NCBI GenBank assembly: GCA_001784555.1 | Contig: MFRM01000003.1 | Location: 65,606 to 129,605 of the forward strand | Direction: 5' to 3' | Source of the DNA: Candidatus Melainabacteria bacterium RIFCSPHIGHO2_02_FULL_34_12 | GTDB taxonomy: Bacteria > Cyanobacteriota > Vampirovibrionia > 2-02-FULL-35-15 | DNA: 64,000 bases | Shown here: positions 1 through 64,000 of the stretch, in pieces | How the letters are laid out: every line of letters begins with the position of its first letter | How positions within the stretch are numbered: the stretch's first letter is position 1 | Position numbers and translations under genes: made by a program | The notes under the pieces: model-generated | Told to the model about the DNA's origin: nothing | The model's input: only the letters and a program-made list of their open reading frames with translations | Databases searched by the model: none

Positions 1-1
1 T

Positions 2-433
2 GGAACTACTACTGGACGTCCAAGAAGAGTTGGATGGCTTGATCTCGTTCTTCTTAGATATGCGGTGAGAGTAAATGGACTAGACTGTCTGGCACTTACA
101 AAAATAGATGTTCTGGATAATTTAGATGAAATAAATATTTGTGTGGCTTATGAAGATTCATTAACCGGCGCAAAATATTATGATCTTCCACTGGCTAGTG
201 GAATATTTAAAAGAGTAAAACCCATATATGAAACTTTAAAAGGTTGGAAAACATCTACAAATAAATGCAGAGCAAGTAATGAGCTTGCTCCAAATGCCCA
301 AAAATACATGGACAGAATACAGGAGATTTTAGAAATTCCAATTGCAATAGTAAGTGTCGGACATAAGAGGCACCATACTATAATTATTGAGGATCCTATT
401 CACGGACCAAAAAGAGTTCTGCAAAAGGGATAA
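2..433 (+). CDS. purA: adenylosuccinate synthetase, 3' part (gene starts before the window)
   Basis: Frame from nt 2 reads [14 protein letters not shown]...[10 protein letters not shown]...IVSVG, the conserved PurA C-terminal motifs. Confidence 0.97.
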
Positions 434-440
434 ATTAAGT

Positions 441-1757
441 ATGGACGACCCGGCGTATCGGCGTATCGGCGTATCGGCGAAAAAGAAATTTGCTGATTCG
501 ACTATCCAATATAAATCCCCTGATCACGCAGCTGTTCGAACACAGGAATATTTATATAATCAATTATTTCCGTATATTGGGAATAAACGAAAATTATTGC
601 CATTAATTTTTGAAGCAATATTAAAAACAGAAATAACAAAAGGACTTTTTGTAGATTTTTTTTCCGGAAGCGGTGTAGTCTCACGACTTACAAAAAAAAT
701 CGGCTTTCAGGTTATTGCAAATGACTGGGAGCCGTATTCTTATTTTTATAATCATGCATATATAGAACAAAACGAATATCCTGCCTTTGAAAAACTTGGC
801 GGAATAAAAAAAGTTTATGAATATTTAAATAACCTTGAAGGTATTCACGGATATATAAGTAAGTTTTATTGTCCGTGGAATGATAAAAAACCAGACATAA
901 AAAGAGAAAGAATGTTTTTTACTCATAAGAACGGAATGAAAATTGATGTGATTAGGGAAAAAATAGAAGAATGGGAAAGCAAAGGAAAAATAAACTTAAA
1001 AGAAAAATCCATACTTCTTTCTTCACTTATTTATAGTGCCAGCTATGTAAGCAATACCAGTGGTGTCTTTAAAGGTTTTCATAACGGCTGGGGTGGAAAA
1101 ACAGGGACAGCTTTGTATAGAATATTAAGCGATATTAAATTGGTTCCTCCAATTCTTTTTAATAATAACCAAAAGAACAAGGTTTATCAAAGTGATTCAC
1201 AGAACCTTGCAGAATCGTTTTGTAGAGACGAGGTTACCTCGCCTCTACAAAAAAACAAAATAAATATTGCATATCTTGATCCGCCTTATAATCAGCATCC
1301 TTACGGAAGTAATTACCATGTACTAAATACAATTGCTCTATGGGACAAGCCGAAAATAAACAAATCGATTTTAGTAAATGGTAAAAAAACAAATAAAAGT
1401 GCCATAAGAACTGACTGGAGAACTGAAAGAAGATCAGCATATAACTACAAAAACGAAGCTACAAATGCACTTGAAAAACTGATTACAACAATAGATTCTG
1501 ATCATATTTTAATGAGTTATAGTACAGACGGAATTATTGATCTTAAAGATGTATTAAATATTTTTGCAAGTAATGGAAAACTTTCCATGGTTACAAAAAA
1601 CTATAAACGTTACAGGGTAAGCACACCACGTATGTCTGAAAAACCTTATAACGTAGAGGTCGTTTTTATTCTGGATAAAAATAAAACAAGTTCAAGAGGT
1701 ATTATAAAAAAACTTTTAGGTGAAATTAAAGAACAGGATAAGTGGCTTAGTATGTAG
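441..1757 (+). CDS. D12-class N6-adenine DNA methyltransferase, no neighbouring endonuclease
   Basis: YIGNKRKL, DFFSGSG (SAM motif I) near the N-terminus and YLDPPY (motif IV) near the C-terminus. ATG 441 preferred over TTG 387, which overlaps purA. Confidence 0.88.
   Translation: MDDPAYRRIGVSAKKKFADSTIQYKSPDHAAVRTQEYLYNQLFPYIGNKRKLLPLIFEAILKTEITKGLFVDFFSGSGVVSRLTKKIGFQVIANDWEPYSYFYNHAYIEQNEYPAFEKLGGIKKVYEYLNNLEGIHGYISKFYCPWNDKKPDIKRERMFFTHKNGMKIDVIREKIEEWESKGKINLKEKSILLSSLIYSASYVSNTSGVFKGFHNGWGGKTGTALYRILSDIKLVPPILFNNNQKNKVYQSDSQNLAESFCRDEVTSPLQKNKINIAYLDPPYNQHPYGSNYHVLNTIALWDKPKINKSILVNGKKTNKSAIRTDWRTERRSAYNYKNEATNALEKLITTIDSDHILMSYSTDGIIDLKDVLNIFASNGKLSMVTKNYKRYRVSTPRMSEKPYNVEVVFILDKNKTSSRGIIKKLLGEIKEQDKWLSM
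451..480. repeat. octamer tandem repeat (CGGCGTAT)x3 + CGGCGA in the methyltransferase 5' end
   Basis: cggcgtat cggcgtat cggcgtat cggcga read directly. Confidence 0.9.
1221..1249. repeat. family A REP-like palindrome, in-frame in the methyltransferase (CRDEVTSPLQ)
   Basis: tgtagagacgaggttacctcgcctctaca; differs at two positions from the dapA copy at 33550. Confidence 0.92.
1734..1749. repeat. 16-bp direct repeat, left copy (CAGGATAAGTGGCTTA)
   Basis: Identical to 2341-2356; the pair brackets the ORF6N gene. Confidence 0.9.
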
Positions 1758-1832
1758 TTTTCGTTATGTTCTTGATACCCTAGGTTACATTCGATTTGAC
1801 AAGACTTTCTCTTATGTTTGAATATCTGACAT

Positions 1833-2336
1833 ATGTCAAAGCTAATCTTAATATCAGAAGGAATAGAAAACAAAATATATTTTATAAGGGGGGTGAAAGT
1901 CTTGCTGGATGAAGATTTGGCAAAGATGTATCAAGTCTCAACAAAAAGACTAAATGAACAAGTAAAAAGGAATAAAAAGAGATTTCCTAAAGATTTTATG
2001 TTTCAACTCACGTTTGAAGAAATTGAAAACTTGAGGTCGCAAATTGCGACCTCAAAAGGTGGTAGAAGATATTTGCCTTATGCTTTTACCGAACAAGGTG
2101 TAGCAATGCTTTCAGGAGTGTTAAATAGTAAAAGAGCTGTTCTAGTAAATATAGAAATCATGAGAGCTTTTGTAAGATTAAGAAAAGTGATTTCTCAGAA
2201 TAAAGAATTAGCAAAGAAAATTGAAGAGCTTGAAGGTAAGTATGAAAAACATGACATGGATATACAAGGCATTTTCAATGCAATACATAAAATACTAACT
2301 ATAGAGGAAAGACCAAAGAGAAAAGTAGGTTTTTAA
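1833..2336 (+). CDS. ORF6N/KilA-N-like DNA-binding domain protein
   Basis: IRGVKVLLDEDLAKMYQVSTKRLNEQVKRN..RFPKDFMFQLT..LRSQIATS..GGRRYLPYAFTEQGVAMLS is the typical ORF6N signature. Confidence 0.92.
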   Translation: MSKLILISEGIENKIYFIRGVKVLLDEDLAKMYQVSTKRLNEQVKRNKKRFPKDFMFQLTFEEIENLRSQIATSKGGRRYLPYAFTEQGVAMLSGVLNSKRAVLVNIEIMRAFVRLRKVISQNKELAKKIEELEGKYEKHDMDIQGIFNAIHKILTIEERPKRKVGF

Positions 2337-2340
2337 AAAG

Positions 2341-2356
2341 CAGGATAAGTGGCTTA
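2341..2356. repeat. 16-bp direct repeat, right copy
   Basis: caggataagtggctta identical to 1734-1749. Confidence 0.9.
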
Positions 2357-2357
2357 C

Positions 2358-2762
2358 TTAAAACGGCGTCTCAGAAACTGTTTGTGTCTGAGGAACAGCA
2401 CTTGAATTATTGTCTCGTTTGCTTCCGAGAAGTCTGATGTTATCAGCTACAACTACAGGTCTCACCATTTGTTCGCCTGTTTCTTTATGTGCCCAGCTGT
2501 CCCATCTGATTTTTCCTTCTATACCAACAAGTGAGCCTTTTTTTACGTACTCACCTGCAATTTCTGCTGACTTTCCCCATATCTCAATATCAAACCAGTC
2601 TGTCTGTGAGTCTTTCACAGGACGGTTTACTGCCATGGTAAAAGTAGTAACTACTTTACCGGATTCAAAATATCTCATTTCTGGATCTTTCCCTGCACGT
2701 CCGACTAAAACTATATGATTTATATCAACCTGTGGTCTTGCATTGTTAGTTTGCATATTCAT
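2358..2762 (-). CDS. ssb: single-stranded DNA-binding protein
   Basis: INHIVLVGRAGKDPEMRYFESG (cyanobacterial-type SSB), C-terminal PF. Start 2762 or 2756 after AAGGGG; the longer ORF start lies inside a palindrome. Confidence 0.95.
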   Translation of the reverse strand: MNMQTNNARPQVDINHIVLVGRAGKDPEMRYFESGKVVTTFTMAVNRPVKDSQTDWFDIEIWGKSAEIAGEYVKKGSLVGIEGKIRWDSWAHKETGEQMVRPVVVADNIRLLGSKRDNNSSAVPQTQTVSETPF

Positions 2763-2769
2763 CCCCTTT

Positions 2770-2797
2770 GTTGGGGCATGCCATGGCATGCCCTTAT
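2770..2797. repeat. family A palindrome, intergenic (ABC1 kinase/ssb)
   Basis: gttggggcatgccatggcatgcccttat. Confidence 0.85.
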
Positions 2798-2803
2798 ACT
2801 TTT

Positions 2804-4627
2804 TTATTCTACCACTTTACCTTTTAAATATGCCCAGCCAGCAAGGGAAAAAGAAGCAAATACTGAAAAAATTAAAATGGTAAAACCTGTAAGGCTTATA
2901 ATCGGGTCTGTCTTTTCTACCATTATTCTTCCTATAAAAACTAGACAAAAAACAAAAATAATTCCGTAAGATAATTTTGACTTCAGATAAAATTTCGTGG
3001 CCTCTGCTTTAAGAAACTTTTTTTCGCGAATTTCTTTTTTTATTTCTGTGTTATTTATGTTTTCTTTATTTGTTCCTGTTTCATTCAAGTGTTTTCCGTT
3101 CTTTTTTTCAATCTCATTTACATATCTGGGAAGCGATCTAATTACGGCAGAATATGCTTTTATTTTTCCAACAAACTTATTTTCCTCAGGAAAAAGATAC
3201 TTCAAATAAAACCATTTTGACTTAGGAAGCTTGTCTTTAAGCCAGTTCTGCAGATATGGTTTAGTAACTGAAATTAGACTAAAATCAGGATCCAGTGTTC
3301 TGCAAACTCCTTCCAGAGTACCTGTCATTCGTAATGTATAAGTAAATTTACTGGGTAATTTCATGGGCTTTTCGTCAATAAGAATTTTTAAATCATCCTC
3401 AATATCGCTTACATTTAGAGAATTTAACTTTGTACCTTCATAATATTTATAAGCTGCTTTTTCAATAACTCTTTTTAAAGGCTGAAGATCAGAGCCTGAT
3501 TTTAAAAGATCAAGTTCTTTTAAAGTATCTAACAAAGCATCAGTATCATTCCTTACTATATTTATAAGAACATTTGCCAGTTCTTCCCTTACATTTTCAC
3601 TAATCCTTCCAACCATTCCAAAGTCATAAAAAACAATAGTCCCATCATCCTTTACAACAATATTGCCAGGATGCGGATCAGCATGATAAAAACCATCTTT
3701 AAAAAACTGCTTAAAGTAAGCATTTACTAGAATCTTCGCTAGTTCTTTTGGATTATGATTTTTATTTTTAAGTGAAGCAATATCAGTGATTTTTATACCT
3801 GGTACATATTCAATCGTTAAAACTTTTTTAGTAGTATGATGCCAAAAAACTCTCGGTATATAAATTCTTTCTTCATGTTTTAAATTTCTTCTAAAGTGAT
3901 CTGCATTTTTCCCTTCCTGGATAAAATCTATTTCTTCAAAAAGCGTTCTCCCAATCTCATCTATAATCTGAACCCATTCTCTGCCTTTCCCGATTTTTGT
4001 ATATCTTTCAAGAAAAGTAGCAAGGCACCGTATAATAGCCAGATCACGGTAAAACAAAATATTTAAATCGGGTCTTTGTACTTTTACAACAATCTTTGCC
4101 CCGTTAATTAATTCTCCTTTATATACCTGACCAATACTTGCAGAAGCAATTGGCTCTTCATCAAAGGATTTAAAAATCATATTAAGTGGTTTTCTGAGTT
4201 CTTTTTCTAGAAATGGCTTTATCTCAGAAAATGGAATTGGCGGCAATGAATCCTGCAGTTCAGAAAGTACACCTATAAACTCTTCAGGAATAATATCCGG
4301 TCGGCTCGATAAAAATTGTCCGATTTTAATAAATGTAGGACCCAGCTCAAGAAAAGCTTCTTTTAAATGGACAGGACTTCCGGGATCTTTTTTTAATATT
4401 TTCCTAAAAAGTCTAAAAAATACTTTTGTTATTTTTCTAAATCTGGGATCTCTTAAACAATAATAACTAAGCAAAAATGACTCATGGGTAAATGTAAAAA
4501 TATTTCCATTAAAAACAATGTTTCTTTCCGGAAGTTTGTATCTTTCCTGTACCAATTTTTTGTCATACCAGAGGCGACTTTTAAAGCCATTGTTTATTGA
4601 TACTTTTTTTTCAAGTACACTTGTCAA
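2804..4627 (-). CDS. ABC1/AarF/UbiB family atypical kinase
   Basis: ELGPTFIKIGQFLSSRPD, IASASIGQVY, VKVQRP, GFYHADPHPGN, DFGMVG; two C-terminal TM segments. Confidence 0.93.
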   Translation of the reverse strand: MTSVLEKKVSINNGFKSRLWYDKKLVQERYKLPERNIVFNGNIFTFTHESFLLSYYCLRDPRFRKITKVFFRLFRKILKKDPGSPVHLKEAFLELGPTFIKIGQFLSSRPDIIPEEFIGVLSELQDSLPPIPFSEIKPFLEKELRKPLNMIFKSFDEEPIASASIGQVYKGELINGAKIVVKVQRPDLNILFYRDLAIIRCLATFLERYTKIGKGREWVQIIDEIGRTLFEEIDFIQEGKNADHFRRNLKHEERIYIPRVFWHHTTKKVLTIEYVPGIKITDIASLKNKNHNPKELAKILVNAYFKQFFKDGFYHADPHPGNIVVKDDGTIVFYDFGMVGRISENVREELANVLINIVRNDTDALLDTLKELDLLKSGSDLQPLKRVIEKAAYKYYEGTKLNSLNVSDIEDDLKILIDEKPMKLPSKFTYTLRMTGTLEGVCRTLDPDFSLISVTKPYLQNWLKDKLPKSKWFYLKYLFPEENKFVGKIKAYSAVIRSLPRYVNEIEKKNGKHLNETGTNKENINNTEIKKEIREKKFLKAEATKFYLKSKLSYGIIFVFCLVFIGRIMVEKTDPIISLTGFTILIFSVFASFSLAGWAYLKGKVVE

Positions 4628-4631
4628 TTTC

Positions 4632-5027
4632 TTACCGTTTTTGCAAATTAATTTGTGATTTTAAATCTGCAAGCTCTGCACGCAAGCTTGCAATTTCTGC
4701 CCTTATGTCATTTAATTCCATTGAATCAAGCAAAGCGTTATTTGTAAGTTCAGTTAATTTGTCTTTTATGAAACCCTTTACCTGAATTTCACTTATTTGA
4801 GCCCTGTGACTTATTTCACTAAGCACCTGAAATAATTCTTCTTTTGCTTTTTCTTTTATTTTTGCTTGCGGTTGATCTTTACTTTCATTAGCTTTAGGAG
4901 ACCCAGCATTATCTTTAAAGTTTTTTACCTGCAAAGCAAGATCACATGCCCTTGACTCAAGTTTTTCCTTAATTACATCAACAGCAGCTTTTGCAGTAAG
5001 TAACAGTTTTGTAAAATCTTTTAACAT
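4632..5027 (-). CDS. hypothetical coiled-coil protein directly upstream of the ABC1 kinase
   Basis: 131-aa ORF ending 4 bp before the kinase start; helical heptad C-terminus. Confidence 0.7.
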   Translation of the reverse strand: MLKDFTKLLLTAKAAVDVIKEKLESRACDLALQVKNFKDNAGSPKANESKDQPQAKIKEKAKEELFQVLSEISHRAQISEIQVKGFIKDKLTELTNNALLDSMELNDIRAEIASLRAELADLKSQINLQKR

Positions 5028-5093
5028 GGTTTAATTATCGCATAAATGAACTTCTTGACCTTTAAACCTCTTAACATCTAAACTTAAAAAGTC

Positions 5094-6026
5094 ATGACAG
5101 GGGAAAATTCAAAAAAAAGTTTAATCTGGGTTTATCCACCAAATAAATGGATTTCGAATTGCAATAAGACATTTGTTTACGGGTGGACAAAACCAGGATG
5201 TAGGTTATATGCAGTCTGTAAAGGCAAAATTAAAAAGATAAAAGTATTTCCAAATGGAAACTTTGCACAAAAAATAAAACTACCACAGAAAAAAAATATT
5301 GTTCAGTTAGTTCAGGTGTTAAACGGAAAAGAAAAAACAATAACAAGATGTGTCATTGCGAGGGAGCAAAGCGACCGAAGCAATCCCGATCGATTTTCGC
5401 GAGGTAGATCGGGATTGCTTCGTCGGCACTTTGTGCCTCCTCGCAATGACATGGTCATCGTCATCGATCCCGGTCATGGTGGCAAAGAACATGGTACACA
5501 CTCACCAAAGGGTGTTCCTGAAAAAGTTTATAATTTACAAATTGCAAAAAACCTCGTACAGGCATTGCACACAACACCCCAACAATGGAAAATTTACCTC
5601 ACTCGTTCTACGGATAAATTTGTCTCTTTAAAAGATCGTGTCCGTTTTGCAAAAAATAAAAAATGTAATTTATTAATCTCAATTCACCACAATGCACTTC
5701 CAGACAATGAAGATCCACTTAAGCATAGAGGAGTCGGGATTTATTACACACATGATTTTGTAAAACCACTTGGAAAATCACTACTAGAAAGTATTTCAAA
5801 ATCTGTAAGGGCACGCCATGGCACGCCCTTACAAAAATACGGTTTGTATAAAAGAGATTTCGCACTTACAAAACCTGACTTTTGTCATGCAGTGTTAATT
5901 GAATGTGGATTTTTAATTCATCCGGTAGAAGGAGAAATTATTACACAAAAAAATACACAGAAAAAAATTGTAACCGGTGTAAAAAAAGCCTTATTTACTT
6001 TTTACCGTCGACAACCACTTAAGTGA
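5094..6026 (+). CDS. N-acetylmuramoyl-L-alanine amidase (Amidase_3) carrying three repeat-derived segments
   Basis: IDPGHGG, EK, SIHHNA and LIECGF zinc/catalytic motifs. Confidence 0.9.
   Translation: MTGENSKKSLIWVYPPNKWISNCNKTFVYGWTKPGCRLYAVCKGKIKKIKVFPNGNFAQKIKLPQKKNIVQLVQVLNGKEKTITRCVIAREQSDRSNPDRFSRGRSGLLRRHFVPPRNDMVIVIDPGHGGKEHGTHSPKGVPEKVYNLQIAKNLVQALHTTPQQWKIYLTRSTDKFVSLKDRVRFAKNKKCNLLISIHHNALPDNEDPLKHRGVGIYYTHDFVKPLGKSLLESISKSVRARHGTPLQKYGLYKRDFALTKPDFCHAVLIECGFLIHPVEGEIITQKNTQKKIVTGVKKALFTFYRRQPLK
5351..5451. mobile_element. family B 101-bp MITE-like element, in-frame in the amidase
   Basis: Terminal inverted repeats TGTCATTGCGAG / CTCGCAATGACA and inner pair GAAGCAATCCCGATC / GATCGGGATTGCTTC. 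Confidence 0.9.
5556..5584. repeat. degenerate family A copy in the amidase (VQALHTTPQQ)
   Basis: gtacaggcattgcacacaacaccccaaca aligns with gtagaggcgttgcgcgcaacgcctctac (32301), mostly by G>A changes. Confidence 0.6.
5804..5833. repeat. family A palindrome in the amidase (VRARHGTPLQ)
   Basis: tgtaagggcacgccatggcacgcccttaca. Confidence 0.88.
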
Positions 6027-6638
6027 ATAATGAATTAAAGTTTCAGAATCATCATGGTTTCCATTAGTTTTTGCAGTTTCAAAAGCTTGGCTTATTTCAT
6101 GTCCTGAATATCCAAGAGCTTGTAAAACAGAGCGAGCTTCATTGTGGAATTCACCGGTTCGTCCATTCGCCGTTTCACCATTCCGTTTATTTCCGGAATA
6201 TGCAATGGGTAAATGTTTCCAGTTTTTAATTTTTTCTTTTAGTTCTAGAATTAATCTGCTTGCGGTTTTTGTCCCTATTCCTTGTGCTTTGCTTAAAGCT
6301 GCAATATCTTCATTTAATATTGAATAAGTAATTTCACTTACAGTAAAACTGTTTAAAATATTTAAAGCTGTTTTTGGACCAACTCCAGATACACTAAAAA
6401 GTAAATTAAACAATTCTCTTTCAAGCAATGTAGGAAAACCAATCAAAGTCATCTGATCTTCTTTATGAATTAATGTTGTATAGACTGTTGTAGTGCTTCC
6501 GACCTTACCTAATAACTCAAGGGCAGAAAGACTGGTTTGTACTTCATAACCAATTCCATTAACATCCAGAATCACTTTTTCAGAGCCCTGAGGTTCTGTT
6601 ATTTTTTCTGTAATTATTCCTCTTAAGAACTGGTACAT
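5991..6638 (-). CDS. ruvA: Holliday junction branch migration protein RuvA
   Basis: LDVNGIGYEV, LIGF..LERELFNLLFSVSGVGPKTAL, GIGTKTASRLILELKEK. Confidence 0.97.
   Translation of the reverse strand: MYQFLRGIITEKITEPQGSEKVILDVNGIGYEVQTSLSALELLGKVGSTTTVYTTLIHKEDQMTLIGFPTLLERELFNLLFSVSGVGPKTALNILNSFTVSEITYSILNEDIAALSKAQGIGTKTASRLILELKEKIKNWKHLPIAYSGNKRNGETANGRTGEFHNEARSVLQALGYSGHEISQAFETAKTNGNHDDSETLIHYSLKWLSTVKSK
6151..6186. repeat. degenerate 8-bp periodic repeat in the RuvA linker (RNGETANGRTGE)
   Basis: tcaccggt tcgtccat tcgccgtt tcaccatt; its reverse complement resembles the CGGCGWAW octamer. Confidence 0.55.
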
Positions 6639-6751
6639 TTTTCACTCACTGGTATAATTAAAATTATAATTAGGAAGTTTAACATTCTTAGGCCAAATGA
6701 AGAACGGCCATAACGAAATAAAAAGTAAAATGAAAGGAAAATGATCATCAA

Positions 6752-7075
6752 ATGGCAAACGTAGGTGAAGTAACAGACGCAACTTTTGAAGCAGAAGTTC
6801 TTAAGGCAAAGTTGCCGGTATTGGTGGATTTCTGGGCACCTTGGTGCGGGCCCTGTAGAGCAGTTGCACCGGTAGTTGAAGAAATAGCTAATGAATACGA
6901 CGGAAAACTTAAAGTTTTAAAGTTAAATACCGATGAAAACCCCAGAACAGCCCAATCTTACAGAATTAGTGGCATTCCAAGCTTAATGGTTTTTAAAAAC
7001 GGTCAACCTGTGGAACAAGTAGTAGGCGCAGTTCCAAAATCTACCCTTTCCTCAGCCGTTGAAAAGCATATCTAA
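6752..7075 (+). CDS. trxA: thioredoxin
   Basis: [10 protein letters not shown] active site. Confidence 0.97.
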
Positions 7076-7153
7076 AAGTAATTCATTAAAATGAACAAAA
7101 ATATCGTAGTTACTTCTTTAATAAAAGAAACTCATTCGGTTAGGCAGAAATAG

Positions 7154-8167
7154 ATGTCAAAAACTCACCATACTTCTGAAGATCATAAAGCAAAAAATAA
7201 ACAAAGACTTAAAAACATATTAAGATTTTTAATTAGCATCATAGCCATATTTTGTCTGATAAAGTTTGGAAAAGTTGATATAAGAGTTGCTTTTAAATAT
7301 CTGCTAAAAGTTAATCCTGTTTATTTTACTCTTGCATATACAATGTATTTTATAACCATGTTAATAGCAGGTTTTAGATTTTATTTTTCTTCAAAAGCAC
7401 TCCATTTCCAAAAAAGTTATTTTCAATTGGTTCAGTTAAATTTTGTAGGAACATTTTTTAATAATTTTTTGCCTACGACTTTCGGCGGCGATGCACTAAG
7501 AAGCTATTACCTTAAGCGGGGCTCACACATAAGTATTTCAAAGGCCGTTGCATGCATAATTTATGAACGATATACAGGAGTAGTAATTTTATTCTGGCTG
7601 GCATCAGTTGCATTTCTGCTTCAGGATTTTGGAATTATTAGTAAATCAGAATGGGAATTGCCCCGTCAATTAGTTTTGTTTTCACATGCAAGTTCTTTAG
7701 TAACTATTTTTTTAATACCTTTTCTGCCTCAGATTACAAATACACTTCTCGGCAAAACAAACTGGATTTATAAAAAAGCGGTTGAACCGTTTCTTGTATA
7801 TTGGCACGATGTAAAATTAACTGTAAGAATACTTATCTTATCTGTTTGTTTACAAATTACTGTTATGCTTGCTCATTTACTTATTGCACTTTCACTAGGT
7901 ATTAAAATACCGCTTAGCTATTATCTGGTTTTTTATCCGCTTACTACCATTGCAGGCTTTTTAATACCTAGCTTAAACGGGCTTGGCATAAGAGAAGGTT
8001 CATATATATTTTTTCTGAAACATGTAAAAGTCCCCACAGAGCAGGGACTTGCATTTAGTATTTGCTGGCTTATTGTTTTGTTAATTACAAGCTTAATAGG
8101 AAGCATTATATATATGGTCGGTGATTTTAGAAAGGATAAACCTGTTGATATAGAACAAATAAATTGA
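7154..8167 (+). CDS. lysylphosphatidylglycerol synthase TM / UPF0104 flippase-like membrane protein
   Basis: FFNNFLPTTFGGDALR and PSLNGLGIREG motifs; multiple TM helices. Confidence 0.85.
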   Translation: MSKTHHTSEDHKAKNKQRLKNILRFLISIIAIFCLIKFGKVDIRVAFKYLLKVNPVYFTLAYTMYFITMLIAGFRFYFSSKALHFQKSYFQLVQLNFVGTFFNNFLPTTFGGDALRSYYLKRGSHISISKAVACIIYERYTGVVILFWLASVAFLLQDFGIISKSEWELPRQLVLFSHASSLVTIFLIPFLPQITNTLLGKTNWIYKKAVEPFLVYWHDVKLTVRILILSVCLQITVMLAHLLIALSLGIKIPLSYYLVFYPLTTIAGFLIPSLNGLGIREGSYIFFLKHVKVPTEQGLAFSICWLIVLLITSLIGSIIYMVGDFRKDKPVDIEQIN

Positions 8168-8169
8168 AC

Positions 8170-9924
8170 TTACTTGCTCTTTAATAATTCTTTTTTGTTA
8201 AGTACGCTTACAATCATGCCTTTATCAAGAGTAATCACTTTGTCAACATTATCAATAGTTGATTGTTTGTGAGCAATAATAATTACTGTTCTGTTTTTTA
8301 CAAGTTCATCAATAGCTTCTTGAATAAATTTTTCAGATTCACTGTCGAGGTGACTCGTAGGTTCATCCAGTATTAAAATGGGTGCATCTTTCAAAAAAGC
8401 TCTGGCAAGTGCTACTCTTTGTCTTTGTCCACCTGAAAGCCTTGCACCACTTTCTCCAACAATGGTTTCAAATCCTTCATAAAACTTTTCCGCAAATTCA
8501 ATTACATGTGCTTTTTTAGCAGCATTTAACATGTCTTCTTCTTTTGCATTTGGCTTTCCAAACATAATATTTTCTTTAATTGAACAGTTAAATAAAACCT
8601 GTTCCTGAGTTACAAGCGATATTTGTGAACGTAATGAATGGATATCTACAGACTTTATATCAATTCCATCCATCTCAATATTTCCTTCTGTAACATCATA
8701 AAATCGCGGAATTAAGCTGACCAAGGTAGTCTTTCCAACTCCAGAAGGTCCTATTAAAGCAACCTTTTCAGAAGGATTAATTTCAAGATTTATATTATTT
8801 AAGATTTCTCTTCCATCAGAATATTTAAATGCAACATTGTTAAATTTAATCTGACCTTTAATAGACTTAAGATGAGTAGCTGGTTTAAGTTCAGTTAGTG
8901 ATGATTTTTGATCTAATATTTCAAATACTCGCTCGCTCGCACCAAGTGCCTGCTGCAAGGTAGACCATACACGGCTTATTCTTTTTATAGGCTCATAAAG
9001 AAGTATTGTGGTTAAAAAATATGAGGAGAAATCACCCAGTGTTATCTGGAAAATTGCCACACTCTTCATGCCATACCAAAACACAAAAGCAACTCCACAT
9101 GCACCTACCAAACCTGTAATTGGAGAAATCATTGCTTCTATAGTTACTGTTTTAATCAAGGTAGAAAAAAGCCTGGAGTTTAAATTCTGAAATTTTTTAT
9201 CTCTGAAGTTTTCAAGATTATATGCCTGAGCTAGTTTTAGATTTTGCAGACTTTCCTGGACATATCCGGAAAGATCTCCAATGCTTTCCTGTCCTTTTCT
9301 GCTTAATCTTCTAAGCCTTTTAGCAAGATTCACTACAGGAATTACAAATAACGGAATAACAACTACTGCAACAAGTGTAAGTGACCAGTTAACAGATAAA
9401 AGCCATGCAAAAAGAAAAACAGCTTTGCTTGAATCATTAAAAATCGTAGTTATTGTTTCTGCTACCCACGACTGAACAGCTATAAGATCATTTGTAACTC
9501 TGGATACATATGCCCCACTCATTTCTTTTGTTATTTGAGAAAGAGAAAGTTTTTGAAGATGCTCATGTAACTTATTTCGAATATCTCTTACAGTTGCAAC
9601 ACCTACATATCTGATACAAAACTGATGAAGAAACCTTAAAATTCCATCCAGAAAATATGCAGATATTATCAAAATCGGTATTAAGCCAAGCAATTCATTT
9701 ACATGGATGCTCATACTTGGAGATCCAACCAGAGCTTTTAATTGTTTAGGTAAAAGAAAAAGTCTTCCTTTCTGGTTTGGCATATTTAAGCCATCTACAG
9801 CAATTTTTACAAGCCAGGGAGGAAGCAGAGAAATAAATCCTGCAAGAACCATTGAAAAAAAAGCAATTGAAAACAAGAGCCAGTATTTTTTTCCAAATGA
9901 CAATAATCTGCTCAATGTGTTCAT
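8170..9924 (-). CDS. MsbA-like ABC exporter (fused TMD and NBD)
   Basis: N-terminal TM domain, GPSGVGKT, LSGGQRQR, ILDEPTS. Confidence 0.92.
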   Translation of the reverse strand: MNTLSRLLSFGKKYWLLFSIAFFSMVLAGFISLLPPWLVKIAVDGLNMPNQKGRLFLLPKQLKALVGSPSMSIHVNELLGLIPILIISAYFLDGILRFLHQFCIRYVGVATVRDIRNKLHEHLQKLSLSQITKEMSGAYVSRVTNDLIAVQSWVAETITTIFNDSSKAVFLFAWLLSVNWSLTLVAVVVIPLFVIPVVNLAKRLRRLSRKGQESIGDLSGYVQESLQNLKLAQAYNLENFRDKKFQNLNSRLFSTLIKTVTIEAMISPITGLVGACGVAFVFWYGMKSVAIFQITLGDFSSYFLTTILLYEPIKRISRVWSTLQQALGASERVFEILDQKSSLTELKPATHLKSIKGQIKFNNVAFKYSDGREILNNINLEINPSEKVALIGPSGVGKTTLVSLIPRFYDVTEGNIEMDGIDIKSVDIHSLRSQISLVTQEQVLFNCSIKENIMFGKPNAKEEDMLNAAKKAHVIEFAEKFYEGFETIVGESGARLSGGQRQRVALARAFLKDAPILILDEPTSHLDSESEKFIQEAIDELVKNRTVIIIAHKQSTIDNVDKVITLDKGMIVSVLNKKELLKSK

Positions 9925-9949
9925 AGAATGAAAATTATATCGTTTTATA

Positions 9950-10062
9950 TGTCATTGCGAGGAGATCCCTCGCTTCACTCGGGACAGGCTCCGCAATCCC
10001 GAGCTATATACGCAAATTCGATCGAGATTGCTTCACCCTCCTTCGGAGGGCTAGCAATGACA
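9950..10062. mobile_element. family B element, intergenic, with a different hairpin nested in the left arm
   Basis: tgtcattgcgagg...gcaatcccgagc...atcgagattgcttc...ctagcaatgaca. Confidence 0.85.
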
Positions 10063-10121
10063 CATTTTTTTATCAATACTTATCATAATGTTCTAAAATG
10101 GTTAAGATTTAATAGATCCTC

Positions 10122-10736
10122 ATGCAAGAAACTAACTTACCACCAACACCAAAGTCTGCCAAAGCACAACGAACAAGACAAAAAATACTTGAAGCAGCAA
10201 GATCTGTTTTTGCAGAACGCGGGTTTGCTAAAGCCACGGCAGAAGAAATTTCTACTAAGGCCGGAGTAGGTTATGGTACTTTTTATCTTTACTTTGCAGA
10301 TAAGAGACAAGCCCTGCATACAATCCTGGCTGAAGTAGATGATCAGCTTTACCAGTTACAAAACTCTGAAGATAAGTCCAGTACAGGACTTGGTGCGCTT
10401 GCACCAATAAAAACTACCATTAGTGGTTTTTTTGAAAGTTTTAAAGCAAATGCAGACATCCTGAAAATCTGTCATGAACTTGCTGCAACAGATCCTGATT
10501 TCAGGGAATCACATAATAAAGTCCGGTCAAGACTTGTAAACAGAATGAAAGAACATCTTATAAAAGGTCTTGAACTAGGAAATGCCAGGGTAGTGGATCC
10601 TGAAATTGCATCAATAGCACTTGCCGGTCTTATTGAAACCATTGCAGTTGAATGGTTTTTTAACAATCGTCCATGGGATAAAGATAAAGTTATTCAGACA
10701 GTGGCAAAATTATATTACAGCGCAGTTATTAAATGA
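10122..10736 (+). CDS. TetR/AcrR family transcriptional regulator
   Basis: ILEAARSVFAERGF..AGVGYGTFYLYFADK helix-turn-helix. Confidence 0.95.
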   Translation: MQETNLPPTPKSAKAQRTRQKILEAARSVFAERGFAKATAEEISTKAGVGYGTFYLYFADKRQALHTILAEVDDQLYQLQNSEDKSSTGLGALAPIKTTISGFFESFKANADILKICHELAATDPDFRESHNKVRSRLVNRMKEHLIKGLELGNARVVDPEIASIALAGLIETIAVEWFFNNRPWDKDKVIQTVAKLYYSAVIK

Positions 10737-10751
10737 TCCGCTGGAGAGGAT

Positions 10752-11576
10752 TTACATAGCCAGCATATTATATCCGCAGTCTACATAAATAAGCTCACCT
10801 GTAATTGCACGGGATAAATCACTAAATAAAAATACACAGGTATCTGCCACTTCTTCAGCTGAAACATTTTTCTTTAAAGGAACAACGGTTCTAAAATGTT
10901 CAAGCATTTTTCCAAAGTCATCAATACCGCTTGCAGAGAGTGTCTTAATAGGTCCGGGAGAAACTACATTTACTCTGATATTTTTTGGACCCAGATCATA
11001 TGCCAGATATCTGGCTGAGCTTTCAAGAGCTGCTTTTGCTACGCCCATAACATTGTAATTTTTTACAACTCTTTCACTTCCTAGGTAACTTAGCGCTACT
11101 ACACTTCCGCCTTTTTCTTCCATAAGCGGTTTAAATGCTTTTGAAAGTGCTATTAATGAATAGCTGCTTACATCCTGAGCGAGGTGATATCCGTCCCGTG
11201 AGGTGTTTACAAATTCTCCGCCCAGTTCTTCACGTTTTGCAAATGCAACTGCATGCAGAAAAAAATCAATTTGTCCAAATTGTTTTTTAATGGTTTCAGA
11301 AGCCAAAGCAAGTTCGTCATCTTTAGTAACATCCAGATTTACTGAAAAAGGATCTTTTAAATCAGCTTCTTTAAAGAGTTTTTCAAGGTTTCTTAAAACT
11401 CTTTCTCCCTGATAAGTAAAACCAATCTGGGCACCTTCTCTCATGCATGCCTGAGCTACTGCCCATGCAATACTCCATTTATTTGCAACGCCAACAATAA
11501 TTCCTTTTTTACCTTTTAAAAGCATATTTGAAACTTCTTTCTTTAGTGGTTTTTCCAATGTTTCTGTTGTTGTCAT
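10752..11576 (-). CDS. fabI: enoyl-ACP reductase FabI
   Basis: GVANKWSIAW, YNVMGVAKAALE, RVNVVSPGPIKTL. Confidence 0.96.
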   Translation of the reverse strand: MTTTETLEKPLKKEVSNMLLKGKKGIIVGVANKWSIAWAVAQACMREGAQIGFTYQGERVLRNLEKLFKEADLKDPFSVNLDVTKDDELALASETIKKQFGQIDFFLHAVAFAKREELGGEFVNTSRDGYHLAQDVSSYSLIALSKAFKPLMEEKGGSVVALSYLGSERVVKNYNVMGVAKAALESSARYLAYDLGPKNIRVNVVSPGPIKTLSASGIDDFGKMLEHFRTVVPLKKNVSAEEVADTCVFLFSDLSRAITGELIYVDCGYNMLAM

Positions 11577-11704
11577 TTATCTTTAATGCTCCCGTTTTAA
11601 CCAGAAACATATGATAGCAAATTTAAAGAAGGAAAATCCTGTAAAGATGTACAGAGTATCAGTGTTGTTTATGCTAAATTCTTAAGGAATAAATTAATAT
11701 TTTT

Positions 11705-12430
11705 ATGTCACTAAAAGCCCGAAATCTAGTTAAAACATACAGCGGAAGAACTGTTGTAAATAATATCTCTTTTGAAGTAAAGCCTGGAGAAATTGTCGGC
11801 TTGCTTGGTCCAAACGGTGCAGGAAAAACCACATCTTTTGACATGATAGTCGGATTAATTAAGCCTGATGCAGGGGGAGTAAGTTTATTTGAAAAAGATT
11901 TAACAAAAATTCCTATTCACGAAAGATCCCAATCAGGTATAGGATATCTAACTCAGGAACCGTCTGTTTTCAGGAGGCTATCAGTAGCAGATAATTTAAG
12001 ACTTATCTGGGATGTACTTGAAAATATTGATAAAAAAGAACAGGAAGAACAGCTTGCAAAATTATTAAATGAATTTGATCTCACTGATTTAAAAGATCAT
12101 ATTGCCATAAGTTTAAGCGGCGGAGAAAGACGGCGTGTTGAAATAGCCAGAGTTCTTACAGCAGATCCGAAATTTATTCTTCTTGATGAACCATTTACAG
12201 GAGTAGATCCTATTGCCATTCAGGAAATTCAAAAATTAATTGAAGATTTAAAACATAAACGTAATATGGGTATTTTGCTAACTGATCATAATCCACGTGC
12301 AACCCTTTCCATTACTGATAGAGCATACATAATTCAGGATGGAAAAATATTGCTTTCTGGTACTGCTAAAGAAATTGCAAAAGATCCGATTGCCCTTAAA
12401 TATTATCTGGGAGAGGATTTCACATTATGA
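11705..12430 (+). CDS. lptB: LPS export ABC transporter ATP-binding protein
   Basis: GLLGPNGAGKTT, GIGYLTQEPSVFR, LSGGERRRVEIAR, DEPFTGVDPI, TDHN. Confidence 0.95.
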   Translation: MSLKARNLVKTYSGRTVVNNISFEVKPGEIVGLLGPNGAGKTTSFDMIVGLIKPDAGGVSLFEKDLTKIPIHERSQSGIGYLTQEPSVFRRLSVADNLRLIWDVLENIDKKEQEEQLAKLLNEFDLTDLKDHIAISLSGGERRRVEIARVLTADPKFILLDEPFTGVDPIAIQEIQKLIEDLKHKRNMGILLTDHNPRATLSITDRAYIIQDGKILLSGTAKEIAKDPIALKYYLGEDFTL

Positions 12431-13575
12431 TTAAGCTTTTTAGACAAATTCTATTTTCAAGAATCAATATCCTCGACAGATACATTATTAACGAATTCTG
12501 GATTCCTTTCATTTCAGGCTCTGCAATTATTACAGGTATATGGCTTAGCGCAGATCAACTCAGGCAGGTTTTTAAACTTATTACCATTGCAGATGCTCCA
12601 ATCAGGCTTGCCATAACTATTTTAGGTCTGCATATGCCTGCAATTATTGTGATCACTATTCCAATAGGAATTTTATGGTCTTCATTTCTAGTATTCAGTC
12701 GCTTAAATCATGACTCTGAGATCATTGCCATGAGAACAAGTGGAATAAGCCTAACTAAAATAATGAGACCTGTGATTTTATTTGGATGTATTGCTGCTCT
12801 TTTTTCTTTTTCAATAAATGAAATTGTAGTCCCATTTACAAATCCCCTTGCAAGAAAACTTGAGATTTATTCTATTTACAAAAATCCACTTCCAAACAGC
12901 CAGAAAAACTTTACATATCTTGAAAAGGGATCAAATAAAAAACTAAGAAGAATTTTTTATGCTGCTTATTATAATGCAGACAAAGATCTTCTGAAGAACA
13001 TAGTAATTCTTGATTTTACAAGAGCGGGACTAACACAAATCTATACTGCAAAACATGCCAGATGGAAACCTGAAAAGGGAGGTTGGCAGCTCTACAAAGG
13101 AACGAATCACTTTATTTCAAACAACGATGCATTAAGCAGGGTTTCAAGTTTTCATTCTTTTTTCATTCCAAGCAGCTCAACCCCTGCAAAATTAATTAGA
13201 GAACTTAGCAAACCAAAAGAAATGAATATTGTTAAACTTTGGAATTTCCTGGAACTTCAAAAAGATAAAACCATTAACACTGATGATTATAATGAGGCCA
13301 GGGTTAATTTCCACAACAAATTTGCCCAGCCCATTGCATGTCTTTTAATTGCACTTATTGGAGCACCTCTGGGAATACTTCCAAGACGTTCAAGCTCCAG
13401 CTGGAATTACATATTTCTTGCAGTAATAATTTTCCAGTTTTATGTTACACAGTCTATATGTCTCTCTATGGCAGAAGCAAACAGGCTTTTACCATTCATT
13501 GCAGCATGGCTTCCAAATATTGTTTTGCTTTTAATTTCTTTAATTATTATCAGACAAAAGACACGTTTGGCGTAA
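12427..13575 (+). CDS. LptF/LptG (YjgP/Q) family permease
   Basis: ILDRYI, SRLNHDSEIIAMRTSGIS, AAWLPN; coupled to lptB by an ATGA overlap. Confidence 0.92.
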   Translation: MIKLFRQILFSRINILDRYIINEFWIPFISGSAIITGIWLSADQLRQVFKLITIADAPIRLAITILGLHMPAIIVITIPIGILWSSFLVFSRLNHDSEIIAMRTSGISLTKIMRPVILFGCIAALFSFSINEIVVPFTNPLARKLEIYSIYKNPLPNSQKNFTYLEKGSNKKLRRIFYAAYYNADKDLLKNIVILDFTRAGLTQIYTAKHARWKPEKGGWQLYKGTNHFISNNDALSRVSSFHSFFIPSSSTPAKLIRELSKPKEMNIVKLWNFLELQKDKTINTDDYNEARVNFHNKFAQPIACLLIALIGAPLGILPRRSSSSWNYIFLAVIIFQFYVTQSICLSMAEANRLLPFIAAWLPNIVLLLISLIIIRQKTRLA

Positions 13576-13653
13576 ATATTTAGGTTCAAAATCACAAAAT
13601 GATACCCATGGTTACATGCATTTTAACCCTTGCAGAATATAATCACATGGCAA

Positions 13654-14226
13654 ATGGAATCAAATTATAATCCTGCGATTCACCATAGGCGATCAATTCG
13701 ATTAAAAGAATTTAATTATTCACAAAATGGTTATTATTTTATTACAATTTGCACAAAAAACAGAGAATGTTATTTGGGCAAAATTATAAATAAAAAAATG
13801 ACATTATCCAATGAAGGAAAAATTGTTTTGCAATATTGGAATGAATTACCAAATCACTTTTCAAATGTTGGTTTGGATGAATATGTAATAATGCCAAATC
13901 ATTTGCACGGAATTATTGTTATTGAAAACGATTTGAATAATGACAATCGTAATGCGCAATGTAGGGGCGGGGTTACCCCGCCCCTACAACATTACACATT
14001 GGGTCAAATCATTGCATATTTGAAATATCAAACAACAAAAACAATAAATCAATTTTATAAAACCCCCGGCAAACCATTCTGGCAACGCAATTATTATGAA
14101 CACATAATCCGTAATGAATCAGAATTAACCCGTATTCATGAATACATTAGAAATAATCCTATACAATGGGAATTTGACAGGAATAACCGAAAAAACATTG
14201 CTAGAATAAATAATCACAATATATGA
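13654..14226 (+). CDS. REP-associated HUH/Y1 tyrosine transposase (RAYT, IS200/TnpA superfamily)
   Basis: HHRRSIRL..YS..GYYFITIC, MPNHLHGII (HUH), WQRNYYEHIIR..YIRNNP..W (catalytic Tyr); stop overlaps the mnmA ATG. Confidence 0.93.
   Translation: MESNYNPAIHHRRSIRLKEFNYSQNGYYFITICTKNRECYLGKIINKKMTLSNEGKIVLQYWNELPNHFSNVGLDEYVIMPNHLHGIIVIENDLNNDNRNAQCRGGVTPPLQHYTLGQIIAYLKYQTTKTINQFYKTPGKPFWQRNYYEHIIRNESELTRIHEYIRNNPIQWEFDRNNRKNIARINNHNI
13960..13988. repeat. family A palindrome inside the RAYT gene (CRGGVTPPLQ)
   Basis: tgtaggggcggggttaccccgcccctaca, perfect stem. Confidence 0.95.
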
Positions 14227-15413
14227 CCCCGCAAATCCTAGAAAAACAAAAACTATACGAAAACTATTGGCCGTCACTAGACAGCAAAATTGCTATCTGC
14301 ATGAGCGGTGGAGTAGACAGCAGCGTCAGTGCTTATTTACTTGCTAAAAAAGGTTATAAAACTGTCGGACTTACCGGCTGGCTTTTTAAAGGATCCAATC
14401 GCTGCTGTGACGGCGGAATGATTGATGCAGCAAAGATCTCTGAGTTTATAGGCATAGAACATCTATCTAAAGATTTAAGAGAACTTTTTAAAAATCAAAT
14501 CGTAGATCATTTTATTTCTTCCTACGGTAGCGGATCCACACCGATTCCATGCATTACCTGTAACAATGTCATTAAATGGGGATCACTTATGGAATATGCA
14601 TTTAATGAATTAAATTGTACACATATTGCTACGGGTCATTATGCAAAACTGGTAAATGATAACGGATATTTTAAAATCGTCCGTCCAAAAGATTCTAAAA
14701 AAGATCAAACATTTATGCTCTGGGGATTAACACAGGATGTGCTTTCCAGAACAGTTTTTCCATTAGGAGATTTAACAAAAGATGAAGTCAGAGATGCTGC
14801 CAGAGACGGAAATTTGTTTTTAGCCGAAAAAGAAGAAAGTCAGGATATTTGTTTTGTCTCAGAAAAAGAAGGAACTCAGGGGTTCCTTGGAAAATTTCTT
14901 GAACAAAAAGAAGGATTTATTATTGAAAATAAAACCGGAAATGTTTTAGGAACACATAGCGGTACTCATAATTACACTATCGGTCAAAGAAAAGGCATGG
15001 GAATTGCTTATAGCGAACCTCTTTATGTAATAGATGTAGATGTAGAAAAAAATATTGTTTATGCAGGTACTAAAGAAGAATTAGAAGGATGTGAATTAAT
15101 TGCAAAGGATGTGAATTGGATTTATCCTATAATTGCGAGGAGGCACGAAGTACCGACGAAGCAATCTCGATCGAATTCAAAAGATACGCTCGGGACTGCT
15201 TCGGGGTTTTCAACCCCTCGCAGTGACACTATCCGTGTCATGGCAAAAATCAGATATAATTCAAAAACTTCACCTGCAACAATCTCACTCTTGGAAGATA
15301 ATAAAATAAAAATGGTCTTTGATGAACCACAGTCAGCAATTACTCCCGGACAGGCATGTGTGTTTTATGATGAGACGGATCAAATTCTTCTTGGCGGTGG
15401 GTGGATAACTTAG
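14223..15413 (+). CDS. mnmA: tRNA 2-thiouridine(34) synthase
   Basis: MSGGVDSS, PIPCITCN, ATGHYA, KDQT, ESQDICF, TIGQRKG, ITPGQ. Confidence 0.97.
   Translation: MTPQILEKQKLYENYWPSLDSKIAICMSGGVDSSVSAYLLAKKGYKTVGLTGWLFKGSNRCCDGGMIDAAKISEFIGIEHLSKDLRELFKNQIVDHFISSYGSGSTPIPCITCNNVIKWGSLMEYAFNELNCTHIATGHYAKLVNDNGYFKIVRPKDSKKDQTFMLWGLTQDVLSRTVFPLGDLTKDEVRDAARDGNLFLAEKEESQDICFVSEKEGTQGFLGKFLEQKEGFIIENKTGNVLGTHSGTHNYTIGQRKGMGIAYSEPLYVIDVDVEKNIVYAGTKEELEGCELIAKDVNWIYPIIARRHEVPTKQSRSNSKDTLGTASGFSTPRSDTIRVMAKIRYNSKTSPATISLLEDNKIKMVFDEPQSAITPGQACVFYDETDQILLGGGWIT
15128..15228. mobile_element. family B element in-frame in mnmA, opposite orientation to the amidase copy
   Basis: tataattgcgaggaggcacgaagtaccgacgaagcaatctcgatcg...cccctcgcagtgaca; encodes IIARRHEVPTKQSRSNSKDTLGTASGFSTPRSDT. 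Confidence 0.9.
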
Positions 15414-15415
15414 TA

Positions 15416-15454
15416 TGTCATTGCGAGCCGAACAAAGTGAGGCGTGGCAATCTC
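15416..15454. repeat. family B half-element between convergent mnmA and the Sua5-family gene
   Basis: tgtcattgcgagccgaacaaagtgaggcgtggcaatctc. Confidence 0.85.
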
Positions 15455-15475
15455 CAAACTTTTTTGATGTGTTTC

Positions 15476-16009
15476 TTATCGTAATACTTTAATACCATCT
15501 TTTGTAATTTCTATAATCTTAGATGGTCTATATGACATCTCACCTTTTTTTGCTTTAACAAACAATTTCACCTTTTTTGCAATTTGATTTACATCCTTTT
15601 TCCCTGAAACATTTGCACTAGTGCTGGCAAGAACATGGTTAGGACATTGTTTTAATAATTTCAAAAGAAATTTATTTTTTGGTACACGAATACCAATGGT
15701 TTTAAAACCTTTGTTTAAAAATTTGGGCACATGTTTTGATACAGGGAGAACAATGGTTAACGGTCCAGGCCATTGTTTTAGTAAGGGCATGCCATGGCGC
15801 ACGCCTACAACAAATCTCTTTAACGATTTCCAATCATGCCCCAATAAAATCAATGGTTTGTTTCTGCTTCTTTTTTTTAATTTATATATTTTTTCAACTG
15901 CAGATTTTGAATTATAACGACAAACCAGACCATAAACCGTATCGGTAGGAATAATAATCGGTTCACTATCTAAAATTAATTTAAGGCATTTCTTTAAATT
16001 TTGTTCCAC
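15476..16009 (-). CDS. tsaC: L-threonylcarbamoyladenylate synthase (TsaC/Sua5/YrdC)
   Basis: PTDTVYGL, KKR..KPL, WPGPLT, IGIRVP, STSANVSG. Confidence 0.9.
   Translation of the reverse strand: MEQNLKKCLKLILDSEPIIIPTDTVYGLVCRYNSKSAVEKIYKLKKRSRNKPLILLGHDWKSLKRFVVGVRHGMPLLKQWPGPLTIVLPVSKHVPKFLNKGFKTIGIRVPKNKFLLKLLKQCPNHVLASTSANVSGKKDVNQIAKKVKLFVKAKKGEMSYRPSKIIEITKDGIKVLR
15781..15808. repeat. family A palindrome in tsaC (VGVRHGMPL)
   Basis: gtaagggcatgccatggcgcacgcctac. Confidence 0.85.
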
Positions 16010-16032
16010 GTAATAATTATAGTTTACTGCTG

Positions 16033-17226
16033 TTAATTTTCTGGAGCAACAGGAAGTCTTATTATAATTGTCGCGCCGGAATCAGGTATACCAAATTTTG
16101 ACTCAACTCGTATCGTTCCACCTGCTTCTTCAACAATTTGTTTAATTATATCCATGCCAAGTCCTCTATTATTCTTGCCTGTTTTTGTAGAAAAACCTCT
16201 TTCTAAAATCATATTAGGATTAGCTGCAACACCGGGATCAATACCAGGTCCTTTATCTTCTGCTCTGACTTCAATATAATTACCATCTTGCCTAGCGGAA
16301 ATTTTAAAAGATACTCCAGTAAGTCGAAATTTTTCACACTCTTCACAAGCATTTGTAGCAAGATTAAGCCATACTTTAAATAAAATATCAGGATCGATTA
16401 AAACCTTCGGCAAATTTTGTCTATTAGAATCAAATTGTTCAACTGTATCAATAGCAAGATAATGTACTACTTTATCAGTAGGGAAATAACCCAAAGCATC
16501 TCTGATTGAATCATTTATATCGACTAACGTAGGATCGCCTTTATAACCTAAATCAAATTTTCTTATCATATTCATAAATCTCAAAATAATTTCTGCATTA
16601 TCGTCAAGTCTGCTGCAAGTCGCAATAGAATTTACTATACGCTCAGATGGTTTAACCACGCTAGCTAATTCATCATTAAGTTTTCTCAAATTGTCTCTAA
16701 ATCTCAAAAAGCTCCCCGCCATTGCAAGATAAATCGCAGAAGTGAATACATCATTAAACTCTTCTTGTAGATCAGTTCTTTCATCTTTAATTCTGCCAGC
16801 AATGAGGTCAACCCATCTACAAAATGCCTCAGATCTGCGTGCATAAGAAGTAATAGCACCATCAAGACTTTCAAAAGCATTAGATTCAAATCCTGCTGTT
16901 TCTAATTCCTCCTGAAGATCTATTAATAAAAGCTGAATTGAGGGTACTACCTTCATAGCATCATGATGTTCAGCACCAACCCGATCACAAAAAGCAGAAA
17001 AATCAATAGAAACATTATTGCTATTTGCTAAAGATGCAGGTGGAACTGTTAAGGTTGGAGGAAAAGTGGATGGCCGAAGAGTTCCTGCATCACTGGTCAA
17101 AGTTGTTCTGTCGGGAGAATTAACACTCGTATCATCATTAATATCAGAAACATTTTGGCCACCATTAGCTTCATCTCTGGGTAATAATTTTGAGCCTGTT
17201 TTGCCAACTCCCAAAAGAGGGTTCAT
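16033..17226 (-). CDS. histidine kinase-like protein with HATPase_c domain and no clear H-box
   Basis: NLATNACE (N), DKGPGI (G1), GFSTK (F), GLGMDIIKQIVE..GG.I.VES (G2). Confidence 0.75.
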   Translation of the reverse strand: MNPLLGVGKTGSKLLPRDEANGGQNVSDINDDTSVNSPDRTTLTSDAGTLRPSTFPPTLTVPPASLANSNNVSIDFSAFCDRVGAEHHDAMKVVPSIQLLLIDLQEELETAGFESNAFESLDGAITSYARRSEAFCRWVDLIAGRIKDERTDLQEEFNDVFTSAIYLAMAGSFLRFRDNLRKLNDELASVVKPSERIVNSIATCSRLDDNAEIILRFMNMIRKFDLGYKGDPTLVDINDSIRDALGYFPTDKVVHYLAIDTVEQFDSNRQNLPKVLIDPDILFKVWLNLATNACEECEKFRLTGVSFKISARQDGNYIEVRAEDKGPGIDPGVAANPNMILERGFSTKTGKNNRGLGMDIIKQIVEEAGGTIRVESKFGIPDSGATIIIRLPVAPEN

Positions 17227-17388
17227 TAATAAATCCTTTTGTTTAAAACATTCATTCTAAAATTGTTCATTATGTTAGCGTTTCATTTTGTTTTAAAATA
17301 CAATTTTAAGTAAGACTTAATACTAACCAAAAATTAAGAAGCTTAAGAGAAATCATCTTAACCTGATTAATACAATTATAATATCAAA

Positions 17389-17853
17389 ATGATTACTTTA
17401 ATCCAAAGAGTAACATCTGCAAAAGTAACCATCGAAAATAAGGTTACAGGCAATATAAAAAATGGGCTGCTTCTATATATAGGCTTTGAAGATGGAGACA
17501 ACTTAGAAAAAATAAAATGGTCCATTAATAAAATAATTAACCTTAGAATATTTGCAGATAAAGAAGACAAGATGAACCTTTCTCTTCTGGATATAAAAGG
17601 AGTAGGGGCGTATCGCGATACGCCCTTACTATTGGTGATTTCAAATTTCACTCTCCCGGCTGATTTAAATGAATCAGGCAGAAGACCTTCATTTACAAAA
17701 TCAGCCAGCCCGGAAATAGCAGAAAATCTCTATAATCAGTTTATAGATGAGTGTAAAAATCAAAATATAAATGTAGCTCAAGGAAAATTCGGCGCCATGA
17801 TGGATATTGAATCTGTAAATGATGGACCGGTTAATTTCATATTAAAAAGATGA
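17389..17853 (+). CDS. dtd: D-aminoacyl-tRNA deacylase
   Basis: IQRV..A.V, NLRIF.D...KMNLS, SNFTL, GRRPSF, GKFGAMM, NDGPV. Confidence 0.96.
   Translation: MITLIQRVTSAKVTIENKVTGNIKNGLLLYIGFEDGDNLEKIKWSINKIINLRIFADKEDKMNLSLLDIKGVGAYRDTPLLLVISNFTLPADLNESGRRPSFTKSASPEIAENLYNQFIDECKNQNINVAQGKFGAMMDIESVNDGPVNFILKR
17601..17630. repeat. family A palindrome in dtd (VGAYRDTPL)
   Basis: agtaggggcgtatcgcgatacgcccttact. Confidence 0.92.
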
Positions 17854-17856
17854 GCT

Positions 17857-17870
17857 GTCATTGCAATGAC
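17857..17870. repeat. collapsed family B remnant (fused termini)
   Basis: gtcattgcaatgac equals left end GTCATTGC plus right end GCAATGAC sharing GC. Confidence 0.65.
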
Positions 17871-17888
17871 GTATAATAACTTATAACT

Positions 17889-18929
17889 ATGAAACGAATT
17901 AAAATTGGCTCACTCGAAATAAACTCATACGTCTACATCCCTCCCATGGCAGGAGTAACAGATCTGGCTTTTAGAAAAATGGTAAGAATGTTTGATAAAG
18001 AGACTTTAATTGCTACTGAAATGGTCAGCTCAAAAGCTCTTATGTTTAATCCAAATCAAAGTCTCATGAAACTGAGTCCTGATGAACATCCTGTAGGCAT
18101 ACAACTTTTTGGACATGAACCAGAAGTTATGGCAAAAGCAGCAGTACTTGCAGAAGAACAAGGAGCTGATTTTTTAGATATAAATATGGGTTGTCCTGCT
18201 CCGAAAATTACAAAAGGAAAAGATGGAGCAGCTCTTATGAGGGAACCAGAGCTGGCTGTAGAAATTATTAAAGCGGTAATTAATGCGGTTAAAATTCCAG
18301 TTACTGTAAAGATGAGACTTGGCTGGGATGAATGTCAGAAAAATTCTCCAGATCTAGCTAAGAGACTTGAAGATATTGGTGTCTGTGCTTTTACTATACA
18401 CGGAAGAACCCGTGAACAAGGCTATACAGGAAATGCTGACTGGGAAGCAATTTCTGTAGTAAAAAAATCAACTTCAGTTCCGATATTTGGGAATGGTGAT
18501 GTAAGAACTCCACAAGACGCAAAAAAATTAATCGAGATAACAGAATGTGATGGTGTAGCAATTGCTAGAGCAACCATGGGCTCACCCTGGCTTTCAATGC
18601 AGATAAACCAGTTTTTAAATACCGGAAGTTTTAGTCCCGAACCAAGTCTTTCAGAAAAGTTAGACATTGCTTTAGCTCATCTTGATGAACTTATAAAAAT
18701 AAAAGGTGAATATGTAGGTATACGCGAAGGCAGGCGTCATTTGATTAATTACACAAAAGGAATGCCAAACTCTGCACAGATACGGGCTCAGATAGGACAA
18801 ATAAATACAAGAGAAGAAGCTTATAATTTATTATCTAGGTTAAAAGAAGAGCTTACAAATTTGGTAAAAAGAATTAACTTAGTTAAGAACACTGAAATGT
18901 CTGAATTTGACTTAATTTCAACAAATTAG
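17889..18929 (+). CDS. dusB: tRNA dihydrouridine synthase
   Basis: PMAGVTD, TEMVS, DINMGCP, TIHGRT, GNGDV. Confidence 0.94.
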   Translation: MKRIKIGSLEINSYVYIPPMAGVTDLAFRKMVRMFDKETLIATEMVSSKALMFNPNQSLMKLSPDEHPVGIQLFGHEPEVMAKAAVLAEEQGADFLDINMGCPAPKITKGKDGAALMREPELAVEIIKAVINAVKIPVTVKMRLGWDECQKNSPDLAKRLEDIGVCAFTIHGRTREQGYTGNADWEAISVVKKSTSVPIFGNGDVRTPQDAKKLIEITECDGVAIARATMGSPWLSMQINQFLNTGSFSPEPSLSEKLDIALAHLDELIKIKGEYVGIREGRRHLINYTKGMPNSAQIRAQIGQINTREEAYNLLSRLKEELTNLVKRINLVKNTEMSEFDLISTN

Positions 18930-19002
18930 CATAATAATCAAAATCTATATTGATTTTCACATCTACAATCAGTAGAATAAAAAGAAATCTCAAAGGAAAT
19001 TT

Positions 19003-19560
19003 ATGGCAGGTCAAAAAAATTATTTTGCAGTTTTTGTACTAGGAACAGACAGTATCGGAATAGTCTCTGATATTACTAAGGCCCTGTTTGAGTTAGGCGC
19101 AAACATAAATGATTCTTCCCACACCATAATAGGAAATGAATTTGCAATGCTTCTTCTTATTTCTACATCTCCAAGCGGTACAGTTGAAAATATAAAAAGT
19201 GCATTTAAAGAAATCAGCGAAAAAAGAAATTTAACTGTTCATGCTCATCAGCTTAAAGAAGAAGACATTTACAGAAAGACAACTGACCCGGGACAGCTTT
19301 GTGTGATTCATTTATACGGCGCAGATAAACCAGGAATTGTTTATCAAGTGACCGATCTCCTGGCAAAAAATAAAGTAAATATTACAGATCTAAGCACAAG
19401 AAGATTTGGAAATGATACAAACCCAATTTATATAATGTATCTGGAAGCTGAAGTACCATATGATGTCGACACCAGAAAACTCGGAAGCGAATTAAATAAA
19501 ATAGCATCTAAATTAAACGTAGAAATTAAGTATGAGTTAGAAGAAGTCGCTAGTTTATAA
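19003..19560 (+). CDS. tandem ACT-domain protein (GcvR-like)
   Basis: GTDSIGIVS..LFELGANI.DS and GADKPGIVY..LA...VNITDL. Confidence 0.88.
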   Translation: MAGQKNYFAVFVLGTDSIGIVSDITKALFELGANINDSSHTIIGNEFAMLLLISTSPSGTVENIKSAFKEISEKRNLTVHAHQLKEEDIYRKTTDPGQLCVIHLYGADKPGIVYQVTDLLAKNKVNITDLSTRRFGNDTNPIYIMYLEAEVPYDVDTRKLGSELNKIASKLNVEIKYELEEVASL

Positions 19561-19661
19561 TGTCATTGCGAGCCCGCCTTTGGCGGGCGAAGCAATCTCG
19601 ATCGATTTTGCATAGATAGTTCGGGGTTGCTTCGTCGGGTAAAACCCTCCTCGCAATGACA
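19561..19661. mobile_element. family B 101-bp element, intergenic
   Basis: tgtcattgcgagcccgcctttggcgggcgaagcaatctcgatcg...ttgcttcgtcgggtaaaaccctcctcgcaatgaca. Confidence 0.92.
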
Positions 19662-19678
19662 TGATAAATTTAATCTTT

Positions 19679-20197
19679 ATGGCAATACTACAGGTTCATC
19701 AATTTCCCGATCCAATCTTAAAAAAAATCTGTGCTCCTGTTACAGATTTCGATTCAAAATTAAACTCATTTGTAAATGACTTCACAGAAACCCTGCAAAG
19801 TCATAATTTTTGCGTGGGGCTGGCTGCTCCACAGGTAGGAAATCTTCAAAGAATAATTGCAATAGATGTTTCAAGAGCCAGAAAACCACAGCTGGGAAAC
19901 GGACTTTTAATTTTAATAAATCCAGTGATTCTTGAATCTTCAAATTTTAAATTTGTAAGGGAAGGATGTCTTAGCATTCCGGATTTCACAGCAAACGTAA
20001 AACGCGCCATGAAGATTACAGTGCAATATCAAGAATATTGTAGAGACGCGCCGCGGCGCGTCTCTGATAAGGTATTGGAAACAACCAATTTTGAAGCACA
20101 TGCCATTCAGCATGAAATGGATCATCTGGATGGAATTCTTTTTCTGGACAGAATTACAAATCCAGCCAGTGATTTGTTTAGAAGAAAGAGAGCTTAG
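19679..20197 (+). CDS. def: peptide deformylase
   Basis: GLAAPQVG, EGCLS, QHEMDHLDG. The ORF-track start at 19661 comes from the repeat end. Confidence 0.96.
   Translation: MAILQVHQFPDPILKKICAPVTDFDSKLNSFVNDFTETLQSHNFCVGLAAPQVGNLQRIIAIDVSRARKPQLGNGLLILINPVILESSNFKFVREGCLSIPDFTANVKRAMKITVQYQEYCRDAPRRVSDKVLETTNFEAHAIQHEMDHLDGILFLDRITNPASDLFRRKRA
20039..20066. repeat. family A palindrome in def (CRDAPRRVS)
   Basis: tgtagagacgcgccgcggcgcgtctctg. Confidence 0.92.
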
Positions 20198-21825
20198 GGT
20201 GTTTGCGGCATAAATAACATTTTTTTATTTCTGCCAATTACTGTGGGTAAGTCATCTACCGTTATTGCACCTGCATTTACAAGAAGAGCAAGTAGCCTTC
20301 CATCCATAACTTGTTTATCAATTTCATCTTCCCAATGAGGTCCTCTATGTTCCAGTACACTTCCATCTTCTGGTCTTAAAACACCGAAAAATCTATTTGC
20401 TGATTCCACTCTGCCAGTATAGGCAGGCGTACGATCAAATGGTCCAAAGAAACAATCAGTAGAAAGAGCCATTGCAGGAGCCATTAATTTCCAGTAATTA
20501 TCCAAGTGTTGATTTGCTCTTGCATGATCACATATGACTCCACGAGATTCTTCTTCAAACCATTTACTTAATTCAATGATGGCTTTAATGGTTTGTCTTG
20601 GATTTAAACCTATATAACCAAGAAGAGCAGAAATGTTTTTCCCTGAAATAAATTTAAAATCGTTTCTGCCACTGGTTACATCGTCAGATTCTTTTAGCTG
20701 TTCACGTGCGCCAACTTCCCATATAAATGGAAAACCTCTGTCGTCACCTGTGTACATAACTACATTTTTATTTCCTACTACTACAGCAGCTCTTATGGAA
20801 TTGTAATCCCTGATTTGTTGTTCATAATGAGGATCAGAGGTTTTAACTGCATAAGCAAGATGTGCCACTGCCTGAAGAACTGCCAGGTTTAAATAATCTG
20901 TTTTTGAATTAAATGGAGAGCCAAGCTTATGTAAAACAATTTCATTTGGATGCTGACTTAACATCCTGGTAATCAATGCAATATTTTGTTCATCGCCATA
21001 ACCGTTCTGCATCTGATCAGGAAACATAATAGGAGTATGTCCCAGACTTAAAATATATTCAATTTGTTCTAATCGATATTTTACATAGTCATCTTCAGTG
21101 ATTTTCCCAGTAGTCAATGCAGCTTCAATCCTTTGTTCTTTAGGTACATTTTCAGTACCTGCACCTATCCAGAAGGTAGCCTCCCCAAAGTTTTCTCCAT
21201 ACCATTTCGTGACAGCCTGAATAAGTTCAGCAGACATCATATCAGGTGTTCTGCATGCAGTATCCATTGCAGCAGCAATACCCAGTAAATTTTTTAATTC
21301 AGGAATTCCTGGAATATTTAAATTATCAGCACATCCACTCCCGCCTGAAAGCAATGATTTGATTATTCTCTCGTTAGCATCATAATCAAAAGCATTTTCA
21401 CCTATCATTTGACCAGGTTTTATTTTTTCTCTTTTATAAACAGCTAAAGCTGCAGCAATTGGATCAACAATTAGAGAATTATTTTTAAGCCATTGTATAT
21501 CTGCGCCTGTAATTTCTGCTCTTGGTGTTAAAAATACTTCTTCTTGTTTACCATGACCTAAAGGTGTTACTAAAGCTCTCCCTGTTTCACCATCTCTTAA
21601 AAAATCCCATTTGTAAAGCGCATGCTTAGATGGTGGTTTTTCCGGCACATGCCATACACCACTATCTTGAGAAAATCCTAGATCTAATTCAGAAGAAGAA
21701 ACATTCGGATCTCTATCTAAAGGAGAACCATTAGAGTGCTTATCTCTAAAATTTGCAGGAGTAAAACGTTGCACATAAGCTGCCGGAAGATTTGTAATAA
21801 AACTGCCTCGGGTTCTTGGAATCAT
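20194..21825 (-). CDS. divergent DUF993 / DHDPS-like TIM-barrel protein with a long N-terminal extension
   Basis: GIAAAMDT, IGAGTE, VLHKLG..F, AVKTS (candidate Schiff-base Lys), MYTGDD and ALLG recall DUF993-family motifs. Confidence 0.55.
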   Translation of the reverse strand: MIPRTRGSFITNLPAAYVQRFTPANFRDKHSNGSPLDRDPNVSSSELDLGFSQDSGVWHVPEKPPSKHALYKWDFLRDGETGRALVTPLGHGKQEEVFLTPRAEITGADIQWLKNNSLIVDPIAAALAVYKREKIKPGQMIGENAFDYDANERIIKSLLSGGSGCADNLNIPGIPELKNLLGIAAAMDTACRTPDMMSAELIQAVTKWYGENFGEATFWIGAGTENVPKEQRIEAALTTGKITEDDYVKYRLEQIEYILSLGHTPIMFPDQMQNGYGDEQNIALITRMLSQHPNEIVLHKLGSPFNSKTDYLNLAVLQAVAHLAYAVKTSDPHYEQQIRDYNSIRAAVVVGNKNVVMYTGDDRGFPFIWEVGAREQLKESDDVTSGRNDFKFISGKNISALLGYIGLNPRQTIKAIIELSKWFEEESRGVICDHARANQHLDNYWKLMAPAMALSTDCFFGPFDRTPAYTGRVESANRFFGVLRPEDGSVLEHRGPHWEDEIDKQVMDGRLLALLVNAGAITVDDLPTVIGRNKKMLFMPQTP

Positions 21826-21852
21826 TTATATTTCTCCTAAAATGTTTTTATT

Positions 21853-22590
21853 TTAAATAGGCAGACTGGGGCAGAGCTCCTTAGCTCTTAGACTGGCTTT
21901 TTCATATGAAATTGCTTCATCTCTAAATTTTGGTTCACTTTTTGGTGCAAGACCTGGGAAAAATGTCAAAAGTACTTTTACAGGTTTTCCATTTTTACTT
22001 ACCAATCCATGTTCTATTCCCGGTACTAAAGTTATTACATCACCTGGTTTTACCTCAAACACTTTCTCCCCAAGCACCATATATCCTTCACCTTCTAATA
22101 TTTGGTATGTTTCAGTCGTCATTGCATGCCAATGTACAGGAGAATCAGTAATATCCAGTGCAGCTATAAAAGCACAATTAATTATTTTCGATTCACCGCT
22201 TGGTAATGTAAATTTTATGACTGAATCAATCATAAAATCCTTAAGTCCACAAACACTAACTTCTCCAGTCAAAATACCTGGTATGTTTGCTAAAACTGCA
22301 CCATCAACAATTTCATCACCATTGCGAAGTTTATAACCTAAAACTTCTCTGGTAGTCCCTTCCGGCAAAACACCCAGACTCTCTCTTAATCTGTGCCTTT
22401 CTCCATCACCAAGCTGTGTTGCCACTACTAGTGATGCTGGATCTACTACTGGCAATGCTGCTGGATCTACTACTGGCAATGCTGCTGGTTCAACCAATGC
22501 AGAAGCTAAAGGTGAAATAGCCACTGGTGCTCTCACACTTGCAATTGCTAATTTTGCTTGTAAATCTGCTCGCATAAACTTGAAAGACAT
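21853..22590 (-). CDS. cupin domain protein with a low-complexity N-terminus
   Basis: HWH..TTETYQILEGEG..GDVITLVPGIEH. Confidence 0.82.
   Translation of the reverse strand: MSFKFMRADLQAKLAIASVRAPVAISPLASALVEPAALPVVDPAALPVVDPASLVVATQLGDGERHRLRESLGVLPEGTTREVLGYKLRNGDEIVDGAVLANIPGILTGEVSVCGLKDFMIDSVIKFTLPSGESKIINCAFIAALDITDSPVHWHAMTTETYQILEGEGYMVLGEKVFEVKPGDVITLVPGIEHGLVSKNGKPVKVLLTFFPGLAPKSEPKFRDEAISYEKASLRAKELCPSLPI
22435..22488. repeat. 24-bp tandem repeat, 2.25 copies (PAALPVVD)
   Basis: tgctggatctactactggcaatgc twice, then tgctgg. Confidence 0.9.
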
Positions 22591-22720
22591 CGTAACATAC
22601 AGGAATACAAATGATTCTTGTAAATCGTAATTAGTTTATAAACAAAAGTCATTACACAGTGAAAATTAAATTTATTTAATGAAGATTGATATAAAAAAAT
22701 ATCTGATAGGATTGTGAATT

Positions 22721-24238
22721 ATGAGTACAGATAGAATAGCAGCAGCAAATTTAGCACTAACAGTAATCCAGCCATCTGAAGGCCCCTTTAGAAAATTAGG
22801 TCGTAAAGGCATAGATGAATTTAGGCAGCGGCTAGAATCATTAGATATAAGTTTTCTTCCTGTTGATGATGAAATATTAAAAGCTCCTGAATCACCTCTG
22901 GCACAGCCATTTTTTATTGGAGATTTTAAAGTCGGAAACAGATGGACTATACATCCAATGGAAGGATGGGATGGATTTATAAATGGGATTTTAAGTGAAA
23001 ACTGCATTAGAAGATGGCAAAGATTTGGTAGTAGCGGTGCAAAATTAATCTGGGGAGGAGAAGCTGTAGCAATACAAGAAGACGCAAGAGCAAATCCAAA
23101 TCAACTTTTTTATCACCATGATAATGAAACTGCATTCAGAACACTTTTTAATACATTGACTGAAGCACATAGAAACCGTTTTGGAACTGTTGATGATTTA
23201 TTGGTAGGTTTACAGTTAACTCACTCTGGAAGATTCTGTAAGCCAAATGATATAAAAAGATTTGAGCCTAAAATAGCATTCCATCATCCTTTGCTGGATA
23301 AAAAATTTGGAATAGATACAAGTAATGATTCAATAGTCCTTACAGACGATGATCTACAGAGAATTAGAGACAGATATATTGAACTTGCAAAAATGGCAGA
23401 GAGAGTGGGTTTTAAGTTTGTTGATGTGAAACAATGCCATGGATATCTACTTCATGAACTTTTAAGTGCTTATGACAGACCCGGTAGATACGGTGGAGAT
23501 TTTGAAGGACGTACTCGTCTTTTAACTGAAATAATAGAAGGAATAAAAGCAGAAACAAATTTAATTGTTACCTCACGTCTTAGTGCATTTGATACTTATC
23601 CCTATAATCCAGATGCATCACGCACAGATGGAAAAACATTTGGTCCTGGAATTCCTATGCAATGGGATGGAGGCATGCCTTATCCTGGTTTTGGTTTAAA
23701 TCGGGATAATCCATCTGAAATCAATTTAGGTGATCCAATAGAATTAATTTCTTACATGAAAACTTTGGGTGTCAAAGCAGTAAATATTTCTGCAGGAAGT
23801 CCTTATTATAATCCTCACATCCAAAGACCTGCATTTTTTTTACCATGCGATGCATATCAATTACCTGAGGACCCTCTGCTAGGAGTAGCCAGACAAATTA
23901 ATGTAGTCAAGCTTTTGAAGGAAGCAATTCCTGACATGCCAATGATTGGGACAGGATACACATACCTTCAAGAACATCTGCCAAATGTTGCACAAGCAGT
24001 CGTAAGAAAAGGCTGGGTAGATTCAGTAGGAATTGGACGAATGGTTTTATCTTATCCTGAATTACCTGCAGATTGTCTTGAATATGGTGAGCTACGTACA
24101 CCGCAATTAATCTGCAGAACTTTCAGTGACTGTACAACAGGTGCAAGAAATGGATTAGTTTCAGGATGTTTTCCACTTGATCCGCACTATCGCAACAGTG
24201 CAGATTTTGCAGCATTACAGGCATTAAAGAGAAAATAG
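22721..24238 (+). CDS. NADH:flavin oxidoreductase (old yellow enzyme family)
   Basis: HPMEGWD, GLQLTHSGR, GFKFVDVKQCHGYLLHELLS, YGGDFEGRTR, C-terminal CRTFSDC..GC cluster. Confidence 0.88.
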   Translation: MSTDRIAAANLALTVIQPSEGPFRKLGRKGIDEFRQRLESLDISFLPVDDEILKAPESPLAQPFFIGDFKVGNRWTIHPMEGWDGFINGILSENCIRRWQRFGSSGAKLIWGGEAVAIQEDARANPNQLFYHHDNETAFRTLFNTLTEAHRNRFGTVDDLLVGLQLTHSGRFCKPNDIKRFEPKIAFHHPLLDKKFGIDTSNDSIVLTDDDLQRIRDRYIELAKMAERVGFKFVDVKQCHGYLLHELLSAYDRPGRYGGDFEGRTRLLTEIIEGIKAETNLIVTSRLSAFDTYPYNPDASRTDGKTFGPGIPMQWDGGMPYPGFGLNRDNPSEINLGDPIELISYMKTLGVKAVNISAGSPYYNPHIQRPAFFLPCDAYQLPEDPLLGVARQINVVKLLKEAIPDMPMIGTGYTYLQEHLPNVAQAVVRKGWVDSVGIGRMVLSYPELPADCLEYGELRTPQLICRTFSDCTTGARNGLVSGCFPLDPHYRNSADFAALQALKRK

Positions 24239-24299
24239 AAATAATAATTTATTTAAGTCCATATTTACAAGCTATAATTTAAACTGTTATTTCATTCTT

Positions 24300-25718
24300 A
24301 TGAAACAAGTCTACATAGAAACCTTTGGATGTCAGATGAATAAAGCAGATACAGAGCATATGCTTGGACTTCTGGATGAAATTGATTATAAACATACAGA
24401 AAATATTGAAGAAGCTAATCTTGTTTTGTTTAATACTTGTACAATTCGTGAAACAGCAAATCATAAATTTTACAGTCAGCTTGGCATTGTTGGAAAAATG
24501 AAAAAGCAAAGATGTAGAGACGGGGTGACCCCGTCTTTACTGCTTGGAGTAGGGGGTTGTGCAGCCCAGGATAAAAAAGAATGGCTGATTAAAAACTTTC
24601 CTTATGTAGATATTGTATTTGGCACAAATAATATTCAAAATTTACCTGAGCTTGTAAAAAAAGCTGAGAGCGGTAAAAAAGTCTGTGAGATAGAAGAAGA
24701 GCTTCCGTATGAGTTGCCTGAACTGCCTGTAATCCGTCAGACTAAGGTTAGCGCATGGGTAAATGTAATTCTTGGATGTAATTTTAATTGTACTTATTGC
24801 ATAGTTCCCAGTGTTCGCGGAAGAGAAAAAAGCAGAAAGCCTGAAGATATTTTAAAAGAAGTTGAAAGGCTTGCAGAAGAAGGATTTAAGGAAGTCACGT
24901 TACTTGGGCAGAATGTAACTGCTTATGGTTATGATCTTTCATCAAACTACTCAAAAGAAAAAGCCACATTCGGTCACATACCAGATGATCCTGAATATTC
25001 ACTTGCAAAGCTTATTAGATATGTTCATGACGTAGATGGAATTGAAAGAATAAGATTTTTAACAGGGCATCCATTTCATGTAACTGACGAGCTCATAGAT
25101 ACAGTAGCAGAGCTTCCTAAAGCATGCGAATACTTTCACATTCCCATGCAATCTGGAGATAACACAGTTTTAAAGCGAATGGCTAGAGTTTATACTGTAG
25201 AAAAATATAAAGAGATGGTAGAGAAAATTAGAAATAAAATGCCAAGTAGAGGCGTATTGCAATACGCCCATGCTGCAATCACAAGCGATTTTATAGTAGG
25301 TTTTCCTGGTGAGACAGAGGAGCAGTTTTTAAATACAGTAAAAATTGTTAAAGAAATTGGATTTGATGGGTGCAATACAGCAGCATATTCACCCAGACCC
25401 GATACCCCAAGCGCTACATGGGATAAACAAATTCCTGAGGAAGAAAAAAATGCAAGACTTAGATATTTAAACTCTGTTGTAAATGAAGTAGTAGGGATTA
25501 AAAATAAAGATCTTTTGGATACAATTCAGGAAGTTTTAGTAGAAGGTACAAGTAAGCGAAATGAAAACAATTTGAGCGGCAGAACGCGGGGAAATACAAT
25601 TGTTAATTTTGATCCTACAATGGCGGGTTTTAAACCCGCCATTGTAGGCACATTGGTAAATATAAAAATAACAAAGGTAAAACGATGGGCTCTTGATGGT
25701 GAGGTGGTAGGCAATTAA
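24300..25718 (+). CDS. miaB: tRNA-i6A37 methylthiotransferase
   Basis: TFGCQMN, NTCTIRE, GCNFNCTYCIVP (radical SAM), DFIVGFPGET, C-terminal TRAM domain. Confidence 0.96.
   Translation: MKQVYIETFGCQMNKADTEHMLGLLDEIDYKHTENIEEANLVLFNTCTIRETANHKFYSQLGIVGKMKKQRCRDGVTPSLLLGVGGCAAQDKKEWLIKNFPYVDIVFGTNNIQNLPELVKKAESGKKVCEIEEELPYELPELPVIRQTKVSAWVNVILGCNFNCTYCIVPSVRGREKSRKPEDILKEVERLAEEGFKEVTLLGQNVTAYGYDLSSNYSKEKATFGHIPDDPEYSLAKLIRYVHDVDGIERIRFLTGHPFHVTDELIDTVAELPKACEYFHIPMQSGDNTVLKRMARVYTVEKYKEMVEKIRNKMPSRGVLQYAHAAITSDFIVGFPGETEEQFLNTVKIVKEIGFDGCNTAAYSPRPDTPSATWDKQIPEEEKNARLRYLNSVVNEVVGIKNKDLLDTIQEVLVEGTSKRNENNLSGRTRGNTIVNFDPTMAGFKPAIVGTLVNIKITKVKRWALDGEVVGN
24513..24540. repeat. family A palindrome in miaB, first copy (CRDGVTPSL)
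   Basis: tgtagagacggggtgaccccgtctttac. Confidence 0.9.
25246..25273. repeat. family A palindrome in miaB, second copy (SRGVLQYAHA)
   Basis: gtagaggcgtattgcaatacgcccatgc; same core as 38356. Confidence 0.88.
25614..25648. repeat. 35-bp perfect palindrome in the miaB TRAM domain, with reversed CTAC...GTAG ends
   Basis: cctacaatggcgggttt-t-aaacccgccattgtagg (17-bp arms). Confidence 0.9.
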
Positions 25719-26989
25719 TGCAAAATAATACTAATGAATCTACGCTGGTAAAGACGCCCCAACGGGGCGTTTCCATAATTGGGGAAGGTGAAAAATATCT
25801 TGAAAAATACTTCAAATCCATTGATAACATTGAACAACATAACTTCAATAAAGTCCTAACAGCATTAACAGAAAATAAACTTGGAGAACAACATTTTAGC
25901 TGGGTTACAGGATATGGGCATGATGATATTGGCAGGCAAAAAATCGATCAGATTTTTGCTCAGGTTTTTAATGCAGAAAGTGCTGTAGTACGTCCACAGT
26001 TTGTGTCTGGTACTCATACGATTTCATGTGTTTTATTTGGTTGTTTAAGACCAGGTGATGAATTGGTTTCAGTTGCAGGAGAGCCTTACGATACTCTGCA
26101 TAAAGTAATCGGGATACATGGTGAACATAAAGGTTCTTTAAAAGATTTTGGTGTTTCATATAAAGAAATTCCTTTAAAAGATAATTTAAATGTTGATTTA
26201 GATGCAATCCCTAACTATGTTTCAGCTAATACCAAAATGGTCTTTATTCAAAGATCTAAAGGTTATCACTGGAGAAAATCCCTGACCATAAAAGAAATTG
26301 AAAAAATAATTTTAAAAGTAAAAGAAATAAATAAAAATATAATTTGTTTTGTAGACAATTGTTTTGGTGAATTTACTGAAGAGTTTGAACCTACCGATGT
26401 AGGAGCAGATATTACATGCGGTTCACTTATTAAAAATATAGGCGGCGGCATTGTACCTGCAGGCGGTTATATTGCCGGTAAAAAAGAGCTTGTGCATCTA
26501 TCCGCAGAAAGACTTACAGCACCTGGAATAGGAGAAAAAGGTGGATGCATGTTTGATTTAAGCAGAGTAATTTTACAGGGATTGTTTTTTGCACCACATG
26601 TAGTAGCTCAAATTTTGAAAGGGATTTCTCTTGTAAGTTATTTTTTCAAAGAAAAAGGTTATGAAGTAAATCCTTTGCCTGATGAAATAAAAACCGATAT
26701 AGTTGTTGCTATAAAACTAAAAGACAAAAAACTCCTTGAAAGCATCTGTAAAACTGTTCAGGCTAATAGTCCTGTGAACAGTCATCTTACGCCTGTTCCT
26801 TGCAAGCTTCCCGGCTATGAGGATGAAGTAATAATGGCAGGTGGAACTTTTATAGAAGGCTCTACAATTGAACTTTCATGTGATGCTCCAATGCGTGAAC
26901 CTTATATTCTATACTGGCAGGGTGGATTAAATTATTTGCATACAAAGCATGTACTAACCAAAATTGTCATTGCGAGCCGAACGCAGTGA
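25718..26989 (+). CDS. PLP-dependent methionine gamma-lyase family protein (YnbB / aluminium-resistance type)
   Basis: TGYGHDDIGR, VRPQFVSGTH, IQRSKGY, GSLIKNIGGG, MAGGTFIEGSTIELS.D.P. Confidence 0.9.
   Translation: MQNNTNESTLVKTPQRGVSIIGEGEKYLEKYFKSIDNIEQHNFNKVLTALTENKLGEQHFSWVTGYGHDDIGRQKIDQIFAQVFNAESAVVRPQFVSGTHTISCVLFGCLRPGDELVSVAGEPYDTLHKVIGIHGEHKGSLKDFGVSYKEIPLKDNLNVDLDAIPNYVSANTKMVFIQRSKGYHWRKSLTIKEIEKIILKVKEINKNIICFVDNCFGEFTEEFEPTDVGADITCGSLIKNIGGGIVPAGGYIAGKKELVHLSAERLTAPGIGEKGGCMFDLSRVILQGLFFAPHVVAQILKGISLVSYFFKEKGYEVNPLPDEIKTDIVVAIKLKDKKLLESICKTVQANSPVNSHLTPVPCKLPGYEDEVIMAGGTFIEGSTIELSCDAPMREPYILYWQGGLNYLHTKHVLTKIVIASRTQ
25748..25776. repeat. family A palindrome near the N-terminus of the YnbB-like gene (VKTPQRGVS)
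   Basis: gtaaagacgccccaacggggcgtttccat. Confidence 0.8.
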
Positions 26990-27092
26990 GGTGTGGCAAT
27001 CTCACACTGTGATTACGTTTCATGAGATTTATTGTTACCGTTATTTACATCGTAAGATTGCTTCGTCAGGTAAAACCTTCCTCGCAATGACA
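26965..27092. mobile_element. family B element (128 bp) supplying the C-terminus and stop of the YnbB-like gene
   Basis: tgtcattgcgagccgaacgcagtgaggtgtggcaatctc...gattgcttcgtcaggtaaaaccttcctcgcaatgaca. Confidence 0.9.
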
Positions 27093-27132
27093 ATGTCTAT
27101 CAGGTTCAGTCTTCTAGATTTTTGTACCTTAA

Positions 27133-28149
27133 TCATTTTTTATTTTTCTTTTTTCCTCGTGATTGTTGCATCTGAGCAATTTCTAGTTCAGTTAAGTGTG
27201 CTTTTATTCGATTAATTCTGGCTTCAGTAGTCGGATCTATATTTCCATAACTTTCAGTAATATCTACGATCTGATCCTTTAATCCAAATCTGTAAATAAG
27301 CGGTTCAAGAATTCTGGCTACATAATTTTCACATATCAAATAAACAAGCTGAGAAGCATCTTCAATTCCACTGGTAATAACTGCTGTCGGAGCAAGATCA
27401 TGCTGATCAGTTATCGCACCGATAGCAGATATATCAGCATCTTCAGCTGCTTTAATTACACCAACTCCACCTGAATCAGCTAAGTGAGTAATAACATCCA
27501 CTCCAGTGTTTATCTGTTCAATAGCAGCTTCTCGTCCTTTTGAAATGTCGTCCCAGACATTAATGTATGAAACTACAAGATCTGCTTTTGGATTTACTGA
27601 TTTCAGCCCTTTTCTTAAACCTATTATTGTTTTTTCAATAATAGGAGTTTTTTTCCCAACTACTATACCAACTTTATTTGTAGCCGTATTTAATCCAGCT
27701 ACTGCACCTATTAAATATCCATACTGCTCATCCTTAAAGCTAAAAGAACATAGGTTAGGCTCCTGTTTAACTTCCCCGCCTATTACTCCAAAAAATATAT
27801 CCGGATAGCTGGGTACAACTTTTTCAAGAATTGCACCGTAGTCATAGCTATGTGCAATGATTAAATTATATTTTTTGTCTGCCAGAGTGCAAAAAACTGT
27901 TTTTGCACTCTCAAGATTTACTTTTTCAACAACTGCGATTTCCACCTTATAATCAGTTTGAAATCTTTTTAATCCGTTATATGCTGCAGCATTCCAGGAA
28001 GAATCATTTACAGGTCCTGCCAGAACTAAAGCAATACGCAGTTTATCCTTATCTACAAAATTAAAAGCTTTTTTGTGACTTGCACAAGAATGTAAAAAGA
28101 TAACCAATACAGAGAGAAAAAAATAAGTGACAATTTTCTTCAGTAACAT
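27133..28149 (-). CDS. BMP family ABC substrate-binding lipoprotein
   Basis: Lipobox-like LHSC, GPVNDSSWNAAAYNGL, GYLIGAVAG, GVDVI..A...GVGVIKAA. Confidence 0.88.
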   Translation of the reverse strand: MLLKKIVTYFFLSVLVIFLHSCASHKKAFNFVDKDKLRIALVLAGPVNDSSWNAAAYNGLKRFQTDYKVEIAVVEKVNLESAKTVFCTLADKKYNLIIAHSYDYGAILEKVVPSYPDIFFGVIGGEVKQEPNLCSFSFKDEQYGYLIGAVAGLNTATNKVGIVVGKKTPIIEKTIIGLRKGLKSVNPKADLVVSYINVWDDISKGREAAIEQINTGVDVITHLADSGGVGVIKAAEDADISAIGAITDQHDLAPTAVITSGIEDASQLVYLICENYVARILEPLIYRFGLKDQIVDITESYGNIDPTTEARINRIKAHLTELEIAQMQQSRGKKKNKK

Positions 28150-28231
28150 TAGTGTCTAGTTGCCTTCAGATAATTTATAACCTATATCTCTGACGGATTG
28201 ATTTAAGGTTGGTTCATTGAGTGTTATATGA

Positions 28232-29023
28232 CTAGCTGACTTTAGGAAGCTTATATCCAATGCCTCTCACAGTTTGAATTAAAGTAGGTTCATCTGGATT
28301 ATCTTCTAACTTGCTTCTTAACCTACTGACATGTGTTCTTACTATATAGACATCTGACTGAGTCCTGACTGGAAAACCCCATGCTTCTTCGAGTAATTGT
28401 TCATGAGTCATAGGCTCACCGGAATATTTCACAAGTGTTTCAAGAAGAGCAAATTCTTTTTCAGTCAGATGTACTCTTTGTCCTTTGCGGAAAACCTGGC
28501 GTTTTGCAATGTCAATTTTTACATCTTCAAAAACAAGAACCTGACCTACATGAGTGCTTTGGTTTTGGGTTTGTTCTTCTATAGAATGAACTCTACCAAT
28601 GCGTTTCAAGAGCCCACTTATTCTTATTTCGAGTTCCATGGGACTAAAAGGTTTTTTTATAAAATCATCAGCTCCATGTTCAAGTCCTTTAACAATACTT
28701 GGTTCATCATTTGCAGCTGAGAGAATTATTATTGGCACAAATGATTTTTTTCTTATTTGTTCAGTTAATTCAAAACCACCCATTTCAGGCAACATAAGAT
28801 CAACAATCACAAGATCAGGAAGATTTTGATTAAATACTTCAAGTGCTTCTACTCCGTTTGATGCAGTGATTACTTGATAACCTTTTTGCTGTAATCTGAA
28901 TGCAACTATTCTTCTAATTGCAGCTTCATCATCAACTACTAAAACCTTCCATGGAATTTCATTGGTTTGGTTTGATGTGTTACTTGTGATATTACATACA
29001 GTTGGTTCTGTAGCTGTTATCAT
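28232..29023 (-). CDS. OmpR-family response regulator
   Basis: VVDDE, DLMLPEMGG, GADDFIKKPF, LTEKEFALL, IQTVRGIGY. Confidence 0.95.
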   Translation of the reverse strand: MITATEPTVCNITSNTSNQTNEIPWKVLVVDDEAAIRRIVAFRLQQKGYQVITASNGVEALEVFNQNLPDLVIVDLMLPEMGGFELTEQIRKKSFVPIIILSAANDEPSIVKGLEHGADDFIKKPFSPMELEIRISGLLKRIGRVHSIEEQTQNQSTHVGQVLVFEDVKIDIAKRQVFRKGQRVHLTEKEFALLETLVKYSGEPMTHEQLLEEAWGFPVRTQSDVYIVRTHVSRLRSKLEDNPDEPTLIQTVRGIGYKLPKVS

Positions 29024-29037
29024 GATTTCTCCTTCGT

Positions 29038-30495
29038 TCAGTACGCTTTTGCAAAAATTACTTTTTCTTTTGCTTTTTTATTACAAGAGATACAATAACC
29101 TTCTTCTTGGATTTGGTCAACTGGCAATTTAAATGGTATGCATCTAATAGTAGCCTTGGTTTTTTGTTTTAAAATTTCTTCACAATTTTCATTTCCACAC
29201 CAAAAACAAATTAAATAACCGCCAGATTTCATTTTTTCAGTAAATTCTTTTTGATCAGTAACTGTAAATGTATTTTTATTTAAATATTCGCTTGCCTGTC
29301 TGAACAAATTTTCCTGTATCTCGGTTGACAATTTTAATAAATACTCATTTAATCCTTTTTGCTGAACATTTTTTAATTTCTCACCTGTATCTCTCCTTAC
29401 AATTTCAACAACATTGTTACTAATGTCTTTTGGACCCAAATTAATGCGTATTGGGACTCCTTTCATTTCCCAGAAATTAAATTTCCAGCCAGGACTTAAT
29501 TGCTCCCTGTCATCAATCTTCACACGAAAATCTTTACTTAAATTATTTAAAATTTCTTTACATTTATCCAACACCATTTCTTTATCTGGTTGTTCTTTAT
29601 ATATAGGTACTATAACAATCTGAACCGGTGCAATTTTAGGAGGAAGCTTTAGTCCTTTTTCATCATGATGTGTCATGATTACAGCACCAATTAGCCTGGT
29701 GGAAACTCCCCAGCTTGTCTGATGAACATGTTGAAGCTGTCCGTTTTGATCCTGAAATTTTGTATCAAATGCTTTTGCAAAGTTTTGCCCTAAATAATGA
29801 GATGTGCCCATTTGAAGTGATTTACCATCTTTCATAAGACCTTCAATACAATAAGTAGTAACTGCTCCGGCAAATCTTTGATTTTCAGTTTTTATTCCAT
29901 CCATTACTGGAATTGCCAGAATTGTTTCGCTTAAAGTTTTGTAAACATTAAGCATTTTCAATGTCTCTTCTTCTGCTTCTTCTTTTGTAACATGTGCTGT
30001 ATGGCCTTCCTGCCAGAGGAACTCGGTAGTTCTTAGAAAAAGCCTGGTTCTCATTTCCCATCTGACAATATTTGCCCACTGATTAATAAGCATGGGCAAA
30101 TCACGGTAAGACTGAATCCACTTACTGAACATATGATTAATTATGGTTTCTGATGTAGGTCTTATTACAAGTTTTTCTTCAAGTTCTTTTCCACCGCCAT
30201 AAGTTACTACTGCACATTCAGGAGCAAAACCTTCTACATGTTCTTTTTCTTTCTGTAAAAAACTTTCAGGAATAAATAAAGGAAAGTATGCATTCTGGTG
30301 CCCGGTATCTTTTATCATTTTGTCCAGAGTAGATTGAATTAATTCCCATATGGCATAGCCATAAGGTCTTATTACCATGCAGCCTTTTACCGGTGAATAA
30401 TCTGCAAGTTCAGCCTCAAGAGCAAGTTTGGCTAGTAAACTTTCGCCTTGATCGAGATCTTTTTCAGCTATCTCAGTGTTTTCTGTTTTTGGCAT
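29038..30495 (-). CDS. proS: proline--tRNA ligase (archaeal/eukaryotic type)
   Basis: YFPLFIP, IRPTSET, QWANIVRWEMRTRLFLRTTEFLWQEGH, QTSWGVSTR, C-terminal FAKAY. Confidence 0.97.
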   Translation of the reverse strand: MPKTENTEIAEKDLDQGESLLAKLALEAELADYSPVKGCMVIRPYGYAIWELIQSTLDKMIKDTGHQNAYFPLFIPESFLQKEKEHVEGFAPECAVVTYGGGKELEEKLVIRPTSETIINHMFSKWIQSYRDLPMLINQWANIVRWEMRTRLFLRTTEFLWQEGHTAHVTKEEAEEETLKMLNVYKTLSETILAIPVMDGIKTENQRFAGAVTTYCIEGLMKDGKSLQMGTSHYLGQNFAKAFDTKFQDQNGQLQHVHQTSWGVSTRLIGAVIMTHHDEKGLKLPPKIAPVQIVIVPIYKEQPDKEMVLDKCKEILNNLSKDFRVKIDDREQLSPGWKFNFWEMKGVPIRINLGPKDISNNVVEIVRRDTGEKLKNVQQKGLNEYLLKLSTEIQENLFRQASEYLNKNTFTVTDQKEFTEKMKSGGYLICFWCGNENCEEILKQKTKATIRCIPFKLPVDQIQEEGYCISCNKKAKEKVIFAKAY

Positions 30496-30623
30496 TAATG
30501 CTTATGAGATTTTTTTTTCTCTTCGTCTCGTTTTGGTTTAATAGAAAATTCATAGTTAATATAATATGTGCCTAGCAAAAAACCAAGTAGCACAATTAAT
30601 CCTCCCACAAAACTTAACGTCAT
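30495..30623 (-). CDS. 42-aa single-TM peptide with a charged tail, missing from the ORF track
   Basis: MTLSFVGGLIVLLGFLLGTYYINYEFSIKPKRDEEKKKSHKH*; ATGA overlap upstream and TAATG overlap with the proS start. Confidence 0.65.
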   Translation of the reverse strand: MTLSFVGGLIVLLGFLLGTYYINYEFSIKPKRDEEKKKSHKH

Positions 30624-30844
30624 TTTTCATCTCCTTTATGTAATATATCATATCCTTCTTTAATCAGACTAAAACCAATTACAGACAGTAAAAGAGAAAT
30701 AGTTGTAAGCATAGCAAGTGTAAGTATGTCATAGTATTTCCCCAGATATACAACATCAAAAAAGAATCTTCCACTTGGCGCAAAAAAAGCTAAGCCTAAA
30801 ATTCTTTTTGTATCTGATTTATATTTTATTGAATCTAAAGCCAT
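30620..30844 (-). CDS. small two-TM membrane protein, paralog of 36923-37153
   Basis: KY.S...R.LG.AF.AP.G...F..V motif shared with the 36923 ORF. Confidence 0.7.
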   Translation of the reverse strand: MALDSIKYKSDTKRILGLAFFAPSGRFFFDVVYLGKYYDILTLAMLTTISLLLSVIGFSLIKEGYDILHKGDEK

Positions 30845-30940
30845 ATGCCGATTATACAAAACAAAATCCTTAATTTTCTACAAGGTAATTACTGTATTGA
30901 TGATACTTTGGGTTACATTAGAAATTCTTTATGAAAAATC

Positions 30941-32008
30941 TTAAATAGCAATCACTGGCTGCTTGGCATTTATCGTAGTTACAGAAGCACTGGCTGCAAT
31001 TTTACCTGCTACTTCTTTAAATGTTTTTGAAATTTCATGCTCAGGATTTACTGCACAAATAGGCTTACCTGAATCTCCACCTTCTCTTACCTTAAGTTCA
31101 ATTGGTATTCTTCCTAAAAACGGCACATTTAAATTCTTTGCTGCTTTTTCTCCGCCGCCATAACTGAATATTTCTGTTCTTTCATCACACTTCGGGCAGA
31201 TAAAGTAACTCATGTTTTCAACTACGCCTAGAATAGGTACTTTCATCTGCTTAAACATGTTTACTGATTTTCTGGAATCAAGAAGTGCAACATCCTGAGG
31301 TGTGGTAACTATTACTCCACCAGCCAAAGGCACTGCCTGACAAATAGTAAGCTGGGCATCACCAGTTCCAGGAGGAAGATCTACAAGTAAATAATCCAGC
31401 TCTCCCCAAATAACATCTCTTAAAAATTGTTTTATTACTCCATCCAGCATAGGTCCGCGCCAGACAACTGGCTGGTCAGGAGGAACAAGTACCCCCATTG
31501 AAATATATTTAATTCCATAGTTTTCCTTAGGAATAATTTTTGCGTTTTCTACTTTCGGTGGTTCTTGTGATCCCATCATAATAGGAACATTGGGACCTGT
31601 TATATCTGCATCCAGAAGCCCGACTTTTGCTCCCATCTGTGAAAGAGCAATTGCCACATTTACTGAAACAGTGGTTTTCCCGACTCCACCTTTACCTGAG
31701 CTAATTGCAATAATCTGATTTATTCCTTTTAGTGCTTCTTTTCCCTGAGCACCATGTTTACGTACTTCGCCTGTCATATTAATTTTTATATTTTCAGGCT
31801 TAAACCCAACAGCACTAACGGCTTTTTTACAATCTTCTTCTATAATTGTCTTTAACGGACATGCAGGTGTGGTAAGCACAACGGTAAAAGATACTTTGTC
31901 GCCTTCAATTTTTATGTCACGCACCATATTTAAAGAAACAAGATCTTGATTTAATTCCGGATCATTTACTTTTCCAAGCGCCTGTTTTACTTTCTCAATG
32001 TTCATCAA
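30941..32008 (-). CDS. apbC: Mrp/ApbC Fe-S cluster carrier ATPase
   Basis: V.DPEL..DLVSL, LTTPACP, SSGKGGVGKT, WRGPM, DLPPGTGD, ENMSYFICPKC. Confidence 0.95.
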   Translation of the reverse strand: MMNIEKVKQALGKVNDPELNQDLVSLNMVRDIKIEGDKVSFTVVLTTPACPLKTIIEEDCKKAVSAVGFKPENIKINMTGEVRKHGAQGKEALKGINQIIAISSGKGGVGKTTVSVNVAIALSQMGAKVGLLDADITGPNVPIMMGSQEPPKVENAKIIPKENYGIKYISMGVLVPPDQPVVWRGPMLDGVIKQFLRDVIWGELDYLLVDLPPGTGDAQLTICQAVPLAGGVIVTTPQDVALLDSRKSVNMFKQMKVPILGVVENMSYFICPKCDERTEIFSYGGGEKAAKNLNVPFLGRIPIELKVREGGDSGKPICAVNPEHEISKTFKEVAGKIAASASVTTINAKQPVIAI

Positions 32009-32026
32009 TATTCAATAATAACATTT

Positions 32027-32053
32027 ATAGAGACTTAGTAACTATGTCTCTAC
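32027..32053. repeat. family A palindrome upstream of apbC
   Basis: Minus strand reads GTAGAGACATAGTTACTAAGTCTCTAT. Confidence 0.7.
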
Positions 32054-32096
32054 TACAAGCGTTGATTCATGGTGATATTACTAAAACAAAAATTTA

Positions 32097-32183
32097 TTAG
32101 CTAATTGATCTAAATACACCAATTACAATTGCCATTATTACTATGAATCCGTGAAGTCCAAATTTTTCAATTACGTTTTGCAT
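32097..32183 (-). CDS. possible 28-aa hydrophobic peptide
   Basis: MQNVIEKFGLHGFIVIMAIVIGVFRSIS* preceded by AGTAGGA. Confidence 0.4.
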   Translation of the reverse strand: MQNVIEKFGLHGFIVIMAIVIGVFRSIS

Positions 32184-32299
32184 AAAATTTTCCTACTACT
32201 ATATTTATAAAGATATTTCTTTAAGAACTTGATAAGTAACCTGAAAATCTTATACCCGCTGTTACAGTGGTTTTAACTGATTCTTAACCTTAACCAAAT

Positions 32300-32329
32300 A
32301 GTAGAGGCGTTGCGCGCAACGCCTCTACT
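32300..32329. repeat. family A perfect palindrome just after the asd stop
   Basis: agtagaggcgttgcgcgcaacgcctctact. Confidence 0.95.
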
Positions 32330-32336
32330 GCAAACA

Positions 32337-33380
32337 TTAATTTTTCTTGCTAAGCAAAAGAGATTCTTTTAGCAATACCTCTGCAATTCTTACTGCATTC
32401 AGCGCTGCACCTATTCGTAAATTATCAGCTACTATCCAGAGATTAAAAGTGTTTGGATTAGATTTATCTTCCCTTATACGTCCGACATAAACAGGATCTG
32501 TTCCTGCAATATCAATTGCCATGGGATATTTCTCAGAGGATGGATCATCAATAATTTCAATTAGAGGCATTGCACGCAATGCCCTTACAATGTCATCGCG
32601 AGATATTTGTTTTTCAAACTCTACATTCACGCTTTCGCTATGACCGATATAAACCGGCACACGTACTGCCGTACAGGTAATTTTTAAATTTGGTAAGCCT
32701 AAGATTTTTCTTGATTCATTAATTACTTTTATTTCTTCTTTCGTATACCCATCATCAGAAAAAACATCTATATGAGGGATGACATTAAATGCAAATTTTC
32801 TGTTTGTTGAGACGTTGCACGCAACGTCTTTACCTTGCAAGATATTTTTTGATTGCTCTGTAAGTTCATCCATGGCTGCTTTTCCAGCACCTGAAACGCT
32901 TTGATAAGTGCTAACTATTACTCTTTTTAATCCTGCAAGATCTTGAAGAACTTTTAAAGGTGGCATAAGCTGTGCTGTCGTACAGTTTGGATTTGCAATT
33001 ATGCCTTTGTGTTTTTTTAGATCATGGTTATTTACACCTGCAACTACAAGTGGCACATCAGGATCCATGCGATATGCAGAGCTATTATCCACTACCACTG
33101 CACCAGATTTCACTGCATGCGGGACAAGTTCTTTACTTATCGTTCCACCTGCTGATGCTAAAACCAGATCAATACCATTAAAGCTGTCTTTAGTAGCAAG
33201 CTCAACAGTGTATTCTTTTTCTTTAAATTTTACTTTCGTTCCGGCAGATTTTTTACTGGCAAGAAGTTTTAGATTTTTAATCGGAAAATTTTTCTCTTCA
33301 AGAACTTCAAGAAATTTACGACCTACATTGCCTGTGGCTCCCAAGATAGCAAGATTTACGCCTGATTCATTATTCACCAT
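32337..33380 (-). CDS. asd: aspartate-semialdehyde dehydrogenase
   Basis: GATGNVG, VDNSSAYRM, IANPNCTT, TYQSVSGAG, RVPV..GHS, DNLRIGAA. Confidence 0.97.
   Translation of the reverse strand: MVNNESGVNLAILGATGNVGRKFLEVLEEKNFPIKNLKLLASKKSAGTKVKFKEKEYTVELATKDSFNGIDLVLASAGGTISKELVPHAVKSGAVVVDNSSAYRMDPDVPLVVAGVNNHDLKKHKGIIANPNCTTAQLMPPLKVLQDLAGLKRVIVSTYQSVSGAGKAAMDELTEQSKNILQGKDVACNVSTNRKFAFNVIPHIDVFSDDGYTKEEIKVINESRKILGLPNLKITCTAVRVPVYIGHSESVNVEFEKQISRDDIVRALRAMPLIEIIDDPSSEKYPMAIDIAGTDPVYVGRIREDKSNPNTFNLWIVADNLRIGAALNAVRIAEVLLKESLLLSKKN
32561..32589. repeat. family A palindrome in asd (VRALRAMPL)
   Basis: ttagaggcattgcacgcaatgcccttaca. Confidence 0.85.
32806..32833. repeat. family A palindrome in asd (GKDVACNVST)
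   Basis: gttgagacgttgcacgcaacgtctttac. Confidence 0.85.
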
Positions 33381-33501
33381 ATAGGTATATTACAATAAAA
33401 TAACCCTGTAGCAACCTACATTTTGAAGAATATGATTTTAATTCTAAACAAAACATAAAATTCATTGACGATTGTTTCAAATCAATATATATTAATTTCA
33501 T

Positions 33502-34416
33502 ATGCAAAACCCATTTGGTCAAGTTTTAACAGCAATGATCACACCTTTTTGTAGAGGCGAGGTAACCTCGCCTCTACAAATAGATTATGAAGGCACTGAA
33601 AAATTAATTGACCATTTAATTAAGACTGGAACAGACACAATCATAGTTGCTGGCACTACAGGTGAAAGTCCTACCTTATCTCATGAAGAAGAAAGAGAAC
33701 TTTGCAAATTTGTACAAAAAACTACGGGCAAAAAAATTAAAATAATTCTAGGTGCAGGTTCTAATTCCACAGCAACTGCAATTGAATCCACAAAAGAAGC
33801 AGAAAAATTAGGCGTAGATGGAGTACTTTCTGTAGTTCCTTATTACAACAAACCAAATCAAAGAGGACTTATTGAACATTTTAGTCAGATTGCAAAGTCT
33901 ACAAGTCTGCCAATTATTTTGTATAACATTCCAGGTCGTACTGGAATAAATATGGAGCCTCAAACAGCAGCAGAACTTGTCAGTAAATTTAAAAATATAA
34001 TTGGATATAAAGATGCTACAGGTAATCTGGAAAATACCAGCCAAGTAATACAATTAGCACCAAAAGGATTCCTTATATATAGCGGGGATGACAGCTTAAC
34101 CCTTCCAATGTTATCTATAGGAGCTGTTGGTGTTATAAGCGTAGCCAGTCATATTGTTGGAAATGAAATTAAGGATATGATAAATTCTTTCTTTACGGGT
34201 AAAATAGATAAAGCAAAAGAGATTCATAACAAACTTTTTCCTTTATTTAAAGCATTATTTAAGGCACCAAATCCTACATGTATAAAAGCAGCACTGGAAA
34301 TAAAAGGAATATGCAAATCAGATTTAAGATTGCCACTTGTAAAATTAACTGAAAAAGAATTAGCTGAATTAAAAATGGTGATTGAAAAAATAGAAAATCA
34401 ATTAATCAAGGCATAA
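33502..34416 (+). CDS. dapA: 4-hydroxy-tetrahydrodipicolinate synthase
   Basis: TAMITPF, GTTGESPTL, PYYNKP, LYNIPGRTG, GYKDA, YSGDD. Confidence 0.97.
   Translation: MQNPFGQVLTAMITPFCRGEVTSPLQIDYEGTEKLIDHLIKTGTDTIIVAGTTGESPTLSHEEERELCKFVQKTTGKKIKIILGAGSNSTATAIESTKEAEKLGVDGVLSVVPYYNKPNQRGLIEHFSQIAKSTSLPIILYNIPGRTGINMEPQTAAELVSKFKNIIGYKDATGNLENTSQVIQLAPKGFLIYSGDDSLTLPMLSIGAVGVISVASHIVGNEIKDMINSFFTGKIDKAKEIHNKLFPLFKALFKAPNPTCIKAALEIKGICKSDLRLPLVKLTEKELAELKMVIEKIENQLIKA
33550..33578. repeat. family A perfect palindrome in dapA (CRGEVTSPLQ)
   Basis: tgtagaggcgaggtaacctcgcctctaca. Confidence 0.95.
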
Positions 34417-34424
34417 ACAGATTT

Positions 34425-34453
34425 CCCGCCACAGGCGGGTCCGCCTAGGGCGG
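34425..34453. repeat. tandem GC mini-hairpins after dapA (possible terminator or repeat)
   Basis: cccgcc-aca-ggcggg then tccgcc-tag-ggcgga; a similar cccgcctttggcggg sits in the 19561 element. Confidence 0.7.
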
Positions 34454-34502
34454 AAAAAACCGGAAAATTCCATCAACATCTGTGTTGATATCGGTAATTA
34501 AA

Positions 34503-34529
34503 TGTAGGGGCATACCAATGTGTTTGCCC
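34503..34529. repeat. family A subtype GTAGGGGCAAAC..ATGTGTTTGCCC, intergenic
   Basis: tgtaggggcataccaatgtgtttgccc; same subtype at 43839 and 63185. Confidence 0.8.
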
Positions 34530-34544
34530 AGTGAAACAAAAAAG

Positions 34545-34570
34545 TTTGGGCTTGCTACAGCAAGCCCAAA
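34545..34570. repeat. 12-bp-stem hairpin just upstream of the rnj ribosome-binding site
   Basis: tttgggcttgct-ac-agcaagcccaaa. Confidence 0.75.
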
Positions 34571-34589
34571 AAGAGGGAAACAATAAACA

Positions 34590-36377
34590 ATGACTAAGAA
34601 TCCAGCAAATACCGAAGAAAAAAAAATCCGCAAAGTAATAAAGCGTGGTGATGACACAGTAGTAGTTACCAAAGGTGAAACCAGCTTAAACGGACATGTA
34701 CCAATAGTCCCCGGATCAAAAGTAAAAGTTATTCCTCTGGGCGGAATGTGTGAAATTGGAAAGAATACCTGGATTATTGAATATGAAGATGAAATGGTTC
34801 TTATAGATGGCGGACTTGCATTCCCTTCAGATGCCATGCCTGGCGTCGAAATAGTTCTGCCTGACATAAGTTATCTGGTTCAAAACAAAAATAAAATTAA
34901 AGGACAAGTTATTACTCACGGACATGAAGATCATATTGGCGGGATTGTGCCTATGCTGAAACAATTTGACATTCCAATAATTTATGGTCCGTCACTGGCA
35001 ATAGGACTTCTGGAAGAAAAACTAAAAGATGCACAGCTTTCTGACAGAACATCTCTTCATAAAGGAAGACCAAGACAAACTTTTAAAATTGGTTCTCTTG
35101 CATTTACTTATACAAGGAATACCCACTCCATAGCTGATAGTTTTTGTCTTATAATTCATACTCCATGCGGAAAAATTGTTCATTCAGGAGATTTTAAATT
35201 TGATTTTACTCCTGTAGATGGAGAGTTTTTTGATGTTTATACCCTAGCAAAAGCTAGTGAAGAAGGAGTTTTACTTTTAATTAGTGACAGTACAAATGTG
35301 GAGAGAGAAGGATATACTCCGTCTGAAAGATCTGTATATGGAAGACTTGAAGAAGAATTTAACAAAGCTCCAGGGCGAATAATAATTACTACATTTGCAT
35401 CACAAGTTCATAGAATAAGACAAATACTTGATATCTGCATTAAAGCAAATAAAAAAGTTGCAATTTTCGGGCGTTCAATGCTTCTACTTGCAACTATTTC
35501 AAGAGAGCTTGGACACATGAAATTTCCAGATGGACTTTTGGTAAACCTGGAAGATTTAAATAAATTGCCCGATGAAAGGACTGTGATTCTTACTACAGGT
35601 TCACAGGGTGAACCGCTTTCAGCACTTACAAGAATGGCATTTGATGAACACAGACAGGTAACCATTCAGCCTAAAGACACTGTAATTATTTCCGCTACAC
35701 CGATTCCTGGGAATGAAAGAGCAGTAGCAAATGTTGTAAATGCCTTAAGCGCTAAAGGTGCCCATGTAGTTTATGGCAGAGAATCAGGTGTACACGTTTC
35801 AGGTCATGCCTGCCGCGAAGAACAAAGAATGCTTTTAAATATTGTAAAACCAAAATATTTCCTTCCTGCTCACGGTGAATACCGAATGCTTGTGCTGCAT
35901 GGAAATGTAGGCGTGGAATGCGGTGTAGATCCAAAAAATGTTTTTCTAATGGAAAACGGTGATGTGCTTGAACTTACAAGCGAATCAGCAAAATTAAACG
36001 GTCAGGTTCCGGCAGGAATAATTATGGTAGATAGTACACGCGTGGGCGATGTAGATGAACATATTATTGAACAAAGGCATAAGCTGGCATCTGAAGGATT
36101 GCTTAGTATTTTACTTACTATAAAAGATAAAAAATCTCTGGCAGAGCCTATTATTGAAGCTAAGGGACTGGTCTTAGCACAAGAAGACAATACTCATGGA
36201 CAGTTTATAAATGATGCAAAGAAAATGGTGATTAAAACTATAAGTGATTTCTTTGAAAAAAACGAAAAAGATATAGAAAAATTAAAAGAAAAGGTTAAAG
36301 CTGAATTAATAAAACTAGTTCATGCAGAGCTTAAAAGGGAACCTTTACTTCAGGTTATTATACTAGAATCTAAATAA
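34590..36377 (+). CDS. rnj: ribonuclease J
   Basis: PLGG..EIGKN, THGHEDHIGG, HSGDFKFD, TGSQGEP, HVSGH, PAHGEYRML. Confidence 0.97.
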   Translation: MTKNPANTEEKKIRKVIKRGDDTVVVTKGETSLNGHVPIVPGSKVKVIPLGGMCEIGKNTWIIEYEDEMVLIDGGLAFPSDAMPGVEIVLPDISYLVQNKNKIKGQVITHGHEDHIGGIVPMLKQFDIPIIYGPSLAIGLLEEKLKDAQLSDRTSLHKGRPRQTFKIGSLAFTYTRNTHSIADSFCLIIHTPCGKIVHSGDFKFDFTPVDGEFFDVYTLAKASEEGVLLLISDSTNVEREGYTPSERSVYGRLEEEFNKAPGRIIITTFASQVHRIRQILDICIKANKKVAIFGRSMLLLATISRELGHMKFPDGLLVNLEDLNKLPDERTVILTTGSQGEPLSALTRMAFDEHRQVTIQPKDTVIISATPIPGNERAVANVVNALSAKGAHVVYGRESGVHVSGHACREEQRMLLNIVKPKYFLPAHGEYRMLVLHGNVGVECGVDPKNVFLMENGDVLELTSESAKLNGQVPAGIIMVDSTRVGDVDEHIIEQRHKLASEGLLSILLTIKDKKSLAEPIIEAKGLVLAQEDNTHGQFINDAKKMVIKTISDFFEKNEKDIEKLKEKVKAELIKLVHAELKREPLLQVIILESK

Positions 36378-36430
36378 GGAATTAATAATTCCCTGATAAA
36401 AGAACAACCAAAAGGGTATTAAATAATTAA

Positions 36431-36673
36431 GTGAACATTGCAGAATTAAAACGCGCCAATATACATGAAATTGATGTCAGTGAACTTCCTGACTATAAAA
36501 TTATCGGGAAATTGCTTCTAGAACAAACCATAAAATCTCCTGGCGACATAATTATTATAGATGAGAAAAGCTATATTACCGTAGAAAAGGTTCATCATTA
36601 CTATTATGACGGTGTAAAATACCAATTCGCTAAAATGACATTCATAGTAAGATCTTTAGAAAGATTTTGCTGA
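36431..36673 (+). CDS. hypothetical protein
   Basis: 80-aa ORF with GTG start filling the gap after rnj. Confidence 0.55.
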   Translation: MNIAELKRANIHEIDVSELPDYKIIGKLLLEQTIKSPGDIIIIDEKSYITVEKVHHYYYDGVKYQFAKMTFIVRSLERFC

Positions 36674-36718
36674 TATCTTCAATGTATAGAACTTACTTAA
36701 AGATCATATTAATCCAAA

Positions 36719-36787
36719 TGTCACCCTGAGAGTTAGCGAAGGGCCTCATTACGTTCAAAGGTCCTTCGCCTTTGGCTCAGGACGACA
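36719..36787. mobile_element. family C MITE-like element (TGTCACCCTGAG...CTCAGGACGACA)
   Basis: Imperfect terminal inverted repeats plus inner pair CGAAGGGCC / GGTCCTTCG, same architecture as family B. Confidence 0.7.
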
Positions 36788-36802
36788 CTTCGTGTCGTTT
36801 TT
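36783..36802 (+). terminator. possible intrinsic terminator
   Basis: cgacac-ttc-gtgtcg followed by ttttt. Confidence 0.45.
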
Positions 36803-36803
36803 G

Positions 36804-36923
36804 TTAGCTTTTTTTTTCTTTTTTATTTCGCTTGTTCATATCATAAGCTATTGCACCAAGTGTAATAAACAATGGGATGAAAAATCCTGCCATTAGCATA
36901 ATTAATTGTTGTTCTTGATTCAT
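36804..36923 (-). CDS. 39-aa single-TM peptide with a basic tail, missing from the ORF track
   Basis: MNQEQQLIMLMAGFFIPLFITLGAIAYDMNKRNKKEKKS*; TAATG coupling to the upstream ORF. Confidence 0.65.
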   Translation of the reverse strand: MNQEQQLIMLMAGFFIPLFITLGAIAYDMNKRNKKEKKS

Positions 36924-37153
36924 TATTTTTTCTCTTTAATCGGAATATACCCTAAATAGAAGAATAAGCAACCTAGTAATAATATTAACACAGCCCAGAA
37001 AACATAGCCATCCAAAGGACTTTTCTTAAAAACAATAGTCTGAAACATTATTGATCCTATGGGTGCTAAAAATGCAAAGCCAAGATTTCTTAATATTCCA
37101 GAAAAATATTTTTGCTCTTCAGTAATCACATTGCCATTTAAGCATAAGAACAA
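36923..37153 (-). CDS. small two-TM membrane protein, paralog of 30620-30844 (start uncertain)
   Basis: QKYFSGILRNLGFAFLAPIGSIMFQTIV...LGYIPIKEKK. Confidence 0.68.
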   Translation of the reverse strand: MFLCLNGNVITEEQKYFSGILRNLGFAFLAPIGSIMFQTIVFKKSPLDGYVFWAVLILLLGCLFFYLGYIPIKEKK

Positions 37154-37211
37154 ATTATGTTTAATTTCATGTAACCCAGAGTATCAAAAACATAACAGAT
37201 GATACTGTCGG

Positions 37212-38174
37212 TTACATAATCAATCCATTCAAATACTCGTCAAAATCAAATTCTACGATGTCGTCTATTTGTTCACCTGTTCCTATAAATTTTACAGGTA
37301 GAGAAAGTTTGTTCATAATATTTAAAATCACACCGCCCTTTGCAGAACTGTCGAGCTTAGAAAGAATAATGCCGGTAAGTCCAATGGCTTTTGAAAATAA
37401 TTCTGCCTGAACAATTGCATTTTGACCAATCGTGGCATCCAGTACGATTAGCTTCTCAAGATTTGGAGCCATGCCAAGGCATGGCTTTACAAATTTTTCG
37501 ATTATAGAATTTATTTTCCGCAATTCATCCATGAGATTAATCTGTGAATGTAATCTCCCTGCAGTATCAATGAGGACAACATTAAAATTTTCATTTTTTG
37601 CTTTCTTAAGCGCAGCATAAACTACAGCATCTGGTTTTTTAACCTCAGGAGGTGAAAATATTTCTGCTTCTGCTCGCTTTGCCCATACATCAAGCTGTTC
37701 TCCTGCAGCTGCACGAAAGGTATCTCCTGCCACGATTAAAACTTTTTGTTTGCCATCTTTAAATCTCCTTGCAAGTTTGCCTATAGATGTGGTTTTACCG
37801 GAGCCGTTTACACCGACGATTAAATAAATTCCGTTTTGAAGGTGGGGTCCCGGGACTTCACCTTCGGGTAATTGTGATTTTATTGTTTCCTTTATTTTTT
37901 CTTGTAATTTATTTTTTTCAATCTGTAAGGGCGTGCCATGGACTGCCCCTACTTTTATATTCTTCTTTAATTCATTAATAATTTTTTCAGACAGCTCAAG
38001 ACCTACATCAGCTTTAATGAATTTTTCTAAAAGACTGTCATAGAATTCTTCATCAACATTTATGTTTATATTCTCTGTCGTAGGGACGTAGCGAGCTACG
38101 TCCCTACGGGTTTTTGATAATGCTTCTTTTATCTTGAATATATTATTTTCCAACCACTTCTTCATCTTAAGCAT
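37212..38174 (-). CDS. ftsY: signal recognition particle receptor FtsY
   Basis: ADVG, VGVNGSGKTTSIGKLA, GDTFRAAA, DTAGRLH, DATIGQN, SKLDSSAKGG, GTGE. Confidence 0.96.
   Translation of the reverse strand: MLKMKKWLENNIFKIKEALSKTRRDVARYVPTTENININVDEEFYDSLLEKFIKADVGLELSEKIINELKKNIKVGAVHGTPLQIEKNKLQEKIKETIKSQLPEGEVPGPHLQNGIYLIVGVNGSGKTTSIGKLARRFKDGKQKVLIVAGDTFRAAAGEQLDVWAKRAEAEIFSPPEVKKPDAVVYAALKKAKNENFNVVLIDTAGRLHSQINLMDELRKINSIIEKFVKPCLGMAPNLEKLIVLDATIGQNAIVQAELFSKAIGLTGIILSKLDSSAKGGVILNIMNKLSLPVKFIGTGEQIDDIVEFDFDEYLNGLIM
37463..37491. repeat. family A palindrome in ftsY (VKPCLGMAP)
   Basis: Minus strand tgtaaagccatgccttggcatggctccaa. Confidence 0.82.
37837..37866. repeat. GTCCCGGGAC-core palindrome in ftsY (EGEVPGPHLQ)
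   Basis: gaaggtggggtcccgggacttcaccttc; related copy at 38488. Confidence 0.8.
37924..37953. repeat. family A palindrome in ftsY (VGAVHGTPLQ)
   Basis: tgtaagggcgtgccatggactgcccctact. Confidence 0.87.
38079..38108. repeat. family A perfect palindrome in ftsY (RRDVARYVPT)
   Basis: cgtagggacgtagcgagctacgtccctacg. Confidence 0.95.
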
Positions 38175-38187
38175 CTATAATAACATT

Positions 38188-39657
38188 ATGGTTAACAAGG
38201 ACTCCATTGCATTACTCCCTCTAGACGACCGTCCAGTTTCTTATCTACTTCCAAAACAAATTGCTGATTTTTCAGGAGTAAATTTAATTTTACCTGAGAG
38301 AAAATATCTTGGTGATTTAAATCATGGATCTGATTTGAAATATATTGATAATTGGTGTAGGGGCGTATTGCAATACGCCCCTACATTTGTTGTTTCATTG
38401 GACAGCTGGGTTTACGGTGGATTGGTTCAATCAAGAAAACACGATTTCACATTAGACGAATTAAAGAAACGTGTTAGTGCACTCGCGGGAGGCGAGGTCC
38501 CGGGATCTCGCCTGCAGAATGTTTATGGATTTTCATCCATAATGCGAATCCCAAATTATAATTCCAGCGAAGAAGAAAAAGATTACTGGAAAGACTATGG
38601 AGAAAGTATTTTTAAGTGGTCTGAGCTTATGCATAAAGTAGGAAGAGGGATTACTGAAAAAGGAACATCTCATGAAGAGCTGCTGGAAAAATGGTATGAG
38701 AGTTCAAAATCAATTCCAGTGAACGTTCTGGCTGATTATAAAAGACACAGAGATAAAAACCTTACGGTTAATTTGCTTTGGATCGAACTGTCACATGATA
38801 AATGTTTTGAATGTTTAATTTTTTCATGTGACGATTCTTCTAGATATGGAATGAATGTAATTGAAGCTGAATATATTAAACGAGAAATTAAAAAGCACAG
38901 ATTTTCAGATCTAGCTAAAGTAATTTCAGGCACTGATGAAATATCTCTTGTTCTTATGACTAAAGCAAATCTTAAATCACAAGACAAAAAACCTTCTCTA
39001 TGTCTTTTCTTTAACAGCATTGAGGGTAAAACCCAGATCCCAAGATATGAATCAAATACAATACATGAATCTATTAAAGATCAAATAGATACTTTAGGGC
39101 TTGAAATAAAAGATTTAAATGAATCTGATATTTTAGTTTGTATTCATCTTTCAGATTCAGTCCAGGGAGATCATATTTTTAAAATTAAACCCTGCGACAC
39201 TTCAAAAAATATTGAAGAGCTAAAGAATATGCTTGAAAAAATTAATAAGCCTTTTATTCTGATAGATCTTGCATATGCAAACGGATCAGATCCACAGCTC
39301 ATAGAAGCACTGATAAATTCAAAAATCAACTGGGACCATTGTTACGGTTATGCAGGCTGGAATACCTGCTCAAACAGCACTGGTTCAGCTCTAGCAATAG
39401 GAATAAACAGGTGGATTGCTGAAAAAAATAGTTCCTTTAATAAGATTGCATTTAAAAAATGTCTTCTTACAAGATTTTTAGATGATTATGCATATCAGGC
39501 TCAGATAAGACATGTTGGTATTACAGAAAAAGAGATAAACAAAAAAATAATGCCACATGTTCAGGCATTTTCAAAACTTTTAGGAATAAATGATATAAAG
39601 GTAAAATGTTCACTGCCATGGAAAAGAACATTTGAAGCAGAGATCGATGTCATATAA
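38188..39657 (+). CDS. DUF4127-like protein
   Basis: LPLDDRP, SLD..VYGGLVQSR, FSSIMR, GTDE, DLAYANGSD, YAGWNTCSNSTG, RFLDDYAYQA. Confidence 0.8.
   Translation: MVNKDSIALLPLDDRPVSYLLPKQIADFSGVNLILPERKYLGDLNHGSDLKYIDNWCRGVLQYAPTFVVSLDSWVYGGLVQSRKHDFTLDELKKRVSALAGGEVPGSRLQNVYGFSSIMRIPNYNSSEEEKDYWKDYGESIFKWSELMHKVGRGITEKGTSHEELLEKWYESSKSIPVNVLADYKRHRDKNLTVNLLWIELSHDKCFECLIFSCDDSSRYGMNVIEAEYIKREIKKHRFSDLAKVISGTDEISLVLMTKANLKSQDKKPSLCLFFNSIEGKTQIPRYESNTIHESIKDQIDTLGLEIKDLNESDILVCIHLSDSVQGDHIFKIKPCDTSKNIEELKNMLEKINKPFILIDLAYANGSDPQLIEALINSKINWDHCYGYAGWNTCSNSTGSALAIGINRWIAEKNSSFNKIAFKKCLLTRFLDDYAYQAQIRHVGITEKEINKKIMPHVQAFSKLLGINDIKVKCSLPWKRTFEAEIDVI
38356..38385. repeat. family A perfect palindrome in the DUF4127 gene (CRGVLQYAPT)
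   Basis: tgtaggggcgtattgcaatacgcccctaca. Confidence 0.95.
38488..38516. repeat. GTCCCGGGA-core palindrome in the DUF4127 gene (GGEVPGSRLQ)
   Basis: ggaggcgaggtcccgggatctcgcctgca. Confidence 0.8.
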
Positions 39658-41308
39658 ACAAAAAATTCATAAAGAAATCAAAAAAGCCTTAAACGGTGAA
39701 TCTGATTTGGTTTATTTAGAACGTACAAAACTAAAAGAACATGGTGATGTTTCAACAAATATTGCAATGGTACTGGCAAAAAAGCAAAAAAGAAATCCAC
39801 TTGATATTGCAAATGAGCTAAAAGAAAAAATAAAAGCAGATGGCAGTTTAATCTCACATATAGAAGTAGCAAAACCTGGTTTTGTAAATTTTGTAGTCGG
39901 AGATTATGCACTTAGTGAGTCTTTAGTTGAGGTTATTAATATTGGAGATAAATTTGGCTTTGCGCCTGAAAAATCAAAAGAAGAAACATTAGTGGAATAT
40001 GTTTCTGCAAATCCAACCGGAGATTTACACATCGGTCATGGAAGACAGGCAGTGATTGGAAGTTGTTTAGTAAATCTTTTAAGCGCAGCAGGATATGACG
40101 TAAAAAGTGAGTTTTACATAAATGATTTTGGCGAACAAATACAAAACCTCTCAGACACTGCATGGGCAATACATTGTAAATTAAACGGAGAAAATGTCCA
40201 GTGGAAAGAAGATTTTTATCCTGAAGATTTATTATTGCCGTACGTGAAGAAAATTGTAGGGGCTTACTGCAGTAAGCCCCAGCAGCAATTGACGAAAGAA
40301 ATCCTTGGACAAGAAATAAAAGATTTAATTTTAAAATCACAGGAAGAGCTGCTTTCTTCTCTAAAGATAAGTTTTGATAAATGGCATAGTGAAACAGATC
40401 TGCATACTCGTGGAGAAGTTAAAAATACACTTAAAAAACTAAAAGAGTCTGGCATTACATACGAGCATGAAGGAGCCATATGGCTTAAGGCACAAGAACT
40501 TGGAGATGTAAGAGACAGAGTGCTAGTAAGATCTGACGGGCGAAGTACTTATTTGCTGGCAGACGTTGCATATCATATTAATAAATTTAAACGCAGTACA
40601 AAACTAATTACCCTATGGGGTGCAGATCACCATGGACAGGAAGTTGGACTAAAAGGTGCTTTAAAGGTTCTTAAATATGATGAAAACAAGCTTGAAATAA
40701 TTTTTGTGCAGATGGTTAGCTTAAAAAAAGAAGGACAGGAAATAAAAATGTCCAAGCGCGCCGGGACAGTAGTTACTGTAGATGAAGTATTAAATGAAGT
40801 AGGCCCCGATGCTTTTAGATATTTTCTGGTTGAAAGTCATCCTAACCATAGAATGATTTTTGATATTGATTTAGCTAAAAAACAAGATAAAGATAATCCT
40901 GTTTATTACATCCAGTATGCCCATGCAAGATGTTGCAGTATTTTTAGACAAATTACAGATGACATTAAAAAAGAGGAGGTGCTAAAAAAGTGCACGATAA
41001 GCCCTGATGTTTTTATGTATTTATTTAAAGCTAATAATCAGGAGTACTCAGCCACTAAATCTCTTATTTTACGGATTCTTGATTTTCCTGAAGAAGTTCT
41101 AAATTCGGCTGAGAGCAGATCGCCTAGCAGAATTGCTAATTATTTAAAAGAACTGGCTACAGATTTCCATCAATTTTATACAGTTTGTCGTGTAATATCA
41201 AAAGATATAAATTTAACCGAAGCCAGATTAGGTCTGGTCGAAACAGTAAAAATAACAATTGCAAACGGTTTAAAAATACTAGGTATCAATGCACCTGAAT
41301 CAATGTAA
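39647..41308 (+). CDS. argS: arginine--tRNA ligase
   Basis: HGD.STNIAM, PGFVNF, VEYVSANPTGDLHIGH, WGADHHG, KMSKRAG, NPVYYIQYAHAR, APESM. Confidence 0.97.
   Translation: MSYKQKIHKEIKKALNGESDLVYLERTKLKEHGDVSTNIAMVLAKKQKRNPLDIANELKEKIKADGSLISHIEVAKPGFVNFVVGDYALSESLVEVINIGDKFGFAPEKSKEETLVEYVSANPTGDLHIGHGRQAVIGSCLVNLLSAAGYDVKSEFYINDFGEQIQNLSDTAWAIHCKLNGENVQWKEDFYPEDLLLPYVKKIVGAYCSKPQQQLTKEILGQEIKDLILKSQEELLSSLKISFDKWHSETDLHTRGEVKNTLKKLKESGITYEHEGAIWLKAQELGDVRDRVLVRSDGRSTYLLADVAYHINKFKRSTKLITLWGADHHGQEVGLKGALKVLKYDENKLEIIFVQMVSLKKEGQEIKMSKRAGTVVTVDEVLNEVGPDAFRYFLVESHPNHRMIFDIDLAKKQDKDNPVYYIQYAHARCCSIFRQITDDIKKEEVLKKCTISPDVFMYLFKANNQEYSATKSLILRILDFPEEVLNSAESRSPSRIANYLKELATDFHQFYTVCRVISKDINLTEARLGLVETVKITIANGLKILGINAPESM
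40255..40284. repeat. family A palindrome in argS (VGAYCSKPQQ)
   Basis: tgtaggggcttactgcagtaagccccagca. Confidence 0.9.
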
Positions 41309-41313
41309 AACAA

Positions 41314-41343
41314 TGTAGAGGCGTAGTGCATTATGCCTCTACA
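41314..41343. repeat. family A palindrome, intergenic after argS
   Basis: tgtagaggcgtagtgcattatgcctctaca. Confidence 0.88.
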
Positions 41344-41364
41344 AACAAATGCTAGAATTAACAT

Positions 41365-41661
41365 ATGCCTGAAACACCATACTGTCCGCTCTTAAGCATT
41401 AACAAAGAAGTTCCTGTTTTATGTCAGGAAGAACTTTGTATGTGGTATGTTAAGCAACTTAAACTTTGTTCCATTACAGTACAGGCATATGCAAACGCTT
41501 TAAATCTGCAAATGCCACAAAGACCCACAGGTTCTCAGGGAGAAACTAAACCTACACAGCAAGCCACACCTCAACAACAAGTTAAACAAAATTTAACCAA
41601 GCCTCAGTCTAAAGATCAGCCAAAAGCTGCAAATCCTTTTGCACTTGACGATTTAGACTAA
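41365..41661 (+). CDS. hypothetical protein with an N-terminal four-Cys motif and Gln/Pro-rich tail
   Basis: YCPLLS..LC..ELCMWY...LCSI. Confidence 0.7.
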   Translation: MPETPYCPLLSINKEVPVLCQEELCMWYVKQLKLCSITVQAYANALNLQMPQRPTGSQGETKPTQQATPQQQVKQNLTKPQSKDQPKAANPFALDDLD

Positions 41662-41784
41662 AGAACATAAAAATACGTCATTTGTAGGGCAAATAGTTTA
41701 TTAAATATTTGAATTCTAAGGATCTAATATAAGATAAGATCGTCATAAAATAAAGATCCTTAAAAAATTGATAAAGGGAACAAA

Positions 41785-42267
41785 ATGGGTTTTGCTGCAA
41801 GAAAAGAGAATACAAGTCTTGAAGGTTTTGAAGAACTTTGGGAAAGTCCAGATCAATCTCAATCAGTTGATTCTATTTCAAAACAAATTCATTCAATTTT
41901 AAAAGTTTTAGTTGATGAAAGAATTGCATTAAAGCAGGAAAACCAACTGGTTAATGAATTAAAACAACATATGCATTCTCTTGAATCGCAGATTCAAAAA
42001 TTAAATTGGCAATTAGGACAAAGAGAAAAAGAACTTTCAAGCTTATATACTGAATTCCACCAGGTAAAAAGCCAAAAAGAATCCATGGAGAAACAAACAG
42101 AAACATATAAAGAACTACAAAAAGAAAACCGTGAAATAAGACAACTAGCTGAACAACTTTCAAATCAAATTCTTCATGAAAAAGCAAAGAACGAGCAGTT
42201 AATTGAGCTTTTAAAAGAATTGCAAAATCCGGAATTAGTAAAAATTACTAAAAAACTTGGGTTATAA
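41785..42267 (+). CDS. hypothetical coiled-coil protein
   Basis: Q/E/K/L heptads; AAGGGA upstream. Confidence 0.75.
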   Translation: MGFAARKENTSLEGFEELWESPDQSQSVDSISKQIHSILKVLVDERIALKQENQLVNELKQHMHSLESQIQKLNWQLGQREKELSSLYTEFHQVKSQKESMEKQTETYKELQKENREIRQLAEQLSNQILHEKAKNEQLIELLKELQNPELVKITKKLGL

Positions 42268-42290
42268 AGCGCCTCCAAGGAAGGCGCTTT
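42266..42290. terminator. probable bidirectional hairpin terminator
   Basis: aaagcgcct-ccaagga-aggcgcttt between convergent genes. Confidence 0.6.
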
Positions 42291-42301
42291 GATTTCGCTC
42301 G

Positions 42302-43159
42302 TTAATATCCCGGAAGCAAGCTTCCGGATTTTACACTTCGCTCAAATATAAACAAACATCTATCTAATTTAGAATAATCTTTTACAATTTCAAAACTGTT
42401 TAATCCTTTTGATTTCAGCAGTTTTATTAAATCATTCACAAGAGATGGATCTATTTCTAATGCAATCAAACGTTTATTGTCATTGCGAGGAGCAGTTATC
42501 AATTCAAATATCCTCTCATAATATATTAATCCTGAATTATTTTCTTTTGAGCCGACAAGTGCAATCTTAGGTTCATGAAGCACAACCTCGGGTCTTAATT
42601 TCTTCATTTCGCTTGATTTCACGTAAGGTGGATTTGAGATTATTAGATCAAAATTATTTCTATTTAATATTTCTTCCATGCCATTAGAAAATACATCACA
42701 TACCTCAAATTTTATTTTCTCCGAAACATTGTTTTTCTCAGCATTTTCTCTGGCTAAATTTATAATGTCTTCATTTACATCTATTGCAATGATTTTTATA
42801 TCCGGAATTAATCTGGCAAGTGCAATTGCAATGATGCCAGAGCCAGTGCCTATATCCAATGCCGTAGGGACATGCCGCGGCATGTCCCTACTATTGATTA
42901 ACCTTCTCACCGTTTCTTCAACTAGAATTTCAGTCTCAGGTCTAGGTATCAAAACATTTTTATCGACTTTTACTTCAAAATCCATAAAATAAGCTTTTCC
43001 AAGAATATACTGAATAGGGATTCTTGTTTTTATTCTTTCTGAAATAATTTTTTTTATTTGTTCAGAATCTTTTAATTCCATAAGTAATATGGAAATTTCT
43101 TTTTTTGCTTCCTGAGGCTCTATTCCTGCAGAAATTAGTTTTTCAATTAATTCTTCCAT
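42302..43159 (-). CDS. prmC: release factor glutamine methyltransferase
   Basis: PIQYILG, VLIPRPETE, LDIGTGSG, ISNPPY, HEPKIAL. Confidence 0.95.
   Translation of the reverse strand: MEELIEKLISAGIEPQEAKKEISILLMELKDSEQIKKIISERIKTRIPIQYILGKAYFMDFEVKVDKNVLIPRPETEILVEETVRRLINSRDMPRHVPTALDIGTGSGIIAIALARLIPDIKIIAIDVNEDIINLARENAEKNNVSEKIKFEVCDVFSNGMEEILNRNNFDLIISNPPYVKSSEMKKLRPEVVLHEPKIALVGSKENNSGLIYYERIFELITAPRNDNKRLIALEIDPSLVNDLIKLLKSKGLNSFEIVKDYSKLDRCLFIFERSVKSGSLLPGY
42479..42493. repeat. family B terminal remnant in prmC (APRND)
   Basis: gtcattgcgaggagc. Confidence 0.7.
42864..42891. repeat. family A perfect palindrome in prmC (SRDMPRHVPT)
   Basis: gtagggacatgccgcggcatgtccctac. Confidence 0.95.
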
Positions 43160-43833
43160 TATTTTCTTACTAAAATGACAAAATGATCATCATAAGGATC
43201 GTCAATATTATTTCTTATTGCTTTTATTTCACTATGTGAAAGCTCTATTTTAGTATTTGTATGAAGTTTTTTAAATAAAGAGATTGAGCATAATTTATAT
43301 CCTGCTTTTTTTAAAAGTTTTTTTATATAGAAATCTCTGTAACCCCATGTTTTAATGCCTGCTGTACTTATATACATTTGCTTCGGGCTCTTCCCATCAT
43401 AATCACATGAACTTAAATTATCAAAAACAGTAAAAGCAAAATATCCGCCTGGCTTTAGTATATTTTTTACGTTTTTAATTACTTTATCAGGATTTTTAGA
43501 ATAATCCATGACGCCGGAACTTATAACAAAATTAAATTGTTCTTTTCCGAATTTTTTAACCAGATTAATATCCTGACTTGTTTTTATAAGTTTTAGAGTT
43601 CCTCTACACTTTGATTTAAAATATTCTTTTGCTTTTTTAAGTGATGTTTCATTAATATCAAAACCTACAATGTTCAAAGCAGGTTGTTTTTTAAGCAGAT
43701 ATTTTGTTACCCCGCCTTTTCCAATGCCTATTTCAAGGATTCTATTGTTTTTTCTTATTTTATTTAAAATCAGCCTGGCAACTGGTTTTTGTCCGCGCCA
43801 GTATGTTTCATCAGGTATTTTATTTTTTTTCAT
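43159..43833 (-). CDS. class I SAM-dependent methyltransferase
   Basis: ILEIGIGKG, GFDIN, ILKPGG. The ORF-track start at 43851 lies in a palindrome. Confidence 0.85.
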   Translation of the reverse strand: MKKNKIPDETYWRGQKPVARLILNKIRKNNRILEIGIGKGGVTKYLLKKQPALNIVGFDINETSLKKAKEYFKSKCRGTLKLIKTSQDINLVKKFGKEQFNFVISSGVMDYSKNPDKVIKNVKNILKPGGYFAFTVFDNLSSCDYDGKSPKQMYISTAGIKTWGYRDFYIKKLLKKAGYKLCSISLFKKLHTNTKIELSHSEIKAIRNNIDDPYDDHFVILVRK

Positions 43834-43838
43834 TTTTA

Positions 43839-43867
43839 TTGGGGCAAACACATTGGTTTGCCCTTAC
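43839..43867. repeat. family A subtype overlapping the stop codon of the cupin gene
   Basis: Minus strand gtaagggcaaaccaatgtgtttgccccaa; its TAA is the stop. Confidence 0.85.
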
Positions 43868-44229
43868 GTAACACGCCCAAAGTCATCTTCTATCCTTGTT
43901 ATGTCATCTTCACCAAAATATGTACCTGTTTGTACTTCTATTATCTCTGCAGTCTCATCCCCAATATTTTCTATTCTGTGTATAGTTCCCACAGGTACTG
44001 ATATGGTCTGTCCATAAGTATAAATTCCTTTTTTATCTCCAACCGTGATTTGTAATTTTCCTTTAACAATAGTCCATGTTTCTGTACGTTTATTATGATA
44101 TTGAAGACTAAATCGTTTTTTTGAATTTATAATTAACTTTTTTACCTTATAGTTTTCATTATCAATTAATATGACATAGCCTCCCCATGGGCGGCTTTCC
44201 AGTTTATGAAGTTCATTGCTTGTAGACAT
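43864..44229 (-). CDS. mannose-6-phosphate isomerase type II C-terminal cupin protein
   Basis: RPWG.Y, SLQYH.KR.E.W, HRIEN, IIEVQTGTYFGEDDI.RIEDDFGR. Confidence 0.9.
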   Translation of the reverse strand: MSTSNELHKLESRPWGGYVILIDNENYKVKKLIINSKKRFSLQYHNKRTETWTIVKGKLQITVGDKKGIYTYGQTISVPVGTIHRIENIGDETAEIIEVQTGTYFGEDDITRIEDDFGRVT

Positions 44230-44290
44230 AAGAATATCTGATATTCTACCGCATGATAGAATTGCCGTGTATTTATTAATCACAAATAAA

Positions 44291-45262
44291 ATGAAAACAA
44301 TAACTGACACAATGAAAGCAATGGTTATAACCAGCTATGGAGACACCAGTGTTTTTAAAGAACAAGAAATGCCTGTGCCAAAACCAAAAGGGAAAGAATT
44401 ACTTGTAAAAGTAATGGCTACCAGCATTAATCCTGTTGACCTTAAAGTTAGAAAAGGTTTAATCCAAACCGGCATAAACCCACCGCAAATCCTGGGTTTT
44501 GATGTATCAGGAGTAGTTATAGAAATAGGAGATAAGGTTACTGATTTTAAAGTAGGAGATGAAGTTTATTATCTCCCTAAAATCATGGGACTACAAGGAT
44601 CATATGCCGAATATCATCTCGTGGAAGAACAAATAGTATCTCTTAAACCTAAAAATCTGTCTCATACTGAAGCTGCATGTATCCCTTTGGTTGGAAGCAC
44701 TGCATGGGATGCTTTGATTGAAAGAGCAAAAATAAAAATTGGAGAAACTGTTTTAATACATGCAGGTGCTGGTGGAGTCGGGTCATTTGCAATTCAACTT
44801 GCTAAATTAAGCGGTGCTTATGTTTTTACCACATGCAGCAGCTATAATCACGATCTTGTAAAAAGCTTGGGTGCAGACAGACTAATTGATTATAAAAAAG
44901 AGGATTTTGTAGATGTAATTTTAAAAGAAACTGGTAATATCGGAGTAGACGCAGTATTTGATACAGTGGGTCCTGAGATTTTAACTAAAAGCATTGACGC
45001 CACAAAGCCATTCGGAAGAATAGCCAGTATAGTTAGAGTTCCGGCAAATCTTGAAAAAACTTTTATTAAAAATATTGATTTTCATCCAGTTTTTGTACAA
45101 AGCGGAAGAAATAAGCTGGATAAAATAAGAGATTTAATTGAGCGAAGGAAGATAAAACCTGTGATTGATTCTGTAATTTCTCTAAATCAAATTCCTGAAG
45201 CACATAAGAAAATTGAAAAGGGCGGTGTTAAAGGCAAAATTGTTGTAGATTTAGCTATATAA
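44291..45262 (+). CDS. MDR-family NADPH:quinone oxidoreductase / zinc-type ADH-like protein
   Basis: SINPVD.K, LGFDVSGVV, GSYAEY, LIHAGAGGVGSFAIQLAK, GKIVV. Confidence 0.9.
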   Translation: MKTITDTMKAMVITSYGDTSVFKEQEMPVPKPKGKELLVKVMATSINPVDLKVRKGLIQTGINPPQILGFDVSGVVIEIGDKVTDFKVGDEVYYLPKIMGLQGSYAEYHLVEEQIVSLKPKNLSHTEAACIPLVGSTAWDALIERAKIKIGETVLIHAGAGGVGSFAIQLAKLSGAYVFTTCSSYNHDLVKSLGADRLIDYKKEDFVDVILKETGNIGVDAVFDTVGPEILTKSIDATKPFGRIASIVRVPANLEKTFIKNIDFHPVFVQSGRNKLDKIRDLIERRKIKPVIDSVISLNQIPEAHKKIEKGGVKGKIVVDLAI

Positions 45263-45264
45263 AG

Positions 45265-46596
45265 CTACCAATAGAATCCACCTTTTATAGTAAGAAGAGT
45301 ATAAATATTAAATATTACTCCAGCAATATATACACCATAAATTATTTCCTTATATTTATCTTTCGTAATCGTTATAGAATTTAACTGAAGTAAAGCCCAG
45401 CAGACCCATAACCAAGCATAATATCTAAAATCATACAGTCCCTTTTGGGGTAAATCAGCAGCAAAAGGTAATAATGTACCTAGCTGAATTACCATTGCAG
45501 TTAATATTATTAACATTGCTGGTATATTAATTTTTGATTTAAATGCCATAAGTAAGCTATAAACATATACAAATAAATGAAGAATAAATAGAATCCATAT
45601 GATTCGGACTGATGGTGAGGTTAGAACAAATTCACCAATTACTGATGTAACAAACATAAGACCTAAATAATCATACCTTTTGGTTTCTCTGGGCGGAATC
45701 AGGTCCCATTGAATTAAAGCCCAAGGTTTATCCCATTCATGAGAAAAATCAAACTTGTGGTCAAGAAGATTGTTATCCCTGAGTATAATTCCCAAAAGAT
45801 TTTTAAAATTAGTTTTACTTAAAGGCTTAGCAATATCTCTTTCAAGAGATGTGGGAAAAAATCTTTGACAATTTTTATAATTTCTGTAATACAACCAAGG
45901 AGAAAAAGCAATAATTGAACATAAAAATGGGAGGAGGAAATATTTATTTTCTAACCTGAAATTGTTTCCGGGGGGAATTCTCTTCACAGCAATCAGCAAA
46001 TATGTCACTATAAAAGGAATGATGAATAATATCGAAGTCCCTTTTGTGTATAAAGCAGCTGTAATAAACATAAATAAAATAATTGCCTTGCGAACAGAAA
46101 AATTTATATAGAGAAAATAACTTAAGGTTGTAACTGTGATCCAAAGAAAAGTATTTAATGAATCATTATTATAAGTAGAAAATACAAAAGCAAATTTAGG
46201 AGTGGTTTCAATAAAAAGAAGAGAGACTAGTTTTGCATACTGGTTTTTTGATACAGCATTTAAAAATATTCCAATTACAAGAAGAGAAAGGGCACCAAAG
46301 AAAATCGAAAGATATCTAACTGCATTTATATGATCTTCCGATTTATTATGAATAAGAGCAGGCTTAACAAAACTGCAAATAAGATAATATAAAGGTGGCT
46401 GAATGGTTTGTCCACCTAGTACAGGTTGTTCATAAGGTTTGGGTAATTTTTTATTTCCAACTATATATTGTGTATAAAATACATGTCCCCACATGTCATG
46501 GGTTCTGTGATCAAATGGAGTTCGCAAAATATAAAAATACGCTATAAACAGCCAAACAGAAACACAAATTACTAATATTTCCTTGTTTGTAATCAT
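45265..46596 (-). CDS. polytopic membrane protein, GT-C (ArnT/PMT-like) glycosyltransferase candidate
   Basis: HD.WGH..Y, QPPLYY, NNDSL; many TM segments. Confidence 0.65.
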   Translation of the reverse strand: MITNKEILVICVSVWLFIAYFYILRTPFDHRTHDMWGHVFYTQYIVGNKKLPKPYEQPVLGGQTIQPPLYYLICSFVKPALIHNKSEDHINAVRYLSIFFGALSLLVIGIFLNAVSKNQYAKLVSLLFIETTPKFAFVFSTYNNDSLNTFLWITVTTLSYFLYINFSVRKAIILFMFITAALYTKGTSILFIIPFIVTYLLIAVKRIPPGNNFRLENKYFLLPFLCSIIAFSPWLYYRNYKNCQRFFPTSLERDIAKPLSKTNFKNLLGIILRDNNLLDHKFDFSHEWDKPWALIQWDLIPPRETKRYDYLGLMFVTSVIGEFVLTSPSVRIIWILFILHLFVYVYSLLMAFKSKINIPAMLIILTAMVIQLGTLLPFAADLPQKGLYDFRYYAWLWVCWALLQLNSITITKDKYKEIIYGVYIAGVIFNIYTLLTIKGGFYW

Positions 46597-46736
46597 AAAT
46601 GTTACGAAGATTTCTTTTAATAATACAGCACCTATTTATCTCAAGAGATATTCAATAAAGAACTGTTTAGCTGACTAATTGCAACTGTAATTTATACACT
46701 GGCCTTATAAACAATATCCATTTATAATAATTCTCA

Positions 46737-48695
46737 ATGATAAAGCCTTTATTCAAAGCAGAAAATTTAAAAAAAATTGACTGGCAAGTCTTCTGGATTT
46801 TATTACTTGCTGTTTTTTTCCGTTTTTTTCTTATTGATTTAAGACCTCCTCATCATGATGAAGGAGTATTTGGTTTTTTTGTAGATCAAATCACTGCAAA
46901 TGGATTTTATCGTTATGATCCGACAAACTACCACGGTCCTTTTCATTATTATGTTTTGTTTCTTTTTGAGTCACTTTTTGGAAAAAATAATTTTGGTCAA
47001 AGACTTCCAGATGCAATTATTGGTTTGATAACAGTTTATTGGATAATAAAGTTTTCCAGATTTATTGATAGAAGAACTTGTTTAATTGCTGCCTTAGCAA
47101 TGGCAGTATCACCTGGAATTGTTTACTATGGAAATTACGCATTTCAGGAATCATTTCTTGTGTTTTACTGCATTCTAATTCTTTGGGGAATTATAGGTCT
47201 GTGGCATGAAGGAACTAAAAAATACCTATGGTCTCTTGGACTTGGCATAATATTTATGATTCTTACGAAAGAAACATATTTTATTAATGTAGGGTGTTTT
47301 ATTATTGCATGGTTTGTTTTAAAGTATTGGGAAAAAATTTACCCTTCCGAACAAACATCACCTGCTATACAAAGCTGGACAGAAAAAGATTTAATTTATA
47401 TTGTTGCATGCGGAGTTGGCTTAATAATTTTCTTTTATAGCGGCACTTTTCATAATATGAGCGGCTTGCATGGGTTAATTGAAACATATCAAGCATATTT
47501 CAAATCCGGGGTTAAAGGAAGCGGACATGATAAACCTTTTCAATATTGGGTAATTCTTTTTACAAGATATGAATACATAGCTTCACTTGGAGTAATTTCT
47601 TGCCTGAAATATCTTAAACCTTCAAACAAATGGATTAGATATATAAGCATTTATGGGGTTGGTGTATTTTTAGCATATAGCATAATTCCATACAAAACTC
47701 CCTGGTGTATTGTTAATTTACTATGGCCATTTTTCTTTGTCTTTGGTGATATTAGTAATCAATTCTTAAAATCAAAATGGAAATTAGAAACTAAAATTGT
47801 TATTTCAATTCTATTGCTCATTACAGCATTTATTACATCGAGGTTGAGATTTTTTAATCATTCAAACCCAAAAGAATCCTATGTTTATGTACAAACTCTT
47901 GAAGAAATAAAAAAAATTACTGATCCTGTATTAAAGATTGCTCAAAAAAATTCTGCTAATTATGAAATAACTGGAAACGTTTTAAGAAGCGATGAATGGC
48001 CCTTGCCATGGATTTGGGGAGAATTTACAATGGTCGGCTATTATGGTTCTAAAAGTTCTCCTTCAATGTATGATACTGATTTTCTAGTCGTAGAAACAGG
48101 GCGAATAAATGAAGTAGAAAGTAATTTACAAAATAAATATTTTACTAATACAGCTTCTATCAGAAATGCACAGGATCCCTCAAAGCTTTATTTAAGCTAT
48201 GAAAAATTTAAAGATCTTTATCCAAATCGTTCTCCGGAATTTGTTCCAAAACCACCGAAGCCAAAAATTCCCGGACAAGGAATAGCTGTTCTGATTTATC
48301 CAAATACCCACTGGCATGGAAACCCTTCTTTCAAAAAGAGATTTGATAATATTAACCTGAACTTCACTGAACAAAATGCTCCTTCAAAACCACCTTTTAG
48401 TCTGGAATTTGTAGGGGAAATTAATATCCCGCGTAACATTACTACTCTGATATTAGCAAGTGATGACGGGGGCTTTATAGAGTTGGATGGAAAAAGAATA
48501 ATTGAAGACTTTGGTTCACATGGTGAACAATATAAATCAGCTACTATAACTGGGTTATATGGTTGGAGAAAAATAAAAGTTGCCACTTATAATATCTGGG
48601 GAAGTTCTGTTTCAAGATTACTTTGGGGAAGTAAAGATGGAAATAATATTGTTCCTGAAGAAGCATTAAAATTCGATGAAAGGTTATTAAAATAA
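46737..48695 (+). CDS. GT-C (PMT_2-like) membrane protein with a C-terminal PA14-like domain
   Basis: RPPHHDEG, YDPTNYHGP, TKET, PYKTPW; C-terminal ASDDGG.IELDG. Confidence 0.72.
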   Translation: MIKPLFKAENLKKIDWQVFWILLLAVFFRFFLIDLRPPHHDEGVFGFFVDQITANGFYRYDPTNYHGPFHYYVLFLFESLFGKNNFGQRLPDAIIGLITVYWIIKFSRFIDRRTCLIAALAMAVSPGIVYYGNYAFQESFLVFYCILILWGIIGLWHEGTKKYLWSLGLGIIFMILTKETYFINVGCFIIAWFVLKYWEKIYPSEQTSPAIQSWTEKDLIYIVACGVGLIIFFYSGTFHNMSGLHGLIETYQAYFKSGVKGSGHDKPFQYWVILFTRYEYIASLGVISCLKYLKPSNKWIRYISIYGVGVFLAYSIIPYKTPWCIVNLLWPFFFVFGDISNQFLKSKWKLETKIVISILLLITAFITSRLRFFNHSNPKESYVYVQTLEEIKKITDPVLKIAQKNSANYEITGNVLRSDEWPLPWIWGEFTMVGYYGSKSSPSMYDTDFLVVETGRINEVESNLQNKYFTNTASIRNAQDPSKLYLSYEKFKDLYPNRSPEFVPKPPKPKIPGQGIAVLIYPNTHWHGNPSFKKRFDNINLNFTEQNAPSKPPFSLEFVGEINIPRNITTLILASDDGGFIELDGKRIIEDFGSHGEQYKSATITGLYGWRKIKVATYNIWGSSVSRLLWGSKDGNNIVPEEALKFDERLLK

Positions 48696-50446
48696 TGAAT
48701 TGGATTGTAGCTTATACATCAGGTATTGCAGTGTCTGTTATTTCAGCGATTATTATGGCTTTTTTATTTGGTGGATTAAATAAAGTAATAGCTTCTATAA
48801 GTCTTTTAGCTGGGTTTTCTATAGGGATTTTTATTATTATAAGTTGCTCAAAACTCTCTTCAGGCATAGAAAAAAAAGAGCTGGGTTTCTGGTCATGGGT
48901 ATTAATTATAATTTTTATGATTTTTTCTTTGAGATCTTTCTTTTGGCTTATTTATAAAAAAGGCAACAGTTTAATGGCTTTAAATCCGAGTAATCTGGGT
49001 GACATACCAATGCATATTCTTTACATAAAATATCTTGCAAATGGTACACCGTTTTGGCCTGATAATCCTATATTAACCGGTGAAACGATTGGGTATCATT
49101 TTGGCATTGATTTATTTAACAGTCTTCTAATCCTTTTAAATATGGATTTGGTTACTAGTTTTATTTGGGTTGGTATTTTAGGCTCATTAGCAAGCGGATT
49201 TATGTTACTTGTTTGGGGAAGAGCATTTGCTCTGGCTGGTGTTTTATTTAGTGGCGGTTTAGCAGGGTTTCAATTTTTTCAAACATTTACTTTAGCTGAC
49301 TATCAGATACAACTCGACTGGAAAAATATAATGCTAACAATGTTTTTAACCCAACGGCATTTATTATATGTAATTCCAGCAGGATTGCTGCTTCTGTGCA
49401 GTTGGAGGCAAAGATTCTTTAATGACAATAATAACCAAAGAACCTCAAAAACATTACTGCCGCTATGGATTGAAGTTTTACTTTATTCATCAATGCCCAT
49501 CTTTCAAATTCACACATTTATTTTCCTGTCTTTCCTTTTGCTAATTTGGTTTTTCTTTGTTCCTAATTTGAAACGAATTCAGATTATCAAGCTAGGGATA
49601 TTTTCATTTGTGCCGGCTAGTCTGCTTGTGCTTCTTTTAACTGGTTTTTTAAAAAAAGCATCGATGTTTCATTTTGATTTTGAATATTATATAAGTTTAA
49701 ATGGCTTTTTAAAATTTTGGATTTTTAATTTTGGTATATTTTGGCCTCTGGTTGCTTTTCTTTGTTTTAAACTGGTTACAGAAAATACAGACAAGGGAAT
49801 ACGTTACAATTTTAAACTGAATCATGCTATGGCTTTTGTTTATCCGGCTGTTGTTATTTTTATTATTTTTTCGTTTGTTATACTCTCAGGCTGGAAATAT
49901 GATAATGCAAAGCTTTTGATATGGCCATACATTATTTTGCTCTCTTATCTCTGGGAAATTGTTCTGTTGTCTTTATCTAAAATAAAGCGGTATATTATTT
50001 GTTTTCTTTTATTTTTTTCCGGGTTTATATCTATTATGAGCAGTTTAGATATAAGTAAGAGTGTTGAAATTGCTAAATTTCCTGATATTCATGGAGTTTG
50101 CGGAGCAGTAAAAGATATTCCATTAAAACATAGATTTGCAATCTATCCTACATATAATAATCCTTTATTCTTTTGCGGTCGAAAAGTTGTCTTAGGTTAT
50201 GGTGGTTGGCTTTGGCCACATGGTTTTTACACAGGTGAAAAAGAAGAAAAGTTAAAAAAAGTAATGCTTGGAGATAAAGATTGGCAGAAACTGGCTAAAG
50301 AACTTGGTATTCGTTATATATTTTGGGGAGAATATGAACATAAGGAATATTCACAATCTTTAAGACCTTGGGAAACTAATGCTAACAAAATTGCTTCTGG
50401 CAGTTGGGGAGAGATTTGGGATATAGGGACATTTTTTAATGATTAA
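48695..50446 (+). CDS. polytopic membrane protein, possible GT-C glycosyltransferase
   Basis: LGDIPMH, PDNPI, YHFG.D, many TMs, C-terminal GY.GWLW.HG..IRYIFWG..E. Confidence 0.6.
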   Translation: MNWIVAYTSGIAVSVISAIIMAFLFGGLNKVIASISLLAGFSIGIFIIISCSKLSSGIEKKELGFWSWVLIIIFMIFSLRSFFWLIYKKGNSLMALNPSNLGDIPMHILYIKYLANGTPFWPDNPILTGETIGYHFGIDLFNSLLILLNMDLVTSFIWVGILGSLASGFMLLVWGRAFALAGVLFSGGLAGFQFFQTFTLADYQIQLDWKNIMLTMFLTQRHLLYVIPAGLLLLCSWRQRFFNDNNNQRTSKTLLPLWIEVLLYSSMPIFQIHTFIFLSFLLLIWFFFVPNLKRIQIIKLGIFSFVPASLLVLLLTGFLKKASMFHFDFEYYISLNGFLKFWIFNFGIFWPLVAFLCFKLVTENTDKGIRYNFKLNHAMAFVYPAVVIFIIFSFVILSGWKYDNAKLLIWPYIILLSYLWEIVLLSLSKIKRYIICFLLFFSGFISIMSSLDISKSVEIAKFPDIHGVCGAVKDIPLKHRFAIYPTYNNPLFFCGRKVVLGYGGWLWPHGFYTGEKEEKLKKVMLGDKDWQKLAKELGIRYIFWGEYEHKEYSQSLRPWETNANKIASGSWGEIWDIGTFFND

Positions 50447-51371
50447 ATATTCTATAGTTATTCCGGTTTTTAATGAAGAGCCTGTAATTCAGGAATTCTA
50501 TTCACGACTAAAAAAAGTTATGGATAGTACAAATGAAAATTATGAGCTTATTTTTATAAATGACGGCAGTTACGATTCTACCGGGGAATTAGTGAAAAAC
50601 TTTGCAAAAAAAGACAGCAAAGTAAAGCTATTAAACTTCTCGCGGAATTTTGGACATCAGATTGCTATAAGTGCAGGACTAGATTATGCAAGCGGTGATG
50701 CCACAGTAATAATAGATGCAGATCTTCAGGATCCACCAGAAATAATTATAGAAATGATTAAAAAATGGAAAGAAGGATATGAAGTTGTATATGGAAAGAG
50801 AATAAAAAGAAAAGGAGAAACATTTTTTAAGAAATTTACAGCATTTGTTTTTTACAGACTTTTAAAAAATTTGACTAGTTTTGATATTCCGGTCGATACC
50901 GGTGATTTTAGATTGATTGACAAGAAAATTTGTAACATTATAAAGGGGCTTAGTGAAAAAAGTAGATATTTAAGAGGACTAATTAGCTGGATGGGCTTTA
51001 AGCAAACAAGCGTCGAATATATTAGAGATGAAAGACATGCTGGATACACTAAATATTATCTAAGAAATCTATTAAAATTAGCTCTGGATGGTATTACTTC
51101 ATTTTCATACAAACCACTAAAACTAGCTTATTACTTTGGTTTTGGCTTATCCGGATTTAGTTTTTTATATCTGCTGATTTTAATTTATCAAAAACTTTTT
51201 ATCAAAACTACAATTCCTGGTTGGTCATCTGTAATAGCTGTAATTCTTTTTTTTAACGGTATAATTTTGATCATACTTGGCATCATTGGTGAATATATAG
51301 GCAGGATTTATGAAGAAACAAAAGGAAGACCTCTTTATATTCTGAGAGATAAAGTAGGGTTTGGATCATAA
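50439..51371 (+). CDS. GT2 polyprenol-phosphate glycosyltransferase (GtrB/ArnC-like)
   Basis: IPVFNEE, DGSYD, SRNFGHQ.A, DADLQDPP, TGDFRL, two TMs, GEYIGRIYEE.K.RPLY. Confidence 0.93.
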   Translation: MIKYSIVIPVFNEEPVIQEFYSRLKKVMDSTNENYELIFINDGSYDSTGELVKNFAKKDSKVKLLNFSRNFGHQIAISAGLDYASGDATVIIDADLQDPPEIIIEMIKKWKEGYEVVYGKRIKRKGETFFKKFTAFVFYRLLKNLTSFDIPVDTGDFRLIDKKICNIIKGLSEKSRYLRGLISWMGFKQTSVEYIRDERHAGYTKYYLRNLLKLALDGITSFSYKPLKLAYYFGFGLSGFSFLYLLILIYQKLFIKTTIPGWSSVIAVILFFNGIILIILGIIGEYIGRIYEETKGRPLYILRDKVGFGS

Positions 51372-52775
51372 ATGTCAGAACAAAGCTCTAGTTTAAAATT
51401 TTATTTGATTCTTTTTATTTTTTTCCTTGGTTGTCTTACGCTCTTTATAAATTCAAATAATAAAACAGCTTATGGATTACAACCTTATGGCATAGCAGCT
51501 TTAGCAGAACATGGGAAATTCTATATTGATACTCCAGCTTTTCCAAATGTAAAAGATTATCAGTCATATACATGGGATGCATTCCCTTATAAAGATCATG
51601 TCTATCTGGCTAAACCGCCTGCACAATTTATATTTGCTGCTATTCCTTATCTTTTACTTAACAAACTAGGAATTAATTACAGAAATAACAATGATATTAT
51701 TTACGGACTTGTATCATTGCTGACATCAGGTTTAATGACTTCGTTAATGACTGTATTAATTTTCAAGATTACATTTAAAATTACACGTAAAATAAAATAT
51801 TCATTGTTAATTTCATTTTTATCTACATTTGGAACCCTGCTTCTTCCTTATTCGGGCATTGTTCATCATGATATTTTCGGAACTTTCTTCCTTATAGCTG
51901 CTTTCTATTTTCTGTTTTTTAAGGCTCAGGTAAATAAAAAATTAAATGGTTTTGCAGTACCTCTTAGTGGTTTTTCTGCCGGATTTTCAGCTTTTTGTTC
52001 TTACAATACTCCTCCTATAGTTTTGGTTTTAGTCTTATATATAATTTTAAAAAAGAACCTAAAAGATATTATTATTTTTGCAATATCCCTATGTATGGGT
52101 TTCTCTGTTACACTCTTATTTAATTACTTTATATTTGATGATTTCTTTAATTTTCCTTATGCAATTTTCCTGAAACATGCCAACATATTGAATCAGCTCA
52201 GTCTGGAAAGCTATCTTCCCACCATTCCTGAAAGGATTAAAGCATATATATTTTCTCCTATAACAGGAATCTTGTATTATTCCCCGATTTATATTCTCAG
52301 TTATATCGGTATTTTTTTATTGCCCCAAAAATATAGCATAGAAAAATTAATTCTTTCACTGCCTTTGCCTATCCTGTTTATAACACCGATCGCACTGACA
52401 CCAGGCTCTGCATATGGCTGGTGTCAGTATGGGTCAAGATATTTAATAGAAACGATTCCCTTTACTATGATTGGCTTATCATCATTTTATATAAATAAAA
52501 AAAATCATGTTATAGAAAATTTAAAAAAGAATTGGTTTCTATATGAAGTAATTATTGTAACTGGAATAATTTCTATAGTAGTTTGCTCCGTAGGTTCATT
52601 GGGAACTATTTATTGTGGTTTTACTCAAAATGCATTTCTTAGTTATCTTCCAAGGATTATCTCAGGTGATTTACCTAAATACTTTTTTATTCCCTCTGGA
52701 ATTATTCTGATTCTCCTGTCAATATTGCTTTTTAAGTATGAATATCCTCTAAAGTTCAAAAAAATATTCCCCTAA
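51372..52775 (+). CDS. polytopic membrane protein, GT-C-like
   Basis: Many TM segments; KPP, GILYYSP, GWCQYGSRYL. Confidence 0.55.
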   Translation: MSEQSSSLKFYLILFIFFLGCLTLFINSNNKTAYGLQPYGIAALAEHGKFYIDTPAFPNVKDYQSYTWDAFPYKDHVYLAKPPAQFIFAAIPYLLLNKLGINYRNNNDIIYGLVSLLTSGLMTSLMTVLIFKITFKITRKIKYSLLISFLSTFGTLLLPYSGIVHHDIFGTFFLIAAFYFLFFKAQVNKKLNGFAVPLSGFSAGFSAFCSYNTPPIVLVLVLYIILKKNLKDIIIFAISLCMGFSVTLLFNYFIFDDFFNFPYAIFLKHANILNQLSLESYLPTIPERIKAYIFSPITGILYYSPIYILSYIGIFLLPQKYSIEKLILSLPLPILFITPIALTPGSAYGWCQYGSRYLIETIPFTMIGLSSFYINKKNHVIENLKKNWFLYEVIIVTGIISIVVCSVGSLGTIYCGFTQNAFLSYLPRIISGDLPKYFFIPSGIILILLSILLFKYEYPLKFKKIFP

Positions 52776-52793
52776 GAGATAAAGTAGGATTTA

Positions 52794-54068
52794 ATGATCA
52801 TGTTTCCACAAATAATTAAAGAAATATCAGTACTAGCTTTTGCAATTGCATGCATAAAACTATTGTTTTTAATAAAAGAGGAGCTTTTACAGAATAAAAA
52901 TGATAATGATAATCACCCGGCTAATAAAGATAAAAAAACAGATGAAATATTTTGGACGATAGCATGCTGGACAATAATCTCAAGACTAGTCATATATATG
53001 ATTGCATATTTTGGTATGATGTTTTTTAAACAAAAGACAGGTGGATTTTTTGCAACATTTCCAGAATTATGGGTCAAATGGGATTCTCCACATTTTCTAA
53101 ATATAGCCAGTCACTGGTATCAAAGTACAGGAGAAGAAAGACTTTTGATAGGTTTCTTTCCTGTTTATCCATTAAGTATAAAAATACTTACATTGTTTAC
53201 ACAAAATCATCTGCTGTCCAGTATTTTAATCTCTAATATATCTTTGATTATTGCAGCATTTTATCTTTACAAGCTTGTAAGAATTGATTTTGATGAAGAT
53301 TTAGCATTTAGATCAGTGAAATATTTTTTAATTTATCCCTTTTCATTTTTTCTTGCAGCAACTTTCACTGATAGTTTATTTCTTGCATTAACTATTGCTG
53401 CTTTTTATTATTTGAGAAAGAAAAAATGGCTGTTATGTGGCATTTTAGGAGGATTTGCTTCAGGCACACGTAATTATGGTCTTATATTCTTAATTCCTGC
53501 ATTTCTTGAGTATCTTCGTGAAAGTAATATTATTATATCGATCAAAAATAAGAATGTTTTACAATTAATACAGAATATAAAAGGGGGAGGGTTTTTACTT
53601 ATTATACCTTTAGGACTTATCTCTTTACTTTATATAAATAAGGTTGTAGCAGGAGACTGGTTTAAATTCATGGAATACGCACGAACTAACTGGAATTGTA
53701 GTGTTGGATTTTTTGGAGACACAATTAAAATGCTTGCCAATAATTCTTCCACATGGAAACCAAACGAATCAATAGCACTTTGGATACCTCAACTTGTTTC
53801 AGTAATATTTATGCTAGTTTTAATTTTTTATTCTTTTAACAAAATAAAGACTTTATATATTGCATATATGATTGGGTACTTTTTATTGACTACTTCACCT
53901 ACTTGGTTACTAAGTGCATCCCGTTACACCATGGATTTATGCCCTATTTATATACTGCTTGGATTAATTTCTAGAAATAAATCATTGGATTTCTTGCTTA
54001 CTTTCATTTCAATTATGTTACTATCCTTTTACACACTTGTATTCACTTATGGTGCTTTTCTTATGTAA
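52794..54068 (+). CDS. mannosyltransferase family (PIG-V-like GT-C) membrane protein
   Basis: KWDSPHFL.IA..WY, FFPVYP, YPFSFF....TDSLFL, TRNYG, SRY. Confidence 0.75.
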   Translation: MIMFPQIIKEISVLAFAIACIKLLFLIKEELLQNKNDNDNHPANKDKKTDEIFWTIACWTIISRLVIYMIAYFGMMFFKQKTGGFFATFPELWVKWDSPHFLNIASHWYQSTGEERLLIGFFPVYPLSIKILTLFTQNHLLSSILISNISLIIAAFYLYKLVRIDFDEDLAFRSVKYFLIYPFSFFLAATFTDSLFLALTIAAFYYLRKKKWLLCGILGGFASGTRNYGLIFLIPAFLEYLRESNIIISIKNKNVLQLIQNIKGGGFLLIIPLGLISLLYINKVVAGDWFKFMEYARTNWNCSVGFFGDTIKMLANNSSTWKPNESIALWIPQLVSVIFMLVLIFYSFNKIKTLYIAYMIGYFLLTTSPTWLLSASRYTMDLCPIYILLGLISRNKSLDFLLTFISIMLLSFYTLVFTYGAFLM

Positions 54069-54092
54069 CTTATTTATTACGAATGAAAAGAA

Positions 54093-54794
54093 ATGCTTAA
54101 AAAAAAAGAGGATCTAACAGATAAAGAAATAAGAGAAGAAATACAAAAGTATTTGTACAAGAATCCTCTTACCTCTTTCTTTTCAAATTGGGGACATAAA
54201 AAGATTAAAGATATAAAGAAAGAATACTTACAGAAAACTCACAAAACCTTTATTGAAACATTAGACATATGTTGTGGATTGGGTTATAACTCTAATTATG
54301 TTCATAGCTTTGAAAGATATACAGGATTAGATCATAATGAAACTTTTATAATGGAGGCTAGAAAGTCATTCCCGAATCATGAGTTCATAAAAAAAGATAT
54401 TCTTGAAAAAGATTGGGAATTAAATAAAAAGTTTGACATAATTACTGCTGTTCAAGCTCTTGAACATTTCTCAAACAGTGATCTGGAGATTATATTTGAT
54501 AATCTTACAAAGATACTGAGAAGTGATGGGCTTTTTATTTATGTAATCCCGCTTGATTCTTCTTTTTTAATAAATCTTGGCAGAAAACTTACTACAAAGA
54601 GATACATGGACACCAAGTTTAAAAACATGAATTATATGAAATGGCTTAAAAATAATGAGCATATTAATGAGTATTCAAGCATTAAAAAAGAAGTTAAGAA
54701 AAAATTCCATGTCGTGAAGGAAATATTTTTGCCTTTTAATTTAAAAATTATTGATATAAATATATACTACATTGGTGTTTGCAAATTAAAGTGA
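54093..54794 (+). CDS. class I SAM-dependent methyltransferase
   Basis: LDICCGLG, FDII....LEHF, L..DG. Confidence 0.8.
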   Translation: MLKKKEDLTDKEIREEIQKYLYKNPLTSFFSNWGHKKIKDIKKEYLQKTHKTFIETLDICCGLGYNSNYVHSFERYTGLDHNETFIMEARKSFPNHEFIKKDILEKDWELNKKFDIITAVQALEHFSNSDLEIIFDNLTKILRSDGLFIYVIPLDSSFLINLGRKLTTKRYMDTKFKNMNYMKWLKNNEHINEYSSIKKEVKKKFHVVKEIFLPFNLKIIDINIYYIGVCKLK

Positions 54795-55513
54795 AAGAAT
54801 TAATATCATTTGTTATACCAACATTTAATGAGGCATCTCATATAATTACCTCATTAGAAAAATTGCTTGTATACATATCAAAATATAATTATGAAATAAT
54901 TTTTGTTGATGACAGCAAAGACAATACTTTTGAATTGATTGCTAAGTATATAAACGAAAAATCTTTAAAAAGTAGAATTAAAACAATCAGAGGGAAAGGA
55001 ATAGGAAAAGGTGCCGCGGTTAAAGCAGGAATACAAGAAGCTAGTGGAGAAATAATATTTTACTTAGATTCTGATTTAACAATTCCACTTAATAACATTG
55101 ATATCTTTATTGAAGAAATTAAAAGAACTAATTCTGATGGTGTAATCGGGAGAAGGATACTTTCTAAAAAAGGCAAATCTCTAATTAGGTATATATTTTC
55201 ATTGGCATTGTTGATTCTTGGCAGATCTTTCATCTTTCATTCAAATTATTTTTATGATACACAATGTGGGTTTAAAGTTTTTAAAAAGGAGTCAATAAAA
55301 AAACTGACTTCCAAGCAATGCGTAAATGATGGAATGTTTGACTTAGAGCTTCTGTATATTGCAAAATTATATAATATGCAAATCTCCCAAATTACAGTCA
55401 CACCTTTGCCTGAGATCAGAAAAAGTGTTTTACAATTAGGGAAATGTGTATGGAAAGATCCTTTGGATCTCCTGGCTATTAAAGTAAATAGACTGCTGGG
55501 CAAATACAATTGA
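54779..55513 (+). CDS. GT2 dolichyl/polyprenyl-phosphate glycosyltransferase-like protein
   Basis: IPTFNE, VDDS.D, GKGAAVKAG, DSDL, DTQCGFK, FDLELL; start may be GTG 54791. Confidence 0.88.
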   Translation: MQIKVKELISFVIPTFNEASHIITSLEKLLVYISKYNYEIIFVDDSKDNTFELIAKYINEKSLKSRIKTIRGKGIGKGAAVKAGIQEASGEIIFYLDSDLTIPLNNIDIFIEEIKRTNSDGVIGRRILSKKGKSLIRYIFSLALLILGRSFIFHSNYFYDTQCGFKVFKKESIKKLTSKQCVNDGMFDLELLYIAKLYNMQISQITVTPLPEIRKSVLQLGKCVWKDPLDLLAIKVNRLLGKYN

Positions 55514-55517
55514 TTCC

Positions 55518-56330
55518 TCAATGCTTAATAACTATACATTGACCTGTCGAAAGCCATATCGGAATTTCAATTTTACCTGAGAAAAACTTGTCAACTGCAT
55601 CCTTTGCACCTGGTGTACAAAGTAGACCATAATCATCAAAGAGCATTATTCCTCCTTTTACCATTCTGGAATAGAAGAAACTACAGCACTCAAATATTGA
55701 TGAATATAAATCAGCATCAATATGAACAAAACAAAAAAAGCTATTTTCTATTTTAGGAAGTGTTTCTGAAAATAAACCCTTGTAAATAAGAACATTAGAG
55801 CAATCTTTCAGGTATCTGCCTACTCCTTCAAAACTCGTATCAGAAATACCGCCTTGCTGAAAAATATCCTCATTCTTGTCTGATACTGGAAGTCCTTGAA
55901 AAGTATCAAATAATAAAACTCTTTTTGAGGAACCGTATTGTTCAAATAGCTTTGCCAACATTCTGGCTGATCCCCCTCTAAATACTCCTAATTCAGCAAC
56001 ATTTCCTTCCAAATTACATACACTCTTAGCAAACTGATATAACTCAAACAATTTGTTTGGATTTAATACCGTTTGATCTTTAACTTTATGGTATAGCTTG
56101 AGAAAAAATTCATCCTTATTCCAGCGATCGATTCGCCTCACGCCCATATGTGCATATTTAATTTCAAACAAAATATTTGTTAAAACTGCACTTAAAAGAC
56201 TACATGTATATTTCGGGTTAAGTGCAATGGGAGACATCCTAATAATGTCAAATGGTGATAGAGATTTAAAATTCATAAAAATCCTCGTTAACATTTTACC
56301 AAAAATGTTAATCAAACTATTGATGACCAT
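55518..56330 (-). CDS. TylF/MycF/NovP-family O-methyltransferase
   Basis: GNVAELGVFRGGS, FDTFQGLP, KGLFSETL, VHIDADLYSS, GGIMLFDDYG. Confidence 0.9.
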   Translation of the reverse strand: MVINSLINIFGKMLTRIFMNFKSLSPFDIIRMSPIALNPKYTCSLLSAVLTNILFEIKYAHMGVRRIDRWNKDEFFLKLYHKVKDQTVLNPNKLFELYQFAKSVCNLEGNVAELGVFRGGSARMLAKLFEQYGSSKRVLLFDTFQGLPVSDKNEDIFQQGGISDTSFEGVGRYLKDCSNVLIYKGLFSETLPKIENSFFCFVHIDADLYSSIFECCSFFYSRMVKGGIMLFDDYGLLCTPGAKDAVDKFFSGKIEIPIWLSTGQCIVIKH

Positions 56331-56420
56331 GAAGTTGAAAACCTATTTAAAAAATTATTCTTGAAATCGAAGCAGTCTTTTCATTTCATTCAAAAAGATA
56401 TGTTAGCATGTTGAAGAAGT

Positions 56421-57071
56421 ATGAATGCTCCGATTATAGAATCAAACAAAACAACAAAACAAAGGAAATTTCGCCTTCGCTCTCTACTTTCATTTCCTCA
56501 AATTTTCAATTTTTATTTGCTTTTGATTGGTTTTAATACTCTCAGACGGAAGTTTGTAAATGAATTCATAAAACCATTTCCTGGAGCAACAATATTAGAC
56601 ATAGGCTGTGGAACAGCTTCAATACTTGACTTCCTCCCCGATAATGTCTCATATACAGGCTTTGATATGAATCAAAGATACATTAGTTATGCATCAAAAA
56701 AATACCTTAAAGCGGTTTTCTCCTGTGAAGAAATAAAAGAATCATTAAATACTATTCCGAATCACTTTGACATAGTGCTTGCAAGCGGAGTACTCCACCA
56801 TCTGAATGACCATGAGGTTGAAAATCTATTTGAAAAATCAAGATCAAGCTTGAAGGATGGTGGTTACTTAATGACGCATGATCCTACGTATGTAGAGAAT
56901 CAATCTCCAATTACAAGATTCATAATTTCAATGGATCGAGGAGTCCATATTCGCACACCAGAAGAATATTTATCCTTAGCAAAAAAATATTTTAAAAAGG
57001 TTGAAACCACTGTATTCCATGATATATTACGGATTCCAAACACTATATTGTTTATGAAATGTTACAAGTAA
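56421..57071 (+). CDS. class I SAM-dependent methyltransferase
   Basis: ILDIGCGT, YTGFD, GVLHHL.D, LKDGG, DRG. Confidence 0.87.
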   Translation: MNAPIIESNKTTKQRKFRLRSLLSFPQIFNFYLLLIGFNTLRRKFVNEFIKPFPGATILDIGCGTASILDFLPDNVSYTGFDMNQRYISYASKKYLKAVFSCEEIKESLNTIPNHFDIVLASGVLHHLNDHEVENLFEKSRSSLKDGGYLMTHDPTYVENQSPITRFIISMDRGVHIRTPEEYLSLAKKYFKKVETTVFHDILRIPNTILFMKCYK

Positions 57072-57234
57072 ACTTTTTATCTTGATTATTTATTAATTGT
57101 ATTACTTCACTATTAATAGCAAAATATCCACGGTTTATTTAGATATATGCGGGGGATTAAAAACATTTAATTAATTAAGAGAAAAGATTCCAATGGGATT
57201 AGTTAAACTGATTGAATAACCCAGGTGATTTGTA

Positions 57235-58161
57235 ATGGATAAAGTCTTCAAGAAAAAAGAAAAAAGATTTTGGACTAATTTTATGAATGGTCTTATGTCT
57301 CAAATTTTTTTTATGAGCGCATTTATTGCGGTGGTTTCATTGTTTTTAATTACAATTTATATTTTTTATAACGGACTAAAAATATTTAAGGTAGTTTCAG
57401 TTACTGATTTTTTGTTTGGATATGACTGGGAGCCAGTAACATTAAAATTATTTGGCATATTTCCAATGATTATTACTTCTTTTTATGTAACCTTTGGTTC
57501 GATAATAATTAGTGCACCTCTTGGCATTGCATGTGCAGTGTTTCTTGCAGAAATTGCCCCGGCTTCTGCACAGCAGATTATTAGACCAGCTGTTCAGCTT
57601 TTAGCTGGTATTCCTTCTGTAATTTTTGGTCTTTTTGGACTTGCTTTTGTAGTTCCTATGATTCAGTCCATTGCCGATGTAGCAGGCTTATCAATACTTG
57701 CAGCTATTATTATTCTTTCAATAATGATTCTCCCTACTATTATAAGTATTTCTGAAGATGCAATAAGATCAGTTCCAAAAGAATTAAAAGACAGCAGCAC
57801 AGCACTTGGTACGACAAAATGGCAGACCATATACGGCACGATTTTACCTGCATGTTCTTCAGGACTTATTACTGCAGTAATACTTGCTTTAGGCAGAGCA
57901 TTTGGTGAGGCTATGGCAGTAAAAATGGTTATTGGAAATACTCAGACTATGCCTGATTTTTCAGCTGATAGTGGATTTGGACTGTTTAGCCTGGCAAGAA
58001 CATTAACTACTAACATAATTGGTGACATTGAATATGCAGAACCTGGTCTGCATTTAAATTCTCTCTTTGCAACCGGTGCAATATTATTTATTTTTATAAT
58101 TATTACAAATGCTGTTTCTCATATGCTCCTAAAAAGAGCTTATGGAGCAAGCAAAACATAA
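57235..58161 (+). CDS. pstC: phosphate ABC transporter permease PstC
   Basis: FGIFPMI, LLAGIPSVIFG, MILPTI.SISEDA...VP, GRAFGEAMAV.MVIGN. Confidence 0.95.
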   Translation: MDKVFKKKEKRFWTNFMNGLMSQIFFMSAFIAVVSLFLITIYIFYNGLKIFKVVSVTDFLFGYDWEPVTLKLFGIFPMIITSFYVTFGSIIISAPLGIACAVFLAEIAPASAQQIIRPAVQLLAGIPSVIFGLFGLAFVVPMIQSIADVAGLSILAAIIILSIMILPTIISISEDAIRSVPKELKDSSTALGTTKWQTIYGTILPACSSGLITAVILALGRAFGEAMAVKMVIGNTQTMPDFSADSGFGLFSLARTLTTNIIGDIEYAEPGLHLNSLFATGAILFIFIIITNAVSHMLLKRAYGASKT

Positions 58162-58170
58162 AAGAAAAAA

Positions 58171-59085
58171 ATGAAAACCATAATAAAAAAAGAATTATCC
58201 AGAGAAAAAGAATTCATAAAGAAACATCTTTTTGAAGAAAAGATTGCATTAAACAGCCTCTGGCTTTCAGGATGGGTGATTGTCGGTATATTAGTTTTTA
58301 TAATTGGATATATTTTTTATTACGGCTTTCCTACTTGTCTTTCATTCCATTACTTATTCAGTCCACCTGAAGGCGGAAGATATGATAATGGCGGGATTTT
58401 ATATCAGATAGTTGCTACGCTTTATCTTATTATCGGAGCAATTATTGTAGCAGCACCTATTGGAATCTCAGCTGCAATTTATCTGACTGAATATTCACCT
58501 CAAAATTTTATTACCAGGATGATCCGTTTTGCTATTGAAAATTTAGCAGGTATACCGTCAATTATTTATGGACTTTTTGGGCTGGCCTTTTTTGTAATAT
58601 TTTTAAAATTTGAATATTCGATTCTTGCAGGAGCACTAACTGTAGCAATTATGGTTCTGCCAGTAATAATAAGAACTTCCGAAGAAGCACTTAAGGCTGT
58701 TCCTCAAACTTTTAGGCAAAGCAGTCTGGCTTTGGGTGTAAATAAATGGCAGACTATTTCAAATGTAGTTTTACCCTCTGCATTTCCTGGAATACTTACC
58801 GGGATTTTGCTAAGCGTAGGAAGAATTGTCGGAGAATCTGCTGTTTTAATTCTGGCTGCCGGCGGAAGTATAACTGTTCTGCCTGCATTAATTTCAAATG
58901 AATATCCTTATTTTTTACCAGACTCAGCTAGGCCCCTGGCAGTTCATCTTTACTATCAGGCAACCAGTTATGACACCAGGGGGAAAGCATTTGCTACAGG
59001 CGTAGTATTGATTTTTATAGTTCTGGCACTAAATTATTGTATTAATCAAATTTCAAAAAGCTACAGCAAAAGATTTGTTAGATAA
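58171..59085 (+). CDS. pstA: phosphate ABC transporter permease PstA
   Basis: GGI...IV.TL, AIYLTEY, LAGIPSIIYGLFG, IIRTSEEAL.AVP, GRIVGESA. Confidence 0.95.
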   Translation: MKTIIKKELSREKEFIKKHLFEEKIALNSLWLSGWVIVGILVFIIGYIFYYGFPTCLSFHYLFSPPEGGRYDNGGILYQIVATLYLIIGAIIVAAPIGISAAIYLTEYSPQNFITRMIRFAIENLAGIPSIIYGLFGLAFFVIFLKFEYSILAGALTVAIMVLPVIIRTSEEALKAVPQTFRQSSLALGVNKWQTISNVVLPSAFPGILTGILLSVGRIVGESAVLILAAGGSITVLPALISNEYPYFLPDSARPLAVHLYYQATSYDTRGKAFATGVVLIFIVLALNYCINQISKSYSKRFVR

Positions 59086-59090
59086 TTAAT

Positions 59091-59966
59091 TTACTTTAAT
59101 GCTTCCACACCACCTACTATTTCAGTAAGCTCCTGAGTAATGGCTGCCTGTCTAGCTTTATTATAGACAATGGTCAGGCGGTCAATTAGTTCTTTTGCAT
59201 TTTTAGTAGCACTAGACATTGCATTCATTCGGCTGGCTAGCTCACTGGTACTAGCTTCAAGCAATGCATGGAAAATAATATTACTTAAATATAACGGAAG
59301 AAGACTTCCTAGAACATCATTTAATGAAGGTTCAAATAAAACTTCAGACTGTAATTTATTTGATTCTTCTTTTTCTTCAGGAATTATAGGCAAGAAAGTT
59401 TTTATATAAACCTGATTTCTAAGCATGGATATAAAATCAGTTCCTACGATTTCAATTTTATCTACAGACTTATTAATAAAGACTTTTTCAGCACTGTTGG
59501 CAATTAAATTAGCCATTTCAATAGAAGGCACTGCGGAAAGTTGTGTAAAAGTTTCAATGATTTCAGTTTTTGTTCTTTTAAAAAAATTATTTGCTTTATT
59601 TCCGACTGCAATAAGTTTTGGTTCAAAACCATCTTTTTTTAGTTCGAGTATTCTTTTTGTGGCTGTTTTTAAAATGTTTGTATTGTAGCTGCCACATAAC
59701 CCTCTGTCTGAGCTTATTACAATAATGCCTACAGACTTTACTTCTCTTTGAACCATTAGGGGAATCTCCTGTCTTTCAAGGAGGGACATTGCTCCTACGG
59801 TTCTTTTAATAAAGGCACTTATCTTATCCGTGTATGGTCTGGCACTTAATACCCTGGCCTGTGCTCTTCTTACTTTACTTGCAGCAACCAATTTCATTGC
59901 CTGGGTGATTTTTTGAGTGCTTTTTACAGACTTAATGCGGACTTTGATACTTTTTAAGTTTGGCAT
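59091..59966 (-). CDS. atpG: F1 ATP synthase gamma subunit
   Basis: RIKSVKSTQKITQAMKLVAASK, SDRGLCGSYN, SELASRM.AM..AT.NA, YNKARQAAITQELTEIVGG. Confidence 0.97.
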   Translation of the reverse strand: MPNLKSIKVRIKSVKSTQKITQAMKLVAASKVRRAQARVLSARPYTDKISAFIKRTVGAMSLLERQEIPLMVQREVKSVGIIVISSDRGLCGSYNTNILKTATKRILELKKDGFEPKLIAVGNKANNFFKRTKTEIIETFTQLSAVPSIEMANLIANSAEKVFINKSVDKIEIVGTDFISMLRNQVYIKTFLPIIPEEKEESNKLQSEVLFEPSLNDVLGSLLPLYLSNIIFHALLEASTSELASRMNAMSSATKNAKELIDRLTIVYNKARQAAITQELTEIVGGVEALK

Positions 59967-60074
59967 AACTTTGTAATATTAGCATGAAGATTTGTGCGTA
60001 TGTGCTGGTATTTTTCTATACAGCAGTACAGAGGCACAATTTTTTAATTTGTTATAAAATAACTTTGTAACTAT

Positions 60075-61136
60075 ATGAAACTGAGCTTTTTAAAATCACT
60101 CTTATTATTTTTAATTTTGAATTATATTCTTTTAAATTCTATTCCTTCTATATGTCAAACAGAAATGCCGGAAACTGTACCAGATCCTACAAAAAAATAT
60201 GATGAGCTTTTTAATAAACCACCTGAAACACAGGAAAGCACTCCTGAGCCAGTACAGGAAGATGAGCTGGTTTCATTCTTACCAAAACTTGATAATGAAT
60301 TATATAAGAACTGGTCAGTTGTTGAGAGTCCCAGGATCATAACTACTACAGATGATGATGTATTAAAAGAAGCAGGTTTTGAAAAAGTACTTAAGCAATC
60401 ATATAAAAAAGAAAATCATATTGTTGATATTTATATTTATAAATTTAAAGATTTCGCAGGTGCATATAGTGCATTTACTGTACTGCACAGAGGTGCTGCC
60501 ACAAAATTAGAAGTCGGCAGAAATGCAAGCGAGAATGACAGTCTGGTAGATTTCTGGAAAGGAAATTATTTTGTTAACATTCAGACACTTGCTGAAAATG
60601 ATAAGGACGCTAAAGAATTTATAGTCTTATCAAGTCAGGATATTTCAAAAAATATAACTGATGATAAAATGCCACCGGTTATTGTAATTCAAATGCCTTC
60701 ATTAAATCGAGTTCAGGGCACAGAAAAATATTGCCTTGGTATAGTTTGCTGCCAAAAATATCTTGCAAGTAATCTCACTGAAATTGATTTTAATTCCCTG
60801 CATTTAAATGAATCTGGCGGAATTATTACAGCACAATATCAATTTCCTGAAAATAAAGATGAAAGGATTACATTATTACTTTTACGTTATATTGAAAAAC
60901 AAACAGCTGCACAAACATTTAATTATTTCAAGGAGTCTTTCGAGAAGAAAAAAGCAGACAACTATGATACTGAAGAAGGTATATTAAAAATAAAGAATGA
61001 AAAAAGTGATTACACATATATTAAACAAAGAGGAAATCTTCTTGGCATAGCATTTGCCATTACAAATAAAAAATCGGGTGAACAATTACTGAATTTTATT
61101 CCTTGGCCTATTGAGATTACAAAGCCCAAAGACTAA
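60075..61136 (+). CDS. exported hypothetical protein
   Basis: Hydrophobic signal-like N-terminus, P/E/T-rich linker, IY.F....GAYSAFT and FWKGNYFV.I motifs. Confidence 0.7.
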   Translation: MKLSFLKSLLLFLILNYILLNSIPSICQTEMPETVPDPTKKYDELFNKPPETQESTPEPVQEDELVSFLPKLDNELYKNWSVVESPRIITTTDDDVLKEAGFEKVLKQSYKKENHIVDIYIYKFKDFAGAYSAFTVLHRGAATKLEVGRNASENDSLVDFWKGNYFVNIQTLAENDKDAKEFIVLSSQDISKNITDDKMPPVIVIQMPSLNRVQGTEKYCLGIVCCQKYLASNLTEIDFNSLHLNESGGIITAQYQFPENKDERITLLLLRYIEKQTAAQTFNYFKESFEKKKADNYDTEEGILKIKNEKSDYTYIKQRGNLLGIAFAITNKKSGEQLLNFIPWPIEITKPKD

Positions 61137-61311
61137 CGAAATGGTGTATCGGCAAACCAGCGTTTCGGCGAGCTATAAAACGATTTTTCATGAGTGAGTA
61201 ATTACAGTATTTCAAATTCCATAACCTTATATTCTTAGTGGTAAATTTGAGCTTAATCGCTTTATAATTTAAACAGGCAAAAGCCATAAACGGTACAATC
61301 TTAAAGCGGAC

Positions 61312-61335
61312 AGAGTAAAAGAGTAGAAGAGTAGA
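61312..61335. repeat. octamer tandem repeat (AGAGTARA)x3 just before korA
   Basis: agagtaaa agagtaga agagtaga. Confidence 0.7.
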
Positions 61336-61344
61336 AAATTTAAA

Positions 61345-63189
61345 ATGGTCACACAGGAAGTAAATAAGAAAAAAGAAACACTGGAAGAAGCTACCATAAG
61401 ATTTGCAGGAGATTCCGGCGATGGGATGCAGCTTACAGGGGGACAGTTTACAAATGCAACTGCAATTGTAGGAAATGATTTAAGTACTCTTCCTGATTTT
61501 CCGGCAGAAATCAGAGCACCAGCCGGTTCACTGGCTGGAGTCAGCGGCTTTCAAATTCACTTTAGCAGCAAAGAAATCCATACTCCAGGCGATATTCTGG
61601 ATGTACTGGTAGCTATGAATCCGGCTGCATTAAAAGCTAATTTAAAAGATCTAAGGCCTGGCGGAATGCTTATTGTTAACACTAATGCTTTTACAGAAAC
61701 AAACTTAAAAAAAGCAGGTTACGATAAAAATCCTCTTGAAGATGGACTTGGGCAAAAATATCAGCTTTTTACAATTGAAATTTCCAGGCTTACACAGCTT
61801 GCTTTGCAGGACTTAAATTTACCCGGGAAATTAGTTGATCGTTCAAAAAATCTTTTTGCGCTTGGTCTTATGTATTGGCTCTACACTAGACCCATGGAAC
61901 AAACCATTGAATGGTTAAATAAAAAGTTCGCAAGTAAGCCCGACATACTCAAGGCAAATTTAAAAGTTTTAAAAGCAGGATATCACTACGGTGAAACCAC
62001 AGAAACATTTATTTCACAATATGAAATTAAGCAGGCAAAAATTCATCCCGGCAAATACAGAAACATTACAGGTAATGAAGCCACCGTGTTTGGCTTAATT
62101 GCTGCAGCACAGCTCTCAGGTCTTACAATTTTTCTTGGAAGTTACCCTATTACCCCGGCTAGTGACATTCTTCATGAACTATCTAAGTACAAGCATATTG
62201 GAATAAGAACTTTTCAGGCAGAAGATGAAATTGCTGCTATCGGAGCTGCTATTGGAGCAAGTTTTGCCGGGGGTCTTGGAGTTACTACCACGAGTGGCCC
62301 AGGTGTTTGTTTAAAATCAGAGTTTATCGGTCTTGCTATAAAAACAGAACTTCCTTTAATTGTATGTGATATTCAGAGAGGCGGACCAAGTACCGGTCTT
62401 CCTACTAAAACAGAACAAGCTGATCTTCTTCAAGTAATGTTTGGAAGAAATTCTGAAAGTCCTGTCCCTATAGTTGCAGCTGCTACACCAGGCGATTGTT
62501 TTGAAACTATGCTTGAAGCAGTAAGAATTGCCACTACCTATATGACTCCTGTTTTCTTTATGTCAGACGGATATCTCGCAAATGGATCTGAGCCATGGAA
62601 AATTCCTCAAGTATCAGAACTTAAAAAAATTAAGATTAATTACAGAACAGAAAAAGAAGGTTTCTTCCCTTACCTGCGTGATGAAAAAACACTAGCCAGA
62701 CCTTGGGCAATTCCTGGAACACCAGAGCTTGAGCATGTAATTGGCGGACTAGAAGGTGAACAAATTACCGGAAAAGTAAGTTACGATCCAATTAACCATG
62801 ATGCAATGGTTAAACTACGCGCTAGAAAAATTGCTCAAATTGCAAATTCTATTCCAGATATTAAAGTAGTTAACGGAGAAGAAAAGGGAGATCTTTTAAT
62901 TCTTGGGTGGGGAAGCACGCTTGGAGCAATAATTGCTGCTACTGAGTTGCTTATTGAAAAAGGATATAAAGTCTCAAATGCACATATTAGACATTTAAAT
63001 CCTTTCCCAAATAATCTTGGCAATTTATTAAAAAACTACAAAAAAGTTTTAATCCCTGAAGTAAATCTAGGTCAGCTTAGAATGCTTATAAGAGCAAAAT
63101 ATCTAATTGATGCACAGGGTTTAAATATTGTAGGTGGGCAACCACTTAAGATCCAGTCAATTGTAGAGGCAGCAGAAAAATTATTGTAG
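61345..63189 (+). CDS. korA: 2-oxoacid:ferredoxin oxidoreductase alpha subunit (fused gamma domain)
   Basis: IRFAGDSGDGMQLTG, PAEIRAP, SYPITPAS, QAEDEIAA, TSGPG, QRGGPSTGLPTK.EQ.D. Confidence 0.95.
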   Translation: MVTQEVNKKKETLEEATIRFAGDSGDGMQLTGGQFTNATAIVGNDLSTLPDFPAEIRAPAGSLAGVSGFQIHFSSKEIHTPGDILDVLVAMNPAALKANLKDLRPGGMLIVNTNAFTETNLKKAGYDKNPLEDGLGQKYQLFTIEISRLTQLALQDLNLPGKLVDRSKNLFALGLMYWLYTRPMEQTIEWLNKKFASKPDILKANLKVLKAGYHYGETTETFISQYEIKQAKIHPGKYRNITGNEATVFGLIAAAQLSGLTIFLGSYPITPASDILHELSKYKHIGIRTFQAEDEIAAIGAAIGASFAGGLGVTTTSGPGVCLKSEFIGLAIKTELPLIVCDIQRGGPSTGLPTKTEQADLLQVMFGRNSESPVPIVAAATPGDCFETMLEAVRIATTYMTPVFFMSDGYLANGSEPWKIPQVSELKKIKINYRTEKEGFFPYLRDEKTLARPWAIPGTPELEHVIGGLEGEQITGKVSYDPINHDAMVKLRARKIAQIANSIPDIKVVNGEEKGDLLILGWGSTLGAIIAATELLIEKGYKVSNAHIRHLNPFPNNLGNLLKNYKKVLIPEVNLGQLRMLIRAKYLIDAQGLNIVGGQPLKIQSIVEAAEKLL

Positions 63190-63212
63190 GGGCAAATCGA
63201 TGTGTTTGCCCA
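63185..63212. repeat. family A subtype whose TAG is the korA stop codon
   Basis: tgtaggggcaaatcgatgtgtttgccca. Confidence 0.85.
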
Positions 63213-63229
63213 ATGAAGGAAAATAAAAA

Positions 63230-64000
63230 ATGGCAGTAGAACAAAAACCACAATATACAAAAGCAGATTTTGAATCTGAAAATGATGTCAGATGGTGTCC
63301 TGGTTGTGGTGACTATGCAATTTTATCTGCTGTTCAAGCTGTAATGCCTACACTTGGTATACCAAAAGAAAAATTTGTTTTTGTTTCAGGCATTGGATGT
63401 TCAAGCAGATTTCCTTATTATATGAACTGCTATGGTTTTCATACCATCCACGGAAGAGCAATGACAGTTGCTACCGGTGTAAAGTCAATAAACCCGGATC
63501 TTTCTGTATGGGTTATTACCGGTGACGGAGATGGTTTAAGCATAGGTGGAAATCATTTCCTTCATGCCATACGAAGAAACCAGGATTTTAAAGTACTTTT
63601 ATTTGATAATAAAATCTACGGACTGACAAAAGGACAATATTCCCCGACTTCAGAGCTTGGCAAAAAAACCAAATCCACTCCTATGGGCTCCATTGATAAT
63701 CCTGTTAATCCAGTATCACTTGCAATTGCAGCCGGAGCAACTTTTGTAGCAAGAACAGTTGATAACAATGTAAAACACATGAAAGAGATGTTTACAAGAG
63801 CTGCAAATCATAAAGGAACTGCATTTATTGAAATCTATCAAAATTGTCTGGTATTCAATGATGCTGCTTTTGAAAATTACACTGAAAAAGATGTAAAAAA
63901 TGAAAACTCTATCTATCTTGAAAACGGAAAGCCTCTGATATTCGGAAAAAATTCTGATAAAGCTGTTAAGCTTTCAGGTTTTCACCCAGAAATAGTTAAT
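63230..64000 (+). CDS. korB: 2-oxoacid:ferredoxin oxidoreductase beta subunit (runs past the window end)
   Basis: Hand translation: MAVEQKPQYTKADF..VRWCPGCGDY..VSGIGCSSRFPYY..HTIHGRA..GDGDGLSIGGNH..YGLTKGQYSPT. Confidence 0.95.
   Translation, partial: MAVEQKPQYTKADFESENDVRWCPGCGDYAILSAVQAVMPTLGIPKEKFVFVSGIGCSSRFPYYMNCYGFHTIHGRAMTVATGVKSINPDLSVWVITGDGDGLSIGGNHFLHAIRRNQDFKVLLFDNKIYGLTKGQYSPTSELGKKTKSTPMGSIDNPVNPVSLAIAAGATFVARTVDNNVKHMKEMFTRAANHKGTAFIEIYQNCLVFNDAAFENYTEKDVKNENSIYLENGKPLIFGKNSDKAVKLSGFHPEIVN

Follow-up and report, generated by a model that had tools for sequence, protein, structure and literature searches.

The closest described elements are the double-foot REPs, which go with subclass 2.4 of the TnpA_REP (RAYT) proteins (Quentin, Siguier, Chandler and Fichant, 2018; PMC6006769); the motifs tabulated for this subclass are NH[IFV]H, WQ, and YIxNNP (PMC6006769). 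The window considered here, the whole 64,000-nt stretch of DNA that was analysed, contains copies of a short palindrome (family A) that has much in common with them: GT[AG]G at the 5′ end and its reverse complement at the 3′ end, a long perfect stem, insertion in unrelated genes, and abundance in Cyanobacteria (PMC6006769). In a sample of Cyanobacteriota, the family A pattern was matched in 47 of 151 genomes.

By its sequence features family A appears to be the published double-foot REP, linked to RAYTs with an in-frame internal REP (PMC6006769). The kind of element is already known; neither this nor the replacement of elements in place, discussed below, was foreseen by an earlier note on this DNA. 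The diversity of variants, the symmetric centre, and the turnover in place are not treated in the parts of PMC6006769 consulted.

Family A in the genome and in the window

Genome-wide, the 27–29 nt palindrome GTAG-RGRC-core-GYCY-CTAC is present in 116 copies, obtained from 146 candidates by a G+C filter (leaving 119) and removal of three 26-mers. Most copies are 28 nt long (86), with 20 of 27 nt, 9 of 29 nt, and 1 of 30 nt. Perfect palindromes make up 59 of the 116, with 50 distinct sequences among them, bearing out the observation in the earlier note that the stems vary yet stay self-complementary; there are 1–3 copies per variant. Variation is concentrated at positions 5, 7, and 9–14, with little at positions 6 and 8 or in the feet: among the 86 28-mers, positions 1–4 are G in 82, T in 86, A in 86, and G in 82, with the mirror image at the 3′ end. 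Copies are scattered singly over 23 contigs, with no arrays, and are single spacer-less palindromes rather than the two inverted REPs plus spacer of a REPIN. As single strands, all three copies folded form hairpins with a 12-bp stem and a 3–4 nt loop (-12.3 to -15.1 kcal/mol, z -5.7 to -6.5); the copy inside the window RAYT gene gives -15.1 kcal/mol, with a 3-nt loop.

Features of the window: the RAYT gene and family A copies, with comparison to relatives at the same site where available, and whether the core was listed in the earlier note.
Feature	Position	Location and reading	State	Comparison with relatives	Core listed earlier
RAYT-like Y1 (HuH) transposase gene, 198 aa	13630..14226 (+)	one in-frame element 3′ of HuH motif			
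27-nt copy	1222..1248	in open frame 387..1757	1 arm mismatch	net insert of 8 residues vs the one relative covering the site	no
27-nt copy, core GGGGTTACCCC	13961..13987	inside RAYT gene, read as CRGGVTPPLQ	perfect		yes
28-nt copy	17602..17629	in dtd, read as VGAYRDTPLL	1 arm mismatch, right foot CTTAC	net insert of 8 residues vs 11/11 family relatives	yes
28-nt copy	20040..20067	in def	right foot decayed (CTGA)	net insert of 6 residues vs 9 relatives	yes
27-nt copy	24514..24540	in miaB	1 mismatch	decayed copy at equivalent site in G001	no
24-nt partial copy	25246..25269	in miaB	CTAC foot missing	exactly 8 extra residues vs 6/6 relatives	yes
27-nt copy	32027..32053	intergenic	ATAG left foot, 2 mismatches		no
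28-nt copy, core GTTGCGCGCAAC	32301..32328	intergenic	perfect		yes
27-nt copy	33551..33577	in dapA, read as CRGEVTSPLQ	perfect		yes
28-nt copy	37925..37952	in ftsY	decayed, 4 mismatches		no
28-nt copy	38080..38107	in ftsY	1 arm mismatch, at centre (CGAG)		yes
28-nt copy, core GTATTGCAATAC	38357..38384	in DUF4127 gene	perfect		yes
28-nt copy	40256..40283	in argS	right foot decayed (CAGC)		yes
28-nt copy	41315..41342	just 3′ of argS stop codon	2 mismatches		no
28-nt copy, core ATGCCGCGGCAT	42864..42891	in minus-strand methyltransferase gene	perfect		yes

All ten cores listed in the earlier note are in the window, 7–10 bases beyond the positions given there, which mark the start of each element or the base preceding it; one of them, TAGCGAGCTA in ftsY, is not self-complementary as had been supposed. 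A second occurrence of TTACTGCAGTAA, at 57869, is without GTAG/CTAC feet. For the copy in the DUF4127 gene, four public runs give a contig depth of 216–486 in this bin, against about 3–8 alongside. The public runs represent the same clone as this genome.

Long open frames hold 74 of the copies, 39 in one phase, 35 in another, and none in the third, and about two thirds of all copies lie in frame within housekeeping genes. The idea that one scaffold gives varied peptides is thus confirmed.

Arm complementarity and how it may be kept

In the 86 28-mers, the variable positions are paired with their partners in 84–97% of copies, vs 31–48% when the 3′ partners are shuffled (0.97 vs 0.48 at position 5, 0.94 vs 0.48 at 7, 0.94 vs 0.39 at 9, 0.93 vs 0.34 at 11, 0.95 vs 0.31 at 12, 0.88 vs 0.48 at 13, and 0.84 vs 0.48 at 14). 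The forward pattern has 78 matches in this genome; the reversed pattern, as a control, has 0 in all 12 family genomes. Covariation by chance is excluded.

Symmetry is not confined to the stem. Both central pairs are complementary in 44 of the 54 28-mers with perfect outer 12 bp, where about 23% would be expected; since the central four bases are the hairpin loop, their symmetry is not selectable through pairing. Outside the element, 49 copies have flanks complementary over at least 1 base (shuffled 31.2; 0 of 5000 shuffles reach 49) and 9 over at least 3 bases (shuffled 2.7; 13 of 5000 reach 9). The 44 perfect 28-mers contain 37 distinct half-sites, 28 of which can be turned into another of the set by a single paired change (a transition in 17, a transversion in 11). 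For 17 of the 21 one-mismatch 28-mers, there is no perfect counterpart of either arm type elsewhere in the genome, so they are not simply decay products of present masters.

Where relatives have a copy at the same site, it is of the same core class but differs on both arms: 14 comparisons at 5 sites give 38 paired changes, 35 one-arm changes, 8 others, and 111 unchanged. A same-site copy in G010 has decayed feet yet is symmetric at 27 of 28 positions, and it differs from its G000 counterpart at 4 positions spread over both arms; G004 and G001 also have symmetric copies with decayed feet.

Copying of one arm onto the other, regenerating symmetry, is the best fit to the symmetric centre, the palindromy of the flanks, and the paired same-site changes, together with the finding that mRNA wobble is not favoured (see below). 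A template-switch or arm-copying step was one of two possibilities raised in the earlier note, and of these it fits the better, although we infer it rather than observe it. A change on one arm would be quickly erased, or copied onto the other. The likely route would be polymerase template switching at the quasi-palindrome during replication, a general process independent of the RAYT; template switching is described as homogenising and extending the arms of inverted repeats (PMC8794818, PMC6649704, PMC8604942, PMC13100816). A switch across the fork could copy the centre too and continue into the flanks. If mutations are followed by copying between the arms, many distinct perfect variants would result, and the 37 half-sites, mostly one paired step apart, count in its favour.

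In the longer term, residents at tolerant protein loops would be swapped in place for other variants from the genome's pool, and spread of the elements would require a RAYT, whose presence the copy numbers of the family genomes follow (see below). To the whole of this explanation, that family A consists of double-foot REPs of RAYTs whose arms are kept complementary by RAYT-independent copying, with replacement in place and RAYT-dependent spread, we would give an even chance of being right.

Several observations count against arm copying. The two central pairs are mismatched more often (in 10 and 14 of the 86 28-mers) than those of the stem. Some cyanobacterial genomes have many identical copies of one variant, the ordinary expectation for copy-and-paste. 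The paired differences between relatives could also stem from replacement by another palindromic variant. Dense sampling of a ROK-kinase loop shows what appears to be such replacement in place over time, hosts 22–23% apart often having wholly different canonical cores. At the dapA site, an insert is present in 16 of 86 close DapA homologues, in the forms RG..SP (7), RD..SS (3), and mixed G..SS (3), a set that in itself speaks for arm copying; the mixed states, however, persist in three separate 90%-identity clusters, which indicates no great speed of arm correction. On a DapA tree, the proteins with the insert do not form a single clade: 11 changes are needed, and starred branches force at least 4. 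Given this and the replacement at the ROK loop, one cannot count on any particular copy having descended vertically.

RAYT genes and alternative explanations

This genome has five RAYT genes, of which 3 are open and 2 broken. The window RAYT matches Pfam Y1_Tnp (PF01797) at 29.8 bits (cut-off 23), and three of three RAYT copies match NCBIfam NF047646 at 62.8–69.6 bits (62.8 for the window copy), under the equivalog cut-off of 80; the top PDB match of the window RAYT is 4er8_A (TnpAREP), which is weak (E 0.16). Its motifs are NHLH, WQ, and YIRNNP, those of the copy at C3:250212 DHFH, WQ, and YIINNA, and those of the C12 copy DHIH, WQ, and YVINNR. WQ of the subclass set is therefore found in all three and YIxNNP in the window copy only, while the HuH motif (NHLH or DHFH/DHIH) differs from the NH[IFV]H of PMC6006769. 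Also unlike the REPtron of PMC6006769, the 16 RAYT genes (seven genomes) have no further copies flanking them within the 1.4–2.1 kb examined, with up to 3 arm mismatches allowed; the nearest other copy to the window RAYT is 3.4 kb away. An internal REP is present in every open RAYT: it is double-foot and 3′ of the HuH motif in 13 of the 16, and single-foot in 3.

The internal double-foot copies are perfect in 12 of 13 cases, vs 59 of 116 genome-wide. That contrast suggests that selection or the RAYT acts on perfection, something one would not expect from template switching alone. One possibility is that RAYT copying or exchange accepts perfect hairpins only, imperfect copies being decaying dead ends; many old perfect variants would then be held at low copy number across the family, with no arm-copying step. 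That the same 28-mer lies within RAYTs of G006, G007, and G010 is consistent with this, as are the copy numbers of family genomes: 0–5 where no intact RAYT was found (4 in G002, 5 in G004, 0 in G005 and G009), and 4–78 where there is one, the 12 genomes compared being related and so not independent. So too are the recurrence of exact variants in other genera, the four identical copies of one variant in G010, the dominance of single variants in some cyanobacteria, and the way canonical variants replace one another at the ROK loop. We nevertheless think such a filter unlikely as the explanation. It leaves unexplained why the central bases are symmetric despite being a loop, why palindromy continues into the flanks, and why symmetry is kept in copies with decayed feet. 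Variants with 1–3 copies each, and one-mismatch copies mostly lacking a perfect parent in the genome, also speak against it, and a random second substitution restores pairing with a chance of only 1/81.

As another possibility, arm copying might be carried out by the RAYT itself: a HuH nick at the foot of the extruded hairpin would allow the 3′ end to be extended through the unfolded hairpin, so that one arm and the centre are rewritten from the other (compare parvoviral terminal resolution), preferably in the RAYT-internal copy. We know of no report of such rewriting for RAYTs, and consider it improbable here. The symmetric centre would fit, as would the RAYT-internal copies being the most perfect, and the CTAC foot includes the dinucleotide that TnpAREP cuts between C and T, with GTAG as guide (PMC8266576). 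However, G002, where no RAYT was found, has 3 perfect distinct 28-mers among 5 matches to a loosened pattern, and perfect copies also occur in G004, where a RAYT protein query finds one broken fragment only; copies with decayed feet are still symmetric as well. The perfect copies in G002 count instead for arm copying independent of the RAYT.

The other suggestion of the earlier note, that many RAYT paralogues each seed their own variant from an internal REP, is largely refuted as the sole cause, and seems to us very improbable. It would suit the presence of an internal REP in every open RAYT, and a RAYT tree computed with the internal insert left out gives it some support: the three single-foot-REP RAYTs form their own clade (100/99), and all 7 labels taken jointly are clustered (8 changes vs a shuffled mean of 11.1). 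But no resolution is obtained among the double-foot core classes, each needing 2 changes, so that clade appears to track only the type of REP and not its core. Five RAYTs (3 open, 2 broken) are too few for 50 perfect variants; RAYT orthologues in synteny in G000, G001, and G003 differ in their internal REPs; and the core classes GTTGCG and GTATTG are large in G000, yet no G000 RAYT has those cores.

Selection at each locus on an mRNA (or DNA) hairpin, compensated in two steps through G.U intermediates, is disfavoured and to our minds scarcely credible: the transition-type majority among arm mismatches (71 of 95), a G.U-type intermediate at the dapA site, and the frequent GT pairing reported in REP stems (Di Nocera, 2013; PMC3733652) would suit it, but A.C (28) exceeds G.U (17) among sense-strand mismatches in genes, the perfect share is alike in genes (37 of 74) and outside them (22 of 42), the loop bases are symmetric, and a common function is implausible for hairpins in 74 unrelated reading frames. 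The same transitions agree in part with the CG>CA/TG changes remarked on earlier; 22 of the 71 lie inside CpG, similar to the CpG share of the elements' C's (26%), so that there is no special CpG effect.

Comparison with known palindromic elements

Rickettsia palindromic elements are several times longer than family A, and are not GTAG/RAYT elements. They are likewise selfish palindromic DNA lying in frame in functional genes (background of PMC3733652).

The REPs described by Di Nocera, De Gregorio and Rocco (2013; PMC3733652) share the GTAG tag with family A, form sub-families with complementary stem alternatives, and in some cases lie within coding regions of known proteins. Those described there have one unpaired tag and mostly 6–9 bp stems with a loop, whereas here all 28 nt are palindromic, with two feet, nearly every copy represents a variant of its own, and genes contain two thirds of them. 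REPINs (Bertels and Rainey, 2011; PMC3116915) are also symmetric hairpin units tied to a RAYT, but are described as two inverted REPs with a spacer, lying between genes, with a dominant master sequence; the family A unit is one 28-mer with no spacer, usually within a gene, and no master dominates.

For the behaviour of the arms, the nearest parallel is with the correction of quasi-palindromes by template switching and the concerted evolution of palindromes in coding sequence (PMC8794818, PMC6649704, PMC7202029, PMC8604942). The cases described are single loci or organelle genes, while family A is a dispersed mobile family with a HuH enzyme, for which the mechanism is proposed from the pattern of its copies. 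As described in those sources, the two arms become alike, repeats stay perfect through paired substitutions, the arms grow outward, and coding sequence tolerates palindromes, all of which resembles what is found here.

Palindromes with variable cores

The double-foot REP of the source genome (G000: 2.11 Mb, 34% G+C, 26 contigs; its closest DapA and ROK kinase homologues come from sources named "Candidatus Melainabacteria bacterium") is a GC-rich palindrome of 27-29 nt, laid out as GTAG, R-G-R-C, a central variable core, G-Y-C-Y and CTAC, and folds into a 12-bp stem with a loop of 3-4 nt. All ten cores listed in the earlier note are present in the window, displaced 7-10 bases downstream of the positions assigned to them there. 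A tolerant census of the whole genome gave 146 candidates; removal of 27 weak AT-rich ones and three 26-mers left 116 copies, of which 86 are 28 nt long, 20 are 27 nt, nine are 29 nt and one is 30 nt. In 59 of the 116 the arms are fully complementary ("perfect"), and these 59 comprise 50 distinct sequences. Among the genome's N-free 28-nt stretches whose arms mismatch at no more than one position, 63 start with GTAG, and 5 with the runner-up; the reversed pattern had no match in the 12 family genomes (G000 and its relatives, G001-G011). Several G000 contigs contain masked runs of N, which a naive scan mistook for 237 "palindromes", and because of which the RAYT and element counts for G000 may be slightly low.

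In the 28-mers, positions 1-4, 6, and 8 are nearly fixed, and positions 5, 7, and 9-14 are polymorphic. Stems that vary in sequence and yet stay self-complementary, as first read from the window, are borne out: paired shares far exceed those with shuffled partners at every position tabulated, so that the covariation is real and well beyond chance. The accompanying remark that imperfect copies often show CG>CA/TG-type changes holds only for the type of change: 71 of the 95 mismatches are of transition type, but the CpG share (22 of 71, against 26% of the C's in the element) is not enriched, and CpG deamination was rejected as their driver.

Complementary share of each position and its partner in the 86 28-mers, as observed and with the 3' letters shuffled among copies
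Position	Observed	Shuffled
5	0.97	0.48
7	0.94	0.48
9	0.94	0.39
11	0.93	0.34
12	0.95	0.31
13	0.88	0.48
14	0.84	0.48

Host genes, RAYTs, and neighboring repeats

Open stretches of at least 120 codons hold 74 of the 116 copies, 39 in phase 0 and 35 in phase 1; the phase in which GTAG supplies a stop is never used by these 74. Being a palindrome, the element encodes just two peptide families (V-G/E-A/T-...-P/S-L and x-R-G/D-...), whichever way round it lies. A preference for 27-mers in genes, for the sake of frame, was not seen (14 of 74 genic copies, 6 of 42 elsewhere). Hosts in the window are dtd, def, miaB (two copies), dapA, ftsY (two), a DUF4127 gene, argS, a methyltransferase gene, and the RAYT. 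Compared with family relatives, the net inserts (dtd +8 residues, def +6, miaB +8 and +6/7, dapA +5, the DUF4127 gene +1, ftsY +7) in no case amount to exactly 27 or 28 nt, and the right foot is not intact in three window copies. Loss of target bases, partial copying of the element, and loops already holding old elements were considered for these sizes; entry of the inserted unit by TA duplication or microhomology was considered as well. Dtd modelled in AlphaFold with the insert included, from an alignment of only 12 rows, has a mean pLDDT of 69, with residues 54-77 and 88-99 below 50, and is no guide to the loop.

The window ORF upstream of dtd scores 29.8 bits against the Y1 Pfam profile (cut-off 23) and 62.8 bits against the NCBIfam "REP-associated tyrosine transposase" model (under its cut-off of 80), with a weak top PDB match to E. 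coli TnpAREP (4er8, E 0.16); it is accordingly annotated here as a putative RAYT-type Y1/HuH transposase. From its recurrence at one syntenic place in three genera, this RAYT seems to be vertically inherited, descending like a resident gene and not hopping. Protein searches found three open and two broken RAYT genes in G000, and RAYTs in eight of the 11 family relatives. Of 16 open RAYT genes cut from seven genomes, 13 have a double-foot element at the same place, perfect in 12, and three have a different, single-foot REP; no additional element copies were found within the 1.4-2.1 kb examined around these genes. One identical 28-mer lies inside the RAYT genes of three genomes, which, together with the greater perfection of RAYT-internal copies, suggests that perfection is selected for or acted on by the RAYT. 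Four of the family genomes, in which no RAYT or just a broken fragment was matched, have 0-5 elements and the others 4-78, an association among kin and not independent genomes. In a RAYT tree computed without the insert, the only supported clades are the single-foot carriers (G000_C12, G011_C29 and G010_C2b, a separate group; 100/99) and two 29-mer carriers; core class is not resolved beyond these two.

The single-foot REP (GTAGGGGCA..TGTGTTTGCCC) is a second type, with one GTAG foot, also found in the window; within the RAYT clade of its carriers it is likewise in frame, read VGA[DN]Q.VCP. The mini-hairpins beside dapA are another dispersed repeat family: bin contig depth over them is 34-54, against about 5 alongside, in four public runs, and many contigs enter different flanks. 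In four metagenome runs, the bin with one exact 28-mer has a summed contig depth of 216-486, compared with about 3-8 next to it, and at the edges of the 28-mer contigs diverge into many flanks; the identical variant is therefore present in those samples at many further sites or in many further organisms.

Coordinates of RAYT genes and repeats (G, genome; C, contig; L, locus examined)
Feature	Location	Observation
RAYT upstream of dtd, G000	window 13630-14226	27-nt element in frame, directly after the HuH motif
RAYT at same syntenic place, G001	G001:C40:34202-34744	
RAYT at same syntenic place, G003	G003:C27:16937-17482	loop holds two different REPs adjoining each other
RAYT with single-foot REP (L002)	G000:C12:3892-4395	REP in frame, read VGA[DN]Q.VCP
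RAYT of G006 (L098)	G006:C10	REP-encoded peptide partly duplicated in tandem (VACNVSTACNVST)
Single-foot REP	window 34504-34531	
Single-foot REP	window 63186-63213	its GTAG supplies the stop codon (TAG) of ORF 61345..63189
GC-rich mini-hairpin pair	window 34422-34458	just 3' of dapA; CCCGCC..GGCGGG and TCCGCC..GGCGGA
Exact 28-mer	window 38357-38384	
28-nt intergenic REPs of G010	G010:C1:269850 and 276408	opposite in G011 (L086, L088): MITE-like, ~100 nt, ends GTCATTGCGAG...CTCGCAATGAC

Maintenance of complementary arms

Derivation of the cores from local target sequence can be rejected, as the same cores reappear at different sites and in different genomes.

Selection for a hairpin, including one in mRNA, would also keep the arms paired. 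For an mRNA hairpin this is rejected: perfect copies are equally common in genes (37 of 74) and outside them (22 of 42), and sense-strand mismatches in genes are more often A.C (28) than G.U (17). As to hairpins generally, of the 54 28-mers whose outer stem is perfect, 44 also pair both central positions, where about 23% would be expected, and the symmetric centers CATG (16) and TGCA (15) each outnumber the one-step intermediates from CGCG (11).

Copying from a few masters followed by decay fits the variants poorly. Half-sites of the 44 perfect 28-mers are of 37 kinds, 28 of them separated from a neighbor by exactly one paired change; of the 21 copies with one mismatch, 17 lack a perfect variant in G000 for either arm type; and the chance that a random further substitution restores pairing is 1/81. 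Many masters, in the form of RAYT paralogs each seeding its own variant (one of two origins put forward in the earlier note), do not suffice either: G000 has three open RAYT genes for its 50 perfect variants, the syntenic RAYT orthologs of G000, G001, and G003 hold different cores, and the RAYT tree offers only its two clades.

The other proposed origin, copying of one arm onto the other, fares better. Complementarity past the feet was compared with that of shuffled partners (5000 shuffles): extension by at least one base was observed 49 times (shuffled mean 31.2; 0 shuffles reach the observed value), by at least two bases 17 times (mean 9.5; 57 shuffles), and by at least three bases 9 times (mean 2.7; 13 shuffles). 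The symmetric center, with symmetry spreading into the flanks, argues for arm-to-arm copying and not for hairpin selection alone.

The same sites in relatives form a series. At one, the G010 copy lacks both feet and is still symmetric at 27 of 28 positions; compared with its G000 counterpart, it reads differently at four positions, on both arms. Between G000 and G001, the dapA copies differ at two positions on both arms, as do the ftsY copies, which also differ at one center position, symmetric only in G001. Fourteen comparisons at five sites, not independent of one another, gave 38 paired, 35 one-arm, and 8 other changes, with 111 unchanged. The insert is present in 16 of 86 close DapA homologs (RG..SP in seven, RD..SS in three, a mixed G..SS in three, and decayed in three), so that both symmetric states and an intermediate exist.

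A metagenome search for strain-level relatives with the DUF4127 protein found just five loci, at 59-69% identity. Seven public runs hold the window stretch; the four compared carry the same clone (long pieces with no other letters), and none of their listed differences from the window falls inside an element. When G010 was compared with G006 and G011 for same-genus empty sites, both elements examined were intergenic, in surroundings that do not align. These spots, after stop codons, draw different repeats, a REP in G010 and a MITE-like sequence in G011.

Taken together, the tests of masters, hairpins, decay, flanks, and same sites are consistent with copying of one arm onto the other. Alongside turnover in place, this is the best-supported account of the symmetry, and is given about an even chance of being correct. 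Polymerase template switching at quasi-palindromes would be a known candidate for the copying step: in the relevant passages of the published work it homogenizes and extends inverted-repeat arms, and its inter-strand form can rewrite the center (PMC8794818, PMC6649704; also PMC8604942, PMC13100816). Copies average about 0.8 mismatches (95 in 116), which, if the population is steady, would put mismatch removal very roughly at 35 times the rate of site mutation.

Turnover in place and relation to known REPs

In most of 85 homologs of a ROK kinase one loop is occupied, by a full element-type peptide in 28; 21 distinct core tetrapeptides were counted in the rows listed for these. Core and host distances correlate weakly (r 0.24; reached by 4 of 5000 permutations), and hosts 22-23% apart often have wholly different cores, of canonical classes found elsewhere in these genomes. 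One element thus takes the place of another at the same site, and a paired difference separating distant relatives is not necessarily a change in situ. In seven homologs the loop (alignment columns 188-242) is about 7 residues shorter, reading xE-K/Q-[SL]LL; these short loops may resemble the element's outer stems minus its center, as though palindromes could collapse symmetrically.

In DapA the insert-bearers do not form a single clade: the tree has 11 changes, of which well-supported branches force at least 4, so that there have been several gains, losses, or allelic exchanges of the insert. Its distribution on the protein tree is patchy (homologs P0002-P0060; P0008, with the insert, is sister to P0018, without it, at 97%, and P0015 to P0053 at 99%), and junctions and core class are common to all bearers; repeated gain or allele exchange between relatives may be responsible. 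Outer stems vary by genome: by eye, among the 50 rows listed for each, AGAC is on both arms in 31 for G008, and AGGC is found in 25 for G010.

A copying step coupled to the RAYT is a serious rival. A RAYT nick at a foot would, much like a miniature parvoviral terminal resolution, prime synthesis through the unfolded hairpin, and one arm and the center would be rewritten from the other arm, sometimes onward into host sequence. That such dedicated copying, and not selection or chance, keeps the palindromes perfect, together with site-specific exchange in place at the feet, is considered improbable; if true, conserved loops of essential enzymes would be cassette sites cycling combinatorial 10-residue peptides.

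Another serious rival is a filter, by which only perfect copies propagate, from an old pool. The greater perfection of RAYT-internal copies, the replacement of canonical cores by one another in the ROK loop, and the dominance of one variant in some cyanobacteria speak for it; exact variants shared with other genera are not conclusive evidence of an old pool, given how few sequences are permitted.

If arm copying does operate, short selfish palindromes would escape mutational decay for very long while their sequence drifts, and surface loops of essential proteins (DapA, MiaB, Dtd, Def, ArgRS, FtsY, and the ROK kinase) would be repeatedly rewritten. REP elements and RAYT enzymes are widespread. 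The pattern is present in 47 of 151 sampled genomes of the phylum, with up to 145 copies in some; G000 is an unusually clean data set, with more than 100 spacer-less palindromes, almost all different and half of them perfect. The detailed description of the double-foot REP in this lineage is new, and the additions are modest: the symmetric center, the flank extension, the same-site series, and a dense view of one loop, which make the mechanism testable. The element itself belongs to a kind already described in print, double-foot REPs and their RAYTs, as treated in the pertinent parts of Quentin 2018 (PMC6006769). Sub-families with alternative complementary stem residues, and REPs within genes, appear likewise in passages of Di Nocera 2013 (PMC3733652), and compensatory changes are described as common in REPIN hairpins in a portion of Bertels and Rainey 2011 (PMC3116915).

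Follow-up and report, generated by a model that had tools for sequence, protein, structure and literature searches.

In the Melainabacteria-like genome G000 (2.1 Mb, 34% GC), 28-bp palindromic repeats lie in frame inside protein genes, including those for the essential enzymes Asd and DapA, and comparisons with orthologues support the view that the residues they encode replace native residues, a plain gain of nine or ten codons being the exception. The palindromes constitute a lineage-specific GTAG-type REP family, which was analysed in G000 as a whole and in a window of 64 kb (the entire stretch of DNA presented here).

Palindromes were scanned with 14+14-nt arms and scored by the number of paired positions out of 14. 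GC-rich palindromes with at least 12 paired positions numbered 162 in G000, against 2-4 in three shuffles, and the window contained 34 with at least 10 pairs, while five block shuffles gave 1-8. Exact GTAG..CTAC ends were found in 67 of the 162 palindromes, and 123 qualified as copies of the 28-bp GTAG...CTAC REP family, membership being defined as a match to the ends GTAGRGRC and GYCYCTAC that allows up to 3 mismatches over the 16 positions. Seventy of the 123 copies (57%) were genic, distributed over 63 genes, with 18 at gene edges and 35 intergenic, a setting other than the mainly extragenic one of REPs; the coding density of G000 is 90.6% by crude ORF calls. The strict pattern GTAGRGRC-N12/13-GYCYCTAC was matched by 62 copies, 56 of them 28 bp and 6 of them 29 bp long, and every repeat-carrying ORF was open, as the first-pass annotation of this DNA had noticed when it described 28-bp cores with intact frames. 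On both strands GTAG lies within the stem, so that the palindrome is perfect over 28 bp. The ends are conserved and about 45 distinct centres occur among the 62 strict copies; identical 8-nt ends, and identical centre variants, were found at unrelated loci in several genomes. The palindrome sequences have 50-75% GC, compared with 34% for the genome. Pairing extended past the 28-bp core by at least one further pair in 52% of cases, a modest excess over the 34% expected. No match was obtained in the 64-kb window with Rfam 15 at the gathering score. A second, rarer element of G000, 70-105 nt long with terminal inverted repeats, is associated with +12 to +29 codons.

The strict 28-bp pattern, with 56 occurrences in G000, was present in nine of eleven other genomes of the same family (52, 44, 16, 12, 8, 5, 5, 3 and 3 occurrences) and in one of 29 genomes from other families of the class. 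Genes for RAYT-like transposases followed the same distribution: they were found in 8 of the 12 family genomes and in 1 of the 29 others, the four family genomes in which none was detected are those poorest in repeats (3, 5, 0 and 0), and across the 41 genomes the repeat counts track their presence. The window carries one such gene, encoding a Y1 (HUH) transposase of 198 aa (13630..14226, plus strand; Pfam Y1_Tnp, 29.8 bits, cut-off 23), with a REP inside it at 13960-13988. Its product matched the NCBIfam model REP_Tyr_transpos with E 3e-17 and 62.8 bits, and that of the second intact G000 gene with E 2.5e-19 and 69.6 bits, both below the curated cut-off of 80. The second copy, on contig C12, is 40% identical to the first, and an alignment of the window protein with this paralogue shows the HUH (MPNHLHGII) and Tyr (WQRNYYEHIIRNE) stretches in both. 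G002, G007 and G008 have the flanking genes in synteny, with no orthologue of the window gene there. No family member lies beside either intact RAYT-like gene, as it would in a REPtron; each carries one REP within its coding sequence, in the same loop. The first-pass annotation had counted TsaC among the length-neutral cases, but tsaC (15476-16009) holds no family member with at least 10/14 pairs; the repeat-bearing gene of 198 aa nearby is the RAYT-like transposase.

The asd gene (aspartate-semialdehyde dehydrogenase, 347 aa; 32337..33380, minus strand) is intact, with Pfam matches to Semialdhyde_dh (E 8e-34) and Semialdhyde_dhC (E 6e-50) and to the solved ASADH structures 2yv3 and 8juo (E 1e-84); an alignment of 24 sequences has C133 and H247 among its invariant columns. 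Its translation contains ISRDDIVRALRAMPLIEIIDDP and NILQGKDVACNVSTNRKFAFNVIP at two repeat sites. Site 1 (32561..32588), a partly decayed REP with 10/14 pairs and a DNA hairpin of -6.4 kcal/mol, encodes V265-L273 (VRALRAMPL) at a net change of 0 codons. There is no gap at this site relative to 28 of 29 orthologues, L005 having +2 there, and the net change is also 0 relative to 2yv3 and 8juo. The AlphaFold2 model places V265-L273 at the end of helix 261-270 and in the turn into strand 274-276, with pLDDT 93-97, in line with the helix that the first-pass annotation had proposed for this peptide. Palindromes at the same codons were also found in G001, with the same centre, and in G008, with another. 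Site 2 (32806..32833), with 11/14 pairs, encodes K184-T192 (KDVACNVST) and adds one codon relative to the 29 orthologues and the solved structures, so that the earlier description of both Asd segments as about normal in length holds; in the AlphaFold2 model it falls in a low-confidence loop (pLDDT 38-67). At the site 2 position G006 has a decayed copy, and G008 a perfect one from another subfamily. Variant contigs of two other runs (X4 and X7) appear to lack 2 nt at 32807. A perfect intergenic REP of 28 bp (14/14 pairs; hairpin -14.4 kcal/mol, z -6.0) is located directly 3' of the asd stop, at 32301..32328.

The dapA gene (4-hydroxy-tetrahydrodipicolinate synthase, 304 aa; 33502..34416, plus strand) is likewise intact (Pfam DHDPS, E 3e-95), matches the solved DHDPS 5ktl with E 2e-84, and retains K170 and Y141, invariant in 29 sequences. 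Its translation contains TPFCRGEVTSPLQIDY at a perfect REP (33550..33578, 14/14 pairs) that encodes CRGEVTSPLQ; the perfect stem reaches 16 bp over 33548-33580, and the hairpin is predicted at -17.0 kcal/mol (z -9.7). The peptides and palindrome coordinates given earlier for Asd and DapA were recovered on rescanning, with 10/14, 11/14 and 14/14 pairs. So was the normal loop length of DapA, which is five residues (K-S/D-D-L-S) in nine aligned repeat-free family members and ten in G000, a net gain of +5 codons, or +5/+6 relative to solved structures. On these alignments the DapA repeat is a half-replacement and not length-neutral. Decayed copies occupy the same position in G001 and G008. Runs of three other studies yielded contigs that cover all three asd/dapA sites with 0 differences to the window (one of them covers 30974-34203), and the repeats are therefore not an assembly artefact.

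Net changes were also obtained for further copies in the window. The REPs in dtd (D-Tyr-tRNA deacylase; 17602..17629, net +8) and def (peptide deformylase; 20040..20067, net +6) are not found in G001, G002, G007 or G008, and that in argS (39632-41308), at 40256..40283, is not found in G001, G002, G003 or G007; ArgS, taken at first for length-neutral, gains +4 (+5 relative to G007). A MiaB-like radical-SAM gene (24300-25718) has a REP at 24513..24541 (net +6/+7; decayed copy in G001), a second at 25246-25273 detected by the palindrome scan, and a palindrome of another type at 25617-25645 (+5). In ftsY (37212-38174), the REP at 38079..38108 is net 0 relative to G002 and G011, with REPs of other centres at this position in G001, G006 and G010, and the palindrome scan placed further copies at 37462-37491, 37838-37865 and 37925-37952. 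Perfect REPs were found in a DUF4127 gene (38134-39657), at 38357..38384 with net +1, and in a methyltransferase gene (42302-43159), at 42864..42891 in a variable-length region (+1 to +5). The DUF4127 REP is a multi-copy sequence, and contigs of other runs break there. Relative to G007, the REP in a D12-class adenine methyltransferase gene (387-1757), at 1221..1249, gains +8, and the one in an N-acetylmuramoyl-L-alanine amidase gene (5094-6026), at 5805..5832, gains +6. Net changes at 13 window sites ranged from 0 to +8, with none at +9/+10.

Sites occupied in G000 only were also compared. The REPs in the glutamyl-tRNA synthetase gene (GluRS) and at two sites of AnmK are absent from G001, G003, G006, G007, G008 and G010; these six genera are all of equal length there, and the G000 net changes are 0, 0 and +1. 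Distant solved structures give 0 and +1 for AnmK (3cqy) and +1 for GluRS (2cfo and 6b1p), and about 22 of 27 nt in AnmK are unlike all six relatives at once. These comparisons support the interpretation that the G000-only copies in AnmK (0, +1) and GluRS (0/+1) overwrite native segments. Across the G000-only copies the net gains are 0, 0, +1, +4, +6 and +8. The proposal of the first-pass annotation that repeat peptides substitute for native structure is thus partly supported: by Asd (0, +1), AnmK and GluRS, by half for DapA (+5), and not by ArgS (+4) or TsaC.

At 15 of the 21 sites compared across genera, a REP or remnant was found in another genus, often with another centre or subfamily. G010 has a REP at a G000 site that is repeat-free in its congeners G006 and G011, and an AU test with the repeat columns masked rejected a clade of G000, G001 and G008 (p 0.016), a group chosen after the first tree was seen and in a tree with short inner branches. 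The sharing across genera and the rejection of a single inheritance make the sites look like re-written hot spots. Eight extra sites were examined as 301-nt stretches, chosen for extreme values and not at random. The organism occurs in the runs of at least four studies. At strain level, a metagenome scan with Asd recovered only two close relatives, 79-80% identical, with no variant of the same species, and contigs of four other runs over 24000-43900 were identical copies or relatives below 95%, with no repeat-free allele; a pair of empty and filled alleles was seen in neither search. Because the closest comparators differ by 19-26% in the Asd protein, the junctions are not readable to the base.

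Genome-wide, 53 intragenic family sites were scored, these being 89 genic palindromes minus 19 unscorable, 16 non-family and 1 dropped. The distribution was measured against a single REP-poor comparator, G007 (its last 107 kb left out), with crude ORF calls, and gave a median of +4 codons: five sites were at -2 or below, 11 at -1 to +1, and 33 at +2 to +8, while the +9/+10 codons of a plain insertion were found at four and nothing above. Random 10-residue control windows (n = 3000) were without length change in 85.9% of cases. Net gain showed no trend with palindrome perfection (medians of 4, 3 and 5 for 14, 13 and 12 paired positions). Old remnants in the comparator bias the distribution low, as at the acyl-CoA dehydrogenase gene, where decayed relatives of the REP persist in G003 and G007 and the equal length in G007 reflects a decayed old copy, the true gain being +8 (by comparison with G001, G006 and the solved structures 1jqi and 4l1f); this was the one false zero among 14 cross-checked sites. 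One site showed a net gain of +10 to +15, exceeding the element itself. The G007 segments at low-net sites have an ordinary GC content (0.316, background 0.325), a test blind to old remnants, since one proven remnant is also AT-rich (0.24). The repeat-free relatives agree within one codon at Asd, DapA, Dtd, Def, ArgS, AnmK and GluRS, and differ in length at the ftsY linker, the methyltransferase and DUF4127 site 2. Between genes, 28 REP-bearing syntenic spacers had a median of +3 relative to G007, compared with +2 in controls (Mann-Whitney p 0.89); against controls shifted by +28 the p value was 0.01, at low power (bootstrap 95% interval -25 to +36 nt).

Gains of 0 to +9, neutral overwrites in a single lineage, repeated hits and spacers that do not grow suggest that the elements replace DNA rather than insert. 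It seems somewhat probable that the family is maintained by RAYT-like enzymes, with copies overwriting host DNA, frame-fitting outcomes surviving and sites being re-written. RAYT-like HUH tyrosine transposases would keep the REPs going within one Melainabacteria-like family, and a copy would be written over its target with the loss of about 1 to 28 nt of host sequence at the same place. In essential genes an event would survive only if the frame is kept and the product suits the fold, a requirement that would account for net gains of 0 (Asd helix, AnmK, GluRS), +5 (DapA loop) and up to +8/+9. Some sites would be hot spots, with independent arrivals in different genera and later re-writing by copies with other centres. 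We infer that replacement takes place in one step, with a RAYT-like enzyme as the agent: insertion coupled to deletion would most simply explain both the neutral cases confined to one genome and the in-frame position of 28-bp units in essential genes, and the 28-bp unit in asd, dapA, argS, ftsY and def would need a length adjustment in the same event to avoid a frameshift. A fuller version of the mechanism is put forward only tentatively, and we doubt it more than we trust it: RAYT-like enzymes may swap up to about 28 nt of target for a hairpin cassette with no added length, the GTAG/CTAC ends serving as recognition sites and the centre as cargo, and the same reaction may re-write occupied sites and overwrite naive coding sequence at hot spots.

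Replacement in two steps, with a clean in-frame insertion of 27 or 30 nt (+9-10 codons) followed by deletion of neighbouring host codons under selection for loop length, and with the palindrome kept by re-writing or arm-arm correction, is rather unlikely. The 15 of 21 sites common to several genera are compatible with it, since many may be old and later trimming would have had time, as are the four sites at +9/+10 and the acyl-CoA dehydrogenase copy, at +8 with decayed relatives persisting in G003 and G007; the pairs beyond the core (52% against 34%) would make a 30-bp unit. However, the gains of the G000-only copies, from 0 to +8, do not cluster near +9/+10, gain is unrelated to palindrome perfection, and at Asd site 1 nine helix codons would have to have come in and nine gone out without a trace in 29 orthologues. 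Given that 85.9% of controls were unchanged, such a history would need strongly raised local deletion (1-10 codons) beside 49 of the 53 copies, sparing the palindrome. Somewhat less probable again is an origin without any transposase, in which a stalled or broken nascent strand switches by microhomology to a REP hairpin, copies that hairpin and resumes at a varying distance downstream, RAYT-like genes being mere co-travellers. This would explain the variable length of the lost tract, the lack of target duplication and the spacers that do not grow, and the right end (YCTAC) often sits on host TCTAC, CTA or TTA codons (TldD/PmbA-like paralogues, Asd site 1, DapA); but microhomology is unscorable between genomes this far apart, and an AT-rich genome has many Leu and Ser-Thr codons of this form. 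That repeat counts follow the RAYT-like genes also speaks against it, and conserved ends with varying centres (about 45 in 62) fit a protein that recognises the ends.

Two further explanations dispense with replacement altogether. That the palindromes arose in place, through mutation bias or because a hairpin functional in mRNA or DNA was selected, with length never changing, is very improbable: length-neutral cases do exist, and the repeat peptides are more similar to the residues they replace than shuffled pairings are (mean score -0.8, compared with -9.1, sd 1.6, for the shuffles, of which 0 of 2000 attain it), yet the same 8-nt ends and centre variants occur at unrelated loci of several genomes, the repeats have 50-75% GC where the genome has 34%, about 22 of 27 nt in AnmK differ from six relatives together, length changes at most sites, and no Rfam family matched in the window. 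Least credible of all is an artefact, whether repeats falling in variable-length loops, with net lengths amounting to noise, or palindromes produced by assembly errors. The ftsY linker, the methyltransferase and DUF4127 site 2 do vary among repeat-free relatives, but those relatives agree to one codon at the seven proteins named above, from Asd to GluRS, control windows are stable, and the contigs are identical in three other studies, with orthologous copies in independently assembled genomes.

The repeats have partial counterparts among known systems. As far as the available portions of the sources describe the GTAG-type REP/REPIN-RAYT system (Nunvar 2010; Bertels & Rainey 2011; Di Nocera 2013, PMC3733652), the family resembles it in its short, GC-rich, GTAG-tagged hairpins with tens to hundreds of copies, in its confinement to one lineage, as vertical inheritance predicts, in its co-occurrence with Y1/HUH genes that are RAYT-like, albeit with products below the NCBIfam cut-off in G000, and in intergenic copies directly 3' of genes (e.g. 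asd). REPs at orthologous sites change type over time, being 'overwritten' (REPORTH preprint). The family studied here differs in that most copies are within ORFs and in frame, centres are hypervariable, GTAG is in the stem on both strands, and the RAYT-like genes are unflanked by REPs and carry one inside each; host codons are replaced, whereas the intragenic REPs described in the accessible part of PMC3733652 are inserts that 'decorate' proteins. A literature search, with most subscription journals and supplements outside its scope, found neither codon replacement by REPs nor any REPs of Melainabacteria described. In-frame codon replacement departs from how GTAG-type REPs are usually thought to insert.

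IS200/IS605 elements use an HUH tyrosine enzyme, hairpin recognition and a tetranucleotide at the cleavage and target site, and insert cleanly 3' of the target tetranucleotide; they are not known to duplicate or delete target DNA. The REPs share the hairpin, the tetranucleotide and the lack of target duplication, are associated with genes for the same enzyme type, and differ in that target DNA is apparently lost. Rickettsia palindromic elements are about 100-150 bp long and are clean insertions adding 30-50 residues; we know of no cognate transposase for them. According to Ogata et al. in 2000, they reportedly lie in frame inside protein genes, housekeeping genes included, that are apparently functional. 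The G000 repeats are likewise in-frame palindromes in protein genes, among them housekeeping genes, but fall outside the definition of these elements, with a unit of 28-29 bp and a median of +4 codons, and mostly substitute residues. Rickettsia palindromic elements are mentioned in the consulted part of PMC3733652. The rarer 70-105-nt element of G000 is nearer to them than the 28-bp REPs are. Cyanobacterial small dispersed repeats (SDRs), 21-27 nt in length, were reportedly described by Elhai et al. in 2008. Those of this sister lineage are also very small hairpin-forming mobile repeats, and SDR stems show compensatory changes. According to the available part of PMC4390886, SDR5 enters HIP1 precisely between the third and fourth nucleotide, a clean targeted insertion unlike the replacement seen here, and SDRs were dropped as a sequence-replacing precedent on account of this precise insertion.

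A lineage with genic REPs provides a ruler without counterpart in intergenic copies, since frame and protein length show the codons lost on arrival. REP/REPIN-RAYT systems rank with the most common repeats of bacteria, and to our knowledge the route by which a copy reaches a new place has not been established. Replacement agrees with a recent proposal in which RAYTs overwrite REPINs at fixed sites. It would, if true, change the expected footprint of REP mobility, explain how REPs persist without inflating compact genomes, and mean that repeat-encoded peptides can take over segments of essential enzymes. Should a RAYT-like enzyme do this alone, it would represent a small DNA-replacing activity of interest. 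If cut-and-replace is correct, it would be a natural form of short-patch DNA writing, and essential enzymes such as Asd would carry helices that derive from selfish DNA.

Screening of the source genome (G000, a draft of 2.11 Mb in 26 contigs with 34% GC) detected 162 GC-rich palindromes (14-nt arms with at least 12 paired positions), against 2-4 in block shuffles. The ends GTAGRGRC...GYCYCTAC were common to 123 of them (up to three mismatches). According to our own crude ORF calls (coding density 90.6%), 70 of these REP (short GC-rich hairpin repeat) family copies lie within ORFs, in 63 genes, 18 lie across gene ends and 35 are intergenic. The strict copies (n = 62) measure 28 bp in 56 cases, as the first-pass annotation had read from many cores, and 29 bp in six; every position is paired in 35, and their 12-nt centres are highly diverse (about 45 distinct) but still self-complementary. 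Genic copies sit in two frames that avoid the TAG within GTAG (45, 22 and 3 copies by phase), giving peptides of the form V-G/E-A/T-x4-P/S-L-L or x-R-G/D-x5-P/S-T. All 17 window palindromes with at least 12 of 14 pairs are located before 43 kb, and the last 20 kb (44000-64000; GC about 30% against 34-37%) has no family member at that threshold. An Rfam search of the 64-kb window, which spans C3:65606-129605 of G000, gave no matches.

The strict 28-bp pattern, with 56 copies in G000, was found in nine of the 11 same-family genomes (52, 44, 16, 12, 8, 5, 5, 3 and 3 copies), with none in G005 (89% complete) or G009 (79% complete). Among 29 genomes from nine other families of the class it occurred once, in one genome, and a reversed-pattern control gave zero in every genome. 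Genes resembling REP-associated tyrosine transposases (RAYTs) were present in eight of the 12 family genomes and in one of the 29 outside, and were not found in the four family genomes with the fewest repeats. The window gene (13630-14226) is above the Pfam Y1_Tnp cut-off and matches the NCBIfam 'REP-associated tyrosine transposase' model with E 3e-17 and 62.8 bits, below the cut-off of 80; its paralogue (contig C12:3895-4398) scores 69.6 bits against the same cut-off. HUH and Tyr stretches are visible in both of these intact genes. Despite an identity of just 40%, they share the position of a family palindrome inside the coding sequence, namely the loop that follows the HUH motif. Two further matches, at C3:250200-250688 and C3:134024-134260, are either incomplete or broken by a stop codon, and no equivalent of the window gene was found in the regions of G002, G007 and G008 syntenic to it. 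The family is therefore best read as GTAG-type REPs with RAYT-like partners. In textbook systems, however, the RAYT is flanked by REPs and copies are mostly extragenic, whereas the G000 RAYT-like genes are unflanked and most G000 copies are not extragenic.

The divergent neighbours asd (32337-33380, minus strand) and dapA (33502-34416, plus strand) had been proposed to carry palindromes that replace host residues rather than add to them, and the peptides quoted for both match the translation exactly. In asd, site 1 (32561-32588) encodes VRALRAMPL (V265-L273) and site 2 (32806-32833) encodes KDVACNVST; the outer arms of both are decayed, with DNA hairpins of -6.4 and -7.2 kcal/mol, respectively. 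A perfect copy (32301-32328) lies a few bases past the asd stop codon. The closest named Asd records are those of Candidatus Melainabacteria bacterium (76-77% identity), followed by Candidatus Obscuribacterales (58-59%). Alignment with 29 orthologues (11 at 74-81% identity from within the family, 18 from other families) showed that site 1 is gapless against 28 of them (+2 against the remaining relative) and against the solved enzymes 2yv3 and 8juo, while site 2 is one codon longer than in most relatives and both solved enzymes, so the two segments are indeed of about normal length. The nine codons of site 1 are wholly unlike those of repeat-free relatives, their flanks align, and catalytic-type invariant columns are retained. 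In an AlphaFold2 model built from 24 sequences (mean pLDDT 85.6), V265-L273 are predicted to close helix 261-270 and make the turn that leads to strand 274-276 (pLDDT 93-97), and site 2 falls in a low-confidence loop. A second natural allele of site 2 exists in a co-occurring relative, whose contigs from two other metagenome runs (X4 and X7) lack 2 nt at 32807 and also differ nearby, at 32778 and 32937-32979.

The dapA copy (33550-33578) has a perfect 16-bp stem (DNA hairpin -17.0 kcal/mol, z -9.7) and encodes CRGEVTSPLQ. Nine repeat-free family members read TPF-K[SND]DLS-IDF where G000 reads TPF-CRGEVTSPLQ-IDY, a net gain of five codons with five native residues lost; against the solved enzymes 5ktl and 6t3t the gain is +5/+6. 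The native loop is of the length that had been claimed (about five residues), and the exchange is a half-substitution and not neutral. With two neutral or near-neutral substitutions in Asd and this one in DapA, the original observation holds for these two genes.

Seven further repeat-bearing window genes were aligned using syntenic 20-kb stretches from ten relatives. Net changes against repeat-free relatives were +8 in Dtd, +6 in Def, +6/+7 in the MiaB-like gene (+5 at its second palindrome, of another type), 0 in FtsY (38079), +1 and +2 to +5 at two sites of the DUF4127 gene, +4 in ArgS (+5 against G007, a REP-poor relative) and +1 to +5 in a methyltransferase gene; a second FtsY site is in a linker that varies too much for length scoring. 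None of the seven reached the +9 or +10 codons of a plain insertion. ArgS is consequently not length-neutral, contrary to what had been suggested, and tsaC (15476-16009), for which the same was said, has no family copy. Two DNA/RNA methyltransferase-like genes carry REPs, one of the D12-class N6-adenine type (387-1757) and one PrmA/PrmC-like (42302-43159). The perfect REP at 38357-38384 has an identical 28-mer that is multi-copy in metagenomes of other runs, whose contigs break exactly there, with a summed depth of up to 575 in the surrounding bin.

Genome-wide net changes were scored against G007, a member of the same family with three strict copies only (2.276 of 2.383 Mb used; 1347 reciprocal-best orthologues), each taken as the difference in length between the closest anchors that aligned well. 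Scores were obtained for 70 of the 89 genic palindromes, including 54 GTAG-family members, one of which was dropped for a G007 palindrome at the same place. The remaining 53 sites gave -26, -9, -5, -3, -2, -1, 0 (six sites), +1 (four), +2 (five), +3 (five), +4 (four), +5 (seven), +6 (six), +7 (four), +8 (two), +9 (three) and +10 (one). The median was +4 codons, and the plain-insertion gain was seen at four of 53 sites, with none above it. By comparison, 85.9% of 3000 random 10-residue windows from the same proteins were unchanged and 4.6% stood at +3 or more. Perfect and imperfect palindromes gave similar changes. The intergenic copies agree weakly with this picture: 28 REP-bearing syntenic spacers were no longer than the corresponding G007 spacers (median difference +3 nt, against +2 nt in 777 controls), a +28 shift being disfavoured (p 0.01), though with a wide bootstrap interval.

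Eight further sites, chosen non-randomly for extreme values, were cross-checked in up to five additional relatives, using 301 nt per site from each. In the acyl-CoA dehydrogenase gene, G003 and G007 match the G000 length (VEKLKEKGLP in G007, AETLHATSLP in G000), but G001, G006 and the solved 1jqi and 4l1f are eight codons shorter. The G007 segment is thereby recognised as an old copy that has decayed towards AT, and the gain is in truth +8. Since this was one false zero among 14 cross-checkable sites, the distribution is somewhat biased low. GC content was unable to reveal old remnants in G007. One '+9' site (C3:46135-47220) consists of a REP whose right half has been duplicated twice in tandem, giving LLQQVST three times over. 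G001, G006 and G008 have a single REP there and fall 4-6 codons short of G003 and G007, which are repeat-free. At the '+10' site the gain is genuine and amounts to +10 to +15. The repeat-encoded peptides resemble the residues they replace, which may derive partly from remnants and partly from selection.

Three copies were found in G000 alone, being absent from G001, G003, G006, G007, G008 and G010. In GluRS, SRDEVASSLR replaces S-x-G-E-N-Q-K-x-x-S (net 0), and in AnmK, FRDLPRQVCT replaces F-N-K-S-K-N-I-K-A-I (net 0) and a second site encodes VRACHGVPLL (net +1). The six other genomes have equal lengths at these places, with unrelated, AT-rich sequence. Distant solved structures agree (0 and +1 for AnmK against 3cqy, +1 for GluRS against 2cfo and 6b1p), so the replaced segments are native structure and not old remnants.

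At 15 of 21 sites compared, a REP or remnant occupies the same codons in another genus, often with a different centre. Examples include Asd site 1 and DapA (both in G001 and G008), Asd site 2 (G006 and G008) and ftsY (G001, G006 and G010), and G010, unlike its congeners G006 and G011, has a REP at an exact G000-occupied site. With repeat columns masked, a tree of four proteins supported G000+(G003+G007) at 97, G001+G008 at 87 and G006+G010 at 100, and an AU test rejected a G000+G001+G008 clade (p 0.016), a grouping named after the first tree had been seen, among short inner branches. Repeat-free relatives keep the ancestral loop (in DapA, for example, KSDLS); excision could not have brought it back once an element had replaced it. 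Judged from these sequences, the rejected clade and the ancestral loops suggest that repeated gain at the same sites, or allele exchange, is more likely than a single inherited insertion.

Other palindromes were also found. A rarer G000 repeat, some 70-105 nt long and bounded by terminal inverted repeats (GTCATTGCGAG...CTCGCAATGAC) on either side of a 28-bp central palindrome containing CGATCG, has five copies outside the window (C3:262129, C6:165, C6:108232, C26:60067 and C26:103649), and G007 has a copy of its own. Four of the five are in frame within genes, with peptides like ARSDSDEAIPIGIASP...ARND, and three scorable ones add +12 to +29 codons; unlike the 28-bp family, they look like plain additions. 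A third type, GAAGGYGRGGT...ACCYCRCCTTC, lies in frame within genes (window 37838-37865 and 38488-38515; C3:58440, C25:13148 and others), encoding EGEVxxPxLQ. A fourth, CCGCC...GGCGG (34426-34453), lies between dapA and the RNase J gene and coincides with a depth spike, up to 175, in contigs of other runs.

Direct observations are the repeat family with its partner genes, the reading frames and net lengths, the neutral overwrites in a single genome and the recurrent sites. The explanation we favour, with moderate confidence, is that a REP copy would overwrite a variable stretch of target sequence, about 1-28 nt long, in a single event, probably by a RAYT-like enzyme acting at the conserved ends; only in-frame, fold-compatible outcomes would survive selection, and occupied sites could be re-written by copies with other centres. 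Insertion followed by trimming is an unlikely competitor; it predicts that young copies cluster at +9/+10, but the six G000-only copies, including Dtd (+8), Def (+6) and ArgS (+4), span the whole range. We infer that an essential single-copy gene cannot take a 28-bp unit without length adjustment in the same event. Such overwriting might also arise by template switching or filler capture independent of a transposase, which we consider a little less probable than trimming. That the palindromes originated in place is very improbable, and an artefact even more so.

REP/RAYT systems and Rickettsia palindromic elements (RPEs) are known. In-frame intragenic REPs are also described for Opitutus terrae and Rickettsia conorii (PMC3733652). 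No account of codon-replacing REPs or of Melainabacteria REPs was found in the literature covered, which took in few subscription journals. Four points are new: that Melainabacteria-like bacteria have such a family, that its copies lie mostly within genes, that host codons are measurably replaced, with exactly length-neutral overwrites in Asd, AnmK and GluRS among the cases, and that different genera share hot spots down to the codon. The REPORTH preprint reports that extragenic Pseudomonas REPINs at occupied orthologous sites switch type and 'may be overwritten'; RAYTs, it states, 'can modify or replace REPINs'. By analogy, the pattern in G000 resembles that process acting on coding sequence.
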